Sequence record: MW760841.1
Reading direction: 5' to 3' (one strand)
Length of the DNA: 64,000 nucleotides
Shown: positions 1 to 64,000 of the stretch, one piece after another
Layout of the letters: every line of letters starts with the position of its first letter
Numbering within the stretch: the stretch's first letter is position 1
The notes under the pieces: model-generated
Told to the model about the DNA's origin: nothing
Database searches by the model: none
The model's input: only the letters and a program-made list of their open reading frames with translations
Position numbers and translations under genes: made by a program

Positions 1-465
1 GGTACCATCCCGGTTAAAATCGGTCCTAAGCCCCAGGTTGGTGAACGTCTGAGCCTGGTTGTGACTCAAACCAAACTGGACGGTCTGGTGTACCCAGATG
101 GCCCAAGCGATGCGAAAGGCCAGGGTTACATCTACTCCTACGGCGTAGACTGCACCGCGATTGCTGACTTCCTGAAAGTTCAGGCCGAAGGTGTTATCGC
201 AGAAGACTCTGCATTCCCGGTTGAACTGAACAAAGTGGTTCCGGAACTGTGGGTTGACAGCGACACGGCGGCAGACTACAACCTACACGGGGCGAACGTC
301 CTGTACGTTGGCCCAACTGCGGATGACGGTACTGCCACTGGCGAAGAGCCGAAGAAACCTGTGGAAGGCGCAAACACTGCGTACAACCAGGTGCTGAAAC
401 TGCAACTGTCTGACACCCTGTGCTCCAACTTCCAGGGCATCATGTTCCTGCACTTCAATGCCTAA
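1..465 (+). CDS. Virion structural protein, paralogue family F (5' truncated by window)
   Basis: Frame is open from base 1 (GTIPVKIGPK...). It shares TKLDGLxYP, YSYGxDxT and a C-terminal LHFN/YN motif with the next three ORFs. Confidence 0.7.
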   Translation, partial: GTIPVKIGPKPQVGERLSLVVTQTKLDGLVYPDGPSDAKGQGYIYSYGVDCTAIADFLKVQAEGVIAEDSAFPVELNKVVPELWVDSDTAADYNLHGANVLYVGPTADDGTATGEEPKKPVEGANTAYNQVLKLQLSDTLCSNFQGIMFLHFNA

Positions 466-477
466 TTAGGCCGCGCT

Positions 478-499
478 GGGAGGAGGGATTCCTCCTCCT
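478..499 (+). terminator. Stem-loop GGAGGAGG-GATT-CCTCCTCC, probable intrinsic terminator
   Basis: 8-bp perfect stem just after the stop codon; T-tract about 10 nt downstream. Confidence 0.55.
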
Positions 500-537
500 G
501 GCACACTCCTTTCTTTTTTTAGGCCGAGGAGGCTACT

Positions 538-1377
538 ATGGCTTTATATAGTCTGTCTCAGCGACAATTCCTGTACGATGCGATTAACGCCGAGAACCCT
601 GGTGCGATTATGCCCATGGACCTGGACAACGCCAACTTTGGCGTGCCGAAGGCTATCACACCGACAGCAAGCGGAGCCAACACCGAGATTACCGTGCGCG
701 GACGTCAAGGTCGTGGTTACGTGGGCGTGCAGACGTTCCGCTATAAACGCTTGTCGCTGAACGACTTGTTCAGGAACATGACCCCACAGGTCACTGCGCC
801 GAATGCGTACGGCTGGTTGAACGTGCCGTCCAAACGGTTGGCTTTTGCCCAGAACCTGAACGGCCGTTATGGATTGAACCTGGAAGCAGATGATATCCCT
901 GAGCAGTACATCTACCTGAACCTGAGCAATACCTTGCGAGTAAACGCGAGCTGTATTCAGTACACGGGTACCATCACCTTCATGTCGATTCGTGGGAAGA
1001 ACAACCTCGAAGAACTGGTGGTGAACGATATCCTGCTGGCACTGTCTCACCCGACCGATGCGAAGCTCGACAAGAAATACATGGGCTTCCTGACCTACGG
1101 GGAAGACTTCACGGATGAAGTGCAGGTTATGGCGTCGTTCAAAGACGGTCGTCTGGACGTGGGTGGCAACTTCGACAGCGGGTACACCACAAACTTGATG
1201 GCGACTTTAGTAGCGCGAGGCATTCCGGCGTTCGATCCTACCGGGGCAAGTATTAAGCGGTATAAAACCACTGCACTCCCGGCAGCGAATCAGGCGTACG
1301 ATAACGTATTGTACATCACGCAGATTCAAAAGGATGCTAACGTCATCGGCGAGTGCATGCTGCACTACAACAATTAG
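538..1377 (+). CDS. Virion structural protein, family F (279 aa)
   Basis: GAGG RBS. N-terminal GANT..RG..G.GY.G...F.YKRL.L domain and C-terminal TYGEDFT...LHYNN, both shared with neighbours. Confidence 0.75.
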   Translation: MALYSLSQRQFLYDAINAENPGAIMPMDLDNANFGVPKAITPTASGANTEITVRGRQGRGYVGVQTFRYKRLSLNDLFRNMTPQVTAPNAYGWLNVPSKRLAFAQNLNGRYGLNLEADDIPEQYIYLNLSNTLRVNASCIQYTGTITFMSIRGKNNLEELVVNDILLALSHPTDAKLDKKYMGFLTYGEDFTDEVQVMASFKDGRLDVGGNFDSGYTTNLMATLVARGIPAFDPTGASIKRYKTTALPAANQAYDNVLYITQIQKDANVIGECMLHYNN

Positions 1378-1388
1378 GAACTAAGCGA

Positions 1389-2276
1389 ATGGCAATTTAT
1401 CAACCTTCAAAAGACGTCCTGTTGGCGGTTTTGAACTCTGCGAACTCGCTGAGTGTCAAGATGACCGACATCACTTGGTCTGCGCCGAAGGACATTCGTG
1501 GGACGGAGAAAGAAACCACGACTGGCCGTAACACGCAGATTAAAATCACTGCCGATGGTGTAGTGGGTTCTACCTGGTCAGGTAAGAAGAACATCTACTA
1601 TAATCGCATGAAAGTGGAAGACCTGGTTATCCTGCTGGGTGACACCCTGGCTATCGGGCCATCCAACGCCAGCCTGTATGCCGCTATTCCTGGTCTGAAC
1701 CAGCGTTATGGCTTCGTGCTGGAAACTGCCGACCTGGTGGATGCTGAAATCGAATGGAACCCGGAGAAAACCGCCGGTACAGTTCGTGTGGCAGCCGCGC
1801 ATGATTCTATCGGTTGGATTGGGGCTTACACCTTCAAAGTCGTCCGTGGCGATGAATCTCTGGTGTCTGCGGTCACGACCAACGTCCTGACGGGTCTGAA
1901 ATACCCGAACGGTCAGATGGGTTCCGAAACCGTCAACGGTATCATTGCGCCAGTGTACTCTTACCCGTACAACTTCACCAAGTACCGCGACCAGATGCTG
2001 GCCTTCACACCGGGTGTGCTGTCCGGTCAGCCGCTGACCGATATGGTCAACATCCTGAAAGACATCACGGGTACGGCATGGGTCTCTACCACTGCGGCCT
2101 CTTACGGTCTGGCCGGTGGCGAAGTGCTGAGCGTGGGTCTCAACGATCCTGTTGCAATGCCAACCAACGCGAAGTACAAGTACGCTCTGGTGCTCAAACT
2201 GCCAGCTACCTGTACCTCCATCGTCGGTACCATGTACCTCCAGTTCAACGACCTGGATGACCCAAGCGAGGTGTAA
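1389..2276 (+). CDS. Virion structural protein, family F (start moved to ATG 1389)
   Basis: AGGAA RBS before MAIYQPSK. TGRNT..YYNRM domain, LTGLKYP, YSYPYNFT, MYLQFN. Confidence 0.75.
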   Translation: MAIYQPSKDVLLAVLNSANSLSVKMTDITWSAPKDIRGTEKETTTGRNTQIKITADGVVGSTWSGKKNIYYNRMKVEDLVILLGDTLAIGPSNASLYAAIPGLNQRYGFVLETADLVDAEIEWNPEKTAGTVRVAAAHDSIGWIGAYTFKVVRGDESLVSAVTTNVLTGLKYPNGQMGSETVNGIIAPVYSYPYNFTKYRDQMLAFTPGVLSGQPLTDMVNILKDITGTAWVSTTAASYGLAGGEVLSVGLNDPVAMPTNAKYKYALVLKLPATCTSIVGTMYLQFNDLDDPSEV

Positions 2277-2279
2277 GTC

Positions 2280-3107
2280 ATGCTCAATTACGCTAAACCG
2301 TCAAACGAGCTAGTCTTTGACCTCATTAACCGCGACAACCCGAATTTGCCTATTAAGGTCGATGCCAGTAACTGCTACGTGGAGAAGATTACCACCGTGC
2401 CAGTGAACGCAGCTTCGAATAACCGCAATACGTCGGCGCGTTTACGTGGGGTGCAAGGCTCGGGCTTCCGTGACGCGATTACGGTGTATTACGACCGTGT
2501 CAACCTGTCCCGTTTAATGCCGTGGGGTACCGCAGTACAGACGCAGTTTGTCACCTTTGATGCACCAACCCTGCATGCGGCGTTTGCGGTGCTGCTCGAT
2601 ACGTACGGGATTAACTTCGCGGCTATCGACATCACCAACTACGCGTTGAGTGGGGTAAGTTCACCGAACTACACCAGTACGGTTAACATCAGTGCCTTGG
2701 GCACGTCTCCGGCCTACGTCGGTTCGACAGCGGCGCGCTATAGCCGTGGTCTGCCGGTACTGGACACCTCGGTGAAAGTGGATGGTCTGGATGCACTGAA
2801 AGCGCCAGTAGACCCCGCACTGAACAAGAAGTGTGTGGATATGCTGACGTACGGTATCGACTTCACGGCGTACAAAAACCTGCTGACGGTAGATGCCTCT
2901 GGTCTGCCACAGTGGGCGGGGTTACGTAAGGTACTGGATGACCTGGGTATCCCAGCATACGCGGGACCACTGAACAGTAACACCGTTCAGGACGTGGCAA
3001 CCTCCACGGCACAGTTTGCGAACAAATCGTACGACCGTGTGGTTATCCAGACCGGTATCGATGAAACCGGCATCAAGGGTGTGGCCTATTACCACTACAA
3101 CAGTTAA
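2280..3107 (+). CDS. Virion structural protein, family F (275 aa)
   Basis: NNRNT..YYDRVNL domain, TYGIDFT, YYHYNS. Confidence 0.75.
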   Translation: MLNYAKPSNELVFDLINRDNPNLPIKVDASNCYVEKITTVPVNAASNNRNTSARLRGVQGSGFRDAITVYYDRVNLSRLMPWGTAVQTQFVTFDAPTLHAAFAVLLDTYGINFAAIDITNYALSGVSSPNYTSTVNISALGTSPAYVGSTAARYSRGLPVLDTSVKVDGLDALKAPVDPALNKKCVDMLTYGIDFTAYKNLLTVDASGLPQWAGLRKVLDDLGIPAYAGPLNSNTVQDVATSTAQFANKSYDRVVIQTGIDETGIKGVAYYHYNS

Positions 3108-3110
3108 TGT

Positions 3111-3128
3111 AAGGCCCTTCGGGGCCTT
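3111..3128 (+). terminator. Intrinsic terminator AAGGCCC-TTCG-GGGCCTT
   Basis: Perfect stem, UUCG loop, followed by T's. Confidence 0.8.
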
Positions 3129-3158
3129 TTGTAGTGTTGTGGGACGTTAGGAGTCACT

Positions 3159-4538
3159 ATGCAATTCTATTCTAAAGCAGCATTGGAGTTGGTCTACGAC
3201 CAGGTGAACCGGGATAACCCGCAGCTGCCTGTGAAGTTGTCTCCTACCATCGCTGCCCTGACGAGTGGCCCGTCTGTAAGCTCGACAAACGGACGTAACA
3301 CAAGAGCAGTCTTTACCGGGTTTCCTGGGAGCGGCGTACAAGGGAATGTCACCCTGTACTACGATCGGGTAAACCTGGCCACCTTATTTAATTTTGTCCC
3401 GTTGGTGTATCTGCCCTCCACGGTAACAACTTATCGAGATGCGCTACCGCTGCTGAATGTGGCGTTAGGGTTAGCCTTAACGGCTGGAGACATCACGACA
3501 CCCGATGCGACACTGGCTAAATCCAGCGGTGTGCCTCAAAACGGCAAAATAACGATTGTGACATCCTGTCCGGCTTTCGCCGGGAGTCTGAGCTTTAGCT
3601 ATATGCTCAAGGGTGCAGGGTATTATCCGAACTCTGGACCGGGACCGAAGCAGTTACTGCACGGTGACTCGCTCATGGGCTACTTTGGCCGTGTATCAGA
3701 GAAGGACTTGTATACACACTCGGAACTGTTCACTTTGTTGTTGAACGGAACCGCCGCGTCGGCTGCCAGCGGAACCGAGGGCTGGTATAAGTTCTTCTGT
3801 CAGGGTGCGGTTATCTACCTACCAGTCACGCCAATGGCCAGTGGGGTGAGTTGGAGTATGTTGTACAACGCAGGCATCGTATACGGTGTGGACGGTGTGG
3901 GGAGTTACCCAATGTCACCGAGCGTGAGCCAAGCGAAAATCCTCACGAAGGATACAACCAGCGACGGACGCATTTACCTCCGGCCGAAACTCCCGACCGC
4001 CAGTAAGGCTGATCCAATGTCGACTGCCACCGGGTCACTGTCTGCTTCAGAGCTATCGGGCAGCGTACTTGACATGATGATGAAAGTGCGTGACGGTACC
4101 TGGGAAAGCAACACGTACGCAGGCTGGACGAACTGGGTGCAGATGCTCAACAGTGTTCAGGGACAGACACAAAACAACAAACTGGTGACTATGCTAGGCC
4201 AGAGTGCCGCAAACGTCAGTAAGACAACCGCTGGGGCGGGGTATTACTGGTGGCCAGTATTGGAGCTGGTTGACAAGAACGGCACCACGCTCGGCCTGGA
4301 AGAACTTCGTGCTAACGTCGATCACACGTTGCAGCCTATTACATTTACGCCCGAGTTAACGTTGCAGATTGCACCGGTTGCGTTGACTAACGCGAAAACG
4401 GTCGACTATGCACCGATACTGTTTGGCACGGATAACAGTCTCCAGATTACACCGACAATGTTTGGTTTACCGAAGACCGTGGACTTTGCACCTATCACCT
4501 TCACCGCAGAAATCTATACGCCACCCGCAGAGGGGTAA
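3159..4538 (+). CDS. Cassette 1 gene A: virion/tail-associated protein (NGRNT domain + GPGP/GYFG domain + Pro-rich tail)
   Basis: AGGAG RBS. NGRNT..YYDRVNL, SGPGPKQLLHGDSLMGYFG, WYKFFCQG, WWPVLEL. Confidence 0.75.
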   Translation: MQFYSKAALELVYDQVNRDNPQLPVKLSPTIAALTSGPSVSSTNGRNTRAVFTGFPGSGVQGNVTLYYDRVNLATLFNFVPLVYLPSTVTTYRDALPLLNVALGLALTAGDITTPDATLAKSSGVPQNGKITIVTSCPAFAGSLSFSYMLKGAGYYPNSGPGPKQLLHGDSLMGYFGRVSEKDLYTHSELFTLLLNGTAASAASGTEGWYKFFCQGAVIYLPVTPMASGVSWSMLYNAGIVYGVDGVGSYPMSPSVSQAKILTKDTTSDGRIYLRPKLPTASKADPMSTATGSLSASELSGSVLDMMMKVRDGTWESNTYAGWTNWVQMLNSVQGQTQNNKLVTMLGQSAANVSKTTAGAGYYWWPVLELVDKNGTTLGLEELRANVDHTLQPITFTPELTLQIAPVALTNAKTVDYAPILFGTDNSLQITPTMFGLPKTVDFAPITFTAEIYTPPAEG

Positions 4539-4543
4539 TTAAC

Positions 4544-5548
4544 ATGTCATTTACATTACGTTGGAAAAACCCAAACGTAATTGCGACGGTAGTGAACATC
4601 TACCGCGACACCAAGGATATTGTGGTGTCTGCGTTACCTGCCCCTATCGCGACCCTAACGAATGGGGAAACCGAATGGAAGGATAACACCGCATTACCGG
4701 GTGGGACTTACTGGTACCTGGCGACGGTTACCGCCAACGGTAAGACCGTGGCGACCTCCAGTCAGAAATACGTGATCGAAGTCAAGCGCGGGATTGGCCC
4801 GATGACCTTCCTGTACGGCGATGACCGTCTGGGGTTCTTAGGTGCCGTGCCGTACGAAGAACAATGGCAACCAGGACAAATGCCCGCGTCCTTCCTGTCG
4901 ATGTTCCCGACGCTATTGACTGACCGAGTAGCATTGTACAAGTTCTCCCGTAATGGGAAGATGCTGTATCTGCTCTCTAACGTCAGCCAGTTCCCAGGGT
5001 TTGCTAACTGGGCGTCGCTGTACCAGGCAGGTCTGGTGTATGGGACGGATGATTTTGGGCCAGTGGGTGGGCACGGTACACTGCCGGACACACTACAAAA
5101 CGCCAAGATTATTCACAATGGGGATACCTACCGCATGCGGTTGATGCGTGGTCTGTCTGGACACAAAGACCCGGCCGCGTTCCCGTTTGTGGAGGCGTAC
5201 AATCAGAAAGACCACGATGCAGTGGCGGCATTAACTGCGCCGTGTGAATTCAACGACCTGATCTATACCATGGTAAGTGAAGTACCGGTGAAACAACGTT
5301 GGGCAAACTGGAACAACCTGAGCTATACGTACGTTGGGCGTAACGACATCACGTCTGGTATCGCGTACTACACCGGCGGAACGGTGTGTATGGAACACGA
5401 TACGGCTATTGACCGTGTACTGCACCGCGCACGTTTCGATAACACCGGCGCAACGGTATCTCCCCCGGTTTCCTGCATCCAGAAAATTAACTACTGCACG
5501 GCAGCCCAGCAGGGTCGTTACTACCCCGTGTTTGAACTGGTGGAATAA
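4544..5548 (+). CDS. Cassette 1 gene B: FN3-like N-domain + GPGP/GYFG-type domain, virion protein
   Basis: MSFTLRWKNPN...IYR...W.D...Y.Y pattern; LY.AG.VYG; YYPVFEL. Confidence 0.72.
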   Translation: MSFTLRWKNPNVIATVVNIYRDTKDIVVSALPAPIATLTNGETEWKDNTALPGGTYWYLATVTANGKTVATSSQKYVIEVKRGIGPMTFLYGDDRLGFLGAVPYEEQWQPGQMPASFLSMFPTLLTDRVALYKFSRNGKMLYLLSNVSQFPGFANWASLYQAGLVYGTDDFGPVGGHGTLPDTLQNAKIIHNGDTYRMRLMRGLSGHKDPAAFPFVEAYNQKDHDAVAALTAPCEFNDLIYTMVSEVPVKQRWANWNNLSYTYVGRNDITSGIAYYTGGTVCMEHDTAIDRVLHRARFDNTGATVSPPVSCIQKINYCTAAQQGRYYPVFELVE

Positions 5549-5557
5549 GGAGCGGTC

Positions 5558-6487
5558 ATGACTATTCGTTTAAGCTGGCCGTCTCAGGTCGACAAAGCCC
5601 TTACTGGGATTGAGATTTACCGTAAGGTGGGCTGGAACGCCACCATCGATGTGTATAATCCAGGGACACCATTGGCGACCTTGGCGGGAGACGCCGTGGA
5701 GTTCGTTGAGGATGTCGCGAATCTGACCTCCAAGACGATTTACAAATACTGGGTAGCCGCCGTGAAAGGTTCTGAACGTCTGTTCAGTCAGCCGATTACA
5801 CAAGGCTTCTTCCTGGACACGGGGCCCGGCCCCCAAACCCTGAAACGTGGTGACTGGTATGCGGGGTATTTCGGCACGTTGACGAACGCTGAGTTTTTCA
5901 ACTCAACTGAAATCAAACAGCAGCTCCCTGTCGCTAAGGGTAACTTGTTCCAGTACGATCCACCGATTTGGTACAAGTTCGTTTATAAAGGCCGTATCAT
6001 TTTCGTGCCAAACAGTCGTCACGCCTCAGGCTACGCTTTTACCGATGCGTATAGTCAGGGTATGGCCTACGGCACCGAAGACAACGGACTGATTGTCCCT
6101 ACTGGCAAAAACCCCATTAAGCAGGACACCAAAATCACCAAAGATGGGCGTACCTATCGCGTACGTTTACCGTACGCGTTGGATTACGATACCGTAAGTG
6201 GCGCGACTGCCGATTACAGTAACGGCGAATGGCGCAACACGATGGGGCGTATGTTTGCGGGAGTGTCGGCAGCTTTTGCGTTACTGGGATTGGGGGCATG
6301 GGATAATCTGCCGTTACTTGGCTCAACCTCGGCCACGACCGATGCCGGGGCTGCGGCAATGGTACCAATGTACCAGGTCGGGACGACTTTGTACGCTCAA
6401 GGATATAGCACGATGGCCATCACGACTTCCAACACACCAACTGGCGCACACACGTTGTGGTTTGTGTTCGAGTTAATTTTACCGTAA
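5558..6487 (+). CDS. Cassette 1 gene C: FN3-like N-domain + GPGP/GYFG domain, virion protein
   Basis: MTIRLSW..Q; GPGPQTLKRGDWYAGYFG; WYKFVYKGRIIFVP. Confidence 0.72.
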   Translation: MTIRLSWPSQVDKALTGIEIYRKVGWNATIDVYNPGTPLATLAGDAVEFVEDVANLTSKTIYKYWVAAVKGSERLFSQPITQGFFLDTGPGPQTLKRGDWYAGYFGTLTNAEFFNSTEIKQQLPVAKGNLFQYDPPIWYKFVYKGRIIFVPNSRHASGYAFTDAYSQGMAYGTEDNGLIVPTGKNPIKQDTKITKDGRTYRVRLPYALDYDTVSGATADYSNGEWRNTMGRMFAGVSAAFALLGLGAWDNLPLLGSTSATTDAGAAAMVPMYQVGTTLYAQGYSTMAITTSNTPTGAHTLWFVFELILP

Positions 6488-6499
6488 TGGAGTAATACC

Positions 6500-7945
6500 A
6501 TGGGGTTGTATACAGAACCTTCAATGGAACTGCTCTGCCAACAAGTTGTCCGTGACAATCCCGAACTTGCAGGACGTATTACCGCTGACTCCATTGGGGT
6601 CAGGGGTTTACCGATTGCGAAAGCTGCGAAAGGACGAAACACGCAAATCACGTTGGTAGGAAAGCCCGGTAAAGGATTTGCCGGGGAACTGCTGGTCTAT
6701 TACGACCGGTTGGCGTTAACGGTCTTGTTCCGCGCACCAATAACTTTATACGTGCCGAAGTCGGCTACGAAAGTACAAGACTTGCTGCCGTATATCCGTG
6801 AAGTTTATGGTCTCCAGTTGGAGCCAAGCGACATCGTTAATGCGACTGCTGCATTGAGCCCATTAGCCACGTTGACTAACCTAACACTGACAGTGTCGGC
6901 CAGTTGTCCTTGTTACACCGGTACATTCACCGTCAGTTATGCTGCTCAACCTTACGGGTATTATCCGAAGAGTGGCCCAGGCAGTAAACAGTTACTCGCT
7001 GGGAATGAGTTGTACGGCTATTTCGGCAAAGTGTCTCAGGCGGAATTCGCCACCAGTGCTGAGCTGTGGCTCACGGCATTCCCTGGAATGGCTAATGGCA
7101 CGATTCCCCAAACGGGTTACGTGTGGCACAAATTCTTTATGAACGGTACCGTGGTCTATTTGCCTGACCGTGGGGTGGGTTTAACGTCATGGGCTTCACT
7201 GTACGCCGCTGGGGCGGTCTATGGTGACGGTACGACGGGCACACCTCCACCGGGGCCAGACCCGACTACCCAAACGCTGTATTACAGCAAAACCGAAAAC
7301 GGCGAAACCTCGTTCTTCAGTCTCCGTATTCCGGTAGATGGCAGTCGTGACCCAAATACGGGCTTTGGCCTGATGGCCAAACTCGGTGACGGTACTACTG
7401 GCGGGGAGTGGGGTAACGACACCACCATTCAGTTCGGTGACCAGGTCATTCTGAATACGCTGAATGCGTCCAAGAACCTGGTCGGGAACATGAAGGGGAC
7501 AGGTGGGGCATGGATTGACAGTTGGACGAACTCACAGTGGTGGCCAATCGTTGAGATGCTTGACAAGTCCTCGATGGTCGTACCGTTAGCGGATATCGAA
7601 GGGGTATTAACCTGGACCTGTCGTCCTGTGGTGTTCGACACCGCGTCAAGCACCGACGGCCTCTTCCCTATCGCGATAGAAGCGGGGACAACCCCATTAC
7701 CGAAACCAATGCCGGGCGTTGCGGATACGACCACGATTCTCGTGTTCCCAATTGGTATCGAATCGCCGACTGTTGCGGTTCCACTGCCAATGATCGCCGA
7801 GAGCGACCAAATCGGCCATGCTGCACCAATCGCGTTGATGTCACCGCACGTCGACAAACCACGGCCATTAGTGGCCACCTCTGGTAACGAATTAATAAAA
7901 ATGAATATTGCGACCACCGACGGTGAGTTGGATGGTTTTCGATAA
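6500..7945 (+). CDS. Cassette 2 gene A
   Basis: MGLY.., KGRNT, SGPGSKQLLAGNELYGYFG, WWPIVEM, C-terminal DGELDGFR. Confidence 0.75.
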   Translation: MGLYTEPSMELLCQQVVRDNPELAGRITADSIGVRGLPIAKAAKGRNTQITLVGKPGKGFAGELLVYYDRLALTVLFRAPITLYVPKSATKVQDLLPYIREVYGLQLEPSDIVNATAALSPLATLTNLTLTVSASCPCYTGTFTVSYAAQPYGYYPKSGPGSKQLLAGNELYGYFGKVSQAEFATSAELWLTAFPGMANGTIPQTGYVWHKFFMNGTVVYLPDRGVGLTSWASLYAAGAVYGDGTTGTPPPGPDPTTQTLYYSKTENGETSFFSLRIPVDGSRDPNTGFGLMAKLGDGTTGGEWGNDTTIQFGDQVILNTLNASKNLVGNMKGTGGAWIDSWTNSQWWPIVEMLDKSSMVVPLADIEGVLTWTCRPVVFDTASSTDGLFPIAIEAGTTPLPKPMPGVADTTTILVFPIGIESPTVAVPLPMIAESDQIGHAAPIALMSPHVDKPRPLVATSGNELIKMNIATTDGELDGFR

Positions 7946-7955
7946 GGAGTAAGTG

Positions 7956-8954
7956 ATGTCTTTTACACTACGTTGGAAAAACGATAACCCAGCAGGGTCA
8001 GTGGTAAAAGTGTATCGCGGGACCGCCAAGTTAAACCCGACGGCCCTACCTGCACCACTAGCAACACTCTCAAACGGTGAAGAAACCTGGACAGATACCA
8101 CGGTTCTGCTGAACACCGGCTATTACTACCTACTGACCGTCACGGTGAATGACCGTACTGCGGCTGGCCCGCAGAAATACATCGTGGTGAAAAACCGCCG
8201 TGGTGTCGGTAGCGTTGATCAGATTAACATGTTTGACACCGATGACTTGGCTTTTTTAGGCTCGATGGATTTCACTGAGCAGTGGAGTGCCGATGACTTC
8301 CCTGCGGGATTTCGTGCGCTCGTTGGTGTCAGTGGACCTGCCCAACTCTCATTCCATAAGTTCTCGCAGAACGGGCGCATGAAATACATGTTCCCGAACG
8401 GGGGGCGCTACTACAACAAACTGTTCAGTTGGAACGACATTTATAACGCCGGTCTGATGTACGGTGTGGACGGCCCTGGGCCTGAAAACGGTCGGGGTAA
8501 TTTAGCCCCCGTCGACCAGAACGGTTTGTTCGACTTCCAAGGCGATACCTATCGGATGCGTTGCTTACGCGGACTAACGTTACCTAACGAATCAACGGTC
8601 ATGACGTTACCCGACGCGTGGCACGGGGTAACCATGACGTCCATTGGTAAGGGACGTTGCGAATACAATGACCTTGTATATCCGTACAACGAATTCATCC
8701 CTGAGTCTCAGCCGATACCGAATTGGTATCAGTTGCAGAATTACCAAATGTTCAGTAGCGGGGGCGTATTCACAGGCACCGGGTACCTGTGTCAAGAACG
8801 CGATCCGGTTTCCGGTAAAGTGGTCTCCCGTGGGTCTACCCCATCGGGTAACGGCGCATCGTTGCAAATCAAAGCCGATTTGGAGATGATTAAGCTGGTT
8901 GACCCTGCGGTGGCCAATGGGGTGTTTGTTCCAGTGATTGAATTAATGGAGTAA
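7956..8954 (+). CDS. Cassette 2 gene B
   Basis: AAGGAG RBS, MSFTLRWKNDN; paralogue of 4544..5548. Confidence 0.72.
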   Translation: MSFTLRWKNDNPAGSVVKVYRGTAKLNPTALPAPLATLSNGEETWTDTTVLLNTGYYYLLTVTVNDRTAAGPQKYIVVKNRRGVGSVDQINMFDTDDLAFLGSMDFTEQWSADDFPAGFRALVGVSGPAQLSFHKFSQNGRMKYMFPNGGRYYNKLFSWNDIYNAGLMYGVDGPGPENGRGNLAPVDQNGLFDFQGDTYRMRCLRGLTLPNESTVMTLPDAWHGVTMTSIGKGRCEYNDLVYPYNEFIPESQPIPNWYQLQNYQMFSSGGVFTGTGYLCQERDPVSGKVVSRGSTPSGNGASLQIKADLEMIKLVDPAVANGVFVPVIELME

Positions 8955-8957
8955 GTT

Positions 8958-9863
8958 ATGTCAATTGTATTGAGTTGGAAACCACAACCGGGACAAACAC
9001 TCGACGCGGTAGAAATCTACCGTTATGCCGCACCTCGTGGTACCGTGAATCCGAACAGTCCGGGTACGCCACTGGCTATCCTACCGGGTAATGCCACCAC
9101 CTACGAAGACACAACCGTCACGGCGAACACAACGTACCAATACCGCATCATGTCAGTGAAAGGTTCGGATAAGGTCATGGGCTTCCCGATTATCCAGGCG
9201 GACTTCACGTACACTGGTCCTGGGCCCCAGAAACTGATTCGTGGGGATTGGTGGTGCGGTTATTTCGGCACTTTACCCAATACCGATTTCATCCTGAACT
9301 TTTCGGAGTTGAACGGTCTTATTGGTTTCAGTGCCTGGAACAACAGCCCGCTGATTTACCACAAGTTCGTCTTTAAAGGTCGCATTCTGTTTATCCCGGA
9401 TACGTGTACCCGCAACGGCACTACTTGGGAAGATCAATACCGGCAAGGACTGATGTGGGGCACCGACGATGTCGGAAACTCGCCGTACGGCATGTCTCAA
9501 AACGTTAATCAACGTAAGACGGTAGCCAAAAATGGTTTCGAATACGTCGTGCGTTTACCACGGTTAGGCGACTATAACCAAGTCCACAATGTGAACATGG
9601 GTTCGTTTAATTTTTATAGCGAGGGCGAATGGTTAAACACCTTCGGCCGACTGGTACGCTATAACGGCGCGCTGAAACGTTTTTCGGATTACGATTTACG
9701 GGCTGGAACGAATTACCCCGACGTGACCGCGACGTGGTTTGCAAATGGTTACAATTCGCAATTGCCGTGGTTTTATCGCGCGAGCACACCAGAATCGCCA
9801 ACGTACACCAACCAAAACGTGAGTGGCGTCGCCTTCCATGTTTTAGAGTTGGTTCTTAACTAG
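8958..9863 (+). CDS. Cassette 2 gene C
   Basis: MSIVLSWKPQ; GPGPQKLIRGDWWCGYFG; HKFVFKGRILFIP. Confidence 0.72.
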   Translation: MSIVLSWKPQPGQTLDAVEIYRYAAPRGTVNPNSPGTPLAILPGNATTYEDTTVTANTTYQYRIMSVKGSDKVMGFPIIQADFTYTGPGPQKLIRGDWWCGYFGTLPNTDFILNFSELNGLIGFSAWNNSPLIYHKFVFKGRILFIPDTCTRNGTTWEDQYRQGLMWGTDDVGNSPYGMSQNVNQRKTVAKNGFEYVVRLPRLGDYNQVHNVNMGSFNFYSEGEWLNTFGRLVRYNGALKRFSDYDLRAGTNYPDVTATWFANGYNSQLPWFYRASTPESPTYTNQNVSGVAFHVLELVLN

Positions 9864-9874
9864 CAGGAGACCAC

Positions 9875-11272
9875 ATGGGGTTATACAGCCAACCGCCGTT
9901 AGAGTTACTCTGTCGGCTCATTATGCGTGATAATCCCCAACTCGCAATACCCCTCGACCCTACCAAGGTCATGGTGTTAAGCGGACCTTTGACAACCGGA
10001 CTCGGGACTAGCGGGCGTAACACCCGCGTTATCCTGAACGGGAAGACGGGGTCGGGGATTGTAGGCAAGAAAGAATTCTTCTACGACCGTATCAAACTCA
10101 GCTCATTGTTCAACGGTATCACCGTGGTCTTTGATGCTGCGGGTGGGGCGGCGAAGGTGTCTGACCTCTTGCCTGCATTAAACGAACAATACGGGATTCA
10201 ATTGTCCCCCGCTGACTTGAGCAACGGTGACACTGTCCTGGGCTACGCGTACACGCCTACGCCTGTGACGTTCAACATTGCGACAACCAGCCTTGCCTAC
10301 TCAGGTACTTTGACAGCCACATGGCGACGTTTGCCCGTGGGTACGTTCCCCGAATCCGGTCCCGGTTCGAAGGTGATGTTAATCGGTGATTTGAACGAAG
10401 GTTACTTCGGTCGAGTAACAGCAGCCGAGATGATGACGCAAGGTGAGTTCTTTAGCAACTACTTTGCTGACCATCCGCGTAACACAGCTGCCCCGATTAT
10501 CGACCCGGCGTTGTATTGGCTCAAGTTTGCCTTAGACGGCAAGTTTGTGTTTGTGCCAAGCCACAGCCTGATTGCTAACATCACCTGGGATCAGATTAAC
10601 GCGAATGGCAATGCGGACGGCAGTGCGCCGTTCCCACTGCTGTTGAAGAAAGGGACTGATAACCACTTCTTCAATATTCGCTTGCCGCGTTTCTCGACCA
10701 CCTATGAGATTGCCCCAGGGCGCAGTGACCCGACGGGTGACAACAACCGGCTGTTTGCGAAGGTACACAAGCAGGCGTACGGCACCGGCGTCTGGGACGC
10801 GGTGACACTGTTGGATTTCACGTCTGACTTTGTCTGGTGGAACCGACGTAGTGATATGCCTACGGTCGAACAGCGATTTATATCGCAGTTTACCACCAGT
10901 GGCGTGTCGTCACAGTTATCGAACGTGAACGCTAACTGGCGTCCCGTCTTTACGTTGGTGGATGGTAAACTTATCCTGATGCCAGTGAACAGCGTTACAG
11001 GTGTGCCCACAGGACGCATCAAAGCCCCTGTGCTGACGATTGACCGTGAACCTGACCCGTTACAACCGAAACGAGTAACGGACGTCACAGGGACGCTTCT
11101 ACGCGCTTTCCCGAAACCGCGCTTGCAGCCAATCGAACTGTATGTGGTTTTACCTGTCAGTAAAATCGTGCCGATTAATACCATCAAACGTTTCCCTGTT
11201 AACATTACGGTCACCTTCGATGCTCGCTTCCCGTTAGCTGCGGCTAATGGCGAGTTAGATGGTTTTCGTTAG
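9875..11272 (+). CDS. Cassette 3 gene A
   Basis: MGLYS, SGRNT, GPGSKVMLIGDLNEGYFG, WRPVF, C-terminal NGELDGFR. Confidence 0.75.
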   Translation: MGLYSQPPLELLCRLIMRDNPQLAIPLDPTKVMVLSGPLTTGLGTSGRNTRVILNGKTGSGIVGKKEFFYDRIKLSSLFNGITVVFDAAGGAAKVSDLLPALNEQYGIQLSPADLSNGDTVLGYAYTPTPVTFNIATTSLAYSGTLTATWRRLPVGTFPESGPGSKVMLIGDLNEGYFGRVTAAEMMTQGEFFSNYFADHPRNTAAPIIDPALYWLKFALDGKFVFVPSHSLIANITWDQINANGNADGSAPFPLLLKKGTDNHFFNIRLPRFSTTYEIAPGRSDPTGDNNRLFAKVHKQAYGTGVWDAVTLLDFTSDFVWWNRRSDMPTVEQRFISQFTTSGVSSQLSNVNANWRPVFTLVDGKLILMPVNSVTGVPTGRIKAPVLTIDREPDPLQPKRVTDVTGTLLRAFPKPRLQPIELYVVLPVSKIVPINTIKRFPVNITVTFDARFPLAAANGELDGFR

Positions 11273-11282
11273 GAGCTAGTCT

Positions 11283-12320
11283 ATGTCTTTAAAACTTACT
11301 TGGGCTAACCCCAACGTGGTGGCCAACAGTGTGGCCATTTATCGGGGTGATGCTGAATTAAACACCGCAGCATTACCGACGCCGTTAGTTGTGTTAACCG
11401 GTGGGGAAACTACCTGGACGGACCTTACTGCCGATTTCGGGAAAACCTATTACTACGTTCTCGGCACACGGACGCAGTACGACGAAGTGTTTACTGCTAA
11501 CCAGAAAATTCTGGTTGTGGATAACCGGGGTGCGGGGCCGAGTGTATTGAAATACGGTGACGATAACCTGGGTTACTACGGTTCAGTGCTGGGGGCAGAC
11601 TTCGTGGGTTACGGTGACTTCCAAGCCGTTGCAGCAGTAGCAATGTCTAACTTAGCGTGGTCCCCATCCTGGCACAAGTTCGTGCGTAACGGGAAGATCA
11701 TTTACGTACCAGACAGTGTGCCGCCGGACTTTTGGACGTGGCAGCAAATCTATCAGTTCGGGTTTATGTACGGCATCGATGCGAACTACCCGCCGGGCTT
11801 AACCTTCACCGGTCTAACGGCGACCAACCAAAATCGTATCATTGATTTCAAAGGACAGAAATACCGCGTCCGTACCATTCGCGGCTGGAGTGATGATCCG
11901 CTTAGTCAATTCGTCTCGACGGTTGTCACTAACAATGAAAGTGATGCAGCCGCCGTGCTAATAAAGAACAACGAGTTCAGTGACTTCATTTATGCCTTAA
12001 TGGCGTACGTGCCACTGAAACAGCGTACTGAGAACTACGCCGAAAATCCCGATCCGGGCACATACGTGGGGGTAGCGTATAACGCTGGGTTTAACTCCGA
12101 TAACCAGACGCTGGAGATGAACCGTGGACGCGTGTTATGTCAAGAGCGTGACCCTGGCGCGGTCACTGCAAGTATGCTGACTCGCGGTTTACGAGCGACG
12201 GGTTATTCCTCGGTTCCCGGTTGGAACAAAGCAAACCTGACGTATATTCAAAACCGACCCGTGAATACGCAGGCGCGTTGGCTCCCGGTGTTAGAACTCA
12301 TTGATAGCGTTGTTCTTTAA
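11283..12320 (+). CDS. Cassette 3 gene B
   Basis: MSLKLTWANPN; GAGPSVLKYGDDNLGYYG; WHKFVRNGKIIYVP; WLPVLEL. Confidence 0.72.
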   Translation: MSLKLTWANPNVVANSVAIYRGDAELNTAALPTPLVVLTGGETTWTDLTADFGKTYYYVLGTRTQYDEVFTANQKILVVDNRGAGPSVLKYGDDNLGYYGSVLGADFVGYGDFQAVAAVAMSNLAWSPSWHKFVRNGKIIYVPDSVPPDFWTWQQIYQFGFMYGIDANYPPGLTFTGLTATNQNRIIDFKGQKYRVRTIRGWSDDPLSQFVSTVVTNNESDAAAVLIKNNEFSDFIYALMAYVPLKQRTENYAENPDPGTYVGVAYNAGFNSDNQTLEMNRGRVLCQERDPGAVTASMLTRGLRATGYSSVPGWNKANLTYIQNRPVNTQARWLPVLELIDSVVL

Positions 12321-12329
12321 GGAATCATT

Positions 12330-13214
12330 ATGGGCGTTAAATTAAAATGGGATTTGCAAGTTACCCAGAATCTGGATGCCATTGAAATCTATCGGAGCAA
12401 CAACCCCATCGATTTCGCTAATCCTGGCACCCCATTGGTGACACTGGCCGGGACGGCAACCGAGTTCGAAGACTTCACCGTCAAGAACAAGAACCTCTAT
12501 TATTACCGCATCGCGGCTAAGAAAGGAGCAGAACGCGGTTGGGGTGAAAACCAATTAACCGGTTACTTCTCAGAAACTGGGCCAGGACGTGCCTATCCGC
12601 TACGTGGGGATTGGAACGCGGGGTTAATGGATATCCTCCCGCAGGCGAACCTTATCACCATGCCGGACTTCTTTGCGAAGCTGCCACAGTTAAGTAAATT
12701 CGGCGGCGTATCCGCAGGTATTACTAGCTGGTACAAAACCTGTTACAAAGGTAAGGTCATCTTTGTGCCGAGTGGTCCAGTGCTGACGGCGTCCTGGAGC
12801 GAGCTGTACGGGGCGAAGGCTATCTTCGGTGAAGACAGTTCGGTGCAGTTACCGAACGGTACCTTAGCCAGCGGTAAGCTGACCGTTGACATCAACGGTC
12901 TGACGTACATCGTGCGTTGTCCGAAACTGTCACCACTTCCCTACTCTACGTACCTAACGACACAAGACCAAACCCTCAACAGTGAGTGGCGTGATACTGT
13001 GTCGCGTTTGTGTCTGCTGTCCACCGAACCACAACCGGGAGCTAAGTCACGTCTGTTTGACTTGGGCGCAGCACCGGCGACGGTATTGGGTGGCCACATT
13101 CAAACTACCGTTAACTGTTCGGCGATATTGCCTGCTGCACCGGGTGCTTTATCTTACGGTGCGATGGCCAGTCGCTATGCCGTCGGGCTTGTGCTCGAAC
13201 TCGTTATGCCTTAA
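12330..13214 (+). CDS. Cassette 3 gene C
   Basis: MGVKLKWDLQ; GPGRAYPLRGDWNAG; YKGKVIFVP. Confidence 0.72.
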   Translation: MGVKLKWDLQVTQNLDAIEIYRSNNPIDFANPGTPLVTLAGTATEFEDFTVKNKNLYYYRIAAKKGAERGWGENQLTGYFSETGPGRAYPLRGDWNAGLMDILPQANLITMPDFFAKLPQLSKFGGVSAGITSWYKTCYKGKVIFVPSGPVLTASWSELYGAKAIFGEDSSVQLPNGTLASGKLTVDINGLTYIVRCPKLSPLPYSTYLTTQDQTLNSEWRDTVSRLCLLSTEPQPGAKSRLFDLGAAPATVLGGHIQTTVNCSAILPAAPGALSYGAMASRYAVGLVLELVMP

Positions 13215-13225
13215 AGGAGAAAAAC

Positions 13226-14752
13226 ATGGGGCTTTACAGCAAGAAGTCACTGGAGCTACTGTGCCAGTTAATCGAGCGGGATAATCCCCAGTTCACCAAT
13301 CCTCTTGATGCGCAAAGCATCATGGTGTTGAGTGGTCCACTCACATCCGGTTTAGGCTCCAGCGGGCGCAATGCCCGCATTATTCTCAACGGTCGTACCG
13401 GGACAGGTATCGTGGGGAAAAAGGAGTTCTTTTATGACCGCATTAACTTAACGCGGTTGTTTAACGGCATCACTGTCGTTTTCGATGCAGCTGGAAGTTC
13501 GAAGACATATGCAGATTTGCTCCCTGCGCTCAATGAGCAATACGGGATGGCTTTAGAGGCAGCAGACCTCAGCAACGGAACCACTAAACTTCCGTTCGGC
13601 TATACCCCAACACAGGTGACACTTAACATCGCTACTACCTCGGTGGGCTACACCGGTAGTTTAAGTGTGACTTGGACACGTAAGCCCGTAGGTGTGTATC
13701 CGGACTCTGGGCCGGGTACGAAGGTATTGTTGATTGGTTCGATTGAAGAGGAAGGGTACTTCGGTACTGTCTCCGAAGCTGAACTGTTCGGTGCCCCGGC
13801 AATCGTATCGAAAATCAACGAAGGAATGGCGAGCCCCGCAGGGACATTGACGGCTATCCCCGCTACCCGACTGTGGTATAAGTTTGCGCGAGATGGGAAG
13901 ATTCTGTACCTCGCCAACTATAACCAAATCACCATCAAGTGGCAAGAGCTGTATGTCCGTGGTGCAGCCTATGAAACTGACCAACACGAAGACAAGCAGT
14001 TCCCGACGGACGGTGTGTTCGTTGCCCAACGTCCGGTTATCCGGAAGATGGAGAATGGACGTGCCTGGTATCTGTCGCCGTGTATGCCACGCTTGGCAGA
14101 ATCAGACCCGTGGGATTATCAGGCGGTTAACCAGACTCCTGACCCAACCGGTGATGTTGCCCGGTTGTTTGCCAAGATTGTAGCAAGCGGTGGGTTTGCC
14201 ACCGGGGAGTGGGACGGGCAGAGTATCGACGCCACTGGCTTCTGGTTCTCCACGACGTCGATGAAAGAACCTGCGAAAGCCTTCGGGAGTAGCATGACCG
14301 GCATCCAGCAAAACATGTACGACAAAGCGACCTACAATGGTGGCTGGCGTCCGATGCTGGAACTGGCTGATTTGGATAAAATCGCTATTCCGTTGGAAGA
14401 GTTCATTGGGGAACCCGATGGGGTGTTGCGTAAACCACGGTTTACCATCAGTCCAGATACCGGCGAAGTGTTGCTGATTGTCAGTGATGTCGCCTGGGAA
14501 ATCTCGGGTGCGTTGGATAAGCCACTGATTGACATGGTTCTCGAACCTCCGTTGAATACGAAGGAAATCAGTTGGGAACGTGACCTGCCAACCCCACTGA
14601 TGCAAGTCGTCTCTGAACCCCTGTTATCAGTGAACACCTACGGTTGGAAAAAACTATTGCGAGCACCCGTGACCCGGATTACGTCCGAGTACAAGGAAGT
14701 GGTGGCCTACGACCTGAGAACGGCCGATGGCGAACTCGATGGCTTTAAATAA
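13226..14752 (+). CDS. Cassette 4 gene A
   Basis: MGLYS, SGRNA, GPGTKVLLIG..EEGYFG, WRPMLEL, C-terminal DGELDGFK. Confidence 0.75.
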   Translation: MGLYSKKSLELLCQLIERDNPQFTNPLDAQSIMVLSGPLTSGLGSSGRNARIILNGRTGTGIVGKKEFFYDRINLTRLFNGITVVFDAAGSSKTYADLLPALNEQYGMALEAADLSNGTTKLPFGYTPTQVTLNIATTSVGYTGSLSVTWTRKPVGVYPDSGPGTKVLLIGSIEEEGYFGTVSEAELFGAPAIVSKINEGMASPAGTLTAIPATRLWYKFARDGKILYLANYNQITIKWQELYVRGAAYETDQHEDKQFPTDGVFVAQRPVIRKMENGRAWYLSPCMPRLAESDPWDYQAVNQTPDPTGDVARLFAKIVASGGFATGEWDGQSIDATGFWFSTTSMKEPAKAFGSSMTGIQQNMYDKATYNGGWRPMLELADLDKIAIPLEEFIGEPDGVLRKPRFTISPDTGEVLLIVSDVAWEISGALDKPLIDMVLEPPLNTKEISWERDLPTPLMQVVSEPLLSVNTYGWKKLLRAPVTRITSEYKEVVAYDLRTADGELDGFK

Positions 14753-14764
14753 GAGGACTTAAAC

Positions 14765-15748
14765 ATGGCCTTAAAACTTAAATGGAAAAACCCCAATAAA
14801 GGCGCAACCACGGTTGACATTTATCGGGGCGATACCGCGAATGTGGATTTAACCACACCGCTCGTTTCTCTATTGGCCGGAGAGCTTGAGTGGATTGATA
14901 CCACGGCTCTCTTTGGCAAGACTTATTACTACGTGTGGGCTGTTAACACCGCCAATGACCGCGTAGTCAGTCGTCCTCAGAAAATCGAAGTGAACGACCG
15001 TCAGGGCCCAGGCCCGAATCTGCTGATGCACGGTTCAGAATCTTACGGATACTTTGGTACCGTACCGTCGGCGGATTTCGTCAACAGTTCTGCTATCTTC
15101 GCGGCCCTGAAATCGATGTCGGGTATCCCAAACAACATCATCTACCCAACGTGGCATAAGTTTATCCGCAACGGTAAAGTGTTATTCGTACCGGATAACC
15201 GCATTGGGGATGTGACCTGGAACAACCTGTACGCGGCGGGTGCGGTCTATGGCACCAACGACAACGGCCCGTCCAACAGTCCGGGGAACGTCAACCAGTT
15301 GTGTACGTTTGAACTCAACGGTGACTTGTTCCTGGTGCGTGCACCGAAAGCTGTCCCCGATGGCATGGTGTGGGACAACACTGCGGTCGACCTTGACACC
15401 TTACCGGCGGCGAAGGATATCTATTCTGAATACGAAGACATCTTCTTCCCGCTGATCGCCTTCACCCCTTTACGTCAGCGTATGGTGAACGTCGCAGAGA
15501 TGAACCCACAGTCGATTCTACCTACGGGTAGTGGTAACGATCGTACCAGCATCGGTGTGTGTTGTCAGGAAGTGGCAAGCGCAACTGCCGCAGCACAGCG
15601 TGGGATCGGGTCTTACAACTGGGCCAGCAGCAGTAGCCGCGACCAGGTGCGTAACTTCTCACTTCGTGGGCGTACTTCGGCGAACGTTTGGTGGCCAATT
15701 GTGGAGTATATCGGCCGTGTGGGTGAAGTTGACCTGGCACACATTTGA
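14765..15748 (+). CDS. Cassette 4 gene B
   Basis: MALKLKWKNPN; GPGPNLLMHG..SYGYFG; WHKFIRNGKVLFVP; WWPIVEY. Confidence 0.72.
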   Translation: MALKLKWKNPNKGATTVDIYRGDTANVDLTTPLVSLLAGELEWIDTTALFGKTYYYVWAVNTANDRVVSRPQKIEVNDRQGPGPNLLMHGSESYGYFGTVPSADFVNSSAIFAALKSMSGIPNNIIYPTWHKFIRNGKVLFVPDNRIGDVTWNNLYAAGAVYGTNDNGPSNSPGNVNQLCTFELNGDLFLVRAPKAVPDGMVWDNTAVDLDTLPAAKDIYSEYEDIFFPLIAFTPLRQRMVNVAEMNPQSILPTGSGNDRTSIGVCCQEVASATAAAQRGIGSYNWASSSSRDQVRNFSLRGRTSANVWWPIVEYIGRVGEVDLAHI

Positions 15749-15757
15749 GGATAAGTC

Positions 15758-16660
15758 ATGGGTATTACAATCAAGTGGGACAGCCAGGCTGACCAAAATC
15801 TGGATGCGATTGAAGTGTATCGCTCCACCTCGCGGATTGATGAAAACAATCCCGGTACGCCAATTGCAACACTGGCAGCCACAGCGACAGAATACGTGGA
15901 CAACAATGTTCGTGTAGGCAACACGTATTACTACAGCGTGGCGGTAGTGAAGGGTGCCAACCGTTCGTTCGGCGCTAACCAAACTCAGGGGTATTACTCT
16001 AACCTGGGGCCAGGCCCACAAAAGGTTATTCGTGGGGACTGGGTACGGGGTTACTTCGGTGAAATGACACCGGCTGAGTGGGTGACACCGGTCGATGTGG
16101 CGAACAAGATTAAAGATCAGTTGAAGAGTGTGGTGGGGATGTCTTTCGCTACCTCTACCAGCGGAACCTGGTTCAAGTTCGTTTATAAAGGTAAGATCAT
16201 CCTGGTGAACACCACCGCTTTGGTGAGTGCGACCAACTGGACGAACATGTATAACGCAGGCTTCATCTACGGAACCGATGACTTCGGTAAAACCCCGACA
16301 GGTGATGCAGGGGCGGTTAACCAGCGTTGCGTTATCGAAGTGGGTGGTTATCAGTTCCTGGTGCGTGGTGTACGCATGAGCGATAAACCGTTTACTGAGT
16401 ACATCACTACGCAGGAAGACTTCAACAAAAGCGAATGGAAGAGCACGTATGCCCGTCTGAAATCGGACAGTGCCGCTCTGACTGACCCAACCATTCTCCC
16501 GCGCTTCAACGATAACGGGACATCCTTAGCCTCGGTGAGTGCCCATGCGTTTGATGCCACCAACCAGGTGAGTATTGCCGCAGCGACGCCTGAGGTACTT
16601 GGGAAAGCCGCGAAGACCGGTACCCAGCCAGTGTTGGTTGTGCTCGAACTGTTGCAATAA
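15758..16660 (+). CDS. Cassette 4 gene C
   Basis: MGITIKWDSQ; GPGPQKVIRGDWVRGYFG; WFKFVYKGKIILV. Confidence 0.72.
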   Translation: MGITIKWDSQADQNLDAIEVYRSTSRIDENNPGTPIATLAATATEYVDNNVRVGNTYYYSVAVVKGANRSFGANQTQGYYSNLGPGPQKVIRGDWVRGYFGEMTPAEWVTPVDVANKIKDQLKSVVGMSFATSTSGTWFKFVYKGKIILVNTTALVSATNWTNMYNAGFIYGTDDFGKTPTGDAGAVNQRCVIEVGGYQFLVRGVRMSDKPFTEYITTQEDFNKSEWKSTYARLKSDSAALTDPTILPRFNDNGTSLASVSAHAFDATNQVSIAAATPEVLGKAAKTGTQPVLVVLELLQ

Positions 16661-16673
16661 AAAAAAGAAGAGA

Positions 16674-16699
16674 CTCTACACTCCCGAAGGAGTGTAGAG
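16674..16699. terminator. Bidirectional terminator CTCTACACTCC-CGAA-GGAGTGTAGAG
   Basis: 11-bp perfect stem between convergent genes; A-run on the left, T's on the right. Confidence 0.8.
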
Positions 16700-16706
16700 G
16701 TCTTTA

Positions 16707-17177
16707 TCATTTAGCCAGTGGCTCGCCGGGGTCCGGCGCAAGGACACACTGCAAGAAGGTCATGCCCGTGCCGTTGCCTGTGGTTGCATCCACCGTGGAG
16801 GTGGAGAACACCGGCGGTTTATCACGACCTTTAATGCGGTAATAGCGTGCGCCATCCGTCAAGTCAATGGCCCCGTCAATCTTACCGAGCAGGTCTTTAT
16901 AGAGCTGTGGGGATTCGACTTTCCCACCGGGATAGGTTGCTACCCAGCCTGCACCATTATCAATGACCGTCGCCGAGTAGGGCTGTAGTTGCAATGACCC
17001 CAGCTGCGGTTGGAAGTGGGTGAAGGTTTCCTTCGTCGCGCTACACTGGTAAATAGTGAAAGAGGTGGCTTCGACGGGAACGGTGCCGAATTGGCCAGAT
17101 TGGTTTGGTGCGATTGCACATCCTGCCAGCAGCGTCGCCATGACGACCGTGACCAGCAGCATTAGACGTTTCAACAT
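16707..17177 (-). CDS. Lipoprotein (156 aa), function unknown
   Basis: MLKR + hydrophobic stretch + lipobox LAGC; AAGGA RBS. Confidence 0.7.
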   Translation of the reverse strand: MLKRLMLLVTVVMATLLAGCAIAPNQSGQFGTVPVEATSFTIYQCSATKETFTHFQPQLGSLQLQPYSATVIDNGAGWVATYPGGKVESPQLYKDLLGKIDGAIDLTDGARYYRIKGRDKPPVFSTSTVDATTGNGTGMTFLQCVLAPDPGEPLAK

Positions 17178-17294
17178 AACGTTTCCTTTTTTCTAAAATA
17201 TTGACGAGCAGTCGTCATAATACAGACCACGTCTGTAATTCGTGGGGCCTGTCCCCGTTGTTATGAACCATGCAATACACAAGAGGAAAGCACA

Positions 17295-17822
17295 ATGGCT
17301 ATTGTTTCCGCACAAGCGCAACTTGTTGCCCTGTTCAATACTAAAAACTCCGGCCTGGCGCAAGCTCTGGCGGTGGCTGATGTCGATTTCGGCGCAGTTG
17401 CCGAACTGACCGGCGGCAGCGAAGGTCGTAACAGTAAAGTCACCATCACGGCGAAAGCGGGTTCTACCCATTTCTCCGGTGAGAAAGAGCTGCACTATAT
17501 CCGTCTCGCAGCGGGCATTGTTGGTGCGAAAGCAGTGACTGCGGATCTGGCAGACTGGGATACTGATGATGAAGTCATCGCATTCCTGAATGCCGACGTT
17601 ATCACGGCTGGTAAAACCGAAGATGCGTTCGTGGCTTCCGAGCTGACTATCAGCCGTAGCGGCGCAGGTACCGATGAAGACCCACAAGTGATTGTTGTTG
17701 CTATCAAAGATGGCCACATTAAATACCTGGCGGGTACTGTCGCGACCTACACCGTGACGCAGGAAATCGTGAAGACTGACCTTGCCAGCACCAACGGTGA
17801 GCTGGATGGCTTCACCGCCTAA
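17295..17822 (+). CDS. Short virion protein (EGRNS domain + NGELDGF tail)
   Basis: GAGG RBS. GRNS..LHYIRL domain; ends NGELDGFTA. Confidence 0.72.
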   Translation: MAIVSAQAQLVALFNTKNSGLAQALAVADVDFGAVAELTGGSEGRNSKVTITAKAGSTHFSGEKELHYIRLAAGIVGAKAVTADLADWDTDDEVIAFLNADVITAGKTEDAFVASELTISRSGAGTDEDPQVIVVAIKDGHIKYLAGTVATYTVTQEIVKTDLASTNGELDGFTA

Positions 17823-17836
17823 GTAATGCTGTAATC

Positions 17837-17858
17837 TAAGGGAGCTGTGGCTCCCTTA
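17837..17858 (+). terminator. Terminator TAAGGGAGC-TGTG-GCTCCCTTA
   Basis: 9-bp stem plus T-rich tail. Confidence 0.7.
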
Positions 17859-17891
17859 TTTATTTTTTCTTAAAACATGGAAGATACAATT

Positions 17892-18395
17892 ATGGCTAAA
17901 AATGCCCTTGAGCAATTTCTTGCTTTGTACAACACCAATAACCCGTCGTTGCCACAACCCCTGACCCTGGCAGACGCAGAAATCTTAGACCCCAACGCTT
18001 ATGAAGGCGGTGGTAAGAATACGATGGTCGAGATTCATGCCCTGCCGGAGAGTACCGTATTCACCGGGATGATTGAAGTCCATTACACCCGACTGGATAC
18101 CGGGCTTTCCAATGAAACCGTTGAAGGTTCACCGGACGACTGGCGGGACGATGCATTTGTCACCGCGGCGTTAAACACCCGTTTGCAGGCCAACTTCCCT
18201 GACGATATGTTCATGCAGGGCGAGTTGAATATCGGGCGCAACGATGAACTGAACGGCAGTCTGTCTGTGATTGTTAACTGGCCACGGAGCTTTAAGTTCC
18301 TGCCACCACAAGGCCCTAACGGAGTCGTCAAGTTTACCATCAGCAGTAAAACACAGTTAGCAGGAACCGATGGTGAGTTGAACGGCTTCAGCTAA
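17892..18395 (+). CDS. Short virion protein (GKNT domain + DGELNGF tail); start 17892 or 17877
   Basis: MAKNALEQF parallels the next gene's MAKTLQEQF; GGKNT..HYTRL; ends DGELNGFS. Confidence 0.7.
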   Translation: MAKNALEQFLALYNTNNPSLPQPLTLADAEILDPNAYEGGGKNTMVEIHALPESTVFTGMIEVHYTRLDTGLSNETVEGSPDDWRDDAFVTAALNTRLQANFPDDMFMQGELNIGRNDELNGSLSVIVNWPRSFKFLPPQGPNGVVKFTISSKTQLAGTDGELNGFS

Positions 18396-18411
18396 CCTCT
18401 GGAGATGTTAA

Positions 18412-18927
18412 ATGGCGAAGACCTTGCAAGAACAGTTCATCGATTTGGTAAATGCTAAGAATGCAGGATTAGGGTTAACTATCGATGATGTTGACTTTAG
18501 TGACCCGAGTCCGTACGACGGCAGTGGTGAAGGCGGTAACGGGAAGAACTCTGTTTTAACCCTGACCGCCAAAGCCACGAGTCCTAACTTCAAAGGCAGT
18601 CAAAACTACTACTTCAGTCGCTTTAACCTGACGCATCCAAATGGTGAAGATGTCCACAGTTGGGCGGTCACTGACTTGCATGAGTCGTGGCAGGATGATG
18701 CCTATGCATTGCGCTGCTTCAACATGAACCTGACCAACAACTTCCCAACGTTATCCGATGTGGTGATTACGCGTTGGGTTGACCCAGAAGACCCTACCCA
18801 CCTGTTCGTGAAGATTAAGCTTGACTCACGACTGTTGAAATGGTGGGGTGCATTTACCGTAATGGTGGTGGATATCGGTAAACAGCAATTGATGTTCGCT
18901 GATGGGCAGTTGGATGGGTTTAATTAA
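18412..18927 (+). CDS. Short virion protein (GKNS domain + DGQLDGF tail)
   Basis: GGAG RBS; NGKNS..YFSRFNL; ends DGQLDGFN. Confidence 0.7.
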   Translation: MAKTLQEQFIDLVNAKNAGLGLTIDDVDFSDPSPYDGSGEGGNGKNSVLTLTAKATSPNFKGSQNYYFSRFNLTHPNGEDVHSWAVTDLHESWQDDAYALRCFNMNLTNNFPTLSDVVITRWVDPEDPTHLFVKIKLDSRLLKWWGAFTVMVVDIGKQQLMFADGQLDGFN

Positions 18928-18936
18928 ATAAAAGTG

Positions 18937-18962
18937 TACCTACACCCTTCGGGGTGTAGGTA
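18937..18962. terminator. Bidirectional terminator TACCTACACCC-TTCG-GGGTGTAGGTA
   Basis: 11-bp perfect stem with UUCG loop between convergent genes. Confidence 0.82.
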
Positions 18963-18992
18963 TCTTTATTTTAAACGGCCTGTAAGCCATTC

Positions 18993-19703
18993 TCAGACGT
19001 TTAACATCGGAATCTGATTAACCGGTGGGTGCAACGGTTGAGACGGCCAGAACTTGTCTAAGGCGTTAATAGCACGCTTGATGTTCTGATAGCGCATGTT
19101 CACACATTTGCAGGTGGTGATGTCCCAATGCTCGTGTGACGGGATGGCTGGTTCGATATCGTTACGGAAGAACAGATAGTTACGTGCGTAATTCAACGTA
19201 ATGTCCGACACCGACGGATAGCGATACTGATGCGGGTCATCGTTCTTGTCCGCATACGACGGCCAACCAAAGTTACTGACGGCTTCGTAGAACGACTTGG
19301 CGATGAACTTATCCACGCCCATCATTTCCATAATCCGCAGGAACATCAAATCCGCAAACTCTTTGGTGGACGCCCGCGACAGATTTCCTTCCGGGGTGTC
19401 AGGATACGGCACCGGGGTTGGGGTCTTCTGATACAACATGTCATGGACACACGCCGCAGCAGCCCACGGGCCATCCGGATGCAGCATCGGTTGTAACACA
19501 GGCGGGATACTGGCCAGGTCGGTGACAAAGCCCGCTGGGACCGTGACATACATCTGCTTGTCCGGATGCACACCCGACTGGTACACCATCTCATCCATCC
19601 CCGGATGGTCACGGTACAACGTACGTAACGTGAACGGAATGTAGAAGTCTTCGGTTACGATGAACCACTGCTTCTCCAGCACTTTATATTTCAGCTCTAA
19701 CAT
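18993..19703 (-). CDS. DUF1353-family protein
   Basis: VPAGFVTDLASIP...AAACVHDMLY...ADLMF..IM..MGV motif set typical of DUF1353. Confidence 0.75.
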   Translation of the reverse strand: MLELKYKVLEKQWFIVTEDFYIPFTLRTLYRDHPGMDEMVYQSGVHPDKQMYVTVPAGFVTDLASIPPVLQPMLHPDGPWAAAACVHDMLYQKTPTPVPYPDTPEGNLSRASTKEFADLMFLRIMEMMGVDKFIAKSFYEAVSNFGWPSYADKNDDPHQYRYPSVSDITLNYARNYLFFRNDIEPAIPSHEHWDITTCKCVNMRYQNIKRAINALDKFWPSQPLHPPVNQIPMLNV

Positions 19704-19852
19704 CAGCTCAGCACCTTAATCAACGAGAGCACCAACATACCGACCATGCAGCCCCACAGTACAATCGGAGGTGGGTCGTCATCATCAAAGAACTTATAGT
19801 CTTCACGGATTACTTGCACTTCAGGAAATACTGGGGGTACAGGTTTTTGCAT
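19703..19852 (-). CDS. 49-aa small membrane protein (not in ORF track)
   Basis: Translated by hand: MQKPVPPVFPEVQVIREDYKFFDDDDPPPIVLWGCMVGMLVLSLIKVLS. AAGGG RBS; TGATG overlap with the DUF1353 start. Confidence 0.5.
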   Translation of the reverse strand: MQKPVPPVFPEVQVIREDYKFFDDDDPPPIVLWGCMVGMLVLSLIKVLS

Positions 19853-19872
19853 GGTGATGCCCTTTATGATTA

Positions 19873-20475
19873 TTATTTAGAACATACGCCTACCTTGATA
19901 GCGTAATCGCCCATCTCACGGTAGACACGGTCGTACCAGCCGTACGTGAACTCTTCGTTCTGTACACGCTTCTCAGAAATCTCGGTGTAGTACGCCACCT
20001 GGTGTGAGGTCAGCGCAAACATCAGACGGTTAAAGCCATCCAGGCCGCGAGCTTTCAGGAAGCCGTTCAGTGCGTTCATGGTCAGCGTACCGATACCGCC
20101 ATCAGCGTCGATGTCAGCATACAGTTTGCCCTGACGGTTCAGTACGTTCAGGATACGTTGCAGGGATTTAATGCAGTTCGCACGACCGGCATTGATACCG
20201 AAGTCGAACATACGGTCAGCCAGCAGTGGATTCCACGCGAGAATCTGGTCGAGACGCATACGGTCCCACCACATTTTCTTGTAGATGTCGATTGCCATTG
20301 CCTGGGTCAGGTCACGCATGTTGCCTTTGTAACCGTACTCAGTAGCAGTGGCTTTGGTGATACCCCAGATGGTTTCACCACCCAGGTCGTTCGGGTTGTT
20401 TACATAACCCGCTTCGATGTTAACCTTGGCACGGATAATGCCTTCCATGCTCCAACGGTCTACGGCCATTGCCAT
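19873..20475 (-). CDS. Glycoside hydrolase family 108 lysozyme with PG-binding C-domain (endolysin candidate)
   Basis: EAGYVNNPNDLGGETIWGIT, MFDFGINAG, DADGGIGTLT, EFTYGWYDR; GAGGA RBS. Confidence 0.88.
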   Translation of the reverse strand: MAMAVDRWSMEGIIRAKVNIEAGYVNNPNDLGGETIWGITKATATEYGYKGNMRDLTQAMAIDIYKKMWWDRMRLDQILAWNPLLADRMFDFGINAGRANCIKSLQRILNVLNRQGKLYADIDADGGIGTLTMNALNGFLKARGLDGFNRLMFALTSHQVAYYTEISEKRVQNEEFTYGWYDRVYREMGDYAIKVGVCSK

Positions 20476-20531
20476 ATATAGTTCCTCGTACGTTAATGAA
20501 TGTCATACGAAGCGTAAAAAAAATAAAGAGA

Positions 20532-20551
20532 GTGTGCCCCGAAGGGCACAC
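20532..20551 (-). terminator. Terminator closing the tail-fibre/radical-SAM unit
   Basis: GTGTGCCC-CGAA-GGGCACAC (UUCG loop on - strand) followed by a T-rich tract on the - strand. Confidence 0.8.
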
Positions 20552-20555
20552 CGTC

Positions 20556-21212
20556 TTACGCCAAGTTCTCTTCCTTGGCCATTGCCATCACCGCAGTGAA
20601 GTTATTCTGCTCAGCCAGCGTGCGAAGTTTTTGTTTCTTCACATTCAGCGCCATGTGCAGTTCGTTATCACGTTGGATAATCGCCGCATACAGCTCTTTC
20701 ACGTTTGACAGGTCAAACGGCTCGACTGGGGTGTTCATCGCATCAATCCAATACATCGGATCAACACCGGACTGGATATAGCCAGCCAGCGCTGTACGCG
20801 ATTTCTCGGTAGCCTGATAACGATGTTCACCAACCACGATGTCTTCGTAGCGCAGGTTTTCGTAACGGGTGTTTAACTCACCCAGAATACGGTTAAACTC
20901 ACGCCACAAATGCCCTACCGTGGACGCCAACCCTTTACGGATATCATCCAGCGGCAGTTCCAGTACATCGGCGATAAAGTCTTTGGTCTTCTTCATGATG
21001 AAGTTGACTTCGACATCTGACAGGTCGTAACCTTTCAACGCAGCCATTGCCGCTTTGTCGGTCATCCCGTTTAACAGATGGTAATGCAGCAGGGTACAGA
21101 ACCCCTGCTTGGTAGCATCTTCGGTACGGTGAATCGCCTGGTAATTGCCATGACGGTCAATTGGCGCACCCATTTCGAAGTAACGACGTTTTATTTCGTC
21201 ATTAGTAAGCAT
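20556..21212 (-). CDS. DUF4376-like protein (tail-fibre assembly associated)
   Basis: C-terminal half YQATEKSRTAL...YWIDAMNTPV..DL..VKELYAAI..R...H...KQ resembles the DUF4376 pattern; recognised by eye. Confidence 0.55.
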   Translation of the reverse strand: MLTNDEIKRRYFEMGAPIDRHGNYQAIHRTEDATKQGFCTLLHYHLLNGMTDKAAMAALKGYDLSDVEVNFIMKKTKDFIADVLELPLDDIRKGLASTVGHLWREFNRILGELNTRYENLRYEDIVVGEHRYQATEKSRTALAGYIQSGVDPMYWIDAMNTPVEPFDLSNVKELYAAIIQRDNELHMALNVKKQKLRTLAEQNNFTAVMAMAKEENLA

Positions 21213-21748
21213 TCATTCGCTCCTACCAGCCCCAGTTCCATTGCCAGCCCGAAGTCGAACATTTGGAAATCGACTTCTAACTCATCACCGAAGTGGAAGT
21301 TAAGCAGCTTGGCATCGTCCTGGTTCTGTTCCATGAAACTAAACATCATGTGCATCTCTTCCCCGAAGGCATCATACTGCTCCAGGGAACGACAGGCACG
21401 GACGCGAATCTCAGGCCAGTTCATGGCGAGACCCAGTAAGTTATCGGCATCCATATTGCGCGTAGAACGGCGCAGGATTTCGATTTTGTGGCGCGGGAAG
21501 GTTTTGATGCGTTCCTCGACACCGGGGTTACGCTTCTCCACTTCCTGCAACGAGAGATGACCACCTTCCAGACCGGACAGCGGAACAATCACGTTCAGCC
21601 CAAAGCGAACACACAGGGCTTCCACTTCCTTGGAGAAGTCTTCAGCCGGTACAATCGCGTGAACATTGTACAGCTTATGTTTACGGAGAAACAAGTCTAC
21701 CAGGTGAAGACTACGCTTCGTAAAATTGTGTATCAGCAGGGACTTCAT
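21191..21748 (-). CDS. Hypothetical protein (185 aa) in the radical SAM cluster
   Basis: Overlaps both neighbours (operonic); no recognised motif. Confidence 0.65.
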   Translation of the reverse strand: MKSLLIHNFTKRSLHLVDLFLRKHKLYNVHAIVPAEDFSKEVEALCVRFGLNVIVPLSGLEGGHLSLQEVEKRNPGVEERIKTFPRHKIEILRRSTRNMDADNLLGLAMNWPEIRVRACRSLEQYDAFGEEMHMMFSFMEQNQDDAKLLNFHFGDELEVDFQMFDFGLAMELGLVGANECLLMTK

Positions 21749-23051
21749 TCGCAGGTGCTCCTAATTGAGTTTTCTTTTCTGCCTCAGAGCGCGCACGTAC
21801 ACAGGATACGCAGTAGCACTGGGTCTTATCGTTCAGGTCGGTGTAGCGGATTGTGCCGGTCTTCTGATAGAAGTATTCGGCGACAAGCAGCTTAGCCGTC
21901 GTCCAACCACACTGGCGACGTTCGCCATGGTATTCGCGACGAGCTTCCAGTTCACCATCACCGTTTTCGTACGCCGCCGCAGCACAGCTACCACAGGCGT
22001 GTTTCATCGGGCAACCCAGGCAAGTTTCTGGGTAGTTGGTGTACTGCTTATTGATTTCACCTAACAGCTTACCGCCGTCGGTGTTCACAATCTCACGTCC
22101 CACTAACTCGCCAATGGCCTGGCGGGTGGTAACAGTTGACATGAAGCGGTTACAACCGTAAATCTTACGGTCGAAGCCCAGGCAGGTCATGTGCGTAACG
22201 GTACCGCAGAATGGACGCACACGCTCAGGGTCGAGACGGGTTGCTTCATCATCCAGCAGTTTCTGACGCCAATCCGGGTCCCACGTTGCCATGAAGTCCA
22301 GACCATCTGGGAAGATGTGAGTCAAACGGTTACGCGGGTCTTTCTGCAAGCCCTTCTCAAACCAGTAGTCAATCACGTCCATCATCTGGTTCGCGATTTC
22401 CAGCGCGGAGCTACGTGGCAGTACGTCTTCGTACGTTACGTTACCGGACAGGGTGCCACCGCCGGTGACGTCAATCAGGTGCTTCATCGACGCGCCGTAT
22501 TTCGGCAGCGTGTCAGCAGTAAAGGTGGCCTTCACACCCAGTTCGAGGATACCCACGGACTTGAGGTAGTTATAGCCTTTCATCGCCTTCTCGTACGACC
22601 CTTCACGCGTAGTGGTGAAGATACGGTACTTATCGTGCACTTCCGGCAGACCATCGATGGATACGCCGATAGACAGTCTGTCTTTCCAGCGTTCGATGAT
22701 TTCACGGTTCAACGGTTTGTCGAACAGCGTACCGTTCGTGGAGATAGAGAAGATGACATCACGCCCATCACGGGCGGCCAGTTCTTCTGCGGCTTCAAAC
22801 ACACCCAGCAGAATCTTCGGCTGCATCATTGGTTCACCACCGATGATGTCGATAATCACTTCCACGTTCGGGAGGTGACGGTCACGGTCGAAGCACGCAT
22901 GGATGAAGTCTACCGCATCCGCCACTTTGTTGTTACGCGGATACTTACGTTCGTAGCAATACTCACAGTCGAGATTGCACGACAGGTTGGTCACGACCTG
23001 ATAGGTCTTTGTGATTTTCGGCTCTACGGCCGGAATGAAACTATCGCGCAT
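21711..23051 (-). CDS. Radical SAM/SPASM peptide maturase (Cxxx-repeat target type)
   Basis: CNLDCEYC (CxxxCxxC), IIGGEP, ISTNGT, SIDG..HD..R; SPASM FCG..C..GC and CLGCPMKHACGSC...C. Confidence 0.92.
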   Translation of the reverse strand: MRDSFIPAVEPKITKTYQVVTNLSCNLDCEYCYERKYPRNNKVADAVDFIHACFDRDRHLPNVEVIIDIIGGEPMMQPKILLGVFEAAEELAARDGRDVIFSISTNGTLFDKPLNREIIERWKDRLSIGVSIDGLPEVHDKYRIFTTTREGSYEKAMKGYNYLKSVGILELGVKATFTADTLPKYGASMKHLIDVTGGGTLSGNVTYEDVLPRSSALEIANQMMDVIDYWFEKGLQKDPRNRLTHIFPDGLDFMATWDPDWRQKLLDDEATRLDPERVRPFCGTVTHMTCLGFDRKIYGCNRFMSTVTTRQAIGELVGREIVNTDGGKLLGEINKQYTNYPETCLGCPMKHACGSCAAAAYENGDGELEARREYHGERRQCGWTTAKLLVAEYFYQKTGTIRYTDLNDKTQCYCVSCVRARSEAEKKTQLGAPANEVPADTQFYEA

Positions 23052-23946
23052 TGTTTAGCCCCGCCTGAATAGTTCGATTGATGTACTTGTACGCGTCAAA
23101 GCCAATCACTTCGGCCAGACGGTTACACCCAGAGTCAATGGCATCAACTGCGTTCTGACTCTGCTCAAAAGTCGAATCCGACTTCACCCACACCAGGCTG
23201 CTGCAATCGTCACAATGCTGAGCGAAGAACTTATTGATGCTCAGGGGAATGTGTGAATCGTTGATACGATTCAGATAGGTCAGCTGCTCGTGCATTTTGT
23301 TGTAGCCGTACATGAAGTTCATTACATGGTCAGGCGACAGCGGTTTAGGCATGAAGTTATCGAACATCAAACGGAAGCCGTTAAACCCGTAGTGATACGT
23401 AGCGCGATGCAGTTCCAGTAAATCGTCCTGCCAGCGCTTATCACCCAGCTGCTCACGGGTTACGACAGACCACAGGCTCACATTGTTGAGAGCGTGCAGG
23501 GTATCAAACGCCTCAAAGCGACCTTCTTCTGCAATCCGCAGTAAAGGACGTTCTGATTTAGCGTACCCGTCAAACGAGACGAAGATACGGTCAAGCTGGG
23601 AGAGTAGCGGAAGCTGCTCAGGGCTCAGACGCAACGCGTTAGTGTACATCTCGTGTTGCAGGTGCGGGTAACGTTCTTTCAGTTCTGCCATGAACTCCTG
23701 GATTTTCTTGAAAGCCAACAGTGGCTCTCCGCCTGTCCAGTTAATCTGGCGGATTGACGGATGCTTTTCCAGCACCTCGAACAGTTTATCTTTCTGGATG
23801 TCGCGCGCAACGTCCTTGACATCCATATACCCCGCACCACCACAGAAGCTACAATCTAAGTTGCACTTCGAGGTGGTAACGATAGACAGTTCCATGGGAG
23901 TGTCTGTCGGGTCGCGACGAATGGCCGACACAGCTTCTTCACTCAT
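23041..23946 (-). CDS. Second radical SAM enzyme (301 aa, short C-terminal Cys motif)
   Basis: CNLDCSFC, WTGGEPLL, MYTNA, VSFDG; C-terminal CDDC...GC. Confidence 0.88.
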   Translation of the reverse strand: MSEEAVSAIRRDPTDTPMELSIVTTSKCNLDCSFCGGAGYMDVKDVARDIQKDKLFEVLEKHPSIRQINWTGGEPLLAFKKIQEFMAELKERYPHLQHEMYTNALRLSPEQLPLLSQLDRIFVSFDGYAKSERPLLRIAEEGRFEAFDTLHALNNVSLWSVVTREQLGDKRWQDDLLELHRATYHYGFNGFRLMFDNFMPKPLSPDHVMNFMYGYNKMHEQLTYLNRINDSHIPLSINKFFAQHCDDCSSLVWVKSDSTFEQSQNAVDAIDSGCNRLAEVIGFDAYKYINRTIQAGLNNAR

Positions 23947-23967
23947 TGCAGGTTTACTCCAGTATTT

Positions 23968-24855
23968 TTATTCGAATGTCAGTGCAAACAGTGGGTCTTC
24001 TTTGATGTCCACACCCTGCTTCAATACGAAGGGGTCGTGGTAAGCAGCAAGAATCTTGTTCAGCACTTCATGACGCTCGTTAATGCGTTCCAGGTCATCG
24101 AGAGTAACCTTACGTTCCAGGATTGCACTAGCGGCCACTTGCTCTTCAACGCTCAGGTCAACCTTCTGCATTAAGAAGCTCACCAGCTTCGTTAAGTCTG
24201 CTTCGGTTCCCGGCGCTTCACCGTACTTCCACTGCACCAGATACTGCATCCACGGTTTGCGGATACGTTTGGTGATTTCGTGTTCGTCAGTGATAGCAAC
24301 GAATTTCTTTTCCGCGTGCAGCCATTTAAACTTATAGCTGAATGCTAAGAGGTCGAGCATCTTGTGGATGCCCAGGCTTTCGTAGCCTTCGATTGGGTAA
24401 TAGATTTCTACCCCTTCGTAATGCTCGGTGTCCGCAGGCACTTGCGAATACCAGAACGGCAGGGAACTCGGGTAGTCCCAGCTCCATTCACGACGCACCA
24501 TTGGCTTGAGGCCGGTTTCAGCAAACGGAGTCAACAGCATTTCCAGATCGCCACACTGGTTCAGCACACCGTCGCTGAAGAAGTATTTACGGTCAATGAA
24601 CTTGCCGTTGATTTCCTGCTCGCCGGTGTTCAGGTAGATATGCTCAACCTTGTGCCCAGCCAACATGTAATCGTTCAGCACTTCGAAGTTCTTCGGATTG
24701 ATTAACTCACGCCCACGCACCTTCGGCCATTCAGCAGGCAACTGCGTAATCAACAGGATTTCGCCTGTCAAGTGATACTTTACGCTGTCGTAAATACTGA
24801 CTTGTAACGGAAAGTTCTGCGTTGTGCGGAACGCAAGGTGCATATCGTTCTTCAT
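23968..24855 (-). CDS. Hypothetical protein (295 aa) between the peptides and the radical SAM genes
   Basis: GGGGAG RBS, tight spacing, long ORF; no recognised family. Confidence 0.7.
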   Translation of the reverse strand: MKNDMHLAFRTTQNFPLQVSIYDSVKYHLTGEILLITQLPAEWPKVRGRELINPKNFEVLNDYMLAGHKVEHIYLNTGEQEINGKFIDRKYFFSDGVLNQCGDLEMLLTPFAETGLKPMVRREWSWDYPSSLPFWYSQVPADTEHYEGVEIYYPIEGYESLGIHKMLDLLAFSYKFKWLHAEKKFVAITDEHEITKRIRKPWMQYLVQWKYGEAPGTEADLTKLVSFLMQKVDLSVEEQVAASAILERKVTLDDLERINERHEVLNKILAAYHDPFVLKQGVDIKEDPLFALTFE

Positions 24856-24867
24856 TTAAAACTCCCC

Positions 24868-25074
24868 TTAGCGGTTTCCTGCGCCGTGACTACAGCCGCC
24901 GCTGCACGTCCAGCTGCAAGAGCCACCACAATTGTAATGCGATAATGGGAGACCCGCCAGGTTGTTGGTGGTGCTTACCGTGCCACTGTTACGAATGTAA
25001 TCGTTCGCATCGTCGGTACGGATATAGCCTTCCACTTGCGCCAGCTTGTCTCTGACAAGTTTAAGTGATATCAC
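24868..25074 (-). CDS. Cys-rich peptide 3 (68 aa, 4 Cys; GTG start at 25074)
   Basis: MISLKLVRDKLAQVE matches the peptide 1 leader; core CGGSCSWTCSGGCS; GGGGG RBS-like run upstream. Confidence 0.75.
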   Translation of the reverse strand: MISLKLVRDKLAQVEGYIRTDDANDYIRNSGTVSTTNNLAGLPLSHYNCGGSCSWTCSGGCSHGAGNR

Positions 25075-25121
25075 AGTAACCCCCAAGTGTGTAAAAAAGA
25101 TGACGAGGGTCGGCTACACTG

Positions 25122-25517
25122 TTAGCGCATCGGTCCAGAGCATCCTGAGCAACCGGAGCAGCTTGAGCTGCACGATGAACTACAACCGCCTGTACAAGTG
25201 CCCGAGCAACCGCTAGAACAGCTACCAGAACAGCCTGAACAGCCCGTACACGTCGACGAACAGCCTGACGTACAACTCGCAGAGCAACTGGCCCCACAAG
25301 TTCCTGATGCCGAGCCTGAGCATCCGCCGGAGCATGAGGAGCAGCTCCAACTACAGGTACCACCGCAGTCATAGTGTTCACGGGAGAAACCCCCGAAGCG
25401 CTGTGAGTTGTTGGTGCCTTTGTTGCGGATGTAGGTTTGCACACCGGCTGTGTTCTTCAATGACGCTGCATCGATAGCATTAAGCCGGTTTTGAATATCT
25501 TTAAGGTTGATTGCCAT
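25122..25517 (-). CDS. Cys-rich (Cxxx)n precursor peptide 2 (131 aa, 20 Cys)
   Basis: 50-aa Cys-free leader + 81-aa core made almost entirely of C/S/G/T; GGGGA RBS. Confidence 0.88.
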   Translation of the reverse strand: MAINLKDIQNRLNAIDAASLKNTAGVQTYIRNKGTNNSQRFGGFSREHYDCGGTCSWSCSSCSGGCSGSASGTCGASCSASCTSGCSSTCTGCSGCSGSCSSGCSGTCTGGCSSSCSSSCSGCSGCSGPMR

Positions 25518-25526
25518 GTTTTTCCC

Positions 25527-25910
25527 CTACGGCCCCGAACAGCCGGAACAGCCACCGCAGCCGGAACCACAGGAACCAGAACAGCCGCTACATTTACCAG
25601 AGCAGCTACCAGAGCAACTCCCGGAACAACCGGAACAACCTGAACAGCCGGTAGAACACCCGCCTGTACATGCACCGGTACACGTTGAGGTACAAGTACC
25701 CGAACAACTCGTACACGATGCGGAACAACCATTAGAGCACGACCAGCTACACGTTCCACCACAATCCAACTGAGCAGGCGTCCAACCAGCGAAGCGATCC
25801 GCTGCGTTAAAAGCCCCTGATGCTACTTGGGCATCAACCCGAGGTCCAGTTGCGTAAGTGTTCTCCACGCTTTGCAGGCGGTCGCGTACGTTTTTTAATG
25901 AGATTGCCAT
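25527..25910 (-). CDS. Cys-rich (Cxxx)n precursor peptide 1 (127 aa, 21 Cys)
   Basis: 49-aa Cys-free leader + 78-aa core of Cxxx/Cxx units; AAGGA RBS. Confidence 0.88.
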   Translation of the reverse strand: MAISLKNVRDRLQSVENTYATGPRVDAQVASGAFNAADRFAGWTPAQLDCGGTCSWSCSNGCSASCTSCSGTCTSTCTGACTGGCSTGCSGCSGCSGSCSGSCSGKCSGCSGSCGSGCGGCSGCSGP

Positions 25911-25972
25911 ACGTTTCCTTTAATAAATAAGGGAGGACACTGCCATATAGACAGGTCCTCGCGTAAAGAGAC

Positions 25973-27178
25973 TTATTTGGTACCTGCTTCCGCCTGTACG
26001 TCGTCGCGAGATGTGAGGCTCGAGTTGACGTGTACCGCAGCTTGTACAACACCGCCGTACTGTTTGTGGAGGTATTTCGGGTGCGGGTTATCGGCGTTGA
26101 TGTGGTTCGTCAGGTTCTGAGACACCGTCGAGATACCCGAGGTGTTATTCGCAACCTGCTGTTTCAACGCGGTCAAATCCTGTTGCAACTGCTGAATCTG
26201 CTGCTGGGTATCCTGGCCTGAGTTTTCCAGGTCAGTGACACGCTGATTCAACCCGGCAATCACCTGATTCTGGTCAGTGACCATCTTCTGGAGTTGCGCG
26301 ACCAGGTCGTTCAGATTCGCCATCTGCAACGCCATACGCTGATAGTTCTGCGCCACTGCGTTCAGCTGATCATTCCAGGAACCCAGAGCCGCGACAATCG
26401 CGTCGATGCGTTGGTTGATAGCCGTGTCTGCCGCTTTCAGATCCCCAATGTCTGCAAGGACAGCGTTAATCGCCGTTTGCACACCTTGAATCAAAGCACG
26501 GATTTCGGTTTCCGTCAGACCGTTGGCCTGATGGATATCCAGACTGTGAACGTTACCTTGAGCGTTGATGTGATTATTCAGTGCAGCCATAAACTGCGTC
26601 TGCATATTCTCAATCAACGATTTCAGCTGTTCAAGCTGGACCGTGTTCCCGGCGTTGATGCTATCCTTGATACCTGCCAGTTCAGTGATGATGTATTCAA
26701 AACCGAAGATGTCGCCGATGTCTTTAAAGGACGGAGCAGCCGCAAAAGTATCTGGAACGTTACGCAGGTCTTTGAAGTCGACCACCCGGTCATCGAGGTT
26801 CGCATCAATAATCGCTTGCTTAATCGCAGCAATCACCGCTGACTGTGGACCACCGACAACCTGGGTAGAGGCAATGACGTCTGTCGGGATGGCGCTGTTT
26901 GTGACAACGACCGCCATACAGACTTCTTTGTTACCGGCAAGTTTTTGGTAAACGGGATGGGCAAAGATTAACTCGTAATCCACCCCACGTTTGTAGGTCG
27001 TGTTAGGCGCATTCGCGGGACGCAGTTTAAAGTCATCTGCGTAGAACGGCCCTGCTGGAAAGGCAAACGCACGGTTTACTTTCCCACCACCCAACACAAT
27101 AGGAATGCTGACGGCATTGCTCGTCATCTTCCCCGTCAAGTCGAGCGGGTACTGAAATAAAATATCTGGCATGGCCAA
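25973..27178 (-). CDS. Tail-fibre-family protein with long coiled coil (401 aa)
   Basis: N-terminal YPLDLTG..SN..GPFY..GVDYEL domain shared with the three long fibres; heptad-rich Q/L segment; HINADNPHP. Confidence 0.72.
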   Translation of the reverse strand: MAMPDILFQYPLDLTGKMTSNAVSIPIVLGGGKVNRAFAFPAGPFYADDFKLRPANAPNTTYKRGVDYELIFAHPVYQKLAGNKEVCMAVVVTNSAIPTDVIASTQVVGGPQSAVIAAIKQAIIDANLDDRVVDFKDLRNVPDTFAAAPSFKDIGDIFGFEYIITELAGIKDSINAGNTVQLEQLKSLIENMQTQFMAALNNHINAQGNVHSLDIHQANGLTETEIRALIQGVQTAINAVLADIGDLKAADTAINQRIDAIVAALGSWNDQLNAVAQNYQRMALQMANLNDLVAQLQKMVTDQNQVIAGLNQRVTDLENSGQDTQQQIQQLQQDLTALKQQVANNTSGISTVSQNLTNHINADNPHPKYLHKQYGGVVQAAVHVNSSLTSRDDVQAEAGTK

Positions 27179-27210
27179 ACTCCCTTATCAGGACATCCTT
27201 GTCCCCGTGT

Positions 27211-30200
27211 TTATAACCTCGGCATAAGATTAACGGCGATGTCAGTCGCGGTTTCCAGCCCATTCAGACTCACCCACTTCGTCGCCACAATCATCGAGGT
27301 GGCATCCTCAGCAACAATTACCGGTGGAGAGCACGAACAGTTCCCAGCCGAAACGATAGGCCAGAAGTTCTTCGTGGTCACAGGCAGAGCGATGGTCTCC
27401 GCATTAATAACCACCCCCGGCATCTCATTAGCAATGAGGTAGTACGGCATCGGAGTAGATGGGCCCGACGACGCCAGTAACGTTTCAGTGGTGGTTGCAG
27501 AGTCGTAATCGTAGATAGCAAAAGCCACCCAATTACTGGCGCTGCTTAACCAGTCGCCCGGTGTCCACATGCCGTCAATCTGCATCAACATCTGTTGGTT
27601 CGGCGTCACGGTAAAGGCCATCGTGGCACTGCTTCCCCGCGTCACTGTCATGGTTCTGCCGTTGAGCTTGAAGTCAATCGTCCCATTACCCCCAGACTTC
27701 GGTAAGTAAATTCTTACACGAATCTCGGATTTGGTTGGGGTGATTTTCGGCAAGCAACTGTACATTACGTTTGACGGCGGACGAGTAAACGTATGCCCCA
27801 CCCAGGTTAGCCCAGCGGTTGCACCTTCTGGGTTGTCACCGGATGTGATGGCTGCCGTTTTCGGCAACGGGAAGAACGAGGCTGCCATGTTACCAATTTC
27901 ACCCGGTGCGAACACCTTCGGCGTTTTGATAATCGTAGCCCGACGCTCAGAACGTCTCTGCGGTGAAATCACCGAGTTACTGTAACGCGCATCCAGATAC
28001 GAAGGCACCGAGGTCGGTTGCATCAGCGGTTCTTTGTGCAGCAAACCTAGAGGCGATAACGACAAGTCAGTGTGACGGTCAACGTCGTGACGGTATTCTG
28101 TCCCGGCGTGTTCCAGCATCTGCTTCAACCCACCCATGCGTTTCACTTTCTCAAGCTGGGTAGCAATGATGCGTGATGCATCAGTGGTCACGGTCCCGAG
28201 ATACAGACGGGTGTCCGAATCGGCTTGACGTGCATCCAGCAGTTGGTACTGCGGAACGTTATTCACCAACACGACATGCACGTAGAAGATGCGGTTCTGG
28301 TAGTTGCCTGGGAAGGCAGCTTTCAAATCCACCGAGTACGGTTGTGCCGTGTAATAGGTTGCCCCGATACGCCAGGAGGTGGCTTCCGTCATGTAGAAGT
28401 TCCACCCTTCGGCGGTCTTCACCCCTGCCAGAATCTCCACCGGTGAACCACTCGGTGTGTACATTCCCGCTGCCATCCAATCTGCAAGCGGTGCAGAGTT
28501 ACCCGCACAGAACGCCGGACCAATCGCCGTCAGGTTAGTGAGGCACAACTTGTCTTTCAGCGGCACCATATACGACGGGTCGTAATTGGTTCGGTGCATC
28601 CGGAGATGACCCGAGGTCGCCACGAACGACGTGGTAGCGTCGTATACAAGTTCCAGGTTTAACGCACCCGTGTTCCCCACTTGGTTAACCGAGAGGACGT
28701 TTGGAATGTACAGGATACCTTTCTTGTCCGTGCCTTCACAAAGGATAGACTGACCATAACGACGACCACGGCCACTGAAATCCGTAATGGAGATATTGAC
28801 AGTGGTGTAGTCCAGGTCATTCGTCGACCAGATACGCGATACCGTGCTGACCGGGAAGGTCACATCGCCCGTTACAGAGACTGACGGCGTTACACGGAAC
28901 ATGTAGTAGTCAACGAGGGTCTTACCGTTACGCACAGCCATACACGCCGCCTGTACCATCCACACCGCGTTAGCGGCTTTAGGACGGAACGTGAACAGCG
29001 AGATGAGCAGACGGTCAGCAGCATTGATACGCTCGAACGCATAGCCATTTGCAGAACCGGAACCCGGCGACGACTTCACGATGCCAATCAACTTGTTCCA
29101 TTCGGTCGAAGAGATGTTCAGCGTGGCCGCCGTTGGGGCAGCACCGACAGCCTGATAGTTCTGGCTACCAGCGGCATCCCAATAGCACCCGTCTAACGTA
29201 CCGTCATTAATAGCGGCGGTACACACATACGGCATGGTGGTCAACTTGAGATACGTGTTCCAGTCAAAATCCGTACGGTTGTTCGTCGGGCCGAACCCGC
29301 CATAGGCTGGGTCATACTTCGTGTCAGGGTCACACTCGACCAGAATAGCCTTGTTAGCCTGTACCGGACTCAACAGATAACTGTTTGAACCTACAAATAC
29401 CGGCGAACTCATGGACATCTCGTAGACTGACCCACGACCTTGGTTAAAGGCCCAGGCAGCAGCCTGCGGAGCACCCGGCTTCGACTTGCCTGACAAGAAG
29501 TCAAACGCGTCTAATCCGTTCGGTAACTTACCGGTGCTACAGCCCGCCATCGAAGTGGTTTCAGGTTGGTCCCAGAACACGGACAGGACATCGTCGCTGA
29601 ACGACACGTAGGTGCGGTTATTCGCCGACCCGTACGACCACTTCACATCCTGGTTGTAGTCGTTAATCTTCACGCCGGTGGCGAAGGTGATTCCCGTCTC
29701 ATCTACCACCATCGGGAAGATTTCCGGGTTATCAATAGCGATTGCTTTAGTTTCGAAGTCGAAAGTAAAGGAAGTCGGCCAGCGTCTGAATCCGGTACTT
29801 CCGGAGGCAGTGGCTAACCAGACCGACACGCAGAACCCCATGCGGAACTGGGTGTTCTTCACGACACCTGCGCGGTTCGCGTGGGGGCCATGTTGAATGT
29901 TCTTACCCTGTGTCCAGTAATCCCACCCAGCTTGGGTGAAATAGTGGGTACCGTCACGTTGGGTAATGCGGTCAGCCAGCGTTGCTTTCAGTAAGGTATA
30001 GTCACCGTTAGTACCGACGCCACCCGTCAGCGGGAAGTTCGTGAAGGTTTCACCTGGCTTACCTGACCATACACCCACACAGTAGCGTGTGTTGTCCAGC
30101 AGTGCTTTGATAAGGTAGACCTTATCTTTATACACAACCAATTGCATGGTTAAAGCGTCGATGGTAAGTGGGCGCGTGGCACCATCGCTGTTTTCCGTCG

Positions 30201-32229
30201 GAGGCGTGAACTCAAACACCGCGGTGTGCTTAGCATGGTTCAGCGTGCCATTGAACAGCACCAGATAATACTTACCGTCAGAACCGTAAGCAATCATCCC
30301 GTCATCACCCGGCAGAAGAATCTTCACGAGTCTTACACCTGGCGTCAACCCTACAGGCTTATAAGCCACGGATGTCTGTTGGCGGTTATTCAGTAGCCCC
30401 TCATCCGTCATCTCCGCATACGCGTAATAGATGTTGTCAGTGCCCGCGATGCCGTCGGAGGCATTACGTAACACATACAGTGTTCCGGCCTCTTTCCGCA
30501 CGATACCTAAACGACCGTTGTTGTCCAGGTTCTTCTGGTAGCCCGCAAAGTTACCCACTGTCGGAATTGGCAGGAAGCCTGGGTTACCGAACTGCGAACC
30601 GGCCGTTGTCCAGGCAGGCAGCAGCTTGTTGGCAATCTCCTTAACGGTGTTGATTTTCTGCTGAACGTTGTAACCTTGTTTCGCAGTCGCCACCTTATCC
30701 GTGGTAGCGTCAATCGCATCCCACAGCTGCACCAACCCTGCCACGGTATCAGAAGCGGTCGGTACGCCCGTCAGGTCAGCAAAGGTGTGCGTGTGGTCAG
30801 ACAACGCTTTGTTGTTCAGAACCGCCCTAATGGCGTTCGTGACCGGTTTCTCGTTCGGTCCCGTATTCTGCACATTCCCCAGACCGATATCCGCAGCCGT
30901 CAGGGTCAGTTCCTGATCCCCAGTGGTTGGGTTGGTAACAAACCCTTTGCCGTTGACTTTGTACGTCGCATCGACGTAGTTGTCCAACGTGGTTTTCAGA
31001 GCCGTCACCGCAGCCTGAGAAATCGCAGCACCGGCGGCGATGTTCGCTGAAATGGACGTCACCAGCAGCAGACCCGGAACGGTGTCGGTCGCCGTCGGGA
31101 CAACCGTCGACATGTTGACCGGTGAGTAGTCTTTCCCGCTCCCGTAAATCTTCACGGTTTCCGTGGACGAGAAATAAGCGTTGGCAGGCAACAGCTTCAC
31201 CGCTGACAGGTATAAAGAAACCATGTCCGGGGTAATCAGGTAGGCACCGTTAAAGATAGGAGCCTTCGCGCCAGAGAGCGCATACATGGCGTTCAAGCCC
31301 GAGGTGACTTCTACCCCGATACCTGGTTCGTTCTTATCCGCATCTGCCGTAATGGTAATCGGCTTGGTGGTGGTGATAAGGAACTTGTCGCCCTGCAAGG
31401 TGATGACATGGCTGGAGTCTGCGGTACGGAAGGTCAATGCTCCGTTGCTCAGAACCTTCATGCGTCCACGTAGTTCACCCAAGACCACCGGCATCAGTGT
31501 GTCGATATGGGTTTGCTGGATACCGCTGCGCTTCATCAGATCGACCAGTTCGTCGATAGTCTTCCCGAAGGCTTTGGTGGCATCAATCGCTTTGGTCAGT
31601 ACCTTTAAGGCCCCGACTTCCTCAGCAGTGTATTGGTGCGCGTTCTTCACCTTGTGGTGCTGGTACATGTTGTCGTCGAAAATCTTCTTGCCGTTGGCGA
31701 AGATTAAATCGGAGACCTCGGAATAGGCTTCATCCAAATCACCCGCACGCTCAACGATACCCAGACGAATCGCATCCAGTGCCGCAACGACGTCGTCACG
31801 CAGGATAGCTTCTTCCAGGCTGGTTGGTGGATCAATCGGAGCCACCACCGGTGCGTACTTCATCAGTTCAGACCAGTCCACATTACGTGGGTCTTTCAGG
31901 TCTGGCTTAACCAGGTACTTCCCGATTTCCGATTGCGGTACGCGGTATTCACGCCCAACGGAATAGATGGTGTAATCACATGCCGTTTCCGTGAGCAGCA
32001 TGATGCCGCCGAAGATTTGATCCTGATAGGCTTCGGCTGCTTCTTTGAAATAGTAGCAAAGGTAGTAATCCAACCCCTCCGTCAATGGACGTGGGTTCGG
32101 GCCAGTGCTAGTCAGCTTGAACCCAGTGCGGTAGAACGGCCCCTCGGGCGGTATTACAGCATTAAAGCGGTTCGGATACGTCTCTAGCTTTAGCGTCCCA
32201 CTGAACGGGGCTGGGGCTGTCGTCGACAT
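27211..32229 (-). CDS. Long tail fibre protein (about 1672 aa; start moved to ATG 32229)
   Basis: CAGGAG RBS before MSTT; PPEGPFY..L..GLDY, ADIGLGNVQNT, HTHTF..TAS..AGLVQL fibre motifs. Confidence 0.8.
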   Translation of the reverse strand: MSTTAPAPFSGTLKLETYPNRFNAVIPPEGPFYRTGFKLTSTGPNPRPLTEGLDYYLCYYFKEAAEAYQDQIFGGIMLLTETACDYTIYSVGREYRVPQSEIGKYLVKPDLKDPRNVDWSELMKYAPVVAPIDPPTSLEEAILRDDVVAALDAIRLGIVERAGDLDEAYSEVSDLIFANGKKIFDDNMYQHHKVKNAHQYTAEEVGALKVLTKAIDATKAFGKTIDELVDLMKRSGIQQTHIDTLMPVVLGELRGRMKVLSNGALTFRTADSSHVITLQGDKFLITTTKPITITADADKNEPGIGVEVTSGLNAMYALSGAKAPIFNGAYLITPDMVSLYLSAVKLLPANAYFSSTETVKIYGSGKDYSPVNMSTVVPTATDTVPGLLLVTSISANIAAGAAISQAAVTALKTTLDNYVDATYKVNGKGFVTNPTTGDQELTLTAADIGLGNVQNTGPNEKPVTNAIRAVLNNKALSDHTHTFADLTGVPTASDTVAGLVQLWDAIDATTDKVATAKQGYNVQQKINTVKEIANKLLPAWTTAGSQFGNPGFLPIPTVGNFAGYQKNLDNNGRLGIVRKEAGTLYVLRNASDGIAGTDNIYYAYAEMTDEGLLNNRQQTSVAYKPVGLTPGVRLVKILLPGDDGMIAYGSDGKYYLVLFNGTLNHAKHTAVFEFTPPTENSDGATRPLTIDALTMQLVVYKDKVYLIKALLDNTRYCVGVWSGKPGETFTNFPLTGGVGTNGDYTLLKATLADRITQRDGTHYFTQAGWDYWTQGKNIQHGPHANRAGVVKNTQFRMGFCVSVWLATASGSTGFRRWPTSFTFDFETKAIAIDNPEIFPMVVDETGITFATGVKINDYNQDVKWSYGSANNRTYVSFSDDVLSVFWDQPETTSMAGCSTGKLPNGLDAFDFLSGKSKPGAPQAAAWAFNQGRGSVYEMSMSSPVFVGSNSYLLSPVQANKAILVECDPDTKYDPAYGGFGPTNNRTDFDWNTYLKLTTMPYVCTAAINDGTLDGCYWDAAGSQNYQAVGAAPTAATLNISSTEWNKLIGIVKSSPGSGSANGYAFERINAADRLLISLFTFRPKAANAVWMVQAACMAVRNGKTLVDYYMFRVTPSVSVTGDVTFPVSTVSRIWSTNDLDYTTVNISITDFSGRGRRYGQSILCEGTDKKGILYIPNVLSVNQVGNTGALNLELVYDATTSFVATSGHLRMHRTNYDPSYMVPLKDKLCLTNLTAIGPAFCAGNSAPLADWMAAGMYTPSGSPVEILAGVKTAEGWNFYMTEATSWRIGATYYTAQPYSVDLKAAFPGNYQNRIFYVHVVLVNNVPQYQLLDARQADSDTRLYLGTVTTDASRIIATQLEKVKRMGGLKQMLEHAGTEYRHDVDRHTDLSLSPLGLLHKEPLMQPTSVPSYLDARYSNSVISPQRRSERRATIIKTPKVFAPGEIGNMAASFFPLPKTAAITSGDNPEGATAGLTWVGHTFTRPPSNVMYSCLPKITPTKSEIRVRIYLPKSGGNGTIDFKLNGRTMTVTRGSSATMAFTVTPNQQMLMQIDGMWTPGDWLSSASNWVAFAIYDYDSATTTETLLASSGPSTPMPYYLIANEMPGVVINAETIALPVTTKNFWPIVSAGNCSCSPPVIVAEDATSMIVATKWVSLNGLETATDIAVNLMPRL

Positions 32230-32260
32230 GAATAACACTCCTGCTCTTAAATAAAACGGA

Positions 32261-32313
32261 TACCGCCCCCGAAAGGGCGGTAGCTTGCGGACTAAGCACG
32301 CCCGCAAGCGTGC
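32261..32313 (-). terminator. Double stem-loop between tail-fibre genes
   Basis: TACCGCCC/GGGCGGTA and GCACGC/GCGTGC stems; weak T-tract. Confidence 0.5.
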
Positions 32314-32317
32314 CGTC

Positions 32318-35300
32318 CTATGCCCAACCGCCGAAGTCTGTACCGTCAGTTTGACGTTCAGTATCCATACGGTCTAACAACCAATTCCACATCTTCTCGG
32401 TCATGTGGAACGGGTTCTGTCGTACCATCATGTAACGCTTACCGGTGGAGAACAACTGCACCGGACTAGCCTGGGTCAATGTCTCCAACTCAACACTGGC
32501 GTTCGTGTAAGTCTTCAACGTGAACTCAAGTTTCAGATCGGTACGCAATGTGGATGGAGGTGTGAATTCCAGGAATACTGGACTTCCGCCAACCCAGTGG
32601 GAGTTATTCACCATCACCTCGATGACTTGTGGTGTGGTGTTATCCGGTGAGGCGGTCCAGGAACCCACGGCAATGCCTGTAGAGGCGTGCCATATTTTCC
32701 CAGCATACGTCGAACTGATAGTCAGCTTCATGCTGTACGGTGCCACATCATCACGCAGCTTTAACATGGCCGTAATGTTCGACAGGTGTGCTGCTTGCCC
32801 ACCGCTGGTTGCGTTCCAGGCTGAGAACCATTTCATTCCCGCAGCCAGCTTCAACGGTGAACCCTGACGCTGGTCACCTTGACAGAACGCAGATGGGAGG
32901 AACCCATCATGCGAACGTCCCACCGTACCACTGTCACCCGGCAAGGAAATCCATTCGGTTGACAGCAGCTCATCCGGCACCAAAGACGTTACGGTGTTGA
33001 ATGTGGTGTTCGTGCCACCGGTCAACGTCAAGGCATCCGCATCCACATACGACTCAAACAGCGAGCGGTAATAGTGGTACTTACTGTCGTCAAAGCCTGC
33101 TGAGGATAAATCCATCAGCGACGGTAATCCGACATAGCCCTCGGCAATACCGGTGGCGACCGGGCGTTGCACACCCACGAACCCTGAGAGATAATGGTGG
33201 AATTCGATATCGAACTTCACTTCAATCTCAGTGCAGTTGATGCTTTCTTGGGAACCATCGAAGAACAGCTGGAACACTCGCAGCACACGCGTATGGCAAT
33301 CGTAGCGATAACGAATGACGTAACGCGGGAACTGCTTCTTCAATGACACCAAGTCCAGCGCCGCAGCGCCGTCAGCGATATTCCCAGACCGCAGCACCGA
33401 CACGGTACACGGAGCATCCATTAACTGGAACTCTGGCATCGTTGCACGGACAGTGGAGTTTGTTGTCAAGGTTTTAGCGAAACCAATCTTTGGTTTCTGC
33501 AACCCATCAACACGCCACACCATCACGCGGTTACGGCGGTAGGAATAATCCGCACCGGCGGCATCGATTGCCCCCGCGAACACCAAATCAAACCCAGGGT
33601 GTGGCGCGTAGGTCGTCCTGAACATCCCGGTCGCAGCGATAGTGAAGCCGCCTTCGATAGTGGTGTGCCCGTCGGCTTTCGGGTTAAACGGCGTTACCCA
33701 GCGGAGTGGGGACTGTTCTTTCGCTTCCCATAAGGCCAGGAACGGAACGTCACCATTACCGCCAAACGTCATCATCCCTTTGTTGTTAACCCCGAGTGAG
33801 GCAATCTCACCGTAGACAGCACACCCTAACTCGAAACGCATTCTCCCCATCGGCACCATGGCTGGGTTGTCAGACAACTTCCAGTCGGCTTTCTGTGGTT
33901 TATGCGCATCCACCAGGGCTGCGTGATCGGAGAGTTCTTTCGCCATCCCGAAGTCAAACGTTTTCGGGAACGAGACAGACGATACCGTGAGGCCACCTGT
34001 CGGTAAATCCACGTAGCCAATCAACGCGTGCTCGATGTCGATATCCTGCGACTCCACCGGTTCCGCACGGCTGTAGATAGAGCCGGTAATCATGTTCAGG
34101 TACAGGTAATGACGCAAGCCATCGGCCTGGGTCACAAACTCTTGCAGCTGAGCAATTGGCTTACCCACATCGGAACGCACCAATGGCGCTTTCCCATCCC
34201 AGATTTCGTACATCATGCTGGCCGGTTTGGCCACGTCGGTACAGTCGGCACGAATTGCTACCGTGTGGGCGGTACCGTCATCGTTATCAAACTGCACGTT
34301 CACGTAGGCCGGGGAGTTCGCGGCGATTTTCTCGACACCGTCGACATACACCGTCACCTTACCACCGGCTGCCACATAGATGTCCAGTTTCCCGGTGTGG
34401 GTGACCACCCGTTCTTTCGACAGGATGGAAACCACCGACAGGTCACCCATCTGTCCCACGGTTTTCCCGACAGGTACAGCCAGTAACGGCAAGGCCGGTT
34501 GGTTCGAGATACCCGTCCACGCCAGTGTGCCGTTGGTGACGGACTTAGGCCAAGTACGCTCCATGGCATTGTACGGACTGAACCACTGGAACATCGGGGT
34601 CGTTTGCAGGTCAATCGTCCCGCTGACGACACCCGACTTCTTCTCGCCTTGTGACAGGTAGAAGTAGTCCATGTCCTGTACCGTTAACCCACGCTTCGTC
34701 CCCGTGACTGTCCAGGTGGAAGCGTCGACCGCAGCGAAGTCGGTAGAAGCACCGGTCTTCACGTCCGATACGGCGGCGGCCACGATATCTAAACGGTCAC
34801 TCAACGCTTTGAGCAGGTTAGGAGCCACACCCTTCTGGGAAGCCAGGCCGTCTTCTAACGACGTGTACCGGGCAATCCCTTTCTGGTTGTTGGACGCTAA
34901 CGGCAACAGCAGCTCATCCCAGGCGTGCTTGTGTCCCTTGATTGACAGTTCATCAAGGTCAACTTGCTGTTCCTGGGAAATCGGCTTATCCAGGTCTTTG
35001 GTGTTATCCACGTTACCCAGACCAATATCGGCTTTCACCAAGGTACGGGAACCGGTGTCCATTGCCCCGGAGTTAATCATGGTGGTCTTCGGTACGTACC
35101 CGCTGGCCTTACCTTCGTACGGCGTCAGTGACGCAGGCGTTGAGGCGAGGTTCGTTTCTGGCCCTGGGCCAGTTTTCAGCTTGGTAATCCCTTTGACCGT
35201 GGTGGAGGCCACCGGCGGGGTCAGGGTACCTTTAACCGGGTCAGCTCGAGAACCTTTACCGGTAAAGGACAGGCCATTACGACCTTGCACCCAAAGCTTG

Positions 35301-36412
35301 TTATCATCCGGGTCGGTGTTACCGCCCTCACTGCCATCTGACTGGTATTCCAGTAACAGGTTGGTGGTGAGCAGCACACGATCGTTCAAGGTCAACTTGT
35401 CCATCCCCAGCGCAGAACCCGAAGATTCAATACGCAGGGTGTTGACCCCCGACTTCCACTCCATGAACCGCACTGTGGCTGCTTCATCGTAACCGGCAGA
35501 CAGGATCACCGAACCGTTGGTCTTAATCGTGAACGCCGTATCCGTGAAGGTAATCTCGGAGGTGCCCGATTTCGACTTGAACAGCTGACGGTTAGCCGCC
35601 AGGGTTTGCACAAACACCCCGTTGACATCTTTACAGGCCCACTTCTCGATATAGTTATCGATATCGCTCTGCTGGAGGCCCAAGGCACGGATTTCAGCCG
35701 TCAGGGTACGTAAGGTCTTCCCGTAGGCTAAGAACGTGTCAGGGGTCTTCAGGTTCGCAGGATGGGCACCGGTCTGGGCACCGGTAATGTCGTGCGCTTT
35801 GTGTTCCGCAATGTGGGCCGGGTAGTTGAACGCCGCAATCTCGGTCTGGAGACCTTCGACGGTGGTTTTCAGGGCAGCGAGTTTGTCACGAATCAAATCG
35901 TTAGCCGCACCCGCATCCAGTTCCACATCACGTACCGCAGACGCCAGATACTTTTTGTTCAGCAGGTCAGCCCAACTGGTTGCCGCCGGTTTCGCCGGAT
36001 ACAAGGTTGGACGACCATCGAGTTTTAACCAATCCACATCGACCGGGTTGTTCAGATACTTCACCAAATCATCGAGCATGTCAATGAACGGTGAGTAGAA
36101 CGTATCCCCTAGCGTTTGACCGGTAATCTCCAGTGCCCCACCAATCAGTGGGTTCAACAGCTGGACACCGCAGAATACCGGGGAGGCTACCGAGTCTTCG
36201 AGTTCAGGCAACTGATACGCCAGTTGATAGTCAACCCCCAAGGTCAGGGGGTTGGTGCTACCGGCCGCTGTCACCACGAGACCCGTACCGAAGAACGGGC
36301 GGTGTTTGAGCATGAGAACCCGGTTTTCCGGGTCATCACTGTCTACCAGCCAATCTTCATGGAACGCGTTCTCAGGATTGGTACCCTTCCAGTCGTAAGG
36401 ATACGATTTCAT
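32318..36412 (-). CDS. Long tail fibre protein (1364 aa)
   Basis: YPYDWKGTNPEN..PFFG..LGVDY, ADIGLGNVDNT, HKH..LAS..KGI; GGAG RBS. Confidence 0.8.
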   Translation of the reverse strand: MKSYPYDWKGTNPENAFHEDWLVDSDDPENRVLMLKHRPFFGTGLVVTAAGSTNPLTLGVDYQLAYQLPELEDSVASPVFCGVQLLNPLIGGALEITGQTLGDTFYSPFIDMLDDLVKYLNNPVDVDWLKLDGRPTLYPAKPAATSWADLLNKKYLASAVRDVELDAGAANDLIRDKLAALKTTVEGLQTEIAAFNYPAHIAEHKAHDITGAQTGAHPANLKTPDTFLAYGKTLRTLTAEIRALGLQQSDIDNYIEKWACKDVNGVFVQTLAANRQLFKSKSGTSEITFTDTAFTIKTNGSVILSAGYDEAATVRFMEWKSGVNTLRIESSGSALGMDKLTLNDRVLLTTNLLLEYQSDGSEGGNTDPDDNKLWVQGRNGLSFTGKGSRADPVKGTLTPPVASTTVKGITKLKTGPGPETNLASTPASLTPYEGKASGYVPKTTMINSGAMDTGSRTLVKADIGLGNVDNTKDLDKPISQEQQVDLDELSIKGHKHAWDELLLPLASNNQKGIARYTSLEDGLASQKGVAPNLLKALSDRLDIVAAAVSDVKTGASTDFAAVDASTWTVTGTKRGLTVQDMDYFYLSQGEKKSGVVSGTIDLQTTPMFQWFSPYNAMERTWPKSVTNGTLAWTGISNQPALPLLAVPVGKTVGQMGDLSVVSILSKERVVTHTGKLDIYVAAGGKVTVYVDGVEKIAANSPAYVNVQFDNDDGTAHTVAIRADCTDVAKPASMMYEIWDGKAPLVRSDVGKPIAQLQEFVTQADGLRHYLYLNMITGSIYSRAEPVESQDIDIEHALIGYVDLPTGGLTVSSVSFPKTFDFGMAKELSDHAALVDAHKPQKADWKLSDNPAMVPMGRMRFELGCAVYGEIASLGVNNKGMMTFGGNGDVPFLALWEAKEQSPLRWVTPFNPKADGHTTIEGGFTIAATGMFRTTYAPHPGFDLVFAGAIDAAGADYSYRRNRVMVWRVDGLQKPKIGFAKTLTTNSTVRATMPEFQLMDAPCTVSVLRSGNIADGAAALDLVSLKKQFPRYVIRYRYDCHTRVLRVFQLFFDGSQESINCTEIEVKFDIEFHHYLSGFVGVQRPVATGIAEGYVGLPSLMDLSSAGFDDSKYHYYRSLFESYVDADALTLTGGTNTTFNTVTSLVPDELLSTEWISLPGDSGTVGRSHDGFLPSAFCQGDQRQGSPLKLAAGMKWFSAWNATSGGQAAHLSNITAMLKLRDDVAPYSMKLTISSTYAGKIWHASTGIAVGSWTASPDNTTPQVIEVMVNNSHWVGGSPVFLEFTPPSTLRTDLKLEFTLKTYTNASVELETLTQASPVQLFSTGKRYMMVRQNPFHMTEKMWNWLLDRMDTERQTDGTDFGGWA

Positions 36413-36423
36413 TTATACTCTCC

Positions 36424-39400
36424 TTAATCACGCACTACCACAGCGGTGTAGTTCACACCGTCGCTGTAGGTCGCTAAGCGGTCTTTGTTCAGATAATCAG
36501 GAACCCCATCTGGACGCTTGGCAGCCGAAGCGAGGTCCTTTGCAGCCGCAGCTGTACGAACATCGGTATTCGACAGCTTGGTTGCAGAAGGTGCGGTGAT
36601 AACGCGAATACGGTTCATCTCAGAAATGTTCTGGATGTAATCGAACGCGGTTTCATAACCCGGACGTGGAGTGAAGGTAGCCATTTCGTACGACAGTCCG
36701 ACCGTCGTGTCCGCGTCTAACGTGCCACCGATGCCGTGATACACGGGCCAGGTGATATCGTTAACCAACGGCGAGATGTCAATTTGTGCAGCGGTCAGGT
36801 ATGGTGCCAGGTCGTAAATTTCGGTGACTGCTGCCGCCCCGTAGGTACGCCAGAAGGTCACTTTCTTCCCGACCAGGTCTACCGCGAAGCTAAACCCATA
36901 AGGGCTAACATTCACCGTACCGGTAATCTGCAACGCCCCATTACCTACACGACCTAAGTTGAAGGTCACGAGCGGTGTGATGCTGTTCCAGTTCGCTGCC
37001 GTAGTAAACGAGGAAGCGTTAATACCGATTAACACCTGACGCATGGTGCCGTAGTTGATAGCAAAGCCCAGGTAACACAACATCCCTTCACTGCCGGTAA
37101 TGTTGTTGGTGCGCTGCATCAGCAGAGAGATGCGATTGCGGCGACCTTTACTGTCTTCCCAGGAGGCCATCACCACTTCGAATACCGACGCTGCTGTGTC
37201 CACCGACGACGTAAAGGCCGCGATGATGTTGCCTGAGGTTCTGATCGGGCACTGGTGAATCAGGTGGCGGTGGTTTGCTACCCCAGTAGCCGTCTTTCTC
37301 AGCAACAGGCTCGACGCGTTGTTCCAGTCCACGTTCTCCATTGGAACATAGTCCGGCCCTTTCAGCATACGCCAGTCACCGTCAAAACGACGAGTACCCA
37401 CAACCGCGTTGTTCCATACCGGCCCATCCTTCGTAAAGGTATAACCGAATTGGGCTTGCGTTGGTCCGCGTGGAATATGCGCGCTGACATCAGCGGCGTG
37501 TTCTTCCAACTCACGGAACGCACCAAGGCGCGTGGTATTGCGAACGGACAGCCCGGAGATTTGGGTTTCATCGGTATAGATTTCACCGACCCGCGTCAGG
37601 GTTTCCGTTTCTGCAAAGGCCACGTTGTCCTTTAACACGTATTGCGCGTTGTCGCCCACGAGGTCGACGAAAATACCAATCACAGTATCTTCATGCGTCA
37701 CCGGGAACAACTCTGCCAGGTTAAAGGTTGCGGTCGGTACCGGGTAGTCTTTCTTCACGAAGTAGTTATTCGGATTCAGCACTACCATCCAGCCATTATA
37801 GCTGGCCCCGTTCATCACTTCGCTGTTACCGGATGCGCCAAAGCGCAGGATATCGATAATCGCTTCGGTGTTGGAGTTGTTTACCGTGTCCTCGAGTTTC
37901 TCCACCGCATCAAACTGCCCCACCACGTACTGCCCGTCTAACGCCAGTGTGGCGTCATTGACCAAGCCCCCGAATTGTACCAGTCCGGCTTTTGCCGTCG
38001 TGGCATTACCAATCCCGAAGGTTGCTGCATCATGGGTATGGCCGTTCTTCGCATACTTCGCCATTTCTTGACGTTGTAGGCTAGAGGTCGGTAAAGAGAG
38101 GTCAGCAATGTTTTCCACGCCGTCCAGGTTGAAGCTGGTTTTATCCAACGACACGGATGACATCAGGGACAGGCCGTTGATGTACGCTTTGGCCTGTTCC
38201 AGTTTACCGGTGAACTCGTTCGCCAGTTTCTGAATCAGAGCGGGAGTAGCCGCCAGAGAATCTGACGTACCAAACTCCGTGGTCAGCATACGCATCGCCA
38301 ACGCGGCTGTATCAACGTCGTCCGGTGCAACCCAGGTAAAGATAAACGGCATAGACTGAATACCGCTACCTGTCACCGTAACTGTTGTGGTGCTGGAACC
38401 GTAGAAGATCCCGGAACCTCCACCCTCGTTACCCGGTAAATAAGGCGCGATGGTGGTCGGGTCAAGAATCTTCTTACCGTTCCATTGCAGCTCACGCGCA
38501 TCCGGGTACAACACCAGCGCATTCGCGCCCGCATTGAAAGTAATAGGCTGACTGCCTGCACTGATGGTTGATGAGCCACGCGCAATCAAGCGCACCACTT
38601 TATCATCCACTTGCAGGTTAGTCCCCACCCCTGAGGCTTCGGTGTCTTTGGCTGAGGTAATAGAAGACAAACCCGGCAGCATGGTAAACGTGCCCGTAAT
38701 CGTACGCGGGGTCGCTGTCTTCCTGAGCATCTTGTCAGAGAAGTCAGTGGCCTTCGCACTACGCTGGTTCACGTAATCCGCTAACTGTGGCTGTGTCTTA
38801 CCAAACGCCAAGGTGGCGTCATCGGCAATCCCGTTCAGCTCGATAGCCCGCATCCGACCGTAAGACTGGTCGCCGTGTGGGTTGTCTTTACGCAGGATGT
38901 GTGGGTGTGCTGGCGCTTCACGGTATAGCTTGTCAACGAGGCTATGATATTTTTTCAGCAATGACAGAACATCAGAGCCGTCCGGGGTACCCGCATTCGC
39001 ACCAGGGATTTCCTGGAATGAGAACGTATCGTTCACCCCGACGGGGAACCAATAACGAATATCGGTTGTGCGCTTTGATAGCCGTGAGGCAATCCCATCC
39101 GCTGCCCAAACAGCAGACAGTACAGCAGGCGGGTTTGCAAAATCCAACGTCGTGTCCAGGAGCACCGCACCGTCTTGTTCCACTTTAATGGAGATGGTGT
39201 CATTCGTCCAGCTGTTAACCACCGTCACTTTGAACGGTTTAGCGAACAACGCTTTTCCGATAACCGCAGAAGATGCGAATGTGGTTTCCGTGGTCGGCCT
39301 GGAACTCGGCGAACTGTACAACAGCGCCTGTAGCTTGTCATCTTTAAATAACAAGTGAATACCGGCAAAGCCGCTACCCCAGAAGTTACGCAGGGAAAGT

Positions 39401-40125
39401 CGGAAATCCGGTGTCGCTGCGATGGACTGGGATGGAAGATTTAAAGTCATGACGACTTTATAATCCGACAACCGATTACTGGTGCCCTGGATGATGTAAA
39501 ACGCGGAGGTCGGTTTCTTTTTGAATATCCAACTGGCGTCATTACGGTACAGTATTTCACCGCGACTGTAATTCCCTTCGTGCCCAGTAAAGCTGTACGT
39601 GTTGTTGATGATTGGATCGGGAACCGGAGGAAGTTCGGTTATCTTTTTACCGATATCCACGATAGCCTGCATCAGCTCACGTTCACCCTTCCAGTTCTCC
39701 CAGTCAAACTGGATATCCACTGGCGGGAAGTACACATCACCGATGGCATCTTCCCACTGGCAATCACTTGGGTATTTGTTCGCGTTAGCCAAGCGCTCAG
39801 CAGTAATCTGGGCTGGGGTCGCAATGCCCTTGCCCACGTAGTGTGCAGTGACTTTAAAATCGGTGGTGTATTTCGGGTTAACAATCCAAATCATCCCGTG
39901 TACCGAACGGCCAGTGCGCAACGTGCCAGTCATGTACGGATGGGTAATCAGATAGTCGTTACCGAGTTTTAAAACGGTAGAGCCGCTCTTCACGACCAGA
40001 GAATGGGAGTAAAAAGGGCCGTTAGAAGGTACCAGCATTCGGTACTTGGTGCCGATAACCGAGACCGCTTGATCGGGGATTAAATTCCCCGCGATGTTCT
40101 CATGCGGGTCAAATTCGACTGCCAT
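36424..40125 (-). CDS. Long tail fibre protein (1233 aa)
   Basis: PSNGPFY..LGNDY, DNPHG, HTH..NAT..AGLVQF; AAGGAG RBS. Confidence 0.8.
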   Translation of the reverse strand: MAVEFDPHENIAGNLIPDQAVSVIGTKYRMLVPSNGPFYSHSLVVKSGSTVLKLGNDYLITHPYMTGTLRTGRSVHGMIWIVNPKYTTDFKVTAHYVGKGIATPAQITAERLANANKYPSDCQWEDAIGDVYFPPVDIQFDWENWKGERELMQAIVDIGKKITELPPVPDPIINNTYSFTGHEGNYSRGEILYRNDASWIFKKKPTSAFYIIQGTSNRLSDYKVVMTLNLPSQSIAATPDFRLSLRNFWGSGFAGIHLLFKDDKLQALLYSSPSSRPTTETTFASSAVIGKALFAKPFKVTVVNSWTNDTISIKVEQDGAVLLDTTLDFANPPAVLSAVWAADGIASRLSKRTTDIRYWFPVGVNDTFSFQEIPGANAGTPDGSDVLSLLKKYHSLVDKLYREAPAHPHILRKDNPHGDQSYGRMRAIELNGIADDATLAFGKTQPQLADYVNQRSAKATDFSDKMLRKTATPRTITGTFTMLPGLSSITSAKDTEASGVGTNLQVDDKVVRLIARGSSTISAGSQPITFNAGANALVLYPDARELQWNGKKILDPTTIAPYLPGNEGGGSGIFYGSSTTTVTVTGSGIQSMPFIFTWVAPDDVDTAALAMRMLTTEFGTSDSLAATPALIQKLANEFTGKLEQAKAYINGLSLMSSVSLDKTSFNLDGVENIADLSLPTSSLQRQEMAKYAKNGHTHDAATFGIGNATTAKAGLVQFGGLVNDATLALDGQYVVGQFDAVEKLEDTVNNSNTEAIIDILRFGASGNSEVMNGASYNGWMVVLNPNNYFVKKDYPVPTATFNLAELFPVTHEDTVIGIFVDLVGDNAQYVLKDNVAFAETETLTRVGEIYTDETQISGLSVRNTTRLGAFRELEEHAADVSAHIPRGPTQAQFGYTFTKDGPVWNNAVVGTRRFDGDWRMLKGPDYVPMENVDWNNASSLLLRKTATGVANHRHLIHQCPIRTSGNIIAAFTSSVDTAASVFEVVMASWEDSKGRRNRISLLMQRTNNITGSEGMLCYLGFAINYGTMRQVLIGINASSFTTAANWNSITPLVTFNLGRVGNGALQITGTVNVSPYGFSFAVDLVGKKVTFWRTYGAAAVTEIYDLAPYLTAAQIDISPLVNDITWPVYHGIGGTLDADTTVGLSYEMATFTPRPGYETAFDYIQNISEMNRIRVITAPSATKLSNTDVRTAAAAKDLASAAKRPDGVPDYLNKDRLATYSDGVNYTAVVVRD

Positions 40126-40157
40126 GTTATACTCCTTTTGTCTAAGGCCGTCACGTT

Positions 40158-40166
40158 CATACTATG
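40158..40166. promoter_or_regulatory. Possible back-to-back late promoters (CATA-C-TATG)
   Basis: TATG on both strands in the 66-bp divergent gap; TATG is the reported phiKZ late-promoter core. Confidence 0.3.
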
Positions 40167-40191
40167 ACCTTCAACCTTAGAGGAACCGCTT

Positions 40192-41448
40192 GTGGACGCT
40201 ATTTATCAAGTGCGGGCGGACAGCGCGTATGGCTTCAACCGAGAGTCCCGGACTTGGGGAACCATCGACGTTACACAGCCGCTAAAAACCCTGTACGCCA
40301 CCTATCACTCATTCGAGGTAGGTCTGGAATCGCTGGGCATCTCTTATACCCTGCACAGCCAGGACTACAAAGCTGAATTACAAAACCGTACCGGTACCCT
40401 ACAAGCGTGGTTGAACACCAAAGCCGGGGTTGCCTTGACATTACTGACCAGCGGTTTGCCGGTACTGGAATTCTCACACGCTCACTGGCAATCACTGAAT
40501 GCCAATGTCGGGCCAGAAGCCTATATCTGCCCGCCGAACTATCACTACACGCAGGACTTCGCCATTGAAGATGCCCATGACGTGGTTATCGTGAGTGATG
40601 CCGACCGGACGGTACTCCGTAATAATGCGCTCTACTGTATCAACGGTCAGTGGGTACCTTCCGCTGCGGATGCAGTCGGGGTACGTTTACCGGGAGCCGG
40701 GAACATTGTCCGTCGTAGTGGGTATCTGGATATCGGTTGTCTGGTGTTTAACGACATCGGTAATGTGCAGACCATTCCTATCAAAGGACTGACGCTGACC
40801 AAACTCGATACCAGTCGCGATTACAACTCAACGCTCATGCTCTCGTTACCGGTCAGCATCACCGGGAAGAAAGTGGGTTACGTGATTGGTGGGATTCTGC
40901 ACTGGTTGAAACCGGAGTTCTATTTCAGTGACAAAGCAATTATGCTGAGTCTGCCGAACTTTAGTCTGGTGAAAACGGTACTGGAAACCCGTGACTATTA
41001 CGACTGGGATACCATTGGTACCGGTGACTTGTCTTCACCGACGCTGGTCTCACGTATCCGTAATCCTGAAACCATGAAGGCGTTGCTGGAACACGAGTCG
41101 TCCTTCATCGTGGTGGTCGATAACCCGTATCTGGAGTTTGAGCACATCGGGATTAACCATGGGGCGTCGTACGGTCGTTTCCATCTGCGTGACCCGCAGG
41201 ATATCGACAGTGAGAAACCGTTGGGGATGCTGAACAACGACTTCGGCAAGACGGTCAGCTACTGGCCGACCTGGGAGGAAGGGGAGTGGACATTCCACAC
41301 GACCGAGATTACTCGGCAGAACTATCTCTTTACTCACGCGAAGTGGCATAACCAAAACGCCATCACCGACATCAAACCTATCGTCGCACCGAATGTGTAT
41401 CGTGTGGTGAATGTTGAAATGGTGCGTATCAAAGCACGAAAAAAATAA
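40192..41448 (+). CDS. Hypothetical protein, probably virion structural (418 aa)
   Basis: GTG start with GAGGA RBS; long ORF within the structural module; function inferred from context only. Confidence 0.6.
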   Translation: MDAIYQVRADSAYGFNRESRTWGTIDVTQPLKTLYATYHSFEVGLESLGISYTLHSQDYKAELQNRTGTLQAWLNTKAGVALTLLTSGLPVLEFSHAHWQSLNANVGPEAYICPPNYHYTQDFAIEDAHDVVIVSDADRTVLRNNALYCINGQWVPSAADAVGVRLPGAGNIVRRSGYLDIGCLVFNDIGNVQTIPIKGLTLTKLDTSRDYNSTLMLSLPVSITGKKVGYVIGGILHWLKPEFYFSDKAIMLSLPNFSLVKTVLETRDYYDWDTIGTGDLSSPTLVSRIRNPETMKALLEHESSFIVVVDNPYLEFEHIGINHGASYGRFHLRDPQDIDSEKPLGMLNNDFGKTVSYWPTWEEGEWTFHTTEITRQNYLFTHAKWHNQNAITDIKPIVAPNVYRVVNVEMVRIKARKK

Positions 41449-41455
41449 AGGTAAA

Positions 41456-41481
41456 CTCCTACTCCCGATTGGGAGTAGGAG
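41456..41481. terminator. Bidirectional terminator CTCCTACTCCC-GATT-GGGAGTAGGAG
   Basis: 11-bp perfect stem between convergent genes. Confidence 0.8.
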
Positions 41482-41499
41482 ACCTAATAATTTTTGCGC

Positions 41500-41709
41500 T
41501 TAGTCTTTTTTGTAGACGATCGCATCACCGTGCTGCTGGTTGTTACCGGAGATACCGATAACTTTGAACGCGTCGCCGCCTTTCTCTTCAGCTGCTTTCG
41601 CCAGCTTAGCAGTTACGTCGTCAACGGTGCTGCCAGTTGCAGTCACGTTACCAATTTTCTTGTACTCAGCTGGAATATTCTCAGCAGAAGCGAATTCTTT
41701 AATGCTCAT
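41500..41709 (-). CDS. DUF1471 (YdgH/BhsA/McbA-like) small protein lacking a signal peptide
   Basis: KIGNVTATGST..DV..KL..AAEEKGG.AFKVIG.SGNN..HG.A..YK; AGAGGG RBS. Confidence 0.78.
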   Translation of the reverse strand: MSIKEFASAENIPAEYKKIGNVTATGSTVDDVTAKLAKAAEEKGGDAFKVIGISGNNQQHGDAIVYKKD

Positions 41710-41784
41710 CGTATTTCCCTCTATTGATTAAATCGGCAGTATGCCATAAAGCATAGTAACAGGCTGTCCTGTAAAAAGAAAAAG

Positions 41785-41809
41785 ACCGCCATCCCGAAGG
41801 ACAGCGGTT
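41785..41809 (-). terminator. Terminator after the spike gene
   Basis: On - strand ACCGCTGTCC-TTCG-GGATGGCGGT followed by a T-run. Confidence 0.72.
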
Positions 41810-41981
41810 TTCCCCTACGACTTTAATTTAAACCCGAAGGTCTGTCGTAGCCCTATTGTGAATCTTCAAACTTTTTTGCGAAAAAAGTAGCCGATGCTCG
41901 CAAGCGATGAGATAAAAGAGTTTGTCGATTATTCGACGCTTGTGACCTTCGTCATATACCAGGCACCATCTGTAAAAAGAC

Positions 41982-42914
41982 TTAGCCATTCTTCGGTTTG
42001 GATACATCGTTACCATCACCCTGCTCTTTGTGAACGTGCAGTGAGAAGGTAATGTCAGCAATTTTCGCATCAGTAACCGTGAACAGACCTTTACCTTCGC
42101 CTGTGCCACCGTAGGAGAAGTTTTTGCCCACGTCGAGGTTACCGGTGTACAAGGACTTCGGTGAATCTGTTGTCCAGTCGGCGGTTTTGAACCTGACCGA
42201 CTTATTCGCAGTCACATCCCAAACGTCGCACTTACCTTTAATCAGTTTCGTTTCCAGGTTAATGGAGCGCGTGGTAAAGATGAAGGCGTCTTCTTTATTG
42301 ATGTTAATCTTCGAGCGCATGGCGTTCTCGAAGCCCAGGTCGTATTCCTGGGAGTTCATGTAATACTGGTTGCCTAAGTCATCTCGACACAACCACGTCC
42401 CGTCGCGCGTGTTGAACTGCCAAATATAGGCATTCTTCTCACCGTTCGACATTGACGTACGAATCGTGATGTGTTTATCCATCGGAGAGAAGTTCATGAC
42501 GTAGGCGTTCGACAAGTCATCAGCCATCTGGTTCTTCGGGTCACCTGACCAGGCGTAAATGGCATCCTCTAAACGCTTCACGTTTGAGGAGTTCAAGTCT
42601 ACCCAGAAATAGATGTCCGTTTTGCCGAGGCGATAAATGAGGACTTGGTCTTCCTTCTTTACATCCGGTGAATTGACGCGGTTCGAGTTGAACTTCCACC
42701 ACTTGGCCGTGATGTGGTTCCCCTCTTTGACTTTCAAGCTATCGGTCGCTGTCCCGGTCGAATACTGGTGCTCAGTCTCGCTCTCTTGGACGGCGACCTT
42801 CGTCGGCTCCATGAAGCTGACTTCGATCGGTATGATTTTCACTCGGTCGGTGCCACGCGGTTTATCTTCTGCCACCACACCCAGCGAGTAGAAATCGACA
42901 TTAGACTTTTCCAC
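41982..42914 (-). CDS. Baseplate central spike (gpV/gp138-like); probable GTG start 42914
   Basis: GAGGAGG RBS; OB-like N-domain (AKWW..NSNRV.SPDVK..DQV.IYR), short beta-repeats, C-terminal LHVH (HxH apex). Confidence 0.65.
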   Translation of the reverse strand: MEKSNVDFYSLGVVAEDKPRGTDRVKIIPIEVSFMEPTKVAVQESETEHQYSTGTATDSLKVKEGNHITAKWWKFNSNRVNSPDVKKEDQVLIYRLGKTDIYFWVDLNSSNVKRLEDAIYAWSGDPKNQMADDLSNAYVMNFSPMDKHITIRTSMSNGEKNAYIWQFNTRDGTWLCRDDLGNQYYMNSQEYDLGFENAMRSKININKEDAFIFTTRSINLETKLIKGKCDVWDVTANKSVRFKTADWTTDSPKSLYTGNLDVGKNFSYGGTGEGKGLFTVTDAKIADITFSLHVHKEQGDGNDVSKPKNG

Positions 42915-43191
42915 GCTTACCTCCTCGGTTCTCATATTACTCGCATTTTTTACGGATCGATCTGTTCTTTGTGCTTGAGGGAAACTTCAGGGGGTAAGGG
43001 GGATCTGTGTGGATATTCCATAGATCTCGGAGGAGGAATGGAATGACTCCGACTTCCTTTAGTTCTTTTATCTGTTGACCTAACTCTTTTTACAGATGCA
43101 GCTAGTGCTATGGCGATGAGCCATACGCTAACGTTTCATTGGCGAATACCCAATGTCGTTGGCTGAACTTACTTAGATTAGGAAAGCACGA

Positions 43192-43899
43192 ATGAACCGT
43201 AAAGATACCAACAACTATTTCCGCTTAAACGACGCCATCCATTTACTGACCGATATGAATAAGCTGGAGCGGGGAAGCGATAAAGCCATTGCCTACCACC
43301 GAAAACTCGGTGAGACGTTAGGCCGTACGCTCTTCTCAGAAATGCTGGAGCCGTATTACAGCGTGAACTCGGTCAGATGCCTGACTTCCGAAGAAATGCA
43401 CCGTGGCAATCTGTACCTCACACTCACCGGTATGCCGGAGATGAATGAATTCGTCGAACAGTACCGTAAGGCATTGGTGCAGGCTGAAATCGATGCCGAA
43501 ACCAAACGCCCCATTGATGACGTGACGGCTACGTTGGAATTTTTTGCGCCACTGGATACCGAGATACACACGACGGCGATGTTGCGTATTCGTTACACGA
43601 TGGCGGGTACAACAGACCCGATGAGCTATGTGACGGAGATGCACCACGACTTCAAGTTCAGTATGGTCATGAGCCATTCGAACAATCTGGTGGAGAATCC
43701 ACAGATGCCGGATATTGAAGAGCGTTCGATTGCCTCGCCGGTGTATCTGGTGAATTCGCAGAACGTGAAGAGCACTTTTGGTCATACCGTCAGAGAGAAT
43801 CCGTTGGCGATTTACCTCTGTGCCCGCCGTTACGGCTGGAGTGAAGTGTTCTACCACGGACAGCAGGTCTTACTGAAAGCGGACATCCACGTTCGTTAA
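43192..43899 (+). CDS. Hypothetical protein, paralogue family P (235 aa)
   Basis: AGGA RBS; C-terminal PVYL...K...A..YGW..V motif shared with the next two genes. Confidence 0.7.
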   Translation: MNRKDTNNYFRLNDAIHLLTDMNKLERGSDKAIAYHRKLGETLGRTLFSEMLEPYYSVNSVRCLTSEEMHRGNLYLTLTGMPEMNEFVEQYRKALVQAEIDAETKRPIDDVTATLEFFAPLDTEIHTTAMLRIRYTMAGTTDPMSYVTEMHHDFKFSMVMSHSNNLVENPQMPDIEERSIASPVYLVNSQNVKSTFGHTVRENPLAIYLCARRYGWSEVFYHGQQVLLKADIHVR

Positions 43900-43907
43900 G
43901 GTAAATA

Positions 43908-43927
43908 AGGGAGCCTTCGGGCTCCCT
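43908..43927 (+). terminator. Terminator AGGGAGCC-TTCG-GGCTCCCT
   Basis: 8-bp stem with UUCG loop. Confidence 0.7.
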
Positions 43928-43941
43928 AGGATTATAATTTT

Positions 43942-43965
43942 TTTCAGATATATATTACCTAGGTG
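43942..43965 (+). promoter_or_regulatory. Candidate early phage promoter (contains TATATTAC)
   Basis: 21/24 identical to 47151-47174; intergenic; resembles the phiKZ early-promoter core. Confidence 0.6.
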
Positions 43966-44010
43966 AGAATTCAATCAGTTCTTTTAATCTTGACTATCGA
44001 GGAGTCCTTT

Positions 44011-44664
44011 ATGAATCTGTTCCATACTGCTTTTGCCCGTTTACTCGACGACCAGAATACCGACGAGTTGATTGCCACATTCCAACGTGCCGTGGCCGTC
44101 TATACCAAGACTAACGCTGAAATTTACCAGCACTTCTCAATGAGCGAAGAGTTCATCACAGAGAATCGCGTCAGACTGATGGAGCACAAGACGGGTGAAA
44201 TCGAAGATAACATTCGCCGCATGATGGTAGAAGCATTCCACGTTGCGGCGGTAGACGCCAAGATTCCGGATATCGAAATCGATGTGATGGTGTCAGGCGG
44301 CATCTCATGGCCAAACGGTCGTCCGCAGTCACAGGGCCTGTTCGAAGGTGCCGTTGAAATGTTCGCCATGGAATTCAAAATTACCCGCGACCACAATACA
44401 GTGCAATGGCATCGGGTCATCGTGTGCCTCAGGCCGTACCACGGTTACCAGCCGATTGAAGAAAAGCTGGAATGGGAGCGTTCCACTTTCCCAACGCCGG
44501 AGCAATCAGTAACGGACGAAGCGCCAGTGTTAACCCTGCGTGCCGAGGACATGAAACTGATGACCACCGGCAATGAAACCATTCAGGATTTTGCCGTGCT
44601 CGCTATCAGAGCAGGTTGGAGAACGGTGCAGATTTTCGGTACCCAGTTAGTGTTAGTTAAATAA
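44011..44664 (+). CDS. Hypothetical protein, family P (start moved to ATG 44011)
   Basis: GAGGAG RBS; C-terminal PVL...K...AIRAGW. Confidence 0.7.
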   Translation: MNLFHTAFARLLDDQNTDELIATFQRAVAVYTKTNAEIYQHFSMSEEFITENRVRLMEHKTGEIEDNIRRMMVEAFHVAAVDAKIPDIEIDVMVSGGISWPNGRPQSQGLFEGAVEMFAMEFKITRDHNTVQWHRVIVCLRPYHGYQPIEEKLEWERSTFPTPEQSVTDEAPVLTLRAEDMKLMTTGNETIQDFAVLAIRAGWRTVQIFGTQLVLVK

Positions 44665-44690
44665 ACCCATAGCCCATCAAGGAGTATCTC

Positions 44691-45320
44691 ATGAACTTAA
44701 TCGAACGCGCAGTAAAAGCTAACGACGACATCGCATTGGTTAACGTGGTTATCTACAAACTCAGCCAAAAGATTGGCTATCAAGTGGCGTCTCTTAACTA
44801 CGTGGAGATTCTCGAAAGCGAACCGTTTGCTATTCACATGGTGCCTACCCTCCCCGAGAACGAAGTGGGTGATGCGGGTACATTGGCTAAGCGTATCGAA
44901 GATGCACTGCGTGCGCGGCATCCGGGAAACTGGGTAGAAGTGAAGTTGGCGAAAGGCTACCGTATCAATGGTGAATTCCATCACGGTAACGGTGCCGTGA
45001 CTGACCATCTCGATATCCCACTAATCGCCTTCCAAGTGAAGGTCGGCAACGAAGACGATGGCAACATCATTCACTTCCACGTCGATATGCAAGTTCTGGA
45101 AGCCCCGTTCTACGCGGTCGATATCAATCGCCTGATTGAAATGAAAGCCGAAACCACCGGTGAGTGTCCGGTGTATCTGTTGAAGCATCAGCAGATTAAA
45201 GACATTACTAATCTGGATGTCGTGGACGATCACGTTCTCGACTCCGTGGGGATTGCTGCTTTGGCCGCAGGTTGGACAGACACCGAAACCCACAGCCTGT
45301 CAATGTTGTTGATTGACTAA
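44691..45320 (+). CDS. Hypothetical protein, family P (209 aa)
   Basis: AAGGAG RBS; C-terminal PVYL...K...ALAAGW. Confidence 0.7.
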   Translation: MNLIERAVKANDDIALVNVVIYKLSQKIGYQVASLNYVEILESEPFAIHMVPTLPENEVGDAGTLAKRIEDALRARHPGNWVEVKLAKGYRINGEFHHGNGAVTDHLDIPLIAFQVKVGNEDDGNIIHFHVDMQVLEAPFYAVDINRLIEMKAETTGECPVYLLKHQQIKDITNLDVVDDHVLDSVGIAALAAGWTDTETHSLSMLLID

Positions 45321-45327
45321 AACAATG

Positions 45328-45347
45328 AGGCCCTGAATTCAGGGCCT
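45328..45347 (+). terminator. Perfect 20-bp palindrome AGGCCCTGAATTCAGGGCCT, terminator-like
   Basis: Intergenic, followed by a T-rich tract. Confidence 0.65.
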
Positions 45348-45376
45348 TTCTTTTTGCCATTTCAGGATTATCTATC

Positions 45377-45943
45377 ATGTTAATTTACCAAATGACCGCG
45401 GAACAAATCATTAACAAGTACGGCAAGAAAATGCCGAGCATTATTCCGGCGTTAGAGAAGCACGAGGTGGAGCAGTATGCAGTATTCGAGCAGGATGACA
45501 TTCCGAAGGCTGTCTTTGCGGTTCTCCATCACCGTGACCCGTCGATTGGTCGCGGCATCTATCACCTTTCGGCTATCGCCACCCTGATGTTGGACCTTAA
45601 TCCGAAGCTGATGCGTCGTTACCGTGAACAGTACGGTAAAAAGAACGACGTGCTGGCTTACGATTTACCGACGTCCGTTCATGTTGAAGAGATTCAACCG
45701 AACATCGTTCGCTTCTCACCCATGGAAGAATCGGAAGGGTCGGCTGCAATGGCTTTCCATGGGGTAGAGCTGGATGACGAAGACCAGAACATCACCGAGC
45801 GTGAAATCAACGACATCGTGCAACAAGCACCGGGTGTCCGTTTCAGTCTCGGCTTCACCAGTCAAGCCCAACAAGGCAGTGTGGGACGCTACTTAGCGGA
45901 AGTCCACAATTACCAAATCACCCGCCGTGTTTACATTCTGTAA
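45377..45943 (+). CDS. Hypothetical protein (188 aa)
   Basis: ORF with AGGA RBS on the locally coding strand. Confidence 0.65.
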   Translation: MLIYQMTAEQIINKYGKKMPSIIPALEKHEVEQYAVFEQDDIPKAVFAVLHHRDPSIGRGIYHLSAIATLMLDLNPKLMRRYREQYGKKNDVLAYDLPTSVHVEEIQPNIVRFSPMEESEGSAAMAFHGVELDDEDQNITEREINDIVQQAPGVRFSLGFTSQAQQGSVGRYLAEVHNYQITRRVYIL

Positions 45944-45954
45944 AGGAGAACACC

Positions 45955-46491
45955 ATGCAATACCAAGGTTATGTTGTCGCAAACGATTACCAGAATGAGT
46001 ATCCACCCATCGTTCTGAAACGTGCGAGTGCACTGGAACTGGCGGACGTTATGCAAAGTCACACGTTGATTCCAGTTACGGTACCGATTGATAATCCGTT
46101 TATCGATCGTGTCGATGACCCGTTTTTCGAGCCTAAGATGCTCCGTGAACTGGGTTGGGACGACGAGAAGATTCGTGCTCGTCTGCTGGATAACCCACGG
46201 ATGCTGGCACAAATCACCAACACCAACTTCTGGGCCGATGTCGTAGAGCATATCGAAGACGTTAATTACACAGCCGGGGATTTATTTGAGCGTGACCGTG
46301 ATAACTTCATGGAACTGCCGGTAAGCACTGAGCTGTTCTTTAGCTTCAACGAAAACATCGCCGATGCACAAGCTCAGCATTACGACGGTGTGGTATTCAA
46401 AGGTATGGCAGCCTGCCGCGACAGCATCATGGTTATCAGCTTCCGCTCCGCTGCTATCCGCTACGGCACTGAAGAACGCCTTCCATTATAA
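45955..46491 (+). CDS. Hypothetical protein (178 aa)
   Basis: AAGGAG RBS. Confidence 0.68.
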   Translation: MQYQGYVVANDYQNEYPPIVLKRASALELADVMQSHTLIPVTVPIDNPFIDRVDDPFFEPKMLRELGWDDEKIRARLLDNPRMLAQITNTNFWADVVEHIEDVNYTAGDLFERDRDNFMELPVSTELFFSFNENIADAQAQHYDGVVFKGMAACRDSIMVISFRSAAIRYGTEERLPL

Positions 46492-46499
46492 CTGATTGC

Positions 46500-46517
46500 G
46501 GGGCGCTAAGACGCCCC
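46500..46517 (+). terminator. Terminator GGGGCG-CTAAGA-CGCCCC
   Basis: GC stem with a downstream T-run. Confidence 0.55.
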
Positions 46518-46565
46518 CTCTCTCATTTTTTACGCGACGACCCATTCATTTTAGGAGTATCAACT

Positions 46566-47141
46566 ATGCTACAGATTCACAAATATTTCGACACCGTGGA
46601 ATTAGAACGTCTGCATCGCGAAGGTGAATTACCGAAAGGTGATATCCTTGGTACTGCCCGTCTTTACATGGCGAAAGAACAAGGCAGCGTTTTGATTCTG
46701 TTGCGCGACGCGGGGTCGTGGGACGTGAATGCCGTGTTTGTGGATATCCCGGATGCGAATGACCGCTTGAATCGCAACATCTATTGTCTCTACTCTGACG
46801 TGGACACAATTGACAATGAGTTGTTCCAAAGCTATTTGCGTGATGGCCGCTTCCGTTTCGCCGAAGTGCATCTACCATCCAATACACGACTGGATAACGA
46901 TTTTTCGATATGGCGTATCATGCGCCACAAAAAGCAGGCCATTGGTCAACTGACGCGTTTCAGTTTCATGAATGCAGATACAATTGAGAAGGACATCAAG
47001 GTCATTGCGGAACACGGTGAAACAGCACGCCTTGAAATCCATCTGTCCATGGCGGTACGTAAAGCCGATGCAGACATCTGTAAGCGTTTAACGAAGTATG
47101 GCTTCACCACCCGTAAATACATCTATCACGTTATCCCGTAA
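46566..47141 (+). CDS. Hypothetical protein (191 aa)
   Basis: AGGAG RBS. Confidence 0.68.
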   Translation: MLQIHKYFDTVELERLHREGELPKGDILGTARLYMAKEQGSVLILLRDAGSWDVNAVFVDIPDANDRLNRNIYCLYSDVDTIDNELFQSYLRDGRFRFAEVHLPSNTRLDNDFSIWRIMRHKKQAIGQLTRFSFMNADTIEKDIKVIAEHGETARLEIHLSMAVRKADADICKRLTKYGFTTRKYIYHVIP

Positions 47142-47150
47142 TAGAAAAGA

Positions 47151-47174
47151 TTTCAGATAGATATCATCTAGGTG
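47151..47174 (+). promoter_or_regulatory. Candidate early phage promoter (second copy)
   Basis: TTTCAGATAGATATCATCTAGGTG, 21/24 identical to 43942-43965. Confidence 0.6.
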
Positions 47175-47223
47175 GAGTTAGGCATTTACTCCCTTTAACT
47201 ATTGCCCCTAAAGGACCAATTGA

Positions 47224-47667
47224 ATGAAAGACATGATTAAGCACATCAGCAACAAACCTGCGGTTATGACTACCCTGAAGAAATGGCGTCCCGCATTAGT
47301 CTCGCTGTTCCAGGCAGTTGTACAGGTGAGCACTGAGGTGCAGCCACAAACTGGCACCAAGACTATCAACTTCACCAACGAAGTGATTCTTGACCTGCCG
47401 CCGCGTATGCGTCACCAGATGCTGTCTGAGTTCACCGGGTGGCTGAACATGAAAGGTCGTGACTTCCTCGAGCCCGAAGATTTTCAGTCGGTGTCGATAC
47501 AGCTGGAAGCGCGTCTGCTGCGCGAACGCATTCAGGTCTGCCTGGTTGATGAAGAGACCGGATATAACATCGTAGAAATTCTCGACTACGCCGACCTTGC
47601 CCCATTCCTGCAAGCGGGCCTCGATTACCATAAACGTGCGAATACCTTCTTCGTTCCACGTTCGTAA
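47224..47667 (+). CDS. Hypothetical protein (147 aa)
   Basis: AAGGA RBS; downstream of the promoter motif. Confidence 0.65.
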   Translation: MKDMIKHISNKPAVMTTLKKWRPALVSLFQAVVQVSTEVQPQTGTKTINFTNEVILDLPPRMRHQMLSEFTGWLNMKGRDFLEPEDFQSVSIQLEARLLRERIQVCLVDEETGYNIVEILDYADLAPFLQAGLDYHKRANTFFVPRS

Positions 47668-47674
47668 GTAAACC

Positions 47675-47692
47675 GGCGGCCTTCGGGTCGCC
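47675..47692 (+). terminator. Terminator GGCGGCC-TTCG-GGTCGCC
   Basis: UUCG hairpin with T-rich tail. Confidence 0.68.
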
Positions 47693-47711
47693 ACCTTTAT
47701 TTTATTCGGCA

Positions 47712-47963
47712 GTGGAGACTATCATGGAAGTTATTGCGGTTAACGTAAAATGTAAGGAAGTTATGCGTTACCGTGTTGTCACTTGCGATACCGACATCGG
47801 CGACGTTAACGAAGTGTTGTTGTTCCCAGAAGGCATGGTGGGCACCTTAGGCCCTCTTGCTACGTTGCACCCAATTTGTTGCAGTATGCTCATTACCGAG
47901 CTAACCCCACCGTACGAAACACATCGACTGAATGTGAAGTGCGGCAAATACGTCCTTAATTAA
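47712..47963 (+). CDS. Hypothetical protein (about 79-83 aa)
   Basis: GGAG RBS (ATG 47724 more likely than GTG 47712); fills the gap on the coding strand. Confidence 0.5.
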   Translation: METIMEVIAVNVKCKEVMRYRVVTCDTDIGDVNEVLLFPEGMVGTLGPLATLHPICCSMLITELTPPYETHRLNVKCGKYVLN

Positions 47964-47974
47964 GAGAATAAGAA

Positions 47975-48352
47975 ATGCGTAAGATGTTGATTGCAATTGC
48001 GGCTGTTTGTTTCACTCTGGCTACAGGCTTAACCTTTGCGGATAGCTCCCCTAAGGACCTGAACGATTTCAATCCTGCGGAGGATACCTATCCGATGACC
48101 CCAGACGAGCACGCCGTGCCGTTGGCGGTACGTTATGGTTTCTTCGTGTATCGCTTAGAGAACGACAAAGGTGAATGTACTGGCGTGGCTCTGGCGAATA
48201 GCAATACCCGGTTCTACCAACGCATGGAAGATGTCGGTTGTGACCCTGTGGTCGACCATGTCTCCCTGTCCCCATCCGAAGTAGCAGACTATGTCACTGT
48301 TAACTTCTATCACAAGACGGTCAACATCGGCCGAATTACGATTCATCAGTAA
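47975..48352 (+). CDS. Secreted/periplasmic protein, family S (125 aa)
   Basis: Sec signal MRKMLIAIAAVCFTLATGLTFA; C-x20-C. Confidence 0.68.
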   Translation: MRKMLIAIAAVCFTLATGLTFADSSPKDLNDFNPAEDTYPMTPDEHAVPLAVRYGFFVYRLENDKGECTGVALANSNTRFYQRMEDVGCDPVVDHVSLSPSEVADYVTVNFYHKTVNIGRITIHQ

Positions 48353-48364
48353 AGGAGTAGCATC

Positions 48365-48772
48365 ATGAAACGTTTTATCGTCGCAGCAGCAGCAGTGGCA
48401 CTGGCTTCACTCGTGACGTTCTCCGCAGCGGCGGTGGACGTTTTCATTCCTAACAATGTGGTCGATCGTAATGACCACAATCAGCAATATTGGTGTCAGG
48501 CCGAAGACCTCAAGACCTCTATGTGTTCTTTGGTCTCTGTGTCAGATGACACGAATTACGTACTGATTAAAGACCTGCCGGGTGTGGCCTGCGAAGACAG
48601 TAGCTTCGGGGTCATCAACACCGTTGACGGCGTAGGTGAAAATATCGAGTACGATGGCGGTCAATGCAAAGGTGATGTGAAAGCACGCTTTGTACGTGGC
48701 ACAGCGAACGGCCAGCTGTACGTTCAAGTTTACAACAGCAAGAAAATATTTGGCAATTACCCGGTGCATTAA
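48365..48772 (+). CDS. Secreted/periplasmic protein, family S (135 aa)
   Basis: Signal MKRFIVAAAAVALASLVTFSAAA; four Cys; AAGGAG RBS. Confidence 0.72.
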   Translation: MKRFIVAAAAVALASLVTFSAAAVDVFIPNNVVDRNDHNQQYWCQAEDLKTSMCSLVSVSDDTNYVLIKDLPGVACEDSSFGVINTVDGVGENIEYDGGQCKGDVKARFVRGTANGQLYVQVYNSKKIFGNYPVH

Positions 48773-48781
48773 GGAGTCACC

Positions 48782-49162
48782 ATGAAACGTTTTCTGTTGT
48801 GTGCGTTGGTTTTCTCGGGAGCTGTAGCTGCAAATACGACCGTCGCTGATTTAACCTTGAAGAGTGCGGTGGACGCGCGTTATAGCCCACCGACCTTTGC
48901 GGTCTGTACGACGAACGACACAGACTGTTACGAAGCGGCATCAATGGAAGAGTTTACGCTCATCCATAAGCCAGGTGACACGTCCTGCCCCGCAGGCTAC
49001 TACTTCATGCTCAACCGCAAAGAAGGGGTTGTTGACAACGTTAACACCGCGACCTGTGATGCGAGCTTGAAGTTATCTTTCCTTTCGAAGCAACGTGCGT
49101 TACAGCTGGAACTGTTTGGCAACCCAATCGGTAATGTCCCACTGGACCAGCAACCGAAGTAA
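48782..49162 (+). CDS. Secreted/periplasmic protein, family S (126 aa)
   Basis: Signal MKRFLLCALVFSGAVAA; four mature Cys; AAGGAG RBS. Confidence 0.72.
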   Translation: MKRFLLCALVFSGAVAANTTVADLTLKSAVDARYSPPTFAVCTTNDTDCYEAASMEEFTLIHKPGDTSCPAGYYFMLNRKEGVVDNVNTATCDASLKLSFLSKQRALQLELFGNPIGNVPLDQQPK

Positions 49163-49253
49163 TAGTGAGTGTAGTCTTTGGCCCTATCCAGGATTTCCCA
49201 TAAGTGGGATAGGGTCCTTTTTTCAGACCATCAATGATTATCAAGGAATACCC

Positions 49254-49793
49254 ATGAACGTTTTAAACACTTTCACCGAAGCACGTAAATATTTCGAAGT
49301 CATCGCCGCTTACAACATTGACCGTTTTCGTTTCCAGTCGATGATAAGCACCGCCCATAAACTCGAAACTCTCAACGACGCCATTCGCGCCGGTATGCCA
49401 ATGGAAGAGATTTCGAAAGGGGTCACCAGTGTAAGCGATTACTGGTACTACAAAGCTATCCATTCTCCAATGCTCAAAGGACAACGCGAAATCTTTGAGC
49501 ATGTTAAAGTGTGGGCAGAAGACAACGGACTGGCATTCAACACTGCCGCCGACAGCTTCCACACCGATGCTTACTGTAATCACATGCTGGTCAAGAACCC
49601 GCATTCTGGTGGTTACGAAATCTTTAACCTGGAAACCGGCACTGCTTTTGCAGCGTCAACCTTACCAGGCCGGAATACTAGCCCAGCGGGCGTAGCCGAA
49701 ATTAACGGTAAGTATGTTCCGGTATTCAATTTTACTCGCCGTGAGTGTGGTGCGAAGTCGTTGGCTGTTATCAGTCATCAGACAACGCATTAG
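49254..49793 (+). CDS. Hypothetical protein (179 aa; start moved to ATG 49254)
   Basis: AAGGA RBS before MNVLNT. Confidence 0.65.
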   Translation: MNVLNTFTEARKYFEVIAAYNIDRFRFQSMISTAHKLETLNDAIRAGMPMEEISKGVTSVSDYWYYKAIHSPMLKGQREIFEHVKVWAEDNGLAFNTAADSFHTDAYCNHMLVKNPHSGGYEIFNLETGTAFAASTLPGRNTSPAGVAEINGKYVPVFNFTRRECGAKSLAVISHQTTH

Positions 49794-49799
49794 TCGCAG

Positions 49800-49823
49800 G
49801 GGGTGGGGGTTATTGCCCACCCC
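49800..49823 (+). terminator. Terminator GGGGTGGG...CCCACCCC + T8
   Basis: 8-bp stem and long T-run. Confidence 0.75.
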
Positions 49824-49848
49824 TTTTTTTTACCACAAGGAAAAAATT

Positions 49849-50502
49849 ATGTCGCAATGTGATCACTTTTTGCTGAACGCCATCCGCTCACTGGATAACT
49901 TCGAACGTTACCGTGCCGGTATGTTCATTCACATCGGTTGTCCGAAAGAGCTGTTTGACAAGTTCATGGACCATCCGGAAATCGGTACGTACTTCCGTCG
50001 CTCGTTCCCGACTGGCTTAAAGATGTTGGCAGACTGGGACAGCAAACCCTTAACCGACGAGCGTGACCGTCGCCTTGACCCGTACAAGGTGCTTAACGAT
50101 AACTACCTGGCTCAACGTGTCATCATGTATTACGTCGACAAGGGTAATATCTGTGCCGAGTGGATGGACTGGGAAAACGATACCCGTCACGTCTACACAA
50201 TCGAACCCGCAGATAAATATCAGGCTCCGGGAATGCCGGGCGCGATTATGGACTTTGACAATCCGAAGTCTATTTATCTGGACTCGCTGTTCCTCGATGG
50301 TATTGCACCGTTGTACAACCACGACCTCTGCATCTGGTTGGCCGAACAGATGCTGGAAGAAATGAAAACTGACAAGGCCCGTAAACAAGGCGAAGGTATT
50401 CGCACGTTATCCGAACTCAAAGCGGAAAACGATTTGAAGACCGACCGCGAAAAAGAAATGGCCGACCATTTACGTACCATGGCTGGGATTAAAAACCAGT
50501 AA
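49849..50502 (+). CDS. Hypothetical protein (217 aa; start moved to ATG 49849)
   Basis: AAGGA RBS before MSQCDH. Confidence 0.68.
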   Translation: MSQCDHFLLNAIRSLDNFERYRAGMFIHIGCPKELFDKFMDHPEIGTYFRRSFPTGLKMLADWDSKPLTDERDRRLDPYKVLNDNYLAQRVIMYYVDKGNICAEWMDWENDTRHVYTIEPADKYQAPGMPGAIMDFDNPKSIYLDSLFLDGIAPLYNHDLCIWLAEQMLEEMKTDKARKQGEGIRTLSELKAENDLKTDREKEMADHLRTMAGIKNQ

Positions 50503-50507
50503 TAACG

Positions 50508-50529
50508 AGAGAGTCCTTCGGGGCTCTCT
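50508..50529 (+). terminator. Terminator AGAGAGTCC-TTCG-GGGCTCTCT + T-run
   Basis: UUCG hairpin with T-tract. Confidence 0.78.
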
Positions 50530-50600
50530 TCTTTTTTTCTATTTTTTACATGAGGTATTAGTCAATATGTAGAACTCAAACTTTCGTAGTAGGTCAAAAA

Positions 50601-53111
50601 ATGTTCAAAGTTGAACGGATTACATTAAAAGGCTTCACCGGGATGGGTCTGCATGAAATTGAGACATTTGATTTTAAAGTGGAATCAATGACGACCATTA
50701 TCCTGGGTGGGAACGGATGCGGTAAGACCAGTTTACTGGCAGTGTATTTCCCGCTGGCTCCAAGCAAGACCGAATTTACCGATGGGGGTTCGTATACCAA
50801 CATCGCAATGTGTGATGACAAACGCTATAAGTTTTTTGTCAAAAAGCAGGGTAGCAGTCTGGTGTGCTCCATTACCGATATGGAATCGGGCGCATTAATC
50901 GTCGACGGGGTCAACCCGAAGGTGTACAACGCACGCGTCGAAGACTTGACCGGCCTGAATAAAGAAGTGAAAGAACTCATTAACGGCGAGTCAGTATTAA
51001 CCCGTGCGAATACGGAGTTGCGACGTCGTTGGTTTACCCGTTTGTCTACCTCGGACTTGAGCTTTGCGTTAGACTTCTACAAGAAGCTGCGTAAGAACCT
51101 CAGTCTGACGAATGGTGCGATTGACCATACTGCGAAGAAGGTCGCAGATATGAAGATGCGTGTCATTGAGGACGAAGGGGAACGGGAACGTCTGTCACAG
51201 CGCCTCACGGAACTGGAAGGGGAATTGGGTGAGTTGAACAAACTCATCAATGCCCTGCCGGGGATTAGTCTGGGTGTGTCCGCTACGACTATCCGTGCTA
51301 AGCTCACGGGTTTGGGTCCGGATGTGGAAGAGATCCTGGCAACGAAGTCTTTACCGACCCCGACCACTATCGAGGCGGCGTTGCACGACCTGAATACGTG
51401 GCGTGAGTTAGCCTCGGCGGCAGAAGCCAGCGTGGGAACGTACAATAAAGAACTTTCCGTGTTGCTCGATGAGGTAAACCGTCAGGAATACCTGATGCGT
51501 AACCATGCTGGGTTAAAGGATACGCTGGAAGTGTTGTCTGTGGACCTCAACAACCACTGTGTTGATGACTGGACGTGGGGCGAGTTGGCACTGAGTGACA
51601 CCATCTCTATCCAGATGCTGCGTAAAGCGCAGTCAGACGCTCGTCAGTGGTCTCGTGAACTGTCAGGGGCTGTGGACTACATCCACACCACCGATAAGCT
51701 CAGACAGGCTGAGGAGCAGCTGTTAAACCACGATGCAACCTCCGTGGCGTATAAAGAGAAACGTCAACGGGCGGTGAACATCCTGGAGCGGTTACAACAC
51801 GACCGTACCCATTTCCTTGATACGCAGGAAGTGGACTGTCCGAAATGTAACTACCGTTTCCGTCCGGGGGTGAATGACAGCCTGGAAAACATCGATGCCA
51901 GTATCGCGAAACAGAATGCCTGGATTCGTGAGTTGGATGTGGCGTTGGAAACGCACATGACGACCCGTGGGGAATTAGAAGAAGACGTGAATGCGAAACG
52001 GAAAATCCGTGACGTTATCATGACTTACTCCCGTGACCCAATTGTGGCGCTGTTCTTCAAAACCGTTCAGGCGGAAGATGCGTTTGTCGTGAACCGTCAT
52101 AAGCTGCCGGGGCTGACCAATCACTTCCTGTCAGAACTGGAAGATGCGATTAGTTATCGCACCACTTGGGACAAACTCAAGAAAGCCGAGCAGGAATGGG
52201 ATGAAGCGGTACGTGCAGTAGGCAATGTGGATGCCGCCCTGGAGAAGAAGGTGCAGCGTTTACGTGGCTTACTGGATGAAGAGTCCGTGAAACTCACTAC
52301 GGCTCGTGGGGGACTGCGTGAGGCACAGGATGAACACGACCGTCAGCAGAAGCTCTATGCGCGTGCTGACGTGGTTCTACGTGCTTGGGAAGGGATAGAG
52401 CAGGATATCGAGACTTCGACCAATAACGAGGCTGTACGTTACCTTATACAGCAGCGTGAGAACAAACTCGATGCCTACACGACGGCGCGTGAGCGTTATC
52501 GTAGCATGGAATCAGAATTAACCGCATTAACAGGGCTGGAAGCTGAGTTAACGGATTTGAAAGTCCGTCAGTTCAACAACCGCCAGATGATTACTGCGTT
52601 CTCTCCGGAGAAAGGTGTACTGAGTCGCTACATCTATAACTCGGTGGTACGTATCACGGAATTGATGAACAAATACATCGGTGCGGTATGGAACTACCCG
52701 ATGCAGGTGTTGCCGTGTGACGTCAGTGAGGGTGACATGGATTACACCTTCCCGTATTTGCTGAATAACCAACCGACTCCCGTACCGGACGTCTGTAAGG
52801 GTTCCAAGGCACAGCAGAACATCTTTAACCTGGCATATCGTCTGACAGGTTACAAAGCCATGAATTTACATGGGTTTCCATTGTTATTGGATGAACCCTC
52901 TGAAGGCATGGATGAAGAACACCGTCATGCGTTAGTGGGCTTCATTAAAATGCTAATAAATTCTGGTGAGTTCTCGCAGGTCATCGTGGTGTCTCACGAT
53001 GCTGATGTGCACTCGAAACTTAACGAAGCAGCCTATTGTGTTATCGACCCGTCGGGCGTTACATTACCGCCGGTGTACAATACGGGTGTGAAGATTGTCT
53101 ATGCGGAATGA
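50601..53111 (+). CDS. sbcC: SbcC/Rad50-like SMC ATPase (836 aa)
   Basis: Walker A GGNGCGKTS, coiled coils, CPKC zinc hook, signature-like KGSKAQ, Walker B LLLDEP, SH. Confidence 0.92.
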   Translation: MFKVERITLKGFTGMGLHEIETFDFKVESMTTIILGGNGCGKTSLLAVYFPLAPSKTEFTDGGSYTNIAMCDDKRYKFFVKKQGSSLVCSITDMESGALIVDGVNPKVYNARVEDLTGLNKEVKELINGESVLTRANTELRRRWFTRLSTSDLSFALDFYKKLRKNLSLTNGAIDHTAKKVADMKMRVIEDEGERERLSQRLTELEGELGELNKLINALPGISLGVSATTIRAKLTGLGPDVEEILATKSLPTPTTIEAALHDLNTWRELASAAEASVGTYNKELSVLLDEVNRQEYLMRNHAGLKDTLEVLSVDLNNHCVDDWTWGELALSDTISIQMLRKAQSDARQWSRELSGAVDYIHTTDKLRQAEEQLLNHDATSVAYKEKRQRAVNILERLQHDRTHFLDTQEVDCPKCNYRFRPGVNDSLENIDASIAKQNAWIRELDVALETHMTTRGELEEDVNAKRKIRDVIMTYSRDPIVALFFKTVQAEDAFVVNRHKLPGLTNHFLSELEDAISYRTTWDKLKKAEQEWDEAVRAVGNVDAALEKKVQRLRGLLDEESVKLTTARGGLREAQDEHDRQQKLYARADVVLRAWEGIEQDIETSTNNEAVRYLIQQRENKLDAYTTARERYRSMESELTALTGLEAELTDLKVRQFNNRQMITAFSPEKGVLSRYIYNSVVRITELMNKYIGAVWNYPMQVLPCDVSEGDMDYTFPYLLNNQPTPVPDVCKGSKAQQNIFNLAYRLTGYKAMNLHGFPLLLDEPSEGMDEEHRHALVGFIKMLINSGEFSQVIVVSHDADVHSKLNEAAYCVIDPSGVTLPPVYNTGVKIVYAE

Positions 53112-53115
53112 CGAT

Positions 53116-53265
53116 ATGTTTAACCTGTTAGTAGTGGCGATTGGTTGGCTCTGTGGAGCTGCGTACGTGGCGGGTCTTGGTACCGCCATTCTTTTCTCGA
53201 TGCTTTGGCCATTGCCTGGCCGTGCACTGGATAGTTGCTGGAAGAAATATAAGGAGTCGAAATGA
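53116..53265 (+). CDS. 49-aa membrane protein (not in track)
   Basis: MFNLLVVAIGWLCGAAYVAGLGTAILFSMLWPLPGRALDSCWKKYKESK; ATGA overlap with the next ORF. Confidence 0.55.
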   Translation: MFNLLVVAIGWLCGAAYVAGLGTAILFSMLWPLPGRALDSCWKKYKESK

Positions 53266-53402
53266 CCGCCGAGTTGTTCGATGCGATTATCACCTCAGTG
53301 GTCTTCACCGGCCTCTGTGTGTGGATTATGGGTAAAGCCCTGGGTTGGGTTTTGAAGTACGCTGAGAAGAAAGGAGCTTTAGATGGGCAAACAAACTGGT
53401 AA
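53262..53402 (+). CDS. 46-aa membrane protein (not in track)
   Basis: AAGGAG RBS; MTAELFDAIITSVVFTGLCVWIMGKALGWVLKYAEKKGALDGQTNW. Confidence 0.6.
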   Translation: MTAELFDAIITSVVFTGLCVWIMGKALGWVLKYAEKKGALDGQTNW

Positions 53403-53607
53403 GTCAAAGAAGTGGACAGCGAAAAGCTTTTGGTTAGAGCTGGCTTTTGTGGTGCTGTTAACCGGCATGGCCATGTGGAAAGGGCCTGACCGCTTTGACT
53501 TTATCATCGCGCTGCTGGTCGGGTTTGTGTGGGGGATGCGTTTCGCGAAGGAACCATGTATTTTCAAACGGATGATTCTGCGGAAGAAATGCGACTGCTG
53601 CGAATAA
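53383..53607 (+). CDS. 74-aa two-TM membrane protein
   Basis: AAGGAG RBS; two hydrophobic helices; ends CDCCE. Confidence 0.6.
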   Translation: MGKQTGKSKKWTAKSFWLELAFVVLLTGMAMWKGPDRFDFIIALLVGFVWGMRFAKEPCIFKRMILRKKCDCCE

Positions 53608-53693
53608 CCTTTGGCCTACTCCTTGCAGGTGGGGTAGGCGTGACCAGTTTCACACTCGGTGCCGTGTGGGGATTAACACACGGCTGGTTCTAA
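53589..53693 (+). CDS. 34-aa membrane peptide (not in track)
   Basis: MRLLRITFGLLLAGGVGVTSFTLGAVWGLTHGWF; GGAAG upstream. Confidence 0.4.
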   Translation: MRLLRITFGLLLAGGVGVTSFTLGAVWGLTHGWF

Positions 53694-53697
53694 GGAA

Positions 53698-53934
53698 ATG
53701 ACAATGTCTGAAATCGAAGACCGTGCCAAGACTATCATTGCCGTTGGGCTGGGAATTATAGGCTTACCGGTAGGTCGGGGTATTCAGTTCTCTGACGAGG
53801 CTGAGATTTGTCGTGATGATGGATATGCAGTAGAACGTCGTTTTGGTGAGGACTGGCATGGGGATGCCCGTCGGCACGAATGTCGAATGCGCAACAGAAC
53901 GCACGGACGAATTATACGGCCCAAGGGACGTTGA
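53698..53934 (+). CDS. Hypothetical protein (78 aa)
   Basis: AAGGA RBS; coding strand. Confidence 0.5.
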   Translation: MTMSEIEDRAKTIIAVGLGIIGLPVGRGIQFSDEAEICRDDGYAVERRFGEDWHGDARRHECRMRNRTHGRIIRPKGR

Positions 53935-54039
53935 ATAAAAACACCGCAATCGTATGCGGGTGATAAGATGACACGCGCACAATACTTCGACTCTTTGCCT
54001 GGCAGTGTGAGTCTGTCAGGTTCACTCAGGAAATCCAAG

Positions 54040-54519
54040 ATGACCGAGATTGTTATCCTCGATAACGCTTCAGAACTGACATCAGAGCAGCAGAAGCAAG
54101 TTCTTAACCTGCATTACTCATTTTTGAATTACCAACGGACTGCACTTGAAGCTAACCATCCCATCCCCGAATTGCGTATCGGTCAACTGTTTGCGGGCAA
54201 CCGCATCGGTCTGGCAATGCACAATGGGCAACCGGTTGGCTACTGCGTTTACCGCATTATTGCCGGAGTTTTGAAATTACGCTCCATCTTTGTTTTGGAG
54301 TCGTTCCGGCGCAATGGCCTTATGACTGAATTACTCAATACCATCCGTCGGAACTCTACGTTCTGGCAGGCGTGTCTGGTTGTCCACAAAAATTGTAAAG
54401 CAGCGGTTCAGTTCTTCAATGACCGTGGTTACAAAGCCACCCCTGACGGTGAGTGGGTACAGATGGCCTACTTTGTTACCGAAAGCAGCTCAGAAACGCC
54501 CTTAGCGGCAACTGCGTAA
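54040..54519 (+). CDS. GNAT-family acetyltransferase (start moved to ATG 54040)
   Basis: VGYC..., LRSIFVLESFRRNGLMTELL (motif A), N..AVQFF..RGY (motif B). Confidence 0.78.
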   Translation: MTEIVILDNASELTSEQQKQVLNLHYSFLNYQRTALEANHPIPELRIGQLFAGNRIGLAMHNGQPVGYCVYRIIAGVLKLRSIFVLESFRRNGLMTELLNTIRRNSTFWQACLVVHKNCKAAVQFFNDRGYKATPDGEWVQMAYFVTESSSETPLAATA

Positions 54520-54673
54520 AGCTTAGCTCTCCTGCGTATACTTTTTCACTATGAGTGAAACTGTGTTTACGTAAGGAGAGCTATTTATGTTTTACCCTCA
54601 ATTTTCAAACCTTCTGGTGCATATCTGCGAGCAGGAATATGCTCGCGTCGTCCCTTTCTTAAAGGATACCTTG

Positions 54674-54916
54674 ATGGAAAAGCCGAATCATGTCAATGTG
54701 GGTACCATCGGTCAGGTTGACCATGGTCGCTCTGCCGTTTCGTCTTGCGTCTCTGGTGCGTTAGGCACGCTACCGAAGCAGGATTACAACTGGACACCGC
54801 TGACCAAGCATCAGCAGCCGTTAAACGCCATGAACGCCACGATGTTGGACGTGCTGGAAGACGCCCTGCTCAGTGGTAAAGATGTCTACGTCGACCGCAT
54901 CCAAGCGGTAGAATAG
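54674..54916 (+). CDS. 80-aa protein whose N-terminus resembles the EF-Tu G1 region
   Basis: AAGGA RBS; [20 protein letters not shown] versus EF-Tu [17 protein letters not shown]. The track start is 54587. Confidence 0.65.
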   Translation: [80 protein letters not shown]

Positions 54917-54962
54917 TTTTTTACGTCAGGTGTATTTGTTGTGTTGAAACCCTAAGGAGCAG

Positions 54963-55232
54963 ATGATGAAGACAACCGTCCCTGAGGTGGCATTGTGTGC
55001 TCTCAAGGAACTAGGTAATGAAACGCCCGTCGAAGTGTTCTCCATTGATGATGAAAGCCGTTCGTATCTGCATTCGGGGTTAGCGATTGCGCTAACCTAT
55101 TACGAACAGTATATCCAGCCGGTTCGTCCGGGAGAACGCCGGGTGTTCTATTATTTCAGCAAAGCCGAATTCCCCCACCCGTTTATTTTTACCCACGTCG
55201 ACACGGAGGCCCCATGCGTCGCACCTCAGTAA
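54963..55232 (+). CDS. Hypothetical protein (89 aa)
   Basis: AAGGAG RBS. Confidence 0.6.
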   Translation: MMKTTVPEVALCALKELGNETPVEVFSIDDESRSYLHSGLAIALTYYEQYIQPVRPGERRVFYYFSKAEFPHPFIFTHVDTEAPCVAPQ

Positions 55233-55426
55233 ACATTGCTGTCCGTATGGCGTTAATGTGGCCAGCGGTACCTGCTGCCGTACCGCAGTACATTAAGCCG
55301 GTCATGAACACCGAAGAGTCGGCATTGAAGCAGGCGGTTATTGCCCGTGTGACCATGCAGATTGGTGAAATGATTGACCGTGCCTACCGAGTGACCGGTT
55401 GGCGAAAGGACGGTGTTCGTTGCTAA
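55214..55426 (+). CDS. Hypothetical protein (70 aa)
   Basis: GGAGG RBS; overlaps both neighbours. Confidence 0.55.
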   Translation: MRRTSVNIAVRMALMWPAVPAAVPQYIKPVMNTEESALKQAVIARVTMQIGEMIDRAYRVTGWRKDGVRC

Positions 55427-55905
55427 TATTCCGCGATGAAGCGCACATCGACGGAGACCTCTTTAATGCGAAAGAACCCTACAAAGTGATTACGATTAAC
55501 TGCGTAGGGGCTATGGGCAAAGGGATTGCCCTCGCCTGTAAAGAGCGTTTTCCTAGAATCTATGAGGACTACCGCTTGCGCTGCAAGCGTAATGAGATTC
55601 TGATCGGTAATGTTTATCTCTACGAGGAAGAGAAAATCATCCTGTTACCGACGAAGACCCATTTTAAGTACCGTTCAGAAATCGCATACGTGACCACCGG
55701 TATTGACGCCCTGGCCCGTCTTGGAAACGACCTGAACGAAGACATCGCTATCCCGCCTTTAGGCATGGCGAATGGTTGGCTGCGCGAGTATGAACGCGCC
55801 ATCATTTATCGTCATCTGTACGACGCACTGAATTCCGGAGAACGCAACTATCGTATCTACTTACCCAAAGCGTTAATGACAGAGGCTAAGAAAACTCTAC
55901 TGTAA
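55420..55905 (+). CDS. Macro-domain protein (Poa1p/DarG-like ADP-ribose hydrolase); TTG start 55420
   Basis: GDLF..., INCVGAMGKGIAL..K.RFP, LLPTK.H, IAIPPLG..NG.L. Confidence 0.85.
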   Translation: MLIFRDEAHIDGDLFNAKEPYKVITINCVGAMGKGIALACKERFPRIYEDYRLRCKRNEILIGNVYLYEEEKIILLPTKTHFKYRSEIAYVTTGIDALARLGNDLNEDIAIPPLGMANGWLREYERAIIYRHLYDALNSGERNYRIYLPKALMTEAKKTLL

Positions 55906-55909
55906 ACAT

Positions 55910-55933
55910 TCTTAAATAGATATTATCAATTGG
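55910..55933 (+). promoter_or_regulatory. Weaker copy of the candidate early promoter (core ATAGATATTATC)
   Basis: Intergenic; central core aligns with the two 24-bp copies. Confidence 0.4.
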
Positions 55934-56018
55934 GCACTTAACAAGGAGTCAATCGCTGGTTGCGCCGTCATCTCGTGGTGAGAGGCGGAAAAGTATACAT
56001 CCATCCGGAGAACCTATC

Positions 56019-56786
56019 ATGTTTCGTATCATTTTTCTTATTCTGGCAGTAATGTTGACGTTTAATGCACACGCATCAAAATCCACCACTGCGAAGAACG
56101 ACTACCGTAAAGAGTTCGCCAAAATCGAACACCGGTTTGTGAAAGTCAAACCGATGATTGTGAAAATTTCAGCGCAGCAAGGTGTACACCCTGGCCTGAT
56201 GACTACTCTCATCTATAAGGAATCCCGCTTCGATCCGAAAGCGAAAAATCAATCTAGCAGCGCACACAGCCTGGTTCAGATGACCCGTGGCACCAAACGT
56301 TCGATGCTCAAGTTGTACGGCCCGCAGCTAGGACTGCCCAAGAACGCCGATTTGAACAATCCCCGCAATGCTATTCTGTTAGCTACTGCTTATCTCAACC
56401 ACATTGAGGGTGAACTGGAAAGACGACTCAAACGCAAGCCGACTAATGCCGAGATTTATCTGGGCTATCGCTTCGGCGAAGGTACTGCGTACACCATGAT
56501 TAAGAAGAAGTCTCCCCGTGGGGCACGAGAGATGCGTCAATACAAACGCGATGCTTCTTTCTACAGCGCCTTAGTGGAACGCGTGGTACCCGCAGAAACA
56601 CCGAAACAGCTTGCTTTTGTGAAGACAGATGACACTGAGAAGGTCATCGAGATTCAGCAAATCTGGCACACACTGTACGGCACGTACGCACCTGTAACGA
56701 GCCCAAGTGTATTAGCAGCCAATAACATCAATATAGGAGCGACAATTGAACATCGTCACACAAACCTGGTATCCGGGATTATGTAA
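56019..56786 (+). CDS. SLT-type lytic transglycosylase with Sec signal peptide
   Basis: LIYKESRFDPKA.N..S.AHSLVQM, N..LATAYL, Y..G; signal ...FNAHA. Confidence 0.82.
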   Translation: MFRIIFLILAVMLTFNAHASKSTTAKNDYRKEFAKIEHRFVKVKPMIVKISAQQGVHPGLMTTLIYKESRFDPKAKNQSSSAHSLVQMTRGTKRSMLKLYGPQLGLPKNADLNNPRNAILLATAYLNHIEGELERRLKRKPTNAEIYLGYRFGEGTAYTMIKKKSPRGAREMRQYKRDASFYSALVERVVPAETPKQLAFVKTDDTEKVIEIQQIWHTLYGTYAPVTSPSVLAANNINIGATIEHRHTNLVSGIM

Positions 56787-57270
56787 AGCAGCCCAGCTGA
56801 CAGCCGAAGATGTGCTGTCGTTGGTTTTACAGGCGACCGCCAAACCTGACTCTGGGGAAATGGTGACTCGCGAGGACTTTGCTACCAAGCACGAGTTCTA
56901 CGATGCGCTTAACAGTGCATTCGGCGACGATGAAGACGAAGGGCTGGAGTTCGACTGGAACATCAACCTTTCGTTGCTGTGGATTTGTGGACTCCGTCCA
57001 TCTATTAGCGACACGGAAGAAGGCCAGGTATTAACGTGGCGTCATTCCGACCCGTATAGCACTGACATGACCTTCAAGCAAGCGTACATGGCTGTGACGG
57101 TAGAGTTGCAGAAACTGTGGCTGGGTGATGTGACGTATTGCCAACGCTCGTTCCTGACCATCATGGAAAAGCTGGCGATTACGCACAAAATCTGGCGTAG
57201 CGAAACGGCACCGGAACATATGTTCGTCATTGAAACGAAAGTGATTCCGAACACACCGTTCTTCGAATAA
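56746..57270 (+). CDS. Hypothetical protein (174 aa, TTG start)
   Basis: AGGAG RBS. Confidence 0.6.
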   Translation: MNIVTQTWYPGLCKAAQLTAEDVLSLVLQATAKPDSGEMVTREDFATKHEFYDALNSAFGDDEDEGLEFDWNINLSLLWICGLRPSISDTEEGQVLTWRHSDPYSTDMTFKQAYMAVTVELQKLWLGDVTYCQRSFLTIMEKLAITHKIWRSETAPEHMFVIETKVIPNTPFFE

Positions 57271-57275
57271 AACCT

Positions 57276-57297
57276 AACCAGACCTTCGGGTCTGGTT
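57276..57297 (+). terminator. Terminator AACCAGACC-TTCG-GGTCTGGTT + T-run
   Basis: 9-bp stem, UUCG loop, T-tract. Confidence 0.8.
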
Positions 57298-57324
57298 CTT
57301 TTTACTTTTAATGGGAAATCCAAC

Positions 57325-57810
57325 ATGTGGAAAAAAATTAAGCTGTTGCGACAGCGTGACCCAATCATGACTGGGTTGGTAGACACGAACCTGTTCGCCA
57401 CGTTCTTGTACTTCGTTGGCGTCTACATTGCAAGGCAGGACCCCTTAGGCACTTTCATGGTGTGTTACCTGGGGATTGGGACATTCGGTGGGATGATCGT
57501 GGGTGGGTCATACTGCGGTTATAAGTCGGACTGGATTGACGCTTGTCCGTATACCCGCGACAGGTTGAAGATGTGGAAGAATGCTGCCGAGGACATCACG
57601 GTGGGCGAAGCTAAACAATTGACTTTTGAAGAAGCTAACCGCTTCGCCCTCAAGCTGAAAAAGCAGTTTGAGGATATCCCGTTCGAATACGCTTTCGCGG
57701 CAATATACCACGGACACCGCAAGTACACCAGTGAGCAGTGGTTACCGAAGGAAGCCAAAACCTTCCGTAATGAGAACCCGAAGGTGTGGCACATCATGGA
57801 CTACGTTTAA
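57325..57810 (+). CDS. Membrane protein, paralogue pair M (161 aa)
   Basis: Two TM segments; C-terminal LPKEAKTFRNENP. Confidence 0.65.
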   Translation: MWKKIKLLRQRDPIMTGLVDTNLFATFLYFVGVYIARQDPLGTFMVCYLGIGTFGGMIVGGSYCGYKSDWIDACPYTRDRLKMWKNAAEDITVGEAKQLTFEEANRFALKLKKQFEDIPFEYAFAAIYHGHRKYTSEQWLPKEAKTFRNENPKVWHIMDYV

Positions 57811-57855
57811 TTACGTGATATGTCAGTTATTTGACTACACTACTGGAGCATCGAC

Positions 57856-58449
57856 ATGCCTGCTTTACCTGAAGTCTTAATTGATAAGCTGATTGCCTGG
57901 ACACCCACCGGAAACACCTTCCGTGGCAAACTGGCCACCCGTTACCTGTTCCCTGTTCTTCTGGCCTTTAGTTTCCTGGTCTCGGCGATGTTCTGGTTCG
58001 GTTTGTTCTCTTTGCTGAACCTGTACCTTGACCGTACTCCCGACGACGGTATGGGTTTAGCCTTACTCGAAACTGTCATCTGTACGCCGTGTCTGGCATT
58101 TGCTTGGCGTGGGTGGCTGCGAATTCGCTGGGCGAAGAAATCTATCCTGACCACAGACGACGTGTACGCGTTGACTGGTTACGGGAAGGAACTGATTAAA
58201 ATCCACGGGAAGAAAATCCCGTGGACGGCGATTACCGGGGCCAGTAAGCCGTTGATGCAAACCGGTATCCTGGAAAAGGATAGTGGACGTTCACGCTTCC
58301 CTGACCGGGTGCGCAGTAACGATGTTATCGGCGGTATTCTCTGCGCCATGTATCAAGAAGGCGGTTGGGCTGTACTTCCTAAAGAAGCCTGGTCATTCTT
58401 CAACGAGTACCCGTTTGCTTTTCGTGCTTTCTATTCCAATTACCGTTAA
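57856..58449 (+). CDS. Membrane protein, paralogue pair M (197 aa)
   Basis: GGAG RBS; two TM segments; C-terminal LPKEAWSFFNEYP. Confidence 0.65.
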   Translation: MPALPEVLIDKLIAWTPTGNTFRGKLATRYLFPVLLAFSFLVSAMFWFGLFSLLNLYLDRTPDDGMGLALLETVICTPCLAFAWRGWLRIRWAKKSILTTDDVYALTGYGKELIKIHGKKIPWTAITGASKPLMQTGILEKDSGRSRFPDRVRSNDVIGGILCAMYQEGGWAVLPKEAWSFFNEYPFAFRAFYSNYR

Positions 58450-58473
58450 CCCCGTTTTAACAAGGACAATCTA

Positions 58474-59418
58474 ATGTTTACTCAAGACATCATCAACAAA
58501 ATCGCCTCTGCTCTGAACAGCCGCTACTACCAATCCAACCTGCAAGCGCTGGGTTCACTGAGCCAGCTGCTGTTGCGTAAGCGTAACGGTTCGAACTATG
58601 TCACCCACCGCGAATTCTCTGACATGCTGCACACGCAGATTGAGAACGTGTTCCCAGTGCCATACATGCGTGTCGCAGTTGACGGTCGTGCAGGCACGGT
58701 AGTCATCGACGGACATATGTTCGTTCGCCCGGAAGAAAAGGCACCGCTCGGTCATCAGGTGTCGCTGCTGGGTTACAACAACAACCCGTGGAACGTCGTG
58801 ATTGTGGATATCCATGGCGACTATCACATGATCGCGTCAGGTGACGGTTACGCTATCCCGCATGGTCAGTACAGCGTTCCGTTTGACATGAAAACCGCGA
58901 CAAGTATGCCGGGTGTGATTTGCCACGACAACCTGTTGATTTCTGGCAGTACCGTGACCTGGGTTATTCAGGACTGGAAAGGTGCGGGTAAAATCCTGGC
59001 GAACGAAGGGACGTTGTTGCCAATCCAATTCGACCGCGTCCAGAACATTGACCGCAGTCCGTTGGAACTGGATACCTTAGACTCACTGAAAGGTACGTTC
59101 ATCGGTCAGGACCTGTCTGACTCGCTGGGGCTGGAACAACAACCGTATCCGTACAGCGTACACGATGTGGTTGAAGCACTGGTAGAAACACTCAAGCTCG
59201 TACTCGACCTGCAAAACCGTATCCCGAAAAACCAAACCACCGAAGCCGATAAAGAAGTGCTGGGTGTTGCGCTCAAGATTCAGGGCAACATTCACTTCAA
59301 TGATTTGTTGTCTGAAGTGATGGCACTTCCTGCTAAGAAGCGTACGCAGAAAGCACTCAATGAAATTATTCCACGTCATCTGGAAAATATCTTGAACGCG
59401 CTTAAAGCGAAGAAATAA
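58474..59418 (+). CDS. Hypothetical protein (314 aa)
   Basis: AAGGA RBS; long ORF. Confidence 0.7.
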   Translation: MFTQDIINKIASALNSRYYQSNLQALGSLSQLLLRKRNGSNYVTHREFSDMLHTQIENVFPVPYMRVAVDGRAGTVVIDGHMFVRPEEKAPLGHQVSLLGYNNNPWNVVIVDIHGDYHMIASGDGYAIPHGQYSVPFDMKTATSMPGVICHDNLLISGSTVTWVIQDWKGAGKILANEGTLLPIQFDRVQNIDRSPLELDTLDSLKGTFIGQDLSDSLGLEQQPYPYSVHDVVEALVETLKLVLDLQNRIPKNQTTEADKEVLGVALKIQGNIHFNDLLSEVMALPAKKRTQKALNEIIPRHLENILNALKAKK

Positions 59419-59423
59419 AAGCA

Positions 59424-59451
59424 CTACCCACTCCTTTACGGGAGTGGGTAG
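59424..59451. terminator. Bidirectional terminator CTACCCACTCC-TTTACG-GGAGTGGGTAG
   Basis: 11-bp stem between convergent genes. Confidence 0.8.
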
Positions 59452-59461
59452 CTTTCTTTTT

Positions 59462-60079
59462 TTAGTTCGTCAAACCATTGGCTTTCAGAATCTCAATCAA
59501 CTGCGCATTGAGGATTTCTAACTCGTTGTTACGCTGAGTCAGGGTATAGACCTGCTCTGAAAGCGGAGTGGTGTTACGAATGTTCTGCTTGCGCAGAGCC
59601 TCCATTCGAACGTGGTCCTCTTCGGTGATGACGCCTTCGTACTCCAGCACCGTCACTTCCGGGGTCGTCTGCACACCGATGGTTCCCGTCACTAAGGTGC
59701 CGAGGTCGGTAGCAAGCTTGTTCACGTCCACATAGCCAGGGGTTGGCCCACAGTCGACAACTATCACATTGCGACGGTAATCGAGCGTAGACTGCCCTGG
59801 GTAGCTTTCCAGGAAGGTGTTCGGGATATAGCGAATCTCACCGTCGGTAGACTTGAAGGTCAGAATCGCTGCATCCATATCAGCATCGTCCAGGTATTCC
59901 TGGCGAGCCAATCCAGCCGGTTCGTAGTATTCAGAGAACACATCAATCCCGGCGCGTTTCAGCTCCGGGAAAGTACGGATGGCTTCTAAGCGATAAACCA
60001 CGTCAACCGGAACTTCATACGGCGTGTTCGTGACGAACGAACCTTCTGTATTCTCCGGTGGCGTTAATGGAAAACGCAT
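59462..60079 (-). CDS. Hypothetical protein, probably virion-associated (205 aa)
   Basis: GAGGAGG RBS; C-terminal coiled coil; function inferred from context only. Confidence 0.65.
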   Translation of the reverse strand: MRFPLTPPENTEGSFVTNTPYEVPVDVVYRLEAIRTFPELKRAGIDVFSEYYEPAGLARQEYLDDADMDAAILTFKSTDGEIRYIPNTFLESYPGQSTLDYRRNVIVVDCGPTPGYVDVNKLATDLGTLVTGTIGVQTTPEVTVLEYEGVITEEDHVRMEALRKQNIRNTTPLSEQVYTLTQRNNELEILNAQLIEILKANGLTN

Positions 60080-60088
60080 TTAGCCTCC

Positions 60089-61450
60089 TCAGCTCTGCCA
60101 GATGGCTTTACGGGCCAGTACGCGGAACTCAACGTTATCGAACTCAAACACCCAGAAGTAGATATCCGGATTCTCATCATCCACCAACTTCACGATATCC
60201 AATGAGGTGTTGTACGGATGATACTCCTCGGCAGCAATCATCGCACGGAAGTACAGGTCAACCCACTCGCTGGTCGTTTTCGACATACGAGCAATATCTG
60301 GGTTGGTCGTACCAATCAATGCGTAGTCCGGAATGATGTCATGCAAGGTTGCTTTGCGTGAATCGTTTTCCGTACCAGCGATAGCTACAGCCCCGAGTGA
60401 TTTGTACACGGATGGCAGTTGACAAACATCGGTTTCCGGCATCGGAATTTCGTTGTTGTTTTTCTGTGCAGCCGTGAGAGTCTCCCAAGCCCCGAAGGTT
60501 GAGATTGCCTTCACCTGGAAATCATATGGGAGGAGCGGAGAGTATTGTGCCGCGATATCTTCCTGGTTAGGGATTCCACGGATACTCCAACCAGGAACGA
60601 TGGTGAACTTGGTCGTGGTAAAGATTTCCGGGAACACTTTCACCCACTCGATAACACCGTTATTCGAGTTCGCTAAAATATACTCTCGTAATGCTTGTTT
60701 GATTCTGCTCGGGTTCATCCCTGCGCGGCCATAGATGAGCAGCGACATCGGGACAGGCATCGTGGAGTTATAATCTTCACGATCATGCCAGGTGTAAACG
60801 TTGGTCAGAATGGAGGTGTACGGGTACTCACCTCGAATCTCGTTCGCCTTTTTATGGTGGTCCGGAAGGTTGAAGGAAGACATCGCAACCTCAACAACCG
60901 ACTTGACACCCATGAAGGTATCCACCGGAAGAATGGGCATTAACACCTCAATCTCCCATCCGGTATAGTCCTGACTAAAATCTTCATCAGCGAACCAAAC
61001 CATGATTTGGTTTTCACTGTCGGCTGGGTTTTCAACCTGACCGGCAGCGACTTCATATTTCCAGCTTATCCAGCGTGGGAACCAATTGCCATTCATCTGG
61101 ATCATTGCTCCAGTAGAAACGGCGCTGATGGTGTTCTGGTACTGTCCTACTAACAGACGTTGAAACTCGGTCTCATCGTTTTTGAAATTACCCAGAATGG
61201 ACTGATTGTAAACCCATTGGGTAAGTGCTAAAATGTGGTCGGTGAAGTTCGCCGGAACTTTTACCTTTACCGTATTACGAAGGTAAGTAAAAGCTACGAG
61301 TTCGACCTGGAGGTTTGCCTTCGCGAAGACTTGTTTGTTCTTCGCAAAAGACTTGGACAGCTCAGACAATTCACCGACGGGAGCAACCGCACCTTCGGCA
61401 TCATTATCAGTCAGCGCTGTAATATTGATAAAGCCTTGTATATCTAACAT
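60089..61450 (-). CDS. Hypothetical protein, probably virion structural (453 aa)
   Basis: Long ORF; position next to RNase H resembles the phiKZ-like layout as recalled (unverified). Confidence 0.65.
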   Translation of the reverse strand: MLDIQGFINITALTDNDAEGAVAPVGELSELSKSFAKNKQVFAKANLQVELVAFTYLRNTVKVKVPANFTDHILALTQWVYNQSILGNFKNDETEFQRLLVGQYQNTISAVSTGAMIQMNGNWFPRWISWKYEVAAGQVENPADSENQIMVWFADEDFSQDYTGWEIEVLMPILPVDTFMGVKSVVEVAMSSFNLPDHHKKANEIRGEYPYTSILTNVYTWHDREDYNSTMPVPMSLLIYGRAGMNPSRIKQALREYILANSNNGVIEWVKVFPEIFTTTKFTIVPGWSIRGIPNQEDIAAQYSPLLPYDFQVKAISTFGAWETLTAAQKNNNEIPMPETDVCQLPSVYKSLGAVAIAGTENDSRKATLHDIIPDYALIGTTNPDIARMSKTTSEWVDLYFRAMIAAEEYHPYNTSLDIVKLVDDENPDIYFWVFEFDNVEFRVLARKAIWQS

Positions 61451-61473
61451 TATAAGAAAACTCCGAGGTGAGC

Positions 61474-61971
61474 ATGATAGCTGGAATCGTTAAACTACTT
61501 CCATTTCTACAAATACTTCTGGAAGCCTTTCAGCCGGGCGATGGTGAGAGAGTCACCCGCGTCGGTAAAATTACTACACTCGCCTTTGTTTTGCTTTTGA
61601 CTTATTCGATGTTCGTTTCCTATGCATACGTGGTTCAATACCACTCTCTGGTACAAGTGCGTGAGCATGACCAATACATGGAACGTCAGTCCAACGACAA
61701 AGACAAAACTTTGCAGTTGCAAGCTGATGAGCTACGAGCGCTTTACGCGCGTATATTCGAATGTCTAAGCAGTCGGCCGCCATATGAAAGTGGCAGTGGG
61801 CATGCTCAGAAACAACCGGATATGCCTGCGGCACCTGTGGCTGCCCCAGAAGCCCCAATTCATGCTTCGCCATCGCCCACGAAAAAGGAAACCGTGGCGA
61901 ATAAACCTGTTGGCCCTGCCGACATGAATAAGTTCCGTATGGAGATTCTTAAAAATCTTAACGAGGAGTAA
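61474..61971 (+). CDS. Single-TM protein with coiled coil and Pro-rich linker; candidate i-spanin
   Basis: TM ITTLAFVLLLTYSMFVSYAYVV, then helical region and P/A-rich segment; GAGG RBS. Confidence 0.5.
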   Translation: MIAGIVKLLPFLQILLEAFQPGDGERVTRVGKITTLAFVLLLTYSMFVSYAYVVQYHSLVQVREHDQYMERQSNDKDKTLQLQADELRALYARIFECLSSRPPYESGSGHAQKQPDMPAAPVAAPEAPIHASPSPTKKETVANKPVGPADMNKFRMEILKNLNEE

Positions 61972-61973
61972 AG

Positions 61974-62444
61974 ATGAGAGCCTTGTTACTCTGCATGACA
62001 CTGTTCCTGGTGGCTTGTAGTGGCATGGTTATTGATGATAGAAAGGGCGCAAGCACGGCCTCTGTATGGCCCCTGCGTAACTTGGAGTCTCCACCGACGT
62101 TGCAAATGGGGATACGGTCTACTGAAGACCCCGGTTTTCAGACCTACATCTCCGAAGTGAACGCGTATGCTTATTACGTGTTCGTCTACGCCCGGAATCT
62201 TAACGACTATGCAAAAATGCGCAATTGGCGAATCCCTCAACCGGCTCCCATTTGTGAGCGTTTTGAAGTTGGGCCATTAAACCCGATTCCGAGCAAAGTA
62301 GAACTGTCAGAGACCGCACGAAATCCTCAGGATATCAGCCGGGATTTGGCAACGCAATTGAAACGACTTCTCGGCAATTACCGCCAGGATAGAACGGCGT
62401 TTTCACGCGCACTTGAAGCACATTATGCCACATGCATTAACTAA
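61974..62444 (+). CDS. Lipoprotein; candidate o-spanin
   Basis: MRALLLCMTLFLVAC lipobox; GAGGAG RBS; directly follows the TM gene. Confidence 0.5.
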   Translation: MRALLLCMTLFLVACSGMVIDDRKGASTASVWPLRNLESPPTLQMGIRSTEDPGFQTYISEVNAYAYYVFVYARNLNDYAKMRNWRIPQPAPICERFEVGPLNPIPSKVELSETARNPQDISRDLATQLKRLLGNYRQDRTAFSRALEAHYATCIN

Positions 62445-62451
62445 AAGAGCT

Positions 62452-62477
62452 ACTCCACTACCTTCGGGTAGTGGAGT
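62452..62477 (+). terminator. Terminator ACTCCACTACC-TTCG-GGTAGTGGAGT
   Basis: 11-bp stem, UUCG loop, T-rich tail. Confidence 0.8.
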
Positions 62478-62531
62478 GCTTTATTTTTACAGCACCAACC
62501 ATTCTAATGTATACCCCAAAGGAGAGTTCAC

Positions 62532-63299
62532 ATGTCTACAGACATCGCACCAGGCAGCCAACGCACGCCTTCCATTTACGAAGCAGCACCCGTTCGTGTA
62601 CCTCAGATCGTCATCGGTGTTGATGGCGAAACCAAATCCATGCGTTCTGATGCTTACCTGATTTCGTTAGGTATGGCTGCGTGGGACGTGACCACATTGC
62701 GTCTTATCGGTGCCTTCTACCAGACCATCGATCCCAACGATGAAAAAGCCAAGGCCATCTTCCATGAAGACCCGAGCACTTTGGCCTGGTGGCGTGGTGA
62801 AGGGGATAATCCTGACTATGCTCCGTGTCCGGAAGCATATAAGGAAGCATTCTCAGGCACCATGAAGATGCCCGAAGTGCTGTGGTCGGCGTATAAGTTC
62901 CTGGAAGGGTTTAAAGCCCCGAACCGTAACGTTACCCTGACTATGCGTGGCCCAGATTTCGATCATCCGATTCTGATGAACGCATTTGCCCAGTGTGATG
63001 TCCCGACGAGCTTACTGCGTCGCTTCTCCATGCTGGATTCAGACCGTACTGCGGAGCGTATTGCTTCGGCAATGGGTCTGGAACCGAACTACGATGCTGA
63101 GTCCCATAACTGGACTCGTGGTAAGGAAGCGTATTTGCACCACGCAGGCTACGATGCTGCGCGTGAAGGCTACATCACTGCCCGTATCTATCACCTGGCA
63201 CTGGTTGCTAAGCGTCACGGCTTTGAGCGTATGCTGGAAGCACATCATCAAATCTGTACTGGTGAATACGCCCCGATGGAATTTTTAAGAGAGGCATAA
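62532..63299 (+). CDS. DEDDh 3'-5' exonuclease (Exo VIII/Rv2179c-like)
   Basis: GVDGET, RGPDFD..IL, HHAGYDA..E. Confidence 0.82.
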   Translation: MSTDIAPGSQRTPSIYEAAPVRVPQIVIGVDGETKSMRSDAYLISLGMAAWDVTTLRLIGAFYQTIDPNDEKAKAIFHEDPSTLAWWRGEGDNPDYAPCPEAYKEAFSGTMKMPEVLWSAYKFLEGFKAPNRNVTLTMRGPDFDHPILMNAFAQCDVPTSLLRRFSMLDSDRTAERIASAMGLEPNYDAESHNWTRGKEAYLHHAGYDAAREGYITARIYHLALVAKRHGFERMLEAHHQICTGEYAPMEFLREA

Positions 63300-64000
63300 T
63301 GGACATCAAAGATGTAGATGTTGCAGTCATCTACACCGATGGTAGCCACCTGACTACCCCGCCCGGAACCGGCGCGGGGATTCACGGCTATTTATTTAAT
63401 CACGGTGTACTCGAGGACACTCAGGCGTATCGCTACAACGGTGCGACTGAGCATGTCACCACGATAGGCTACAAGAAGTTCCCGCAGGATGTGAAAGTCC
63501 CTGATGTTCCGGACACAGTGGAGTTCGTGGATGCGTTCATTCCTGTTCCTGCACACTTCTGGTCTGACGTGGCTGAACTGACAGCATTCATTACGCTGTT
63601 TGAATCTGCGCCATTCCGTGCCAAGAACTATATCGTCTACGTCGATGCCTCGTATCTGGTGAACGCCTGGAACCAGTGGATTGCTAACTGGAAACAGAAG
63701 AACTGGACGAAAGCGGACGGCAGTCCTATCGGCAACCGGGATTTGATTATCAAAATCAGTGAAATCAAAGACCGTCTGCACAAAGAAGGCCGCAGTGTCA
63801 AGGTGATTAAGATTAAAGGTCACGCTGGACATTACGGTAACGAGCGTGCTGACCAGATGGCCGGTAAAGCGTCGGCGATGGTGGCTGCTGGGAAAGGAAT
63901 TGAGTACCGTCCGTATTGGTCAACCGAAGAACTGCCGGAGGAGTTAACGCTCCAAGAGCCAGAAGAATCGATTGCGCCGGGCATTACCAACTTCCCACTG
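63299..64000 (+). CDS. rnhA: Ribonuclease HI (3' truncated by window; missing from track)
   Basis: TAATG overlap with the upstream gene; IYTDGS, AELTA, VDASY..N..WI.NWK.KNW..ADG.PI.NRDL, IKGHAGHYGNERADQMA. Confidence 0.92.
   Translation, partial: MDIKDVDVAVIYTDGSHLTTPPGTGAGIHGYLFNHGVLEDTQAYRYNGATEHVTTIGYKKFPQDVKVPDVPDTVEFVDAFIPVPAHFWSDVAELTAFITLFESAPFRAKNYIVYVDASYLVNAWNQWIANWKQKNWTKADGSPIGNRDLIIKISEIKDRLHKEGRSVKVIKIKGHAGHYGNERADQMAGKASAMVAAGKGIEYRPYWSTEELPEELTLQEPEESIAPGITNFPL

What the first reader, a model, noticed from the sequence alone, without database searches (positions are those of the whole stretch)
3159..16660. Four tandem copies of an ordered three-gene A-B-C cassette (13.5 kb)
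Seen: the order A (NGRNT domain, 459-508 aa), B (..L.W.NPN/NDN, about 327-345 aa), C (..W..Q, 294-309 aa) repeats exactly four times. All 12 proteins carry a related GPGP..L..GD...GYFG...W.KF..GK..FVP...LY..G..YG domain. N-terminal domains are conserved (A3 and A4 share GIVGKKEFFYDRI.L..LFNGITVVFDAAG with many synonymous changes), while the C-terminal thirds are highly divergent. Inference: a heteromeric A/B/C appendage made in four versions, giving a stored repertoire of receptor-binding modules.
Basis: partly seen in the sequence, partly recalled or inferred. Interest (0 to 1): 0.75.

Follow-up and report, generated by a model that had tools for sequence, protein, structure and literature searches.

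The report
Four three-gene virion-protein cassettes, jumbo phage
The block really is four old tandem copies of a three-gene unit, but it belongs to an already described giant family of virion proteins of phiKZ-like jumbo phages (SPN3US "paralog family B", DUF7941), and its claimed role as a stored receptor-binding repertoire is not shown.

Summary
Observation confirmed. Twelve co-oriented genes at 3159-16660 form A-B-C four times. The window is 100% identical to Erwinia jumbo phages pEa_SNUABM_4 and pEa_SNUABM_8 (Machinavirus).

A has the N-terminal half of DUF7941, a ~220-aa module I call M (no Pfam or PDB match), and a disordered tail. In A2-A4 the tail ends in a GELDGF-type peptide. B and C are an Fn3-like domain plus M.

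The A, B and C trees are congruent, each ((1,2),(3,4)), so the triplet duplicated as a unit. Ten related phages carry one to four whole cassettes, always in A-B-C order. Distant chimalliviruses keep similar units: PhiEaH1 has two triplets, Noxifer one M-first gene plus three Fn3-M genes. Others fuse M-M-M in one chain.

The array is orthologous to SPN3US gp145-153, part of the published 17-member family gp138-154. All nine are low-copy virion proteins in roughly equal amounts. They co-purify with tailless heads, not tails.

The A N-domain structurally matches a phiKZ outer-baseplate chain, probably gp127.

Best reading: adaptor A joins DUF7941 chains and carries B and C as a three-M unit, with four unit types displayed together. 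Receptor binding, and "stored" in particular, are unsupported.

New member of a known kind; interest moderate.

The parts
1..465 (+). 3' part of a full-length DUF7941 gene (4th of 7 in the phage; cut by the window start). Ortholog of SPN3US gp141.
   Evidence: Pfam PF25613 E 2e-32, profile positions 163-276. Annotated gene pEaSNUABM8_00164.
538..1377 (+). Full-length DUF7941 gene (5th of 7), 279 aa
   Evidence: PF25613 E 2e-77, full profile; phrog_1037.
1353..2276 (+). Full-length DUF7941 gene (6th of 7). The annotated start is at 1389 (295 aa).
   Evidence: PF25613 E 4e-81; annotation.
2280..3107 (+). Full-length DUF7941 gene (7th of 7), 275 aa
   Evidence: PF25613 E 2e-88.
3159..4538 (+). 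A1 (type 1), 459 aa. DUF7941 N domain 1-150, module M about 157-373, disordered tail. It is 13 aa shorter than its ChrisDB ortholog and lacks the terminal GELDGF-type peptide. The ORF is intact.
   Evidence: AF2 pLDDT 79.6, tail below 50.
4544..5548 (+). B1, 334 aa. Fn3-like domain 1-79, M 81-334.
5558..6487 (+). C1, 309 aa. Fn3-like domain 1-83, M 87-308.
   Evidence: AF2 pLDDT 95.2, pTM 0.91. Fn3 Foldseek matches.
6500..7945 (+). A2 (type 2), 481 aa. Ends in the GELDGF-type peptide.
7953..8954 (+). B2, 333 aa from the GTG start (annotated ATG at 7956 gives 332 aa)
8958..9863 (+). C2, 301 aa
9875..11272 (+). A3 (type 3), 465 aa. Ends in the GELDGF-type peptide.
   Evidence: An HMM built only from the upstream DUF7941 genes hits residues 1-151.
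11283..12320 (+). B3, 345 aa
12330..13214 (+). C3, 294 aa
13226..14752 (+). A4 (type 4), 508 aa. Ends in the GELDGF-type peptide.
14765..15748 (+). B4, 327 aa
15758..16660 (+). C4, 300 aa
16674..16699 (.). 11-bp GC-rich hairpin between C4 and the convergent gene 16707-17177. Terminator-like on both strands. It marks the end of the co-oriented block.
17295..17822 (+). S1, 175 aa. DUF7941 N-domain-only paralog ending in the GELDGF-type peptide. Ortholog of the abundant SPN3US gp160.
   Evidence: PF25613 E 4e-8; motif; orthology.
17877..18395 (+). S2, 172 aa (annotated start 17892). N-domain-only paralog with the same terminal peptide.
   Evidence: PF25613 E 7e-6, 26.3 bits, just below the 27-bit cut-off. 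35% identical to S1. Motif.
18412..18927 (+). S3, 171 aa. N-domain-only paralog with a related terminal peptide.
   Evidence: PF25613 E 7e-9.

Best explanation
The block is four ancient tandem duplicates of a three-gene unit. It belongs to the chimallivirus-specific DUF7941 / SPN3US 'paralog family B' system of virion proteins.

Domain make-up (shown):
- A has the DUF7941 N-terminal domain, a ~220-aa uncharacterised module (M), and a disordered tail.
- In A2-A4 the tail ends in a GELDGF-type peptide. The three small N-domain-only paralogs just downstream end the same way. In an alignment this peptide lines up with the LDGL..P motif that opens the linker of full-length DUF7941 proteins.
- B and C are an Fn3-like domain plus M.

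Also shown: duplication as a unit, orthology to SPN3US gp145-153, and, from the literature, that those orthologs are low-copy virion proteins in roughly equal amounts.

Inferred mechanism:
- The abundant full-length and N-domain-only paralogs form head-to-tail chains, as reported for Goslar gp22 and predicted for gp23. The linker peptide of one subunit docks on the N domain of the next.
- A enters such chains, or their anchor, through the same acceptor-domain and donor-peptide contacts.
- A recruits B and C through M-M contacts, giving a low-copy unit of three M modules.
- The four cassettes give four kinds of unit that are displayed together, not switched.
- The fast-evolving second half of M is the likely outward-facing or ligand-facing part, perhaps for weak adhesion to surface polymers.

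Where on the virion this sits is unresolved. SPN3US orthologs stay with tailless heads, whereas the solved phiKZ relative of the N domain sits on the outer baseplate.
For: - Identity of the window: 100% match to pEa_SNUABM_4 and pEa_SNUABM_8.
- Architecture: PF25613 covers residues 1-150 of A1 and A2, profile positions 1-151 of 276. An HMM built only from the upstream DUF7941 genes hits residues 1-151 of A3 and A4, and the M HMM hits all 12 proteins.
- AF2 models: A1 pLDDT 79.6 with a disordered tail. C1 pLDDT 95.2, pTM 0.91.
- The A1 N domain matches PDB 9xqd chain 0, phiKZ outer peripheral baseplate (E 5e-5, probability 1.0, TM 0.66). PMC13250141 places gp127 there.
- The Fn3 fold of the B and C N domains is supported.
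- Unit duplication: the A, B and C trees are congruent, each ((1,2),(3,4)), with the same phages in each type. The M tree groups by position.
- Whole-cassette presence or absence, one to four per genome.
- PhiEaH1 has two [M+tail, Fn3-M, Fn3-M] triplets. Noxifer has one M+tail gene followed by three Fn3-M genes.
- Single chains carrying M-M-M, Fn3-M-M-M, or Kelch plus four M exist elsewhere.
- Terminal peptide: present in A2-A4, in most A orthologs, and in S1-S3. It aligns with the LDGL motif of full-length DUF7941. The S1 tail matches the A2 tail (BLASTP E 3e-4).
- S1 is the ortholog of the abundant SPN3US gp160, paralleling Goslar gp23, which is an N domain plus linker.
- Goslar gp22 forms filaments. 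Head-to-tail docking of the linker on the N domain is predicted there.
- SPN3US mass spectrometry: gp145-153 are all detected. PSM per kDa is 1.2-4.5, against 3.9 for the portal and 95 for the capsid protein. They are not among the eight protease-processed head proteins named in the 2017 paper (a later paper counts nine, unnamed in what I read).
- Strong purifying selection on old duplicates: 21 of 27 identical residues use different codons, and there are no long DNA repeats.
Against: - No multimer prediction or contact data were available, so the A-B-C contacts and the peptide-to-domain docking are inferences.
- A profile-profile comparison of the A tails alone with the DUF7941 profile gave no signal. 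The link rests on the short motif and on the S proteins.
- B and C have neither the N domain nor the peptide.
- A1 in this phage, and in Machina, lacks the peptide.
- M has no recognisable binding fold.
- The location evidence conflicts. The head/wild-type ratio of 1.06-1.67 in SPN3US tailless particles equals that of capsid and portal proteins. phiKZ gp127 is on the baseplate, and the Goslar 'baseplate fibre cloud' model is speculative and shows no density for these proteins.
- B is about twice as abundant as A or C in two of the three SPN3US cassettes.
- The single CR5 cassette has mixed type affinities.
Confidence: 0.5

Rival explanations
1. Each cassette builds a heteromeric tail appendage, and the four versions are alternative receptor-binding modules that set host range.
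For: - The N-to-C divergence gradient peaks in the second half of M.
- Cassette content differs between related phages.
- The array lies about 10 kb from four large paralogous virion genes equivalent to the SPN3US tail-fibre candidates gp168-170.
- In PhiEaH1 and Noxifer the equivalent genes directly follow a long annotated tail-fibre gene.
- The N domain matches a phiKZ baseplate chain.
- Some Goslar DUF7941 proteins carry carbohydrate-binding or hydrolase domains.
Against: - The SPN3US orthologs remain with tailless heads at capsid-like ratios, while all tail and fibre proteins fall to 0.07 or below.
- No beta-helix, collar, lectin or other known receptor-binding fold was found.
- Cassette types do not follow the host. 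Type 1 occurs in both Erwinia and Salmonella phages, and Erwinia amylovora phages carry two, three or four cassettes.
- There is no switching machinery for a 'stored' repertoire.
Confidence: 0.2
2. The proteins are head components proper, as published for SPN3US. They would be external capsid or neck decorations or fibres, with no link to the baseplate. The cassettes would provide varied Fn3-bearing surface decoration, Hoc-like in spirit.
For: - Two independent tailless mutants of SPN3US retain the whole family.
- Retention ratios are tight and capsid-like after two CsCl gradients.
- B and C carry Fn3-like domains. Ig-like and Fn3-like domains are common on phage surface decoration proteins (my own knowledge).
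- They are not among the eight protease-processed head proteins named in the 2017 SPN3US paper.
Against: - The high-resolution phiKZ and Goslar capsid models do not assign DUF7941 proteins to the capsid.
- The only solved relative of the N domain is in the baseplate.
- One small family member, SPN3US gp237, is tail-associated.
- Self-assembling filaments, as seen for Goslar gp22, could be attached elsewhere or could co-purify.
Confidence: 0.2
3. They are internal head proteins, packaged with the DNA and ejected into the host.
For: They are assigned to the head in SPN3US. Chimalliviruses package many proteins.
Against: - The cassette proteins are not listed among the protease-processed head proteins, unlike the major ejection proteins gp53 and gp54.
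- The Fn3 plus beta-rich modular architecture with a flexible tail is typical of external proteins.
- The N-domain relative lies outside the particle, on the baseplate.
- Purified Goslar gp22 forms long filaments.
Confidence: 0.05

Closest known systems
Salmonella phage SPN3US 'paralog family B' (gp138-gp154 plus gp83, gp160/161 and gp237; Thomas et al. 2016, PMC5105663; 2017, PMC5694885; 2023, PMC10052503)
   Same: The array is orthologous and syntenic. Seven DUF7941 genes are followed by A-B-C cassettes, and gp145-153 correspond to three cassettes. S1 is the ortholog of gp160. All are virion proteins by mass spectrometry.
   Different: This phage and ChrisDB have four cassettes (types 1-2-3-4). 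SPN3US has three (1-2-2') plus two further genes. In what I read, those papers treat the family as one flat paralog set. They do not describe the three-gene unit, the M module or the terminal peptide.
DUF7941 filament proteins of Goslar (gp22, gp23) and phiKZ (gp126, gp127) (bioRxiv 10.64898/2026.04.21.720040; PMC13250141; PDB 9xqd)
   Same: A carries the same N-terminal domain, shown by Pfam and by Foldseek to 9xqd chain 0. S1-S3 resemble gp23, which is an N domain plus linker.
   Different: A has M and a tail in place of the DUF7941 C-terminal domain. B and C have no DUF7941 part at all. The extra domains reported in Goslar are carbohydrate-binding, hydrolase or LRR domains. Whether any of them equals M was not tested.
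Phages carrying several adhesins at once on adaptor proteins, such as the multi-tailspike phages CBA120 and G7C/phi92 types (named from my own knowledge, not tested here)
   Same: Several paralogous surface modules would be displayed together, joined by dedicated docking domains.
   Different: No trimeric beta-helix or known tailspike fold is present. The orthologs co-purify with heads, not tails.
phiKZ gp131-135 / SPN3US paralog family C (hetero-oligomeric tail-fibre base)
   Same: This is another paralog family of the same phages that builds a heteromeric fibre from related subunits. Its genes lie nearby in the window at 25973-40125.
   Different: The sequences and folds are unrelated, and that family is clearly tail-associated in SPN3US.

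Membership tests
Pfam DUF7941 (PF25613) | Match to the profile above the 27-bit gathering score | tested here: met
   A1 scores 98 bits and A2 101 bits, but over profile positions 1-151 of 276 only. A3 and A4 are hit at residues 1-151 by an HMM built from the upstream full-length genes. They were not scanned against Pfam itself.
Pfam DUF7941 (PF25613) | The same match in B and C | tested here: not met
   PF25613 does not hit B1, B2, C1 or C2. B and C join the family only through the M module they share with A.
Pfam DUF7941 (PF25613) | Full architecture: N domain, linker, C-terminal domain | tested here: not met
   A lacks the C-terminal domain, and M plus a tail follow the N domain. The upstream genes at 538-3107 have the full architecture.
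SPN3US paralog family B | Orthology and synteny with gp138-gp154 | tested here: met
   The gene order is the same. Types 1 and 2 cluster with SPN3US A, B and C genes with 80-100% bootstrap support. A1 is 49% and C1 57-58% identical to the SPN3US-group orthologs.
SPN3US paralog family B | Presence in purified virions | not testable with these tools
   Shown by mass spectrometry for SPN3US orthologs only. I found no proteome for pEa_SNUABM_4 or pEa_SNUABM_8.
DUF7941 head-to-tail filaments (Goslar gp22 type) | Linker or peptide of one subunit docks on the N domain of the next; filaments are seen by EM | not testable with these tools
   Only single-chain prediction was available. Indirect evidence: the terminal peptide of A2-A4 and S1-S3 aligns with the LDGL motif at the start of the linker. 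hhalign of the tails alone gave no signal.
Phage receptor-binding proteins (tail fibres, tailspikes) | A recognised receptor-binding or depolymerase fold | tested here: not met
   No Pfam family matches M. There is no PDB match by profile or by Foldseek beyond the N domain and Fn3.
Phage receptor-binding proteins (tail fibres, tailspikes) | Location on the tail or baseplate | tested here: inconclusive
   The N domain matches a phiKZ baseplate chain. Yet the SPN3US orthologs stay with tailless heads.
Fibronectin type III domain | Fn3 fold in the B and C N-termini | tested here: met
   The C1 model matches Fn3 scaffolds (probability 1.0, TM about 0.6). The B/C profile hits the Fn3 domain of pectate lyase 4u49 (E 9e-4). 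Pfam fn3 itself stays below its cut-off (13-15 bits against 25).
Switchable or stored cassette systems (invertible tail-fibre segments, shufflons, diversity-generating retroelements) | Near-identical repeats or inverted repeats flanking the cassettes, silent copies, and a recombinase or reverse transcriptase | tested here: not met
   The longest direct repeats are 20-69 nt at 60-88% identity inside coding motifs. Inverted repeats are 30 nt or shorter and imperfect. All 12 genes are complete and co-oriented. A dedicated recombinase or reverse-transcriptase search was not run on every neighbouring gene.

The most novel reading that the evidence does not exclude
The A/B/C triplet is an ancient three-module 'knob'. 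It plugs into DUF7941 chains by a donor-peptide and acceptor-domain contact. Gain and loss of whole cassettes give chimalliviruses a combinatorial set of adhesins carried on a filament system attached to the head or neck rather than the tail. That would be a host-contact organelle of a kind not described for other phages.
Probability: 0.15. Interest if true: 0.8.

Novelty: new member of a known kind. Interest (0 to 1): 0.45.

Why it matters
[quoted passage not shown] Ten years after its discovery its function and even its location are unsettled. SPN3US proteomics says head, while the phiKZ structure and the Goslar model say baseplate filaments.

Three features found here turn a flat list of 20-odd paralogs into a testable assembly model:
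- about half of the family is organised as a conserved three-gene unit that duplicates and is lost as a whole;
- one member of each unit carries the filament N domain;
- a shared terminal peptide links the A proteins to the most abundant small subunits.

The work also defines an uncharacterised ~220-aa module. A profile search finds 407 cluster representatives at E ≤ 1e-30 that carry it, and no Pfam or solved relative.

Tried and rejected
- A sequence-profile search of the A alignment against the PDB gave only a chance hit.
- Foldseek of both models against the PDB found nothing for M. A weak match to CRLF3 (Fn3 plus SPRY; probability 0.35-0.75, TM 0.22) was judged not meaningful.
- BFVD returned only chimallivirus 'virion structural proteins'.
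- Pfam at E ≤ 10 on the 12 M segments found nothing.
- hhalign of the A tails against the DUF7941 profile gave no signal.
- dN/dS between this phage and ChrisDB is uninformative, because synonymous sites are saturated (dS above 1 or undefined).
- The sigma-70 promoter scan was not above shuffled expectation.
- A recent-duplication or gene-conversion origin was rejected, because there are no long DNA repeats.
- The 'glycosyl hydrolase' name given to the Proteus phage 7 ortholog of C1 has no support in the Pfam scan or the fold search.
- The single CR5 cassette does not fit one type: A is nearest type 4, and B and C are nearest type 3. I did not resolve whether this reflects recombination or descent from the unduplicated 3/4 ancestor.

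The protein family I had in mind is the Pfam 'Phage tail collar' domain, as in T4 gp12, and no tool returned it as a hit.

Full report
IDENTITY OF THE WINDOW. The region 3159-16660 is 100% identical to Erwinia amylovora jumbo phages pEa_SNUABM_4 and pEa_SNUABM_8 (249 kb, Machinavirus). It is 76% identical over about half its length to phage ChrisDB. Only short stretches match SPN3US-like Salmonella phages at the DNA level. In both exact records the 12 genes are annotated only as hypothetical or 'putative virion structural protein'.

THE OBSERVATION. All-against-all BLASTP shows that each protein's best matches are the proteins in the same position of the other cassettes. A-A identity is 29-42% (E down to 5e-108), B-B is 29-35%, and C-C is 31-40%. 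Cross-position matches are weaker. The quoted motifs are present. The A3/A4 stretch is 27/30 aa identical but only 62/90 nt identical, and 21 identical residues use different codons. So the copies are old and under strong purifying selection. There are no long DNA repeats between cassettes.

ANATOMY.
- Pfam finds the first half of DUF7941 (PF25613, profile positions 1-151 of 276) at residues 1-150 of A1 and A2. An HMM built only from the upstream full-length DUF7941 genes finds the same domain in A3 and A4.
- Residues ~157-375 of A and ~81 to the end of B and C share a ~220-aa module that I call M.
- The first ~80 residues of B and C are Fn3-like. The B/C profile hits the Fn3 domain of pectate lyase 4u49 (E 9e-4), and the C1 model matches Fn3 scaffolds in Foldseek.
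- AlphaFold2 models were A1 (pLDDT 79.6, last ~80 residues below 50) and C1 (pLDDT 95.2, pTM 0.91).
- M has no Pfam family, no PDB relative by profile, and no Foldseek match. BFVD matches are all chimallivirus virion proteins.
- The A1 N domain matches chain 0 of PDB 9xqd, the phiKZ outer peripheral baseplate (E 5e-5, probability 1.0, TM 0.66). The phiKZ paper places the DUF7941 protein gp127 there, capping a band of gp139 dimers (PMC13250141). That chain 0 is gp127 is my inference from its size and context.

A SHARED TERMINAL PEPTIDE. A2, A3 and A4, and most A orthologs in the other phages, end in a conserved GEL[DNS]GF peptide at the tip of the disordered tail. A1 here, and A1 of Machina, are shorter and lack it. 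Three small genes just downstream (S1-S3, 17295-18927) are DUF7941 N-domain-only proteins that end in the same peptide. The S1 tail matches the A2 tail (E 3e-4). When S1-S3 are aligned with the seven full-length DUF7941 proteins of the phage, this peptide lines up with the LDGL..P motif that follows the N domain and opens the linker. A direct profile comparison of the A tails alone gave no signal, so this link is suggestive and not proven.

EVOLUTION.
- Neighbour-joining trees of A, B and C from eight phages are congruent. Each gives four orthologous types arranged ((1,2),(3,4)), with the same phages in each type.
- A tree of the M modules groups them by position (A, B, C) and not by cassette.
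- Hence an A-B-C triplet existed first and duplicated as a unit, at least twice, before these genera diverged.
- Content differs by whole cassettes, always in the same order:
  - pEa_SNUABM_8 and ChrisDB: 1-2-3-4
  - Machina and Stratton: 1-3-4
  - Phobos: 1-2-4
  - SPN3US: 1-2-2'
  - pSal-SNUABM-04: 1-3
  - EarlPhillipIV: 3-4
  - Wellington: 1 plus a divergent type
  - CR5: a single cassette with mixed affinities
.
- In the distant Iapetusvirus PhiEaH1 the pattern [M+tail, Fn3-M, Fn3-M] occurs twice. In Noxifer, one [M+tail] gene is followed by three Fn3-M genes. In both, the genes directly follow a long annotated tail-fibre gene, and the first protein lacks the DUF7941 N domain.
- A profile search of 1.84 billion representatives finds 407 relatives at E ≤ 1e-30. 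These include single chains with M-M-M, Fn3-M-M-M, Kelch plus four M, and eight M segments. One M-M-M protein lies on a contig that also encodes the phage multisubunit RNA polymerase.
- Never-broken triplets together with fused forms are the classical signature of parts that work together physically.

WHAT IS ALREADY KNOWN.
[quoted passage not shown] It was later named paralog family B (PMC5694885).
- By length, mass and order, gp145-153 are three A-B-C cassettes.
- All nine are detected in purified virions. From Table S2 of PMC10052503 I calculate PSM per kDa of 1.2/1.2/1.6, 3.5/4.5/1.7 and 1.7/3.6/2.0 for A/B/C of the three cassettes. The portal (12 copies) gives 3.9, the capsid protein 95, gp141 gives 23, and gp160 gives 32. 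So the cassette proteins are low-copy and roughly equimolar, while two backbone-type paralogs are abundant.
- S1 is the ortholog of gp160.
- In tailless particles purified on two CsCl gradients the cassette proteins are retained at head/wild-type ratios of 1.06-1.67. The capsid protein gives 1.39 and the portal 1.40. Tail, baseplate and fibre proteins fall to 0.07 or below, and one small family member, gp237, behaves as a tail protein.
- The Goslar preprint shows that purified gp22 (full-length DUF7941) forms long filaments. It predicts head-to-tail docking of the linker on the next N domain, also for gp23 (N domain plus linker). It proposes a baseplate-anchored 'fibre cloud', but it sees no density for these proteins.
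- In the papers I read I found no description of the three-gene unit, the M module or the terminal peptide.

MOST LIKELY MECHANISM. The architecture, unit duplication, orthology and virion presence of orthologs are shown. The rest is inferred. Abundant full-length and N-domain-only paralogs make head-to-tail chains. A joins them through the same N domain and donor peptide and carries B and C through M-M contacts, giving low-copy three-M units. The four cassettes give four unit types present together. The fast-evolving second half of M would be the exposed or ligand-facing face. Among paralogs it is 23-25% identical, and between this phage and ChrisDB it falls as low as 42-67% while the Fn3 domains stay at 73-93%. 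Location is open. The SPN3US data favour attachment to the head or neck, and the phiKZ structure shows at least one N-domain protein on the baseplate.

The idea of a heteromeric unit in four versions fits the evidence. 'Stored repertoire' does not: there is no switching machinery, the genes are complete and tightly packed (gaps 3-12 nt), a terminator-like hairpin follows C4, and all orthologs are in the virion at once. 'Receptor-binding' is untested and has no fold support. A tail location is contradicted by the best available proteomics on orthologs.

LIMITS. No multimer modelling was possible. The trees are neighbour-joining with 60-100 bootstraps. Spectral counts are rough. I found no proteome for this phage itself. 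One slip is declared under 'tried and rejected'.

VERDICT. This is a real, ordinary-by-origin but biologically unresolved feature. It is a new member, and with ChrisDB the largest cassette set seen here, of a known chimallivirus virion-protein family. Its internal three-gene logic appears not to have been spelled out before.

Noticed in passing
window 17295-18927: Three tandem ~172-aa genes (S1-S3) are DUF7941 N-domain-only paralogs that share the terminal GELDGF-type peptide with A2-A4. S1 is the ortholog of the very abundant SPN3US gp160.
   Followed up: yes
window 25973-40125 (- strand): Four paralogous large virion-protein genes (401, 1698, 1364 and 1233 aa) share N-terminal PHROG matches. 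The three large ones are the counterparts of SPN3US gp168-170 (paralog family C, tail-fibre or baseplate candidates related to phiKZ gp131).
   Followed up: partly
window 21711-23946 (- strand): Two adjacent radical-SAM genes sit between the lysis/'tail assembly chaperone' genes and the fibre genes. They are conserved in all relatives examined. Their role in a structural region is unexplained.
   Followed up: no
L004 8815-10617; L006 7901-9706; L007 8830-10647; L011 6683-8581: An annotated EPS depolymerase gene lies directly upstream of the DUF7941 array in Machina, pSal-SNUABM-04, Stratton and Wellington. It is absent at that place in pEa_SNUABM_8, ChrisDB, SPN3US, Phobos, EarlPhillipIV and CR5. 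There is no simple relation to cassette number.
   Followed up: partly
window 3159-4538; L004 16876-18249: A1 of this phage and of Machina is about 13 aa shorter than the other type-1 orthologs and lacks the terminal peptide. The ORF is intact, and B1 starts 6 nt after the stop. If the peptide is a donor element, these A1 proteins could only accept, not donate.
   Followed up: partly
L012 14001-17474 (Cronobacter phage CR5): The single cassette has A nearest type 4 but B and C nearest type 3. This could reflect recombination or descent from the unduplicated 3/4 ancestor.
   Followed up: no
L003 17989-21500; L005 12495-15982; L012 10496-13989: Two further genes (439 aa and ~720 aa) with DUF7941 N-domain matches accompany the array in SPN3US, Phobos and CR5. 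They lie after the cassettes in SPN3US and before them in Phobos and CR5. They are absent from this window. The Phobos 719-aa protein also ends in a GELAGF peptide.
   Followed up: partly
window 50001-54000: There is a local rise in GC skew (0.10-0.15), coinciding with an 836-aa SbcC-like gene at 50601-53111.
   Followed up: no
window 18924-18975: A 24-nt imperfect hairpin lies immediately after S3. It is a possible terminator closing the small-paralog block.
   Followed up: no
P0103 (L010 50-3823): A metagenomic protein joins an N-terminal Kelch beta-propeller to four M modules. Phage EL has a Kelch-annotated protein that matches the A1 model in BFVD.
   Followed up: partly

Follow-up and report, generated by a model that had tools for sequence, protein, structure and literature searches.

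A phage cassette of cysteine-rich proteins and two radical SAM enzymes as a possible maturation module for tail-fibre proteins

The window analysed here, the whole stretch of 64,000 nucleotides taken from sequence record MW760841.1, derives from the Erwinia jumbo phage pEa_SNUABM_4/8, a member of the SPN3US-like group. A first-pass annotation, made from the letters alone, had described a tightly spaced cluster of eight genes on one strand, and eight ORFs were found at 20556-25910 as described, all on the minus strand, with intergenic gaps of 9-47 nt and overlaps of 11-38 nt. The cassette ends in a terminator, a 9-bp stem capped by a UUCG loop and followed by a T-run, which had been placed at 20532-20551 and was recovered with one further nucleotide at either side. 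From upstream to downstream the features are as follows.

25973-32307, minus strand: genes for a 401-aa and a 1698-aa protein, directly upstream of the cassette; phrog_2163
25527-25910, minus strand: pep1, ORF of 127 aa with 21 Cys
25122-25517, minus strand: pep2, ORF of 131 aa with 20 Cys, a paralogue of pep1
24868-25086, minus strand: pep3, ORF of 72 aa with 4 Cys, a short paralogue
23968-24855, minus strand: orfX, 295 aa; match to phrog_8030
23041-23946, minus strand: radical SAM B, 301 aa; Pfam PF04055 at 9e-14
21711-23051, minus strand: radical SAM A with SPASM domain, 446 aa; matches to the PapB and TIGR04115 profiles
21191-21748, minus strand: orfY, 185 aa; match to phrog_7988
20556-21212, minus strand: DUF4376 gene, 218 aa; Pfam PF14301, 4.4e-10
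20531-20552, minus strand: intrinsic terminator, GGTGTGCCC-TTCG-GGGCACACT, then a T-run

Searches of Pfam, NCBIfam and PHROGs found no peptidase or transporter domain in the eight cassette proteins. We note that a RiPP cluster, by the general definition, encodes a precursor whose leader is cleaved off together with a peptidase and/or an exporter, and the cassette has neither peptidase nor exporter.

The three tandem Cys-rich ORFs are real genes, beyond chance. All match a single PHROG, phrog_6085 (E 4e-26 to 6e-53; 3.8e-45 for pep1 and 6.4e-53 for pep2), and dN/dS in the Cys-encoding frame was 0.03-0.16 with synonymous sites saturated, a sign of strong purifying selection; the value was 0.09 for pep1 against phiEaH2 and 0.03 for the pep2 core, and the pep3 core differed from that of phiEaH2 by 12 synonymous and no non-synonymous changes. 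In pep1 an N-terminal region of ~49 aa precedes a 78-aa core that holds all 21 Cys. The cores consist almost exclusively of C, S, G and T, with Cys at about 27%, and neither Asp nor Glu occurs in those of pep1 and pep2, where Cx3 spacing is found 13-14 times and Cx2 spacing 5-6 times; the Cys counts and the Cxxx/Cxx pattern first reported for these genes were thus borne out. In the two sets of distinct orthologues (26 for pep1, and 23) each of the 20-21 Cys columns was at least 90% conserved, and 44 of the roughly 59 other core columns were variable. The N-terminal regions of pep1-3 were as conserved as the cores (dN/dS 0.11-0.19). The product of pep3 keeps this shared region and the CGGSCSWTC start of a truncated core; a start at the GTG at 25074, preceded by a GGGGG ribosome-binding site and giving 68 aa, is more likely, and the gene is conserved in phiEaH2, SPN3US and CR5. 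Single-sequence AF2 modelling of pep1 (pLDDT 45.6) predicted an N-terminal helix alone, at residues 5-20, and Pfam detected no fibre domain in pep1-3. Public records mostly leave these genes out or put them in the wrong frame, and a search of 5.8 billion sequences with the first 91 residues of pep1 brought back a single related protein. Such genes are almost never predicted by gene callers and so escape both proteomics and genome mining.

Both enzymes proved to be radical SAM proteins, one with a SPASM domain, as had been proposed. Radical SAM A has the CX3CX2C motif at C25/C29/C32 and a complete 7-Cys SPASM domain (C282, C300, C344, C347, C353, C356, C381), and these cysteines were invariant (alignments A2 and A4). 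Because just 24 residues precede the cluster motif, the enzyme has no N-terminal recognition domain. The first-pass annotation had named TIGR04115 and TIGR04114, correctly, as the maturase and Cys-rich repeat families of the CXXX-repeat system and had suggested a search with such models. Full-length matches were obtained both to PapB (NF047865; E 1.4e-36, 126.4 bits) and to TIGR04115 (E 8.1e-33, 114.4 bits, residues 16-374 on model positions 5-344), but both fell under the family cut-offs of 340 and 350 bits, and membership of either family was rejected; radical SAM A instead belongs to a sister clade of the two. The phage-type enzymes formed a separate clade that scored 113-144 bits against TIGR04115; bacterial controls cleared that cut-off (L036, 522 bits; L038, 440 bits). 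On the peptide side, pep2 matched TIGR04114 and TIGR04117 weakly (14.5 and 15.4 bits; cut-offs 20 and 50), and these models found neither pep1 nor pep3. Radical SAM B carries CX3CX2C (CNLDCSFC) and a GGE motif; in its C-terminal part C245, C248 and C274 are invariant (alignment A5), and these three cysteines look like a twitch-type partial auxiliary-cluster site. The best solved relatives were CteB for radical SAM A (5wgg, E 1.7e-10) and SkfB for radical SAM B (6efn, E 2.4e-5). SkfB has a single auxiliary cluster in its twitch domain, which fits the three C-terminal cysteines of radical SAM B. Weaker profile matches of the enzymes included anaerobic sulfatase maturases and cyclophane-forming maturases.

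The product of orfX is the partner protein that marks the phage-type system. Almost every phage-type locus has the gene beside radical SAM A, L026, L122 and L128 being HMM-negative for it, and a profile search of 1.84 billion representatives returned 42 matches in all. It had no match in Pfam, NCBIfam or PADLOC. AF2 gave a model with pLDDT 87.4 and pTM 0.81, for which Foldseek found no PDB match below E=1 and a single BFVD hit, to an orthologue; the predicted fold is confident and without known relative. For orfY, which our census of loci found confined to SPN3US-like jumbo phages, there was no match in Pfam, NCBIfam or PDB.

The flanks of the cassette point to tail fibres. The DUF4376 protein scored 40.4 bits against a Pfam cut-off of 25 and lies in a fibre module. 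Experiments have identified two proteins of this family, V22 gp27 and A5 gp9, as tail-fibre chaperones (PMC7289586; PMC10579305), and by analogy the DUF4376 protein of the window is probably one as well. Beyond the 401-aa and 1698-aa proteins lie two more paralogues, of 1364 and 1233 aa, and these four baseplate/fibre proteins share an N-terminal domain (phrog_2163). Their SPN3US orthologues, gp167-gp170, were identified as tail proteins by mass spectrometry (PMC5105663, Table S4); that study classes gp167-171 as tail proteins, names gp168 'baseplate/fiber protein' and did not detect gp161-166, the equivalents of the DUF4376 protein, orfY, both radical SAM enzymes and orfX, in particles (PMC5105663). 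Absence of pep1-3 from the SPN3US proteome is uninformative, because the true ORFs were missing from its search database.

A core consisting of a Cys-rich polypeptide, the 295-aa orfX and one or more radical SAM enzymes recurred in phages and prophages that are unrelated, each time within a tail-fibre module; radical SAM A is only 30-40% identical in these distant loci. The core is not peculiar to a lytic jumbo phage, being present also in tail modules of P2-like and other prophages, Clostridial ones included. In at least five unrelated phages the Cys-rich region forms the C-terminal domain of a tail-fibre protein (258-568 aa), and the fused domains begin with 'Y.C.G.CSW.C' as in the window. 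For example, a 258-aa fibre in L005 with HxH fibre repeats ends in '...GYYRCSGCSWTCTTNC...' and is followed by orfX and three radical SAM enzymes, and fibres of 498-568 aa in L026, L128 and L130 end in 'Y.C.G.CSW.C...'. In L028 the P2-like order V-W-J-I leads to a 384-aa fibre (PF12571, 1.8e-40) with a Cys-rich C-terminus, after which orfX, radical SAM A and radical SAM B take the place of the fibre-assembly gene (the gpG position), with sheath and tube genes beyond. L007 and L123 each have a 78-aa Cys-rich ORF, left uncalled, that separates a 607-aa fibre from orfX. The Trp motif is absent from L007, L028 and L135, all of which have both enzymes. A Cys-rich ORF was present in all 12 distant phage-type loci with enough flank and in about 2 of 64 loci of merely generic radical SAM similarity. 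Peptides accompany the enzymes in every related phage locus with enough flank, so that the refuting case named in the first-pass annotation, enzymes without peptides, did not arise.

Loci of the TIGR04115 type extended this picture. L035, L038 and L039 are prophage regions with Cys-rich proteins of about 160-200 aa; L038 clears the TIGR04115 cut-off; in L035 and L039 a contig end truncates the maturase, which was left unscored. L035 encodes Tail_P2_I and, directly upstream of its 159-aa Cys-rich protein, a separate 533-aa fibre (Phage_fiber_rpt, 6.8e-9), and L038 a fibre-like protein and an endolysin; these two loci represent tail or tail-lysis modules. Upstream in L039 lies a gene for phage cement (head decoration).

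The cassette therefore looks more like a conserved phage module than a factory for a free-peptide natural product. We propose, with slightly better than even confidence, that it is a radical-SAM maturation module for Cys-rich tail-fibre proteins. The products of pep1-3 would be small fibre-type proteins, in which a helical or docking region at the N-terminus leads into a Cys-rich rod or tip, made in a reducing cytoplasm in which disulfides would be impossible. As the putative substrates of radical SAM A, aided by radical SAM B and orfX, they would be cross-linked at their regularly spaced cysteines; orfX may be a substrate-holding or recognition partner, since radical SAM A itself lacks a recognition domain. 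By analogy with related enzymes, the cross-links would probably be thioethers from Cys sulfur to carbon, placed most likely on nearby Ser, Thr or Gly, and could turn the C/S/G/T stretch into a rigid element resistant to protease and redox. In sactipeptides and ranthipeptides the Cys sulfur is joined to an acceptor residue at its alpha, beta or gamma carbon. With the DUF4376 protein as fibre chaperone, the product would then join the baseplate fibres formed by the four upstream paralogues and in this way reach the virion. Unlike their fibre-fused homologues, pep1-3 are free-standing in the window, and a profile built on their N-terminal regions, without the Cys part, matched long fibres weakly (L130, E=0.69), so that gene context, the Cys-rich domain and the short motif at the junction carry the link to fibres.

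Another possibility, and the one favoured by the first-pass annotation, is a free RiPP-like product in which an N-terminal leader of ~50 aa precedes a cross-linked core that is released on lysis as an antibacterial or a signal. We consider this unlikely: even though the genes have a leader-plus-core layout with three paralogous precursors, the closest enzyme families are RiPP maturases and a lytic phage would have no need of an exporter, no leader peptidase is encoded in the cassette, the N-terminal regions are conserved like the cores, the Cys-rich domain is a fibre C-terminus elsewhere, and the module always lies within tail-fibre regions with a fibre-chaperone gene after it. The bacterial loci L036, L042 and L045, of the same enzyme family, do pair short Cys-rich peptides with ABC transporters, which makes a diffusible product conceivable in principle.

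A second alternative accepts a place in the virion or fibre and differs in the chemistry, in that the Cys-rich domains would bind metal or form disulfides later, in the manner of metallothioneins, while the radical SAM enzymes carried out reactions other than thioether formation, such as conversion of Cys or Ser to formylglycine, epimerisation or C-C linkage at the conserved Trp. The enzymes' closest full-length profile matches and nearest solved structures are thioether-forming, and the Trp of the 'CSW.C' motif, though single and conserved here, is gone from three loci that retain both enzymes, which argues against this reading. A Cys content of about 27% with S, G and T, and 20-21 Cys in all, does resemble metallothioneins; sulfatase and cyclophane maturases are among the weaker profile matches, and the domain is carried by fibres with HxH repeats of metal-binding type. 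On balance we regard it as improbable. An intracellular, non-structural role (a redox or Fe-S buffer, host takeover or anti-defence) with an incidental fibre neighbourhood is very unlikely, as the absence of enzymes and accessory proteins from SPN3US particles and a generic-fold likeness to prokaryotic viperins, limited to the shared radical SAM core (residues ~24-140), are set against a fibre linkage repeated across unrelated phage types and direct fusions of the domain to fibres.

The proposed maturation of tail-fibre proteins can be compared with several known systems. The CXXX-repeat radical SAM system was defined bioinformatically, and we know of no characterised product. Like the cassette, whose cores read by eye as Cx3/Cx2 repeats, the TIGR04115 system sets a SPASM enzyme lacking an N-terminal recognition domain beside a Cx2-3-repeat polypeptide, and a Cys-rich neighbour of this kind also accompanies the bacterial members that we retrieved; the phage type differs in adding orfX and usually a second radical SAM enzyme, and its targets share the 'Y.C.G.CSW.C' start and are fibre-linked. 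PapB, the ranthipeptide maturase of freyrasin, is the best-scoring named family and installs multiple thioethers at repeated Cys motifs of one substrate. It joins Cys to Asp/Glu or to the C-terminal carboxylate, with the acceptor C-terminal to the Cys (PMC12373016), whereas the window cores lack a carboxylate acceptor and hence the Cys-X3-Asp/Glu substrate motif. CteB (thermocellin) and SkfB (sporulation killing factor) form thioethers at Cys, although their similarity to radical SAM A and B is limited to the radical SAM core and their substrates are short secreted peptides. The closest functional analogy is QhpD, a SPASM enzyme that puts several intra-chain thioethers into a small protein retained in a larger complex, the quinohemoprotein amine dehydrogenase gamma subunit; its profile (TIGR03906) matched at E 2e-18 in the window and at 2e-25 over the full length in L005, scores far under the cut-off, and its acceptors are Asp and Glu in the maturation of a periplasmic enzyme, with no virion involved. 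P2 gpG/Tfa and the DUF4376 chaperones of the Alteromonas phages V22 and A5 are likewise encoded directly 3' of the fibre gene and are not found in the particle, but assist folding and trimerisation only. To our knowledge, enzymatic radical chemistry has not been described for tail-fibre chaperones, and we found no description in the literature of radical-SAM processing of Cys-packed tail-fibre proteins.

Perhaps, and here our confidence falls somewhat short of even, the tail fibres of many unrelated lineages, among them SPN3US-like jumbo phages, Clostridial prophages, and P2-like and other prophages of Gram-negative hosts, bear a 'cysteine ladder', C-terminal or accessory, that is covalently stapled before assembly by dedicated radical SAM/SPASM enzymes. 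As far as we know, the covalent modifications described for virion proteins of phages are autocatalytic cross-linking, proteolysis and glycosylation. If this broader reading is true, it would be the first case of post-translational modification of a virus structural protein by a radical enzyme, and radical cross-links made by an enzyme in an organelle of host recognition would form a category of their own among virion modifications, a new one. Such fibres could be unusually stable scaffolds of relevance to phage-based applications, and orfX represents a new protein family with a confident predicted fold. Stapling by these enzymes would also account for the construction of a disulfide-like scaffold in a reducing cytoplasm, and would give the orphan CXXX-repeat/SPASM family a biological role and a testable function.

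The eight minus-strand genes of the cassette are tightly packed and closed by a UUCG terminator (20531–20552), as proposed in the first-pass annotation. Its cysteine counts for the three Cys-rich ORFs (21 in pep1, 20 in pep2 and 4 in pep3) were confirmed, and the C/S/G/T composition with Cxxx/Cxx spacing holds for the long cores of pep1 and pep2, in which Cx3 occurs 13–14 times, Cx2 5–6 times and acidic residues are absent. The region 20400–26000 is 100% identical to that of Erwinia phages pEa_SNUABM_4 and pEa_SNUABM_8 (~249 kb), and identity falls to 94% with vB_EamM_ChrisDB, 84% with Caitlin and ~76% with phiEaH2, Asesino and Stratton. Radical SAM A, the 446-aa SPASM enzyme, has homologues at 60–80% identity across the SPN3US-like jumbo phages that infect Salmonella, Escherichia, Cronobacter and Erwinia. 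A scan for sigma-70 promoters returned fewer matches than shuffled sequence and is uninformative for this phage. Between the gene for a 401-aa fibre paralogue and pep1 (25925–25958, minus strand) there is a GAGGAC...GTCCTC hairpin followed by CCTTATTTATT; its loop is too long and the terminator scan made no call, and transcription might be attenuated or punctuated there. Just beyond the cassette, a DUF1353 protein (18993–19703, minus strand) carries the PHROGs label 'tail assembly chaperone'. A DUF1353 gene also directly follows the radical SAM genes in an unrelated P2-like locus (L028, 9071–9433) and may be a further recurring accessory gene.

The Cys frame has a dN/dS of 0.03–0.16 with saturated synonymous sites, and every Cys column is at least 90% conserved (26 and 23 distinct orthologues), while the majority of the remaining core columns vary; it is therefore the genuine coding frame. 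The start of pep3 is probably GTG 25074, which has a GGGGG ribosome-binding site upstream. As further reading frames stay open in the repeat DNA, on either strand, annotation in public records is often in the wrong frame or strand, or missing, over these genes. ChrisDB gp188, SPN3US gp166, CR5_157 and phiEaH2 gp087/088 are mis-annotated in this way, and the GenBank/RefSeq intervals concerned, each a wrong-frame/strand ORF or an unannotated Cys-rich gene, are as follows:

ChrisDB (L001), 14115–14372, plus strand: wrong-frame/strand ORF or unannotated Cys-rich gene
SPN3US (L003), 4573–4908: wrong-frame/strand ORF or unannotated Cys-rich gene
CR5 (L004), 4377–4589, minus strand: wrong-frame/strand ORF or unannotated Cys-rich gene
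phiEaH2 (L002), 12659–12904 and 13156–13290: wrong-frame/strand ORFs or unannotated Cys-rich genes

We note that the pep3 orthologue of Cronobacter phage CR5 (L004, 4960–5169) lacks most of the cysteines ('CNGSCSWTSSGGAKAVTWPS'), so the Cys ladder may be dispensable for this short third paralogue. A word-indexed search with residues 1–91 of pep1 against 5.8 billion predicted proteins gave one relative, a search in which low-complexity filtering limits recall. For pep1 alone, AF2 gave a low-confidence model (pLDDT 45.6), and a beta-solenoid or antifreeze-like fold is put forward as an idea.

The partner gene orfX has no stretch conserved enough for an alignment-based locus search, and distant loci were instead reached through radical SAM A homologues of 30–40% identity in other contigs. 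What recurs, always within a tail-fibre region, is a core of one to three radical SAM genes together with an orfX homologue and a Cys-rich polypeptide. A Cys-rich ORF was found in all 12 distant phage-type loci with enough flank, and in about 2 of the 64 loci with generic radical SAM similarity only. In five loci (L005, L026, L125, L128 and L130) fibre-type proteins of 258–568 aa carry the Cys-rich stretch as their C-terminal domain, which opens with the junction of the window peptides, 'NA..L.G....YY.C.G.CSW.C'; a second junction type, 'YF[ND]GSG.I.I..GC', connects fibres to the repeat in L027, L028 and L135. Decisive for the genomic context is L028, where the order is spike, W, J, I, a 384-aa fibre, orfX, radical SAM A, radical SAM B, sheath and tube: the fibre combines a Pfam tail-collar-fibre N-terminal domain (1.8e-40) with a Cys-rich tail, and orfX and both enzymes occupy exactly the usual position of the fibre-assembly gene. 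In L007 and L123 an uncalled 78-aa ORF, 'MSRFF...GCSGCSGSCTGGC...', separates a 607-aa fibre from orfX. The link between the window's free-standing peptides and the fibres rests on the common junction, the Cys-rich domain and gene context. Once the Cys part is taken away, the peptide N-terminal profile gave no significant match to the long fibres (E=0.69), and it matched short proteins encoded at the distant locus L133 (E 2e-7 to 4e-5). Among isolated phages, tblastn with the fibre junction was positive in the SPN3US-like group only, recall again being limited by low-complexity filtering.

Several further observations concern these motifs. The 311-aa protein at 796–1728 of L125, a 502-kb metagenome contig, has the fibre junction motif and Cys-rich region followed by what by eye resembles a Hint/intein-like autoprocessing domain ('CFVAGTKV...TPEHPLLT...YDLIVEGENHSYLAN...VSH'), which would suggest cleavage or ligation where the Cys-rich stretch ends. 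An IMG/VR scan for Y.CGG.C.W.C returned true matches, chance matches and a highly conserved 169-aa family ('WWCCHPFEG...FYTCGGFCSWSCMKRYA'; L191, L193, L195 and ~35 more loci, on many viral contigs of which some are labelled giant-virus bins) that is unrelated and shares the CGG.CSW.C string by chance. A link of the Trp motif to radical SAM B was rejected, as this enzyme is also present in systems without Trp.

Upstream of the cassette lie four large paralogous proteins with an N-terminal domain in common, whose SPN3US counterparts, gp167–gp170, are abundant in particles and missing from tailless particles (PMC5105663 Table S4); gp168, of the phiKZ gp131 family, is described as a baseplate/fibre protein (PMC5105663). 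Since gp161–gp166 are missing from the same table (PMC5105663 Table S4), for which the search database did not contain the true Cys-rich ORFs, the DUF4376 protein, orfY, both enzymes and orfX are not virion components, fitting maturation factors. The N-terminal 50 aa of pep1, pep2 and pep3 do include ordinary tryptic peptides. The final gene of the cassette belongs to the DUF4376 family, of which V22 gp27 and A5 gp9 are tail-fibre chaperones by experiment. Neither orfY nor the DUF4376 protein gave anything meaningful against PDB sequences. The AF2 model of orfX is confident (pLDDT 87, pTM 0.81) and combines a beta-rich domain at the N terminus with a helical bundle at the C terminus. A fold search with it found nothing below E=1 in the PDB and, in BFVD, no more than an orthologue, its profile had no match among PDB sequences and no family could be assigned. 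It is rare (42 cluster representatives in 1.84 billion proteins), and conservation in distant members is chiefly at residues ~135–280.

Radical SAM A carries CX3CX2C at residues 25–32 and seven further invariant Cys in a SPASM pattern. Its top profile matches, both full length, were PapB (1.4e-36) and TIGR04115 (8.1e-33), far under the curated cut-offs of each; bacterial controls pass the TIGR04115 model at 522 and 440 bits and four phage-type enzymes score 113–144 bits, so that the phage enzymes form a sister clade of TIGR04115 and are not members. The closest solved structures are CteB for radical SAM A and SkfB for radical SAM B, the latter enzyme retaining CX3CX2C, GGE and three C-terminal Cys. 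In two records its start is set too far downstream and CX3CX2C is lost, the true motif lying in frame upstream of the annotated gp164 and CR5_154 starts:

SPN3US (L003), 6037–6972: gp164, mis-set radical SAM B start
CR5 (L004), 6082–6981: CR5_154, mis-set radical SAM B start

At its C-terminus (window 21711–21900), radical SAM A of the jumbo phages runs on for ~60 aa past the SPASM domain; this extension contains a CxCxxC motif and closes with a conserved 'NEV...QFYEA', and the shorter phage-type enzymes have neither. In some SPN3US-like contigs (L016, L024; 3530–4450) an extra radical SAM B paralogue separates pep1 from pep2; the number of radical SAM genes is three in L005, and L130 encodes a 680-aa B–A fusion enzyme. 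Only 24 residues precede the cluster motif of radical SAM A, and another protein, perhaps orfX, may therefore provide substrate recognition in trans. For the chemistry, our best guess is thioether formation since all close relatives perform it, and other chemistries are possible. PapB-type acceptors are missing from the window cores, which makes Ser, Thr or Gly, and the alpha, beta or gamma carbon, all candidates.

The cassette was originally read as a RiPP-like cluster of a lytic jumbo phage. What stands of this is a radical SAM maturase paired with a Cys-rich substrate and akin to the CXXX-repeat family; as to function, tail-fibre maturation is the best-supported reading. TIGR04115-type loci with 160–200-aa Cys-rich proteins are prophage regions (L035, L038, L039), of which L035 and L038 are tail or tail-lysis modules; the L038 maturase passes the TIGR04115 cut-off and those of L035 and L039, cut by contig ends, are unscored. 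Other TIGR04115-type loci pair short peptides with ABC transporters and resemble ordinary RiPP clusters. A defence-system reading was rejected, the PADLOC similarity being to the generic viperin core only. Literature searches covering radical SAM/SPASM enzymes, jumbo phages, SPN3US, tail fibres, ranthipeptides and TIGR04115 yielded no description of this system. The system is not confined to a jumbo phage: it is widespread and its core recurs in distant loci.

Follow-up and report, generated by a model that had tools for sequence, protein, structure and literature searches.

The window that we analysed, a 64,000-nucleotide stretch of sequence record MW760841.1 (Erwinia jumbo phage pEa_SNUABM_4/8, SPN3US-like), contains between positions 40125 and 20556 a block of 12 co-directional genes, all on the minus strand, that starts with a large fibre/baseplate gene and ends at the stop codon of a DUF4376 gene. 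In order of transcription, the block and its terminator comprise:

36424-40125, minus strand: large virion fibre/baseplate paralogue (1233 aa), orthologue of SPN3US gp170, matching phrog_7557 at full length
32318-36412, minus strand: large virion fibre/baseplate paralogue (1364 aa), orthologue of SPN3US gp169, matching phrog_8078 at full length, with weak hits to tail fibre and minor tail PHROGs
27211-32229, minus strand: large virion fibre/baseplate paralogue (1672 aa; the ORF is open up to 32307), orthologue of SPN3US gp168, matching phrog_7449 at full length
25973-27178, minus strand: gp167-like coiled-coil fibre protein (401 aa; phrog_2163)
25527-25910, minus strand: CXXX-repeat protein p1 (127 aa: 49-aa N-terminal part and 78-aa core with 21 Cys; phrog_6085)
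25122-25517, minus strand: CXXX-repeat protein p2 (131 aa, 20 Cys; phrog_6085)
24868-25086, minus strand: short CXXX protein p3 (about 67-72 aa, 4 Cys; non-ATG start, exact start uncertain; phrog_6085)
23968-24855, minus strand: gp165-like protein of unknown function (295 aa; phrog_8030)
23041-23946, minus strand: radical SAM enzyme 2, rSAM2 (301 aa), whose stop overlaps the start of rSAM1
21711-23051, minus strand: radical SAM/SPASM enzyme 1, rSAM1 (446 aa)
21191-21748, minus strand: gp162-like protein of unknown function (185 aa; phrog_7988 only), overlapping both neighbours
20556-21212, minus strand: DUF4376 protein (218 aa; PF14301 at 40.4 bits against a cutoff of 25)
20531-20552, minus strand: terminator-like hairpin (9-bp stem, 6 GC pairs, T-rich tail) just after the DUF4376 stop

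The hairpin is the only strong minus-strand terminator between 40125 and 20531 and the genes overlap or abut, which suggests, together with their fixed order, that the block is one co-transcribed operon, probably expressed late. A sigma-70 promoter scan retrieved fewer sites than in shuffled sequences and is uninformative for phages that use their own RNA polymerases. The order fibres, gp167-like, three peptides, gp165-like, rSAM2, rSAM1 is fixed in five genera. By contrast, the gp162-like and DUF4376 genes were found only in jumbo-phage loci, and the DUF4376 protein shows no similarity to the last gene of the corresponding module in L009 (we number the loci of other phages carrying relatives of these genes L009, L010, and so on).

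The three large proteins share an N-terminal domain with each other and with the gp167-like protein, as shown by cross-hits among phrog_7557, 8078, 7449, and 2163. The "four fibre genes" of the sequence-only reading of this DNA are actually three giant paralogues plus a 401-aa coiled-coil fibre protein. Their SPN3US orthologues, gp167-gp170, are virion proteins by mass spectrometry and were called "baseplate/tail fiber candidates" (Ali 2017, PMC5694885), and SPN3US gp168 is a tail protein similar to phiKZ gp131, which lies at the baseplate periphery (PMC5105663). The gp167-like protein consists of the shared N-terminal attachment domain, a coiled coil of roughly 200 aa, and a nearly invariant C-terminal stretch of about 45 aa, the most conserved part of its distal half. 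The full-length form occurs in 62 phage records, about the same set as the cassette formed by the peptides and the radical SAM enzymes. Only the SPN3US-like Enterobacterales phages have the full-length protein together with this cassette, phiKZ-like phages sharing only the N-terminal roughly 210 aa.

The three small cysteine-rich ORFs are real genes. Both long ones have strong Shine-Dalgarno sequences, their counts of 21, 20, and 4 Cys are conserved in five genera, and core dN/dS values are 0.06-0.14 (0.06-0.13 for p1), with 20/20 or 21/21 Cys conserved where synonymous sites are near saturation. The spacer between consecutive Cys is of 3 residues in 81% and of 2 residues in 17% of 292 intervals, the residues in between are small, and none of the 19 cores analysed contains Asp or Glu. 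DNA tandem repeats in the peptide genes were limited to two weak 9-nt arrays, so this is not a recent repeat expansion. The N-terminal motif noticed in the sequence-only reading (ISLKxVRDRLxxVE) is present in p1 and p3 and, as a variant, in p2, although its "coiled-coil-like" character amounts only to a roughly 17-residue amphipathic helix with a two-heptad pattern. AlphaFold2, run on p1 with a 17-sequence alignment, predicts a helix at residues 5-21 (pLDDT about 72) but gives no fold for the core (pLDDT 32-40), and a CXXX profile found no hit among PDB sequences. A profile of the N-terminal "leader" retrieved only the three peptides among all window ORFs, so the leader has no detectable similarity to gp167-170.

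Both enzymes belong to the radical SAM superfamily (PF04055 at 52.7 bits for rSAM1 and 52.4 bits for rSAM2, against a cutoff of 29.5), and the CX3CX2C motif is visible in both. In rSAM1, the cluster residues C25, C29, and C32 are invariant in 22 relatives. Of the seven Cys expected for the two auxiliary 4Fe-4S clusters of a SPASM domain, C282, C300, C344, C347, C353, and C356 are invariant and C381 is at least 90% conserved, although the Pfam SPASM model itself did not hit. The best NCBIfam matches of rSAM1 are the PapB ranthipeptide maturase (NF047865; 126.4 bits, 1.4e-36) and TIGR04115, the CXXX-repeat maturase (114.4 bits, 8e-33), both near full length but far below the curated cutoffs of 340 and 350 bits, respectively, as for every other named maturase family. 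The rSAM1 family profile matches residues 98-428 of CteB (PDB 5WGG; E 5.7e-36), presumably a thioether-forming enzyme although the PDB entry is labelled only "Radical SAM domain protein", and this match runs through the SPASM region. rSAM1 lacks the N-terminal 97 residues of CteB and, with them, the N-terminal recognition domain. For rSAM2, the best PDB hit is SkfB (6EFN), a thioether former, and C245, C248, and C274 of a C-terminal CX2C...GC motif, inferred to hold a twitch-like auxiliary cluster, are conserved in 10 homologues.

The gp165-like protein is specific to the cassette, its homologues following the CXXX protein in L009, L011, L012, L016, and L018, and only 42 clusters match it among 1.84 billion representatives. 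Searches for gp165-like patterns in GTDB genomes confirmed nothing. Its AlphaFold2 model is confident (pLDDT 87), but a Foldseek search found no relative in PDB (best E 0.48) or in BFVD apart from its own orthologue, and a PqqD-like recognition fold could not be shown. Neither the gp165-like nor the gp162-like protein has PDB relatives by sequence.

The closest known systems are the Cys-Xaa-Xaa-Xaa repeat radical SAM targets (TIGR04117 and TIGR04114) with their TIGR04115 maturase, catalogued by comparative genomics and apparently uncharacterised in function. They share with the phage proteins a Cys at every fourth position, small residues in between, and an adjacent rSAM/SPASM enzyme, and the core start "C.GSCSW.C" is found also in the Bacteroidales members P0155, P0157, and P0158, two of which (P0157 and P0158) came back as weak hits in a large protein search. 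Nevertheless, p2 scores only 15.4 and 14.5 bits against the respective cutoffs of 50 and 20, and p1 and p3 give no hit. Moreover, the bacterial members are twin-arginine-signal proteins of roughly 100 aa, so the domain is not intrinsically a fibre part, whereas the phage members have a fibre-type N-terminal part or are whole tail fibres, sit in tail modules and, in the "CSW" subfamily, come with gp165-like and a second rSAM. Compared with the CteB/SCIFF and PapB/freyrasin systems, with which they share the type of maturase and a substrate with repeated Cys, the phage cores are 2-4 times longer, with 20-23 Cys, there is no export or processing machinery, and the genomic context is structural. 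The PapB-type acceptor, probably an Asp or Glu in a Cys-X3-Asp/Glu motif, is absent from the phage cores.

The strongest evidence about the role of these proteins comes from unrelated phages, in which the same Cys ladder and its pre-core junction (the "..LxG.....Y.C.G.CSW.C" motif) form the C-terminal domain of genuine tail-fibre proteins. In L012, the protein encoded at 7231-8529 has collagen repeats (E 2e-21), hits the tail-fibre family phrog_5073 (6.5e-52), and ends in the "CSW" ladder. In L009 and L018, fibre-like proteins with PTR/HxH repeats, encoded by the third gene after GpJ, end in the ladder as well. In these three loci the ladder protein is followed by homologues of gp165 and both radical SAM enzymes. 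L022, L023, and L024, which carry gp165-like and rSAM1 relatives, encode proteins that hit T7-type, tail-collar, or other tail-fibre PHROG families (E 1e-55 to 1e-9, including phrog_327 at 9.8e-55 in L022 and phrog_2631 at 2.7e-32 in L023) and end in the ladder. L014 is a T7-like podovirus with the CXXX protein in the fibre slot followed by an rSAM, and L027, L034, and L035 show the order baseplate wedge, tail fibre (in L034), CXXX protein, and rSAM. The peptides of the window align to these fibres from about 15 residues before the first Cys, with p3 aligning to the fibre junction in L009, L012, and L014, and the fibre proteins hit the peptide family phrog_6085 from profile positions 2-23 onward, so that the "leader" is included. 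The pairing is general in viral contigs: 76 of 80 IMG/VR loci with an rSAM1 relative have a same-strand CXXX ORF, against 3 of 80 loci from bacterial species genomes.

These data support the main inference of the sequence-only reading, namely that the modified peptides are structural fibre-tip or baseplate parts rather than secreted bacteriocins. That reading had also noted the lack of a transporter, protease, or immunity gene. Indeed, none of the 12 products hits an ABC transporter, C39 peptidase, or immunity family in Pfam, NCBIfam, or PHROGs, although "no protease" holds only for this cluster since these phages encode a prohead protease elsewhere (PMC5694885). A classical RiPP, with modified cores freed from the leader and released at lysis as antibacterial or signalling molecules, would not need a transporter, and the leader-plus-core layout, the three precursor paralogues, the RiPP-type rSAM/SPASM enzymes, an endolysin gene just downstream, and the bacterial cousins, which are exported small proteins, would fit it. 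However, we consider this possibility unlikely because cores of 78-92 residues with 20-23 Cys are unlike known ranthipeptides or sactipeptides, no leader protease or cleavage motif is apparent (no convincing prohead-protease-type A-x-E site was seen in the leaders by eye), the "leader" is homologous to an internal fibre segment, the same domain is covalently part of tail fibres of 250-450 aa, and the cassette sits in tail modules of many phage types.

An intracellular function during infection, such as metal or redox buffering, an Fe-S or sulfur reservoir for the enzymes, or anti-defence, appears very unlikely. It finds some support in L016, a relative whose rSAM1 is 50% identical and in which the cassette lies not beside fibres but beside small non-structural-looking genes, including an Acb2/Tad1-hairpin-like gene. 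Against it stand the fixed synteny with fibres in five genera, the fusions to fibres, and the rSAM-CXXX pairing in viral contigs. Furthermore, every non-jumbo locus whose context could be read lay in a tail module, two others (L010 and the P0089 contig) being uninformative.

In SPN3US virions, gp167-170 are present whereas the enzymes, gp165, gp162, and gp161 are absent, which fits maturation factors acting on structural parts. As for the peptides themselves, SPN3US and other records mis-annotate or omit them, so that the published SPN3US virion proteomes, which searched an annotation lacking them, could not have detected them, and no direct evidence places p1-p3 in any virion. The absence of gp165, gp162, and gp161 would also be compatible with an assembly-only role, in which the CXXX proteins and gp165-like act as chaperones or scaffolds for folding or trimerising the giant fibres without being retained in the virion. 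The position of the cassette after the fibre gene, where fibre assembly proteins probably tend to lie (see L034), and the DUF4376 and DUF1353 "tail assembly chaperone" neighbours point in the same direction. Nevertheless, this alternative also seems improbable, since in the fused versions the ladder is the fibre's own C-terminus, with no recognisable self-cleaving domain, heavy enzymatic modification of a discarded chaperone seems costly, and the strict conservation of 21 and 20 Cys suggests a defined final structure.

We therefore favour, with a likelihood only somewhat better than even, the hypothesis that the three peptides are free-standing versions of a C-terminal tail-fibre tip domain, each with a short amphipathic helix, a fibre-type junction, and a ladder of Cys at every fourth residue, although in the jumbo phages the ladder is not fused to a fibre and the fusion argument is by homology. 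In this model, rSAM1 and rSAM2 work in the cytoplasm, with gp165-like standing in for the recognition domain that rSAM1 lacks, perhaps as a substrate-recognition or chaperone factor, to convert the roughly 20 cysteines of each long core into intramolecular sulfur-to-carbon crosslinks, giving a rigid rod resistant to proteases and to redox changes. The matured proteins would then be mounted on the fibre apparatus, most likely on the conserved C-terminus of the gp167-like fibre encoded immediately upstream. The thioether chemistry is inferred from enzyme similarity, and a structural role with a different chemistry, in which the ladder is held by metal-thiolate centres or disulfides and the enzymes catalyse, for example, epimerisation, Cys/Ser oxidation to formylglycine, or C-C crosslinks, is a less likely alternative. 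Consistent with it, the core has 25% Cys at a regular period, the second-best structural relative of rSAM1 is the anaerobic sulfatase maturase 4K37, rSAM2 has weak hits to many chemistries, and the L009 fibre combines HxH repeats with the ladder. However, the best full-length matches of rSAM1 are thioether-forming maturases, as is the best PDB hit of rSAM2.

In the literature we found no description of this cassette, the only tangential observation being that pelagimyophage "host recognition clusters" differ by radical SAM cassettes (PMC7029224). Covalent or metal reinforcements of exposed virion parts, such as the HK97 capsid "chainmail" isopeptide bonds and the metal-binding HxH repeats of T4-type fibre tips, offer an analogy, and the L009 and L018 fibres do carry His-x-His repeats upstream of the ladder, but those reinforcements are likely autocatalytic or based on simple metal binding, whereas here dedicated radical SAM enzymes are encoded beside the fibre gene. 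It is about as likely as not that such enzymes crosslink a cysteine-ladder domain at the tip of tail fibres in myo-, sipho-, and podovirus-type phages, with at least 203 loci in IMG/VR, and that in SPN3US-like jumbo phages the tip is split off as three separate small proteins, possibly a heterotrimer docking on gp167. This would be, to our knowledge, the first case of a virion structural protein matured by radical SAM chemistry, linking RiPP enzymology to phage adsorption machinery, and a thioether-laddered rod would be a new kind of protease- and redox-resistant protein material. It would also give a function to the uncharacterised CXXX-repeat/rSAM systems and to a conserved six-gene block in SPN3US, a genetic model for giant phages, in whose reference annotation, as in those of several relatives, three strongly conserved genes are missing or mis-framed, so that existing virion proteome data can be re-read at once. 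Since the cassette lies in host-recognition regions, it may matter for how fibres survive harsh environments such as plant surfaces or the gut.

The segment 20556-27300 is 100% identical to the Erwinia jumbo phages pEa_SNUABM_4 and pEa_SNUABM_8, 92% identical to ChrisDB, and 75-83% identical to Caitlin, Stratton, Asesino, and phiEaH2, all of which are SPN3US-like giant myoviruses of Enterobacterales. Between 40125 and 20556, twelve genes lie head to tail on the minus strand, in this order, followed by a terminator-like hairpin:

three giant paralogues of 1233, 1364, and 1672 aa, minus strand
a 401-aa coiled-coil protein (gp167-like) that shares the N-terminal domain of the giant paralogues according to PHROG cross-hits, minus strand
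three Cys-rich ORFs (p1, p2, and p3), minus strand
a 295-aa protein of unknown function (gp165-like), minus strand
two PF04055 radical SAM proteins (rSAM2, then rSAM1), minus strand
a 185-aa protein of unknown function (gp162-like), minus strand
a DUF4376 protein, minus strand
20552-20531, the only strong minus-strand terminator-like hairpin, right after the last stop

The SPN3US orthologues gp167-gp170 were found in virions and called baseplate/tail-fibre candidates (PMC5694885), and gp168 resembles phiKZ gp131, which lies at the baseplate periphery (PMC5105663). None of the twelve products hits a transporter, peptidase, or immunity family. Since the genes abut or overlap and the only strong terminator-like hairpin follows the last stop, co-transcription is likely, although inferred. 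The description given by the sequence-only reading, a RiPP-like cluster placed inside the tail-fibre module without recognizable transporter, protease, or immunity gene, stands. Just downstream of the operon, beyond the endolysin, lies a DUF1353 protein annotated as “tail assembly chaperone” (18993-19703); a DUF1353 gene also sits two genes after a distant rSAM1 homologue in an unrelated contig (that of P0089) rich in glycosyltransferases. Just upstream, the plus strand carries a striking paralogue array (3159-16660) composed of four tandem copies of a three-gene unit (459/334/309, 481/333/301, 465/345/294, and 508/327/300 aa) with a further similar set before it, annotated in ChrisDB as virion structural proteins. 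Farther away, an 836-aa ORF (50601-53111, plus strand) coincides with the only strong positive GC-skew peak of the window (0.10-0.15, against about 0 elsewhere).

The peptides are real genes that have been overlooked. p1 (127 aa), p2 (131 aa), and p3 (about 70 aa) share one architecture, with a roughly 50-residue N-terminal part followed by a core that starts with a “C.G.CSW.C” motif. The long cores have 21 and 20 Cys, respectively, and p3 has 4. The Cys counts (about 20-23 in the long cores, 4 in p3) and the position of the first Cys (residue 47-51) hold, with minor variation in the most distant genera, in Machinavirus, Erskinevirus, Seoulvirus, Derbicusvirus, and Wellingtonvirus. Spacers between Cys are 3 residues long in 81% of the intervals and 2 residues long in 17%, and the core is composed of 30% Ser, 26% Gly, 25% Cys, and 8% Thr, with no Asp or Glu. 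p2 (25122-25517) and its orthologues have one conserved 7-residue gap in the Cys ladder, where a Cys position is occupied by Ala; it sits at the same place in four of the five genera compared, whereas CR5 and Kwan keep a Cys there. Each long peptide has a strong Shine-Dalgarno sequence, and the core dN/dS is 0.06-0.14 where synonymous divergence is about 1-2, with all 20-21 Cys conserved.

Reference annotations nevertheless miss or mis-frame these genes. In SPN3US (L003, JN641803) none of the three (8829-9221, 8414-8818, and 8192-8398, minus strand) is annotated, and the annotated gp166 (8410-8745) is an Ala/Val-rich ORF in another frame over the real p2. ChrisDB, Asesino, CR5, and Kwan also carry wrong-strand or wrong-frame ORFs here (L001 24961-25218, L004 4398-4982, L006 4377-4589, and L007 4608-4985 in these related phage records), ChrisDB gp188 and others being on the wrong strand, and most SPN3US-like records annotate nothing under the tblastn hits. 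The published SPN3US virion list jumps from gp160 to gp167. The absence of the peptides from that list therefore says nothing, whereas the absence of gp161-gp165, which were annotated, does indicate that the enzymes and accessory proteins are not virion parts.

The best NCBIfam matches of rSAM1 (446 aa) are near full length: the PapB ranthipeptide maturase model (1.4e-36, 126 bits) and TIGR04115, “radical SAM peptide maturase, CXXX-repeat target family” (8e-33, 114 bits), although both are far below the curated cutoffs. A profile of 22 relatives matches CteB (5WGG) at E 5.7e-36 over CteB residues 98-428, the next match being the anaerobic sulfatase maturase. CX3CX2C and seven C-terminal Cys are invariant or nearly so, which makes this a SPASM enzyme, but it lacks the N-terminal recognition domain of CteB. 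rSAM2 (301 aa) is a shorter paralogue belonging to the same PHROG; its best PDB hit is SkfB and it has a conserved CX2C...GC motif. On the substrate side, p2 weakly hits the Cys-Xaa-Xaa-Xaa repeat radical SAM target models, and named members of that family from Bacteroidales (P0155, P0157, and P0158) were recovered in a large protein search. These bacterial proteins carry a twin-arginine-type signal, and are therefore exported, presumably after cytoplasmic modification, and start their cores with the same “C.GSCSW.C” motif. The enzyme-substrate pairing is thus of a known, catalogued kind, although uncharacterized as far as we could find.

The decisive evidence is comparative. More distant rSAM1 homologues (30-39% identity) lie in quite different phages, where in each case the cassette is in the tail module and the Cys ladder is usually the C-terminal domain of a real fibre protein. 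In the loci L009/L008 and L018 (the latter a prophage in GCA_049472655.1), DUF2460, tail_L, NlpC/P60, and GpJ are followed by two short genes of unknown function and then by a 258- or 302-aa protein with fibre-type His-x-His/PTR repeats that ends in a junction plus a ladder of 11 (L009) and 29 (L018) Cys; next come a gp165-like protein (E 3e-14 to the window protein) and two or three rSAMs. L009 also encodes, inside its tail module and right after a 601-aa fibre-like protein, a 180-aa protein (12876-13418) with a thrombospondin type-1 (TSP1_ADAMTS) domain (E 4.9e-13). In locus L012, a 432-aa protein with collagen triple-helix repeats (2e-21) and a strong tail-fibre PHROG hit (6.5e-52) ends in the ladder and is followed by gp165-like and two rSAMs. 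In loci L022, L023, and L024, proteins of 384-451 aa hit tail fibre, tail collar fibre, or minor tail PHROGs (E 1e-55 to 1e-9) and end in the ladder. The T7-like podovirus L014 runs connector, capsid, tube, nozzle, and T7-tail-fibre N-domain, then a 132-aa ORF, a 213-aa CXXX protein, and an rSAM, whereas in L013 and L015 Cys-rich proteins and an rSAM lie at the distal end of siphovirus-type tail modules. In L011 the form is split, with a 607-aa fibre, then an uncalled 79-aa CXXX ORF (8017-8256) starting one base after its stop in another frame, then gp165-like and two rSAMs. A second subfamily, with a “GC..C(S/T)GLC” junction, a single rSAM, and no gp165-like, lies after the baseplate wedge and (in L034) tail-fibre genes in L027, L034, and L035. 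Viral proteins of about 810-830 aa in L065, L070, L074-L077, and L080-L082 (e.g., L070 3621-6104) have the reverse layout, with an N-terminal Cys ladder followed by a roughly 600-aa C-terminal part hitting phrog_1589, 5811, and 7388 (unknown function), and lie next to an rSAM1 relative.

Quantitatively, 76 of 80 IMG/VR loci carrying an rSAM1 relative have a same-strand CXXX ORF, nearly always 0.5-3 kb upstream. By contrast, among the 80 best loci from bacterial species genomes only 3 do, and there the best identity is 28% or less. The window peptides align with the fused fibres from about 15 residues before the first Cys, and the fused fibres hit the peptide PHROG from profile positions 2-23. 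The so-called leader is therefore homologous to an internal helix-plus-junction segment of fibres. An alternative would be a RiPP released at lysis, and the bacterial cousins are indeed exported small proteins, but the fused architectures argue most strongly against a free secreted product. One relative, L016 (rSAM1 50% identical), does not fit the fibre-module rule: this jumbo-like contig carries the whole cassette (8600-13677; three peptides, gp165-like, two rSAMs, and gp162-like) away from fibre genes, beside small genes including an Acb2/Tad1-hairpin-like one. Assembly-only and intracellular roles were also considered as rivals.

In the absence of virion data for the peptides themselves, those of the jumbo phages are best read as a tail-fibre tip domain that has been split from its shaft, the gene order, shaft then ladder, matching that of the fused and L011 forms. 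The gene immediately upstream, gp167-like, whose SPN3US orthologue was found in virions, encodes a protein with an attachment domain and a long coiled coil but no distal domain. Its full-length form occurs in 62 phage records, about the same set that has the peptides (61 records) and rSAM1 (65 records), whereas other phiKZ-like phages share only its N-terminal half. Its last roughly 45 residues are nearly invariant across five genera, more conserved than the coiled coil. We therefore propose, as an inference, that matured p1-p3 dock on the gp167 C-terminus; the existence of three non-redundant paralogues hints at a heterotrimer. The role of gp165-like is also inferred. It belongs to a rare family (42 clusters in 1.84 billion representatives), is confined to the “CSW” subfamily, is absent from the SPN3US virion list, and has a confidently predicted but unmatched fold. 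Because rSAM1 lacks a recognition domain, a substrate-presenting or chaperone role is the simplest guess.

The proposed chemistry, thioether crosslinks from Cys to neighbouring Ser, Thr, or Gly carbons, rests only on the enzyme relationships, and a structural role with metal-thiolate or other chemistry is a rival possibility. AlphaFold2 models only the N-terminal helix (residues 5-21, pLDDT about 72) and gives nothing for the core. This is what one would expect if the core needs crosslinks, partners, or metal to fold, but it proves nothing.

The system works like a CXXX-repeat/SPASM RiPP system and is related to it, but it falls below the curated cutoffs for TIGR04115, PapB, TIGR04117, and TIGR04114, and lacks both the PapB acceptor residue and the CteB recognition domain. 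We found no description of it in the literature, the only tangent being a remark that radical SAM cassettes vary within pelagimyophage host-recognition clusters. Three aspects are new, namely its placement in, and fusion to, tail fibres across many phage types, the gp165-like partner, and the split three-peptide form in SPN3US-like phages. It is about as likely as not that it represents a new category, the enzyme-installed radical crosslinking of a virion organelle.
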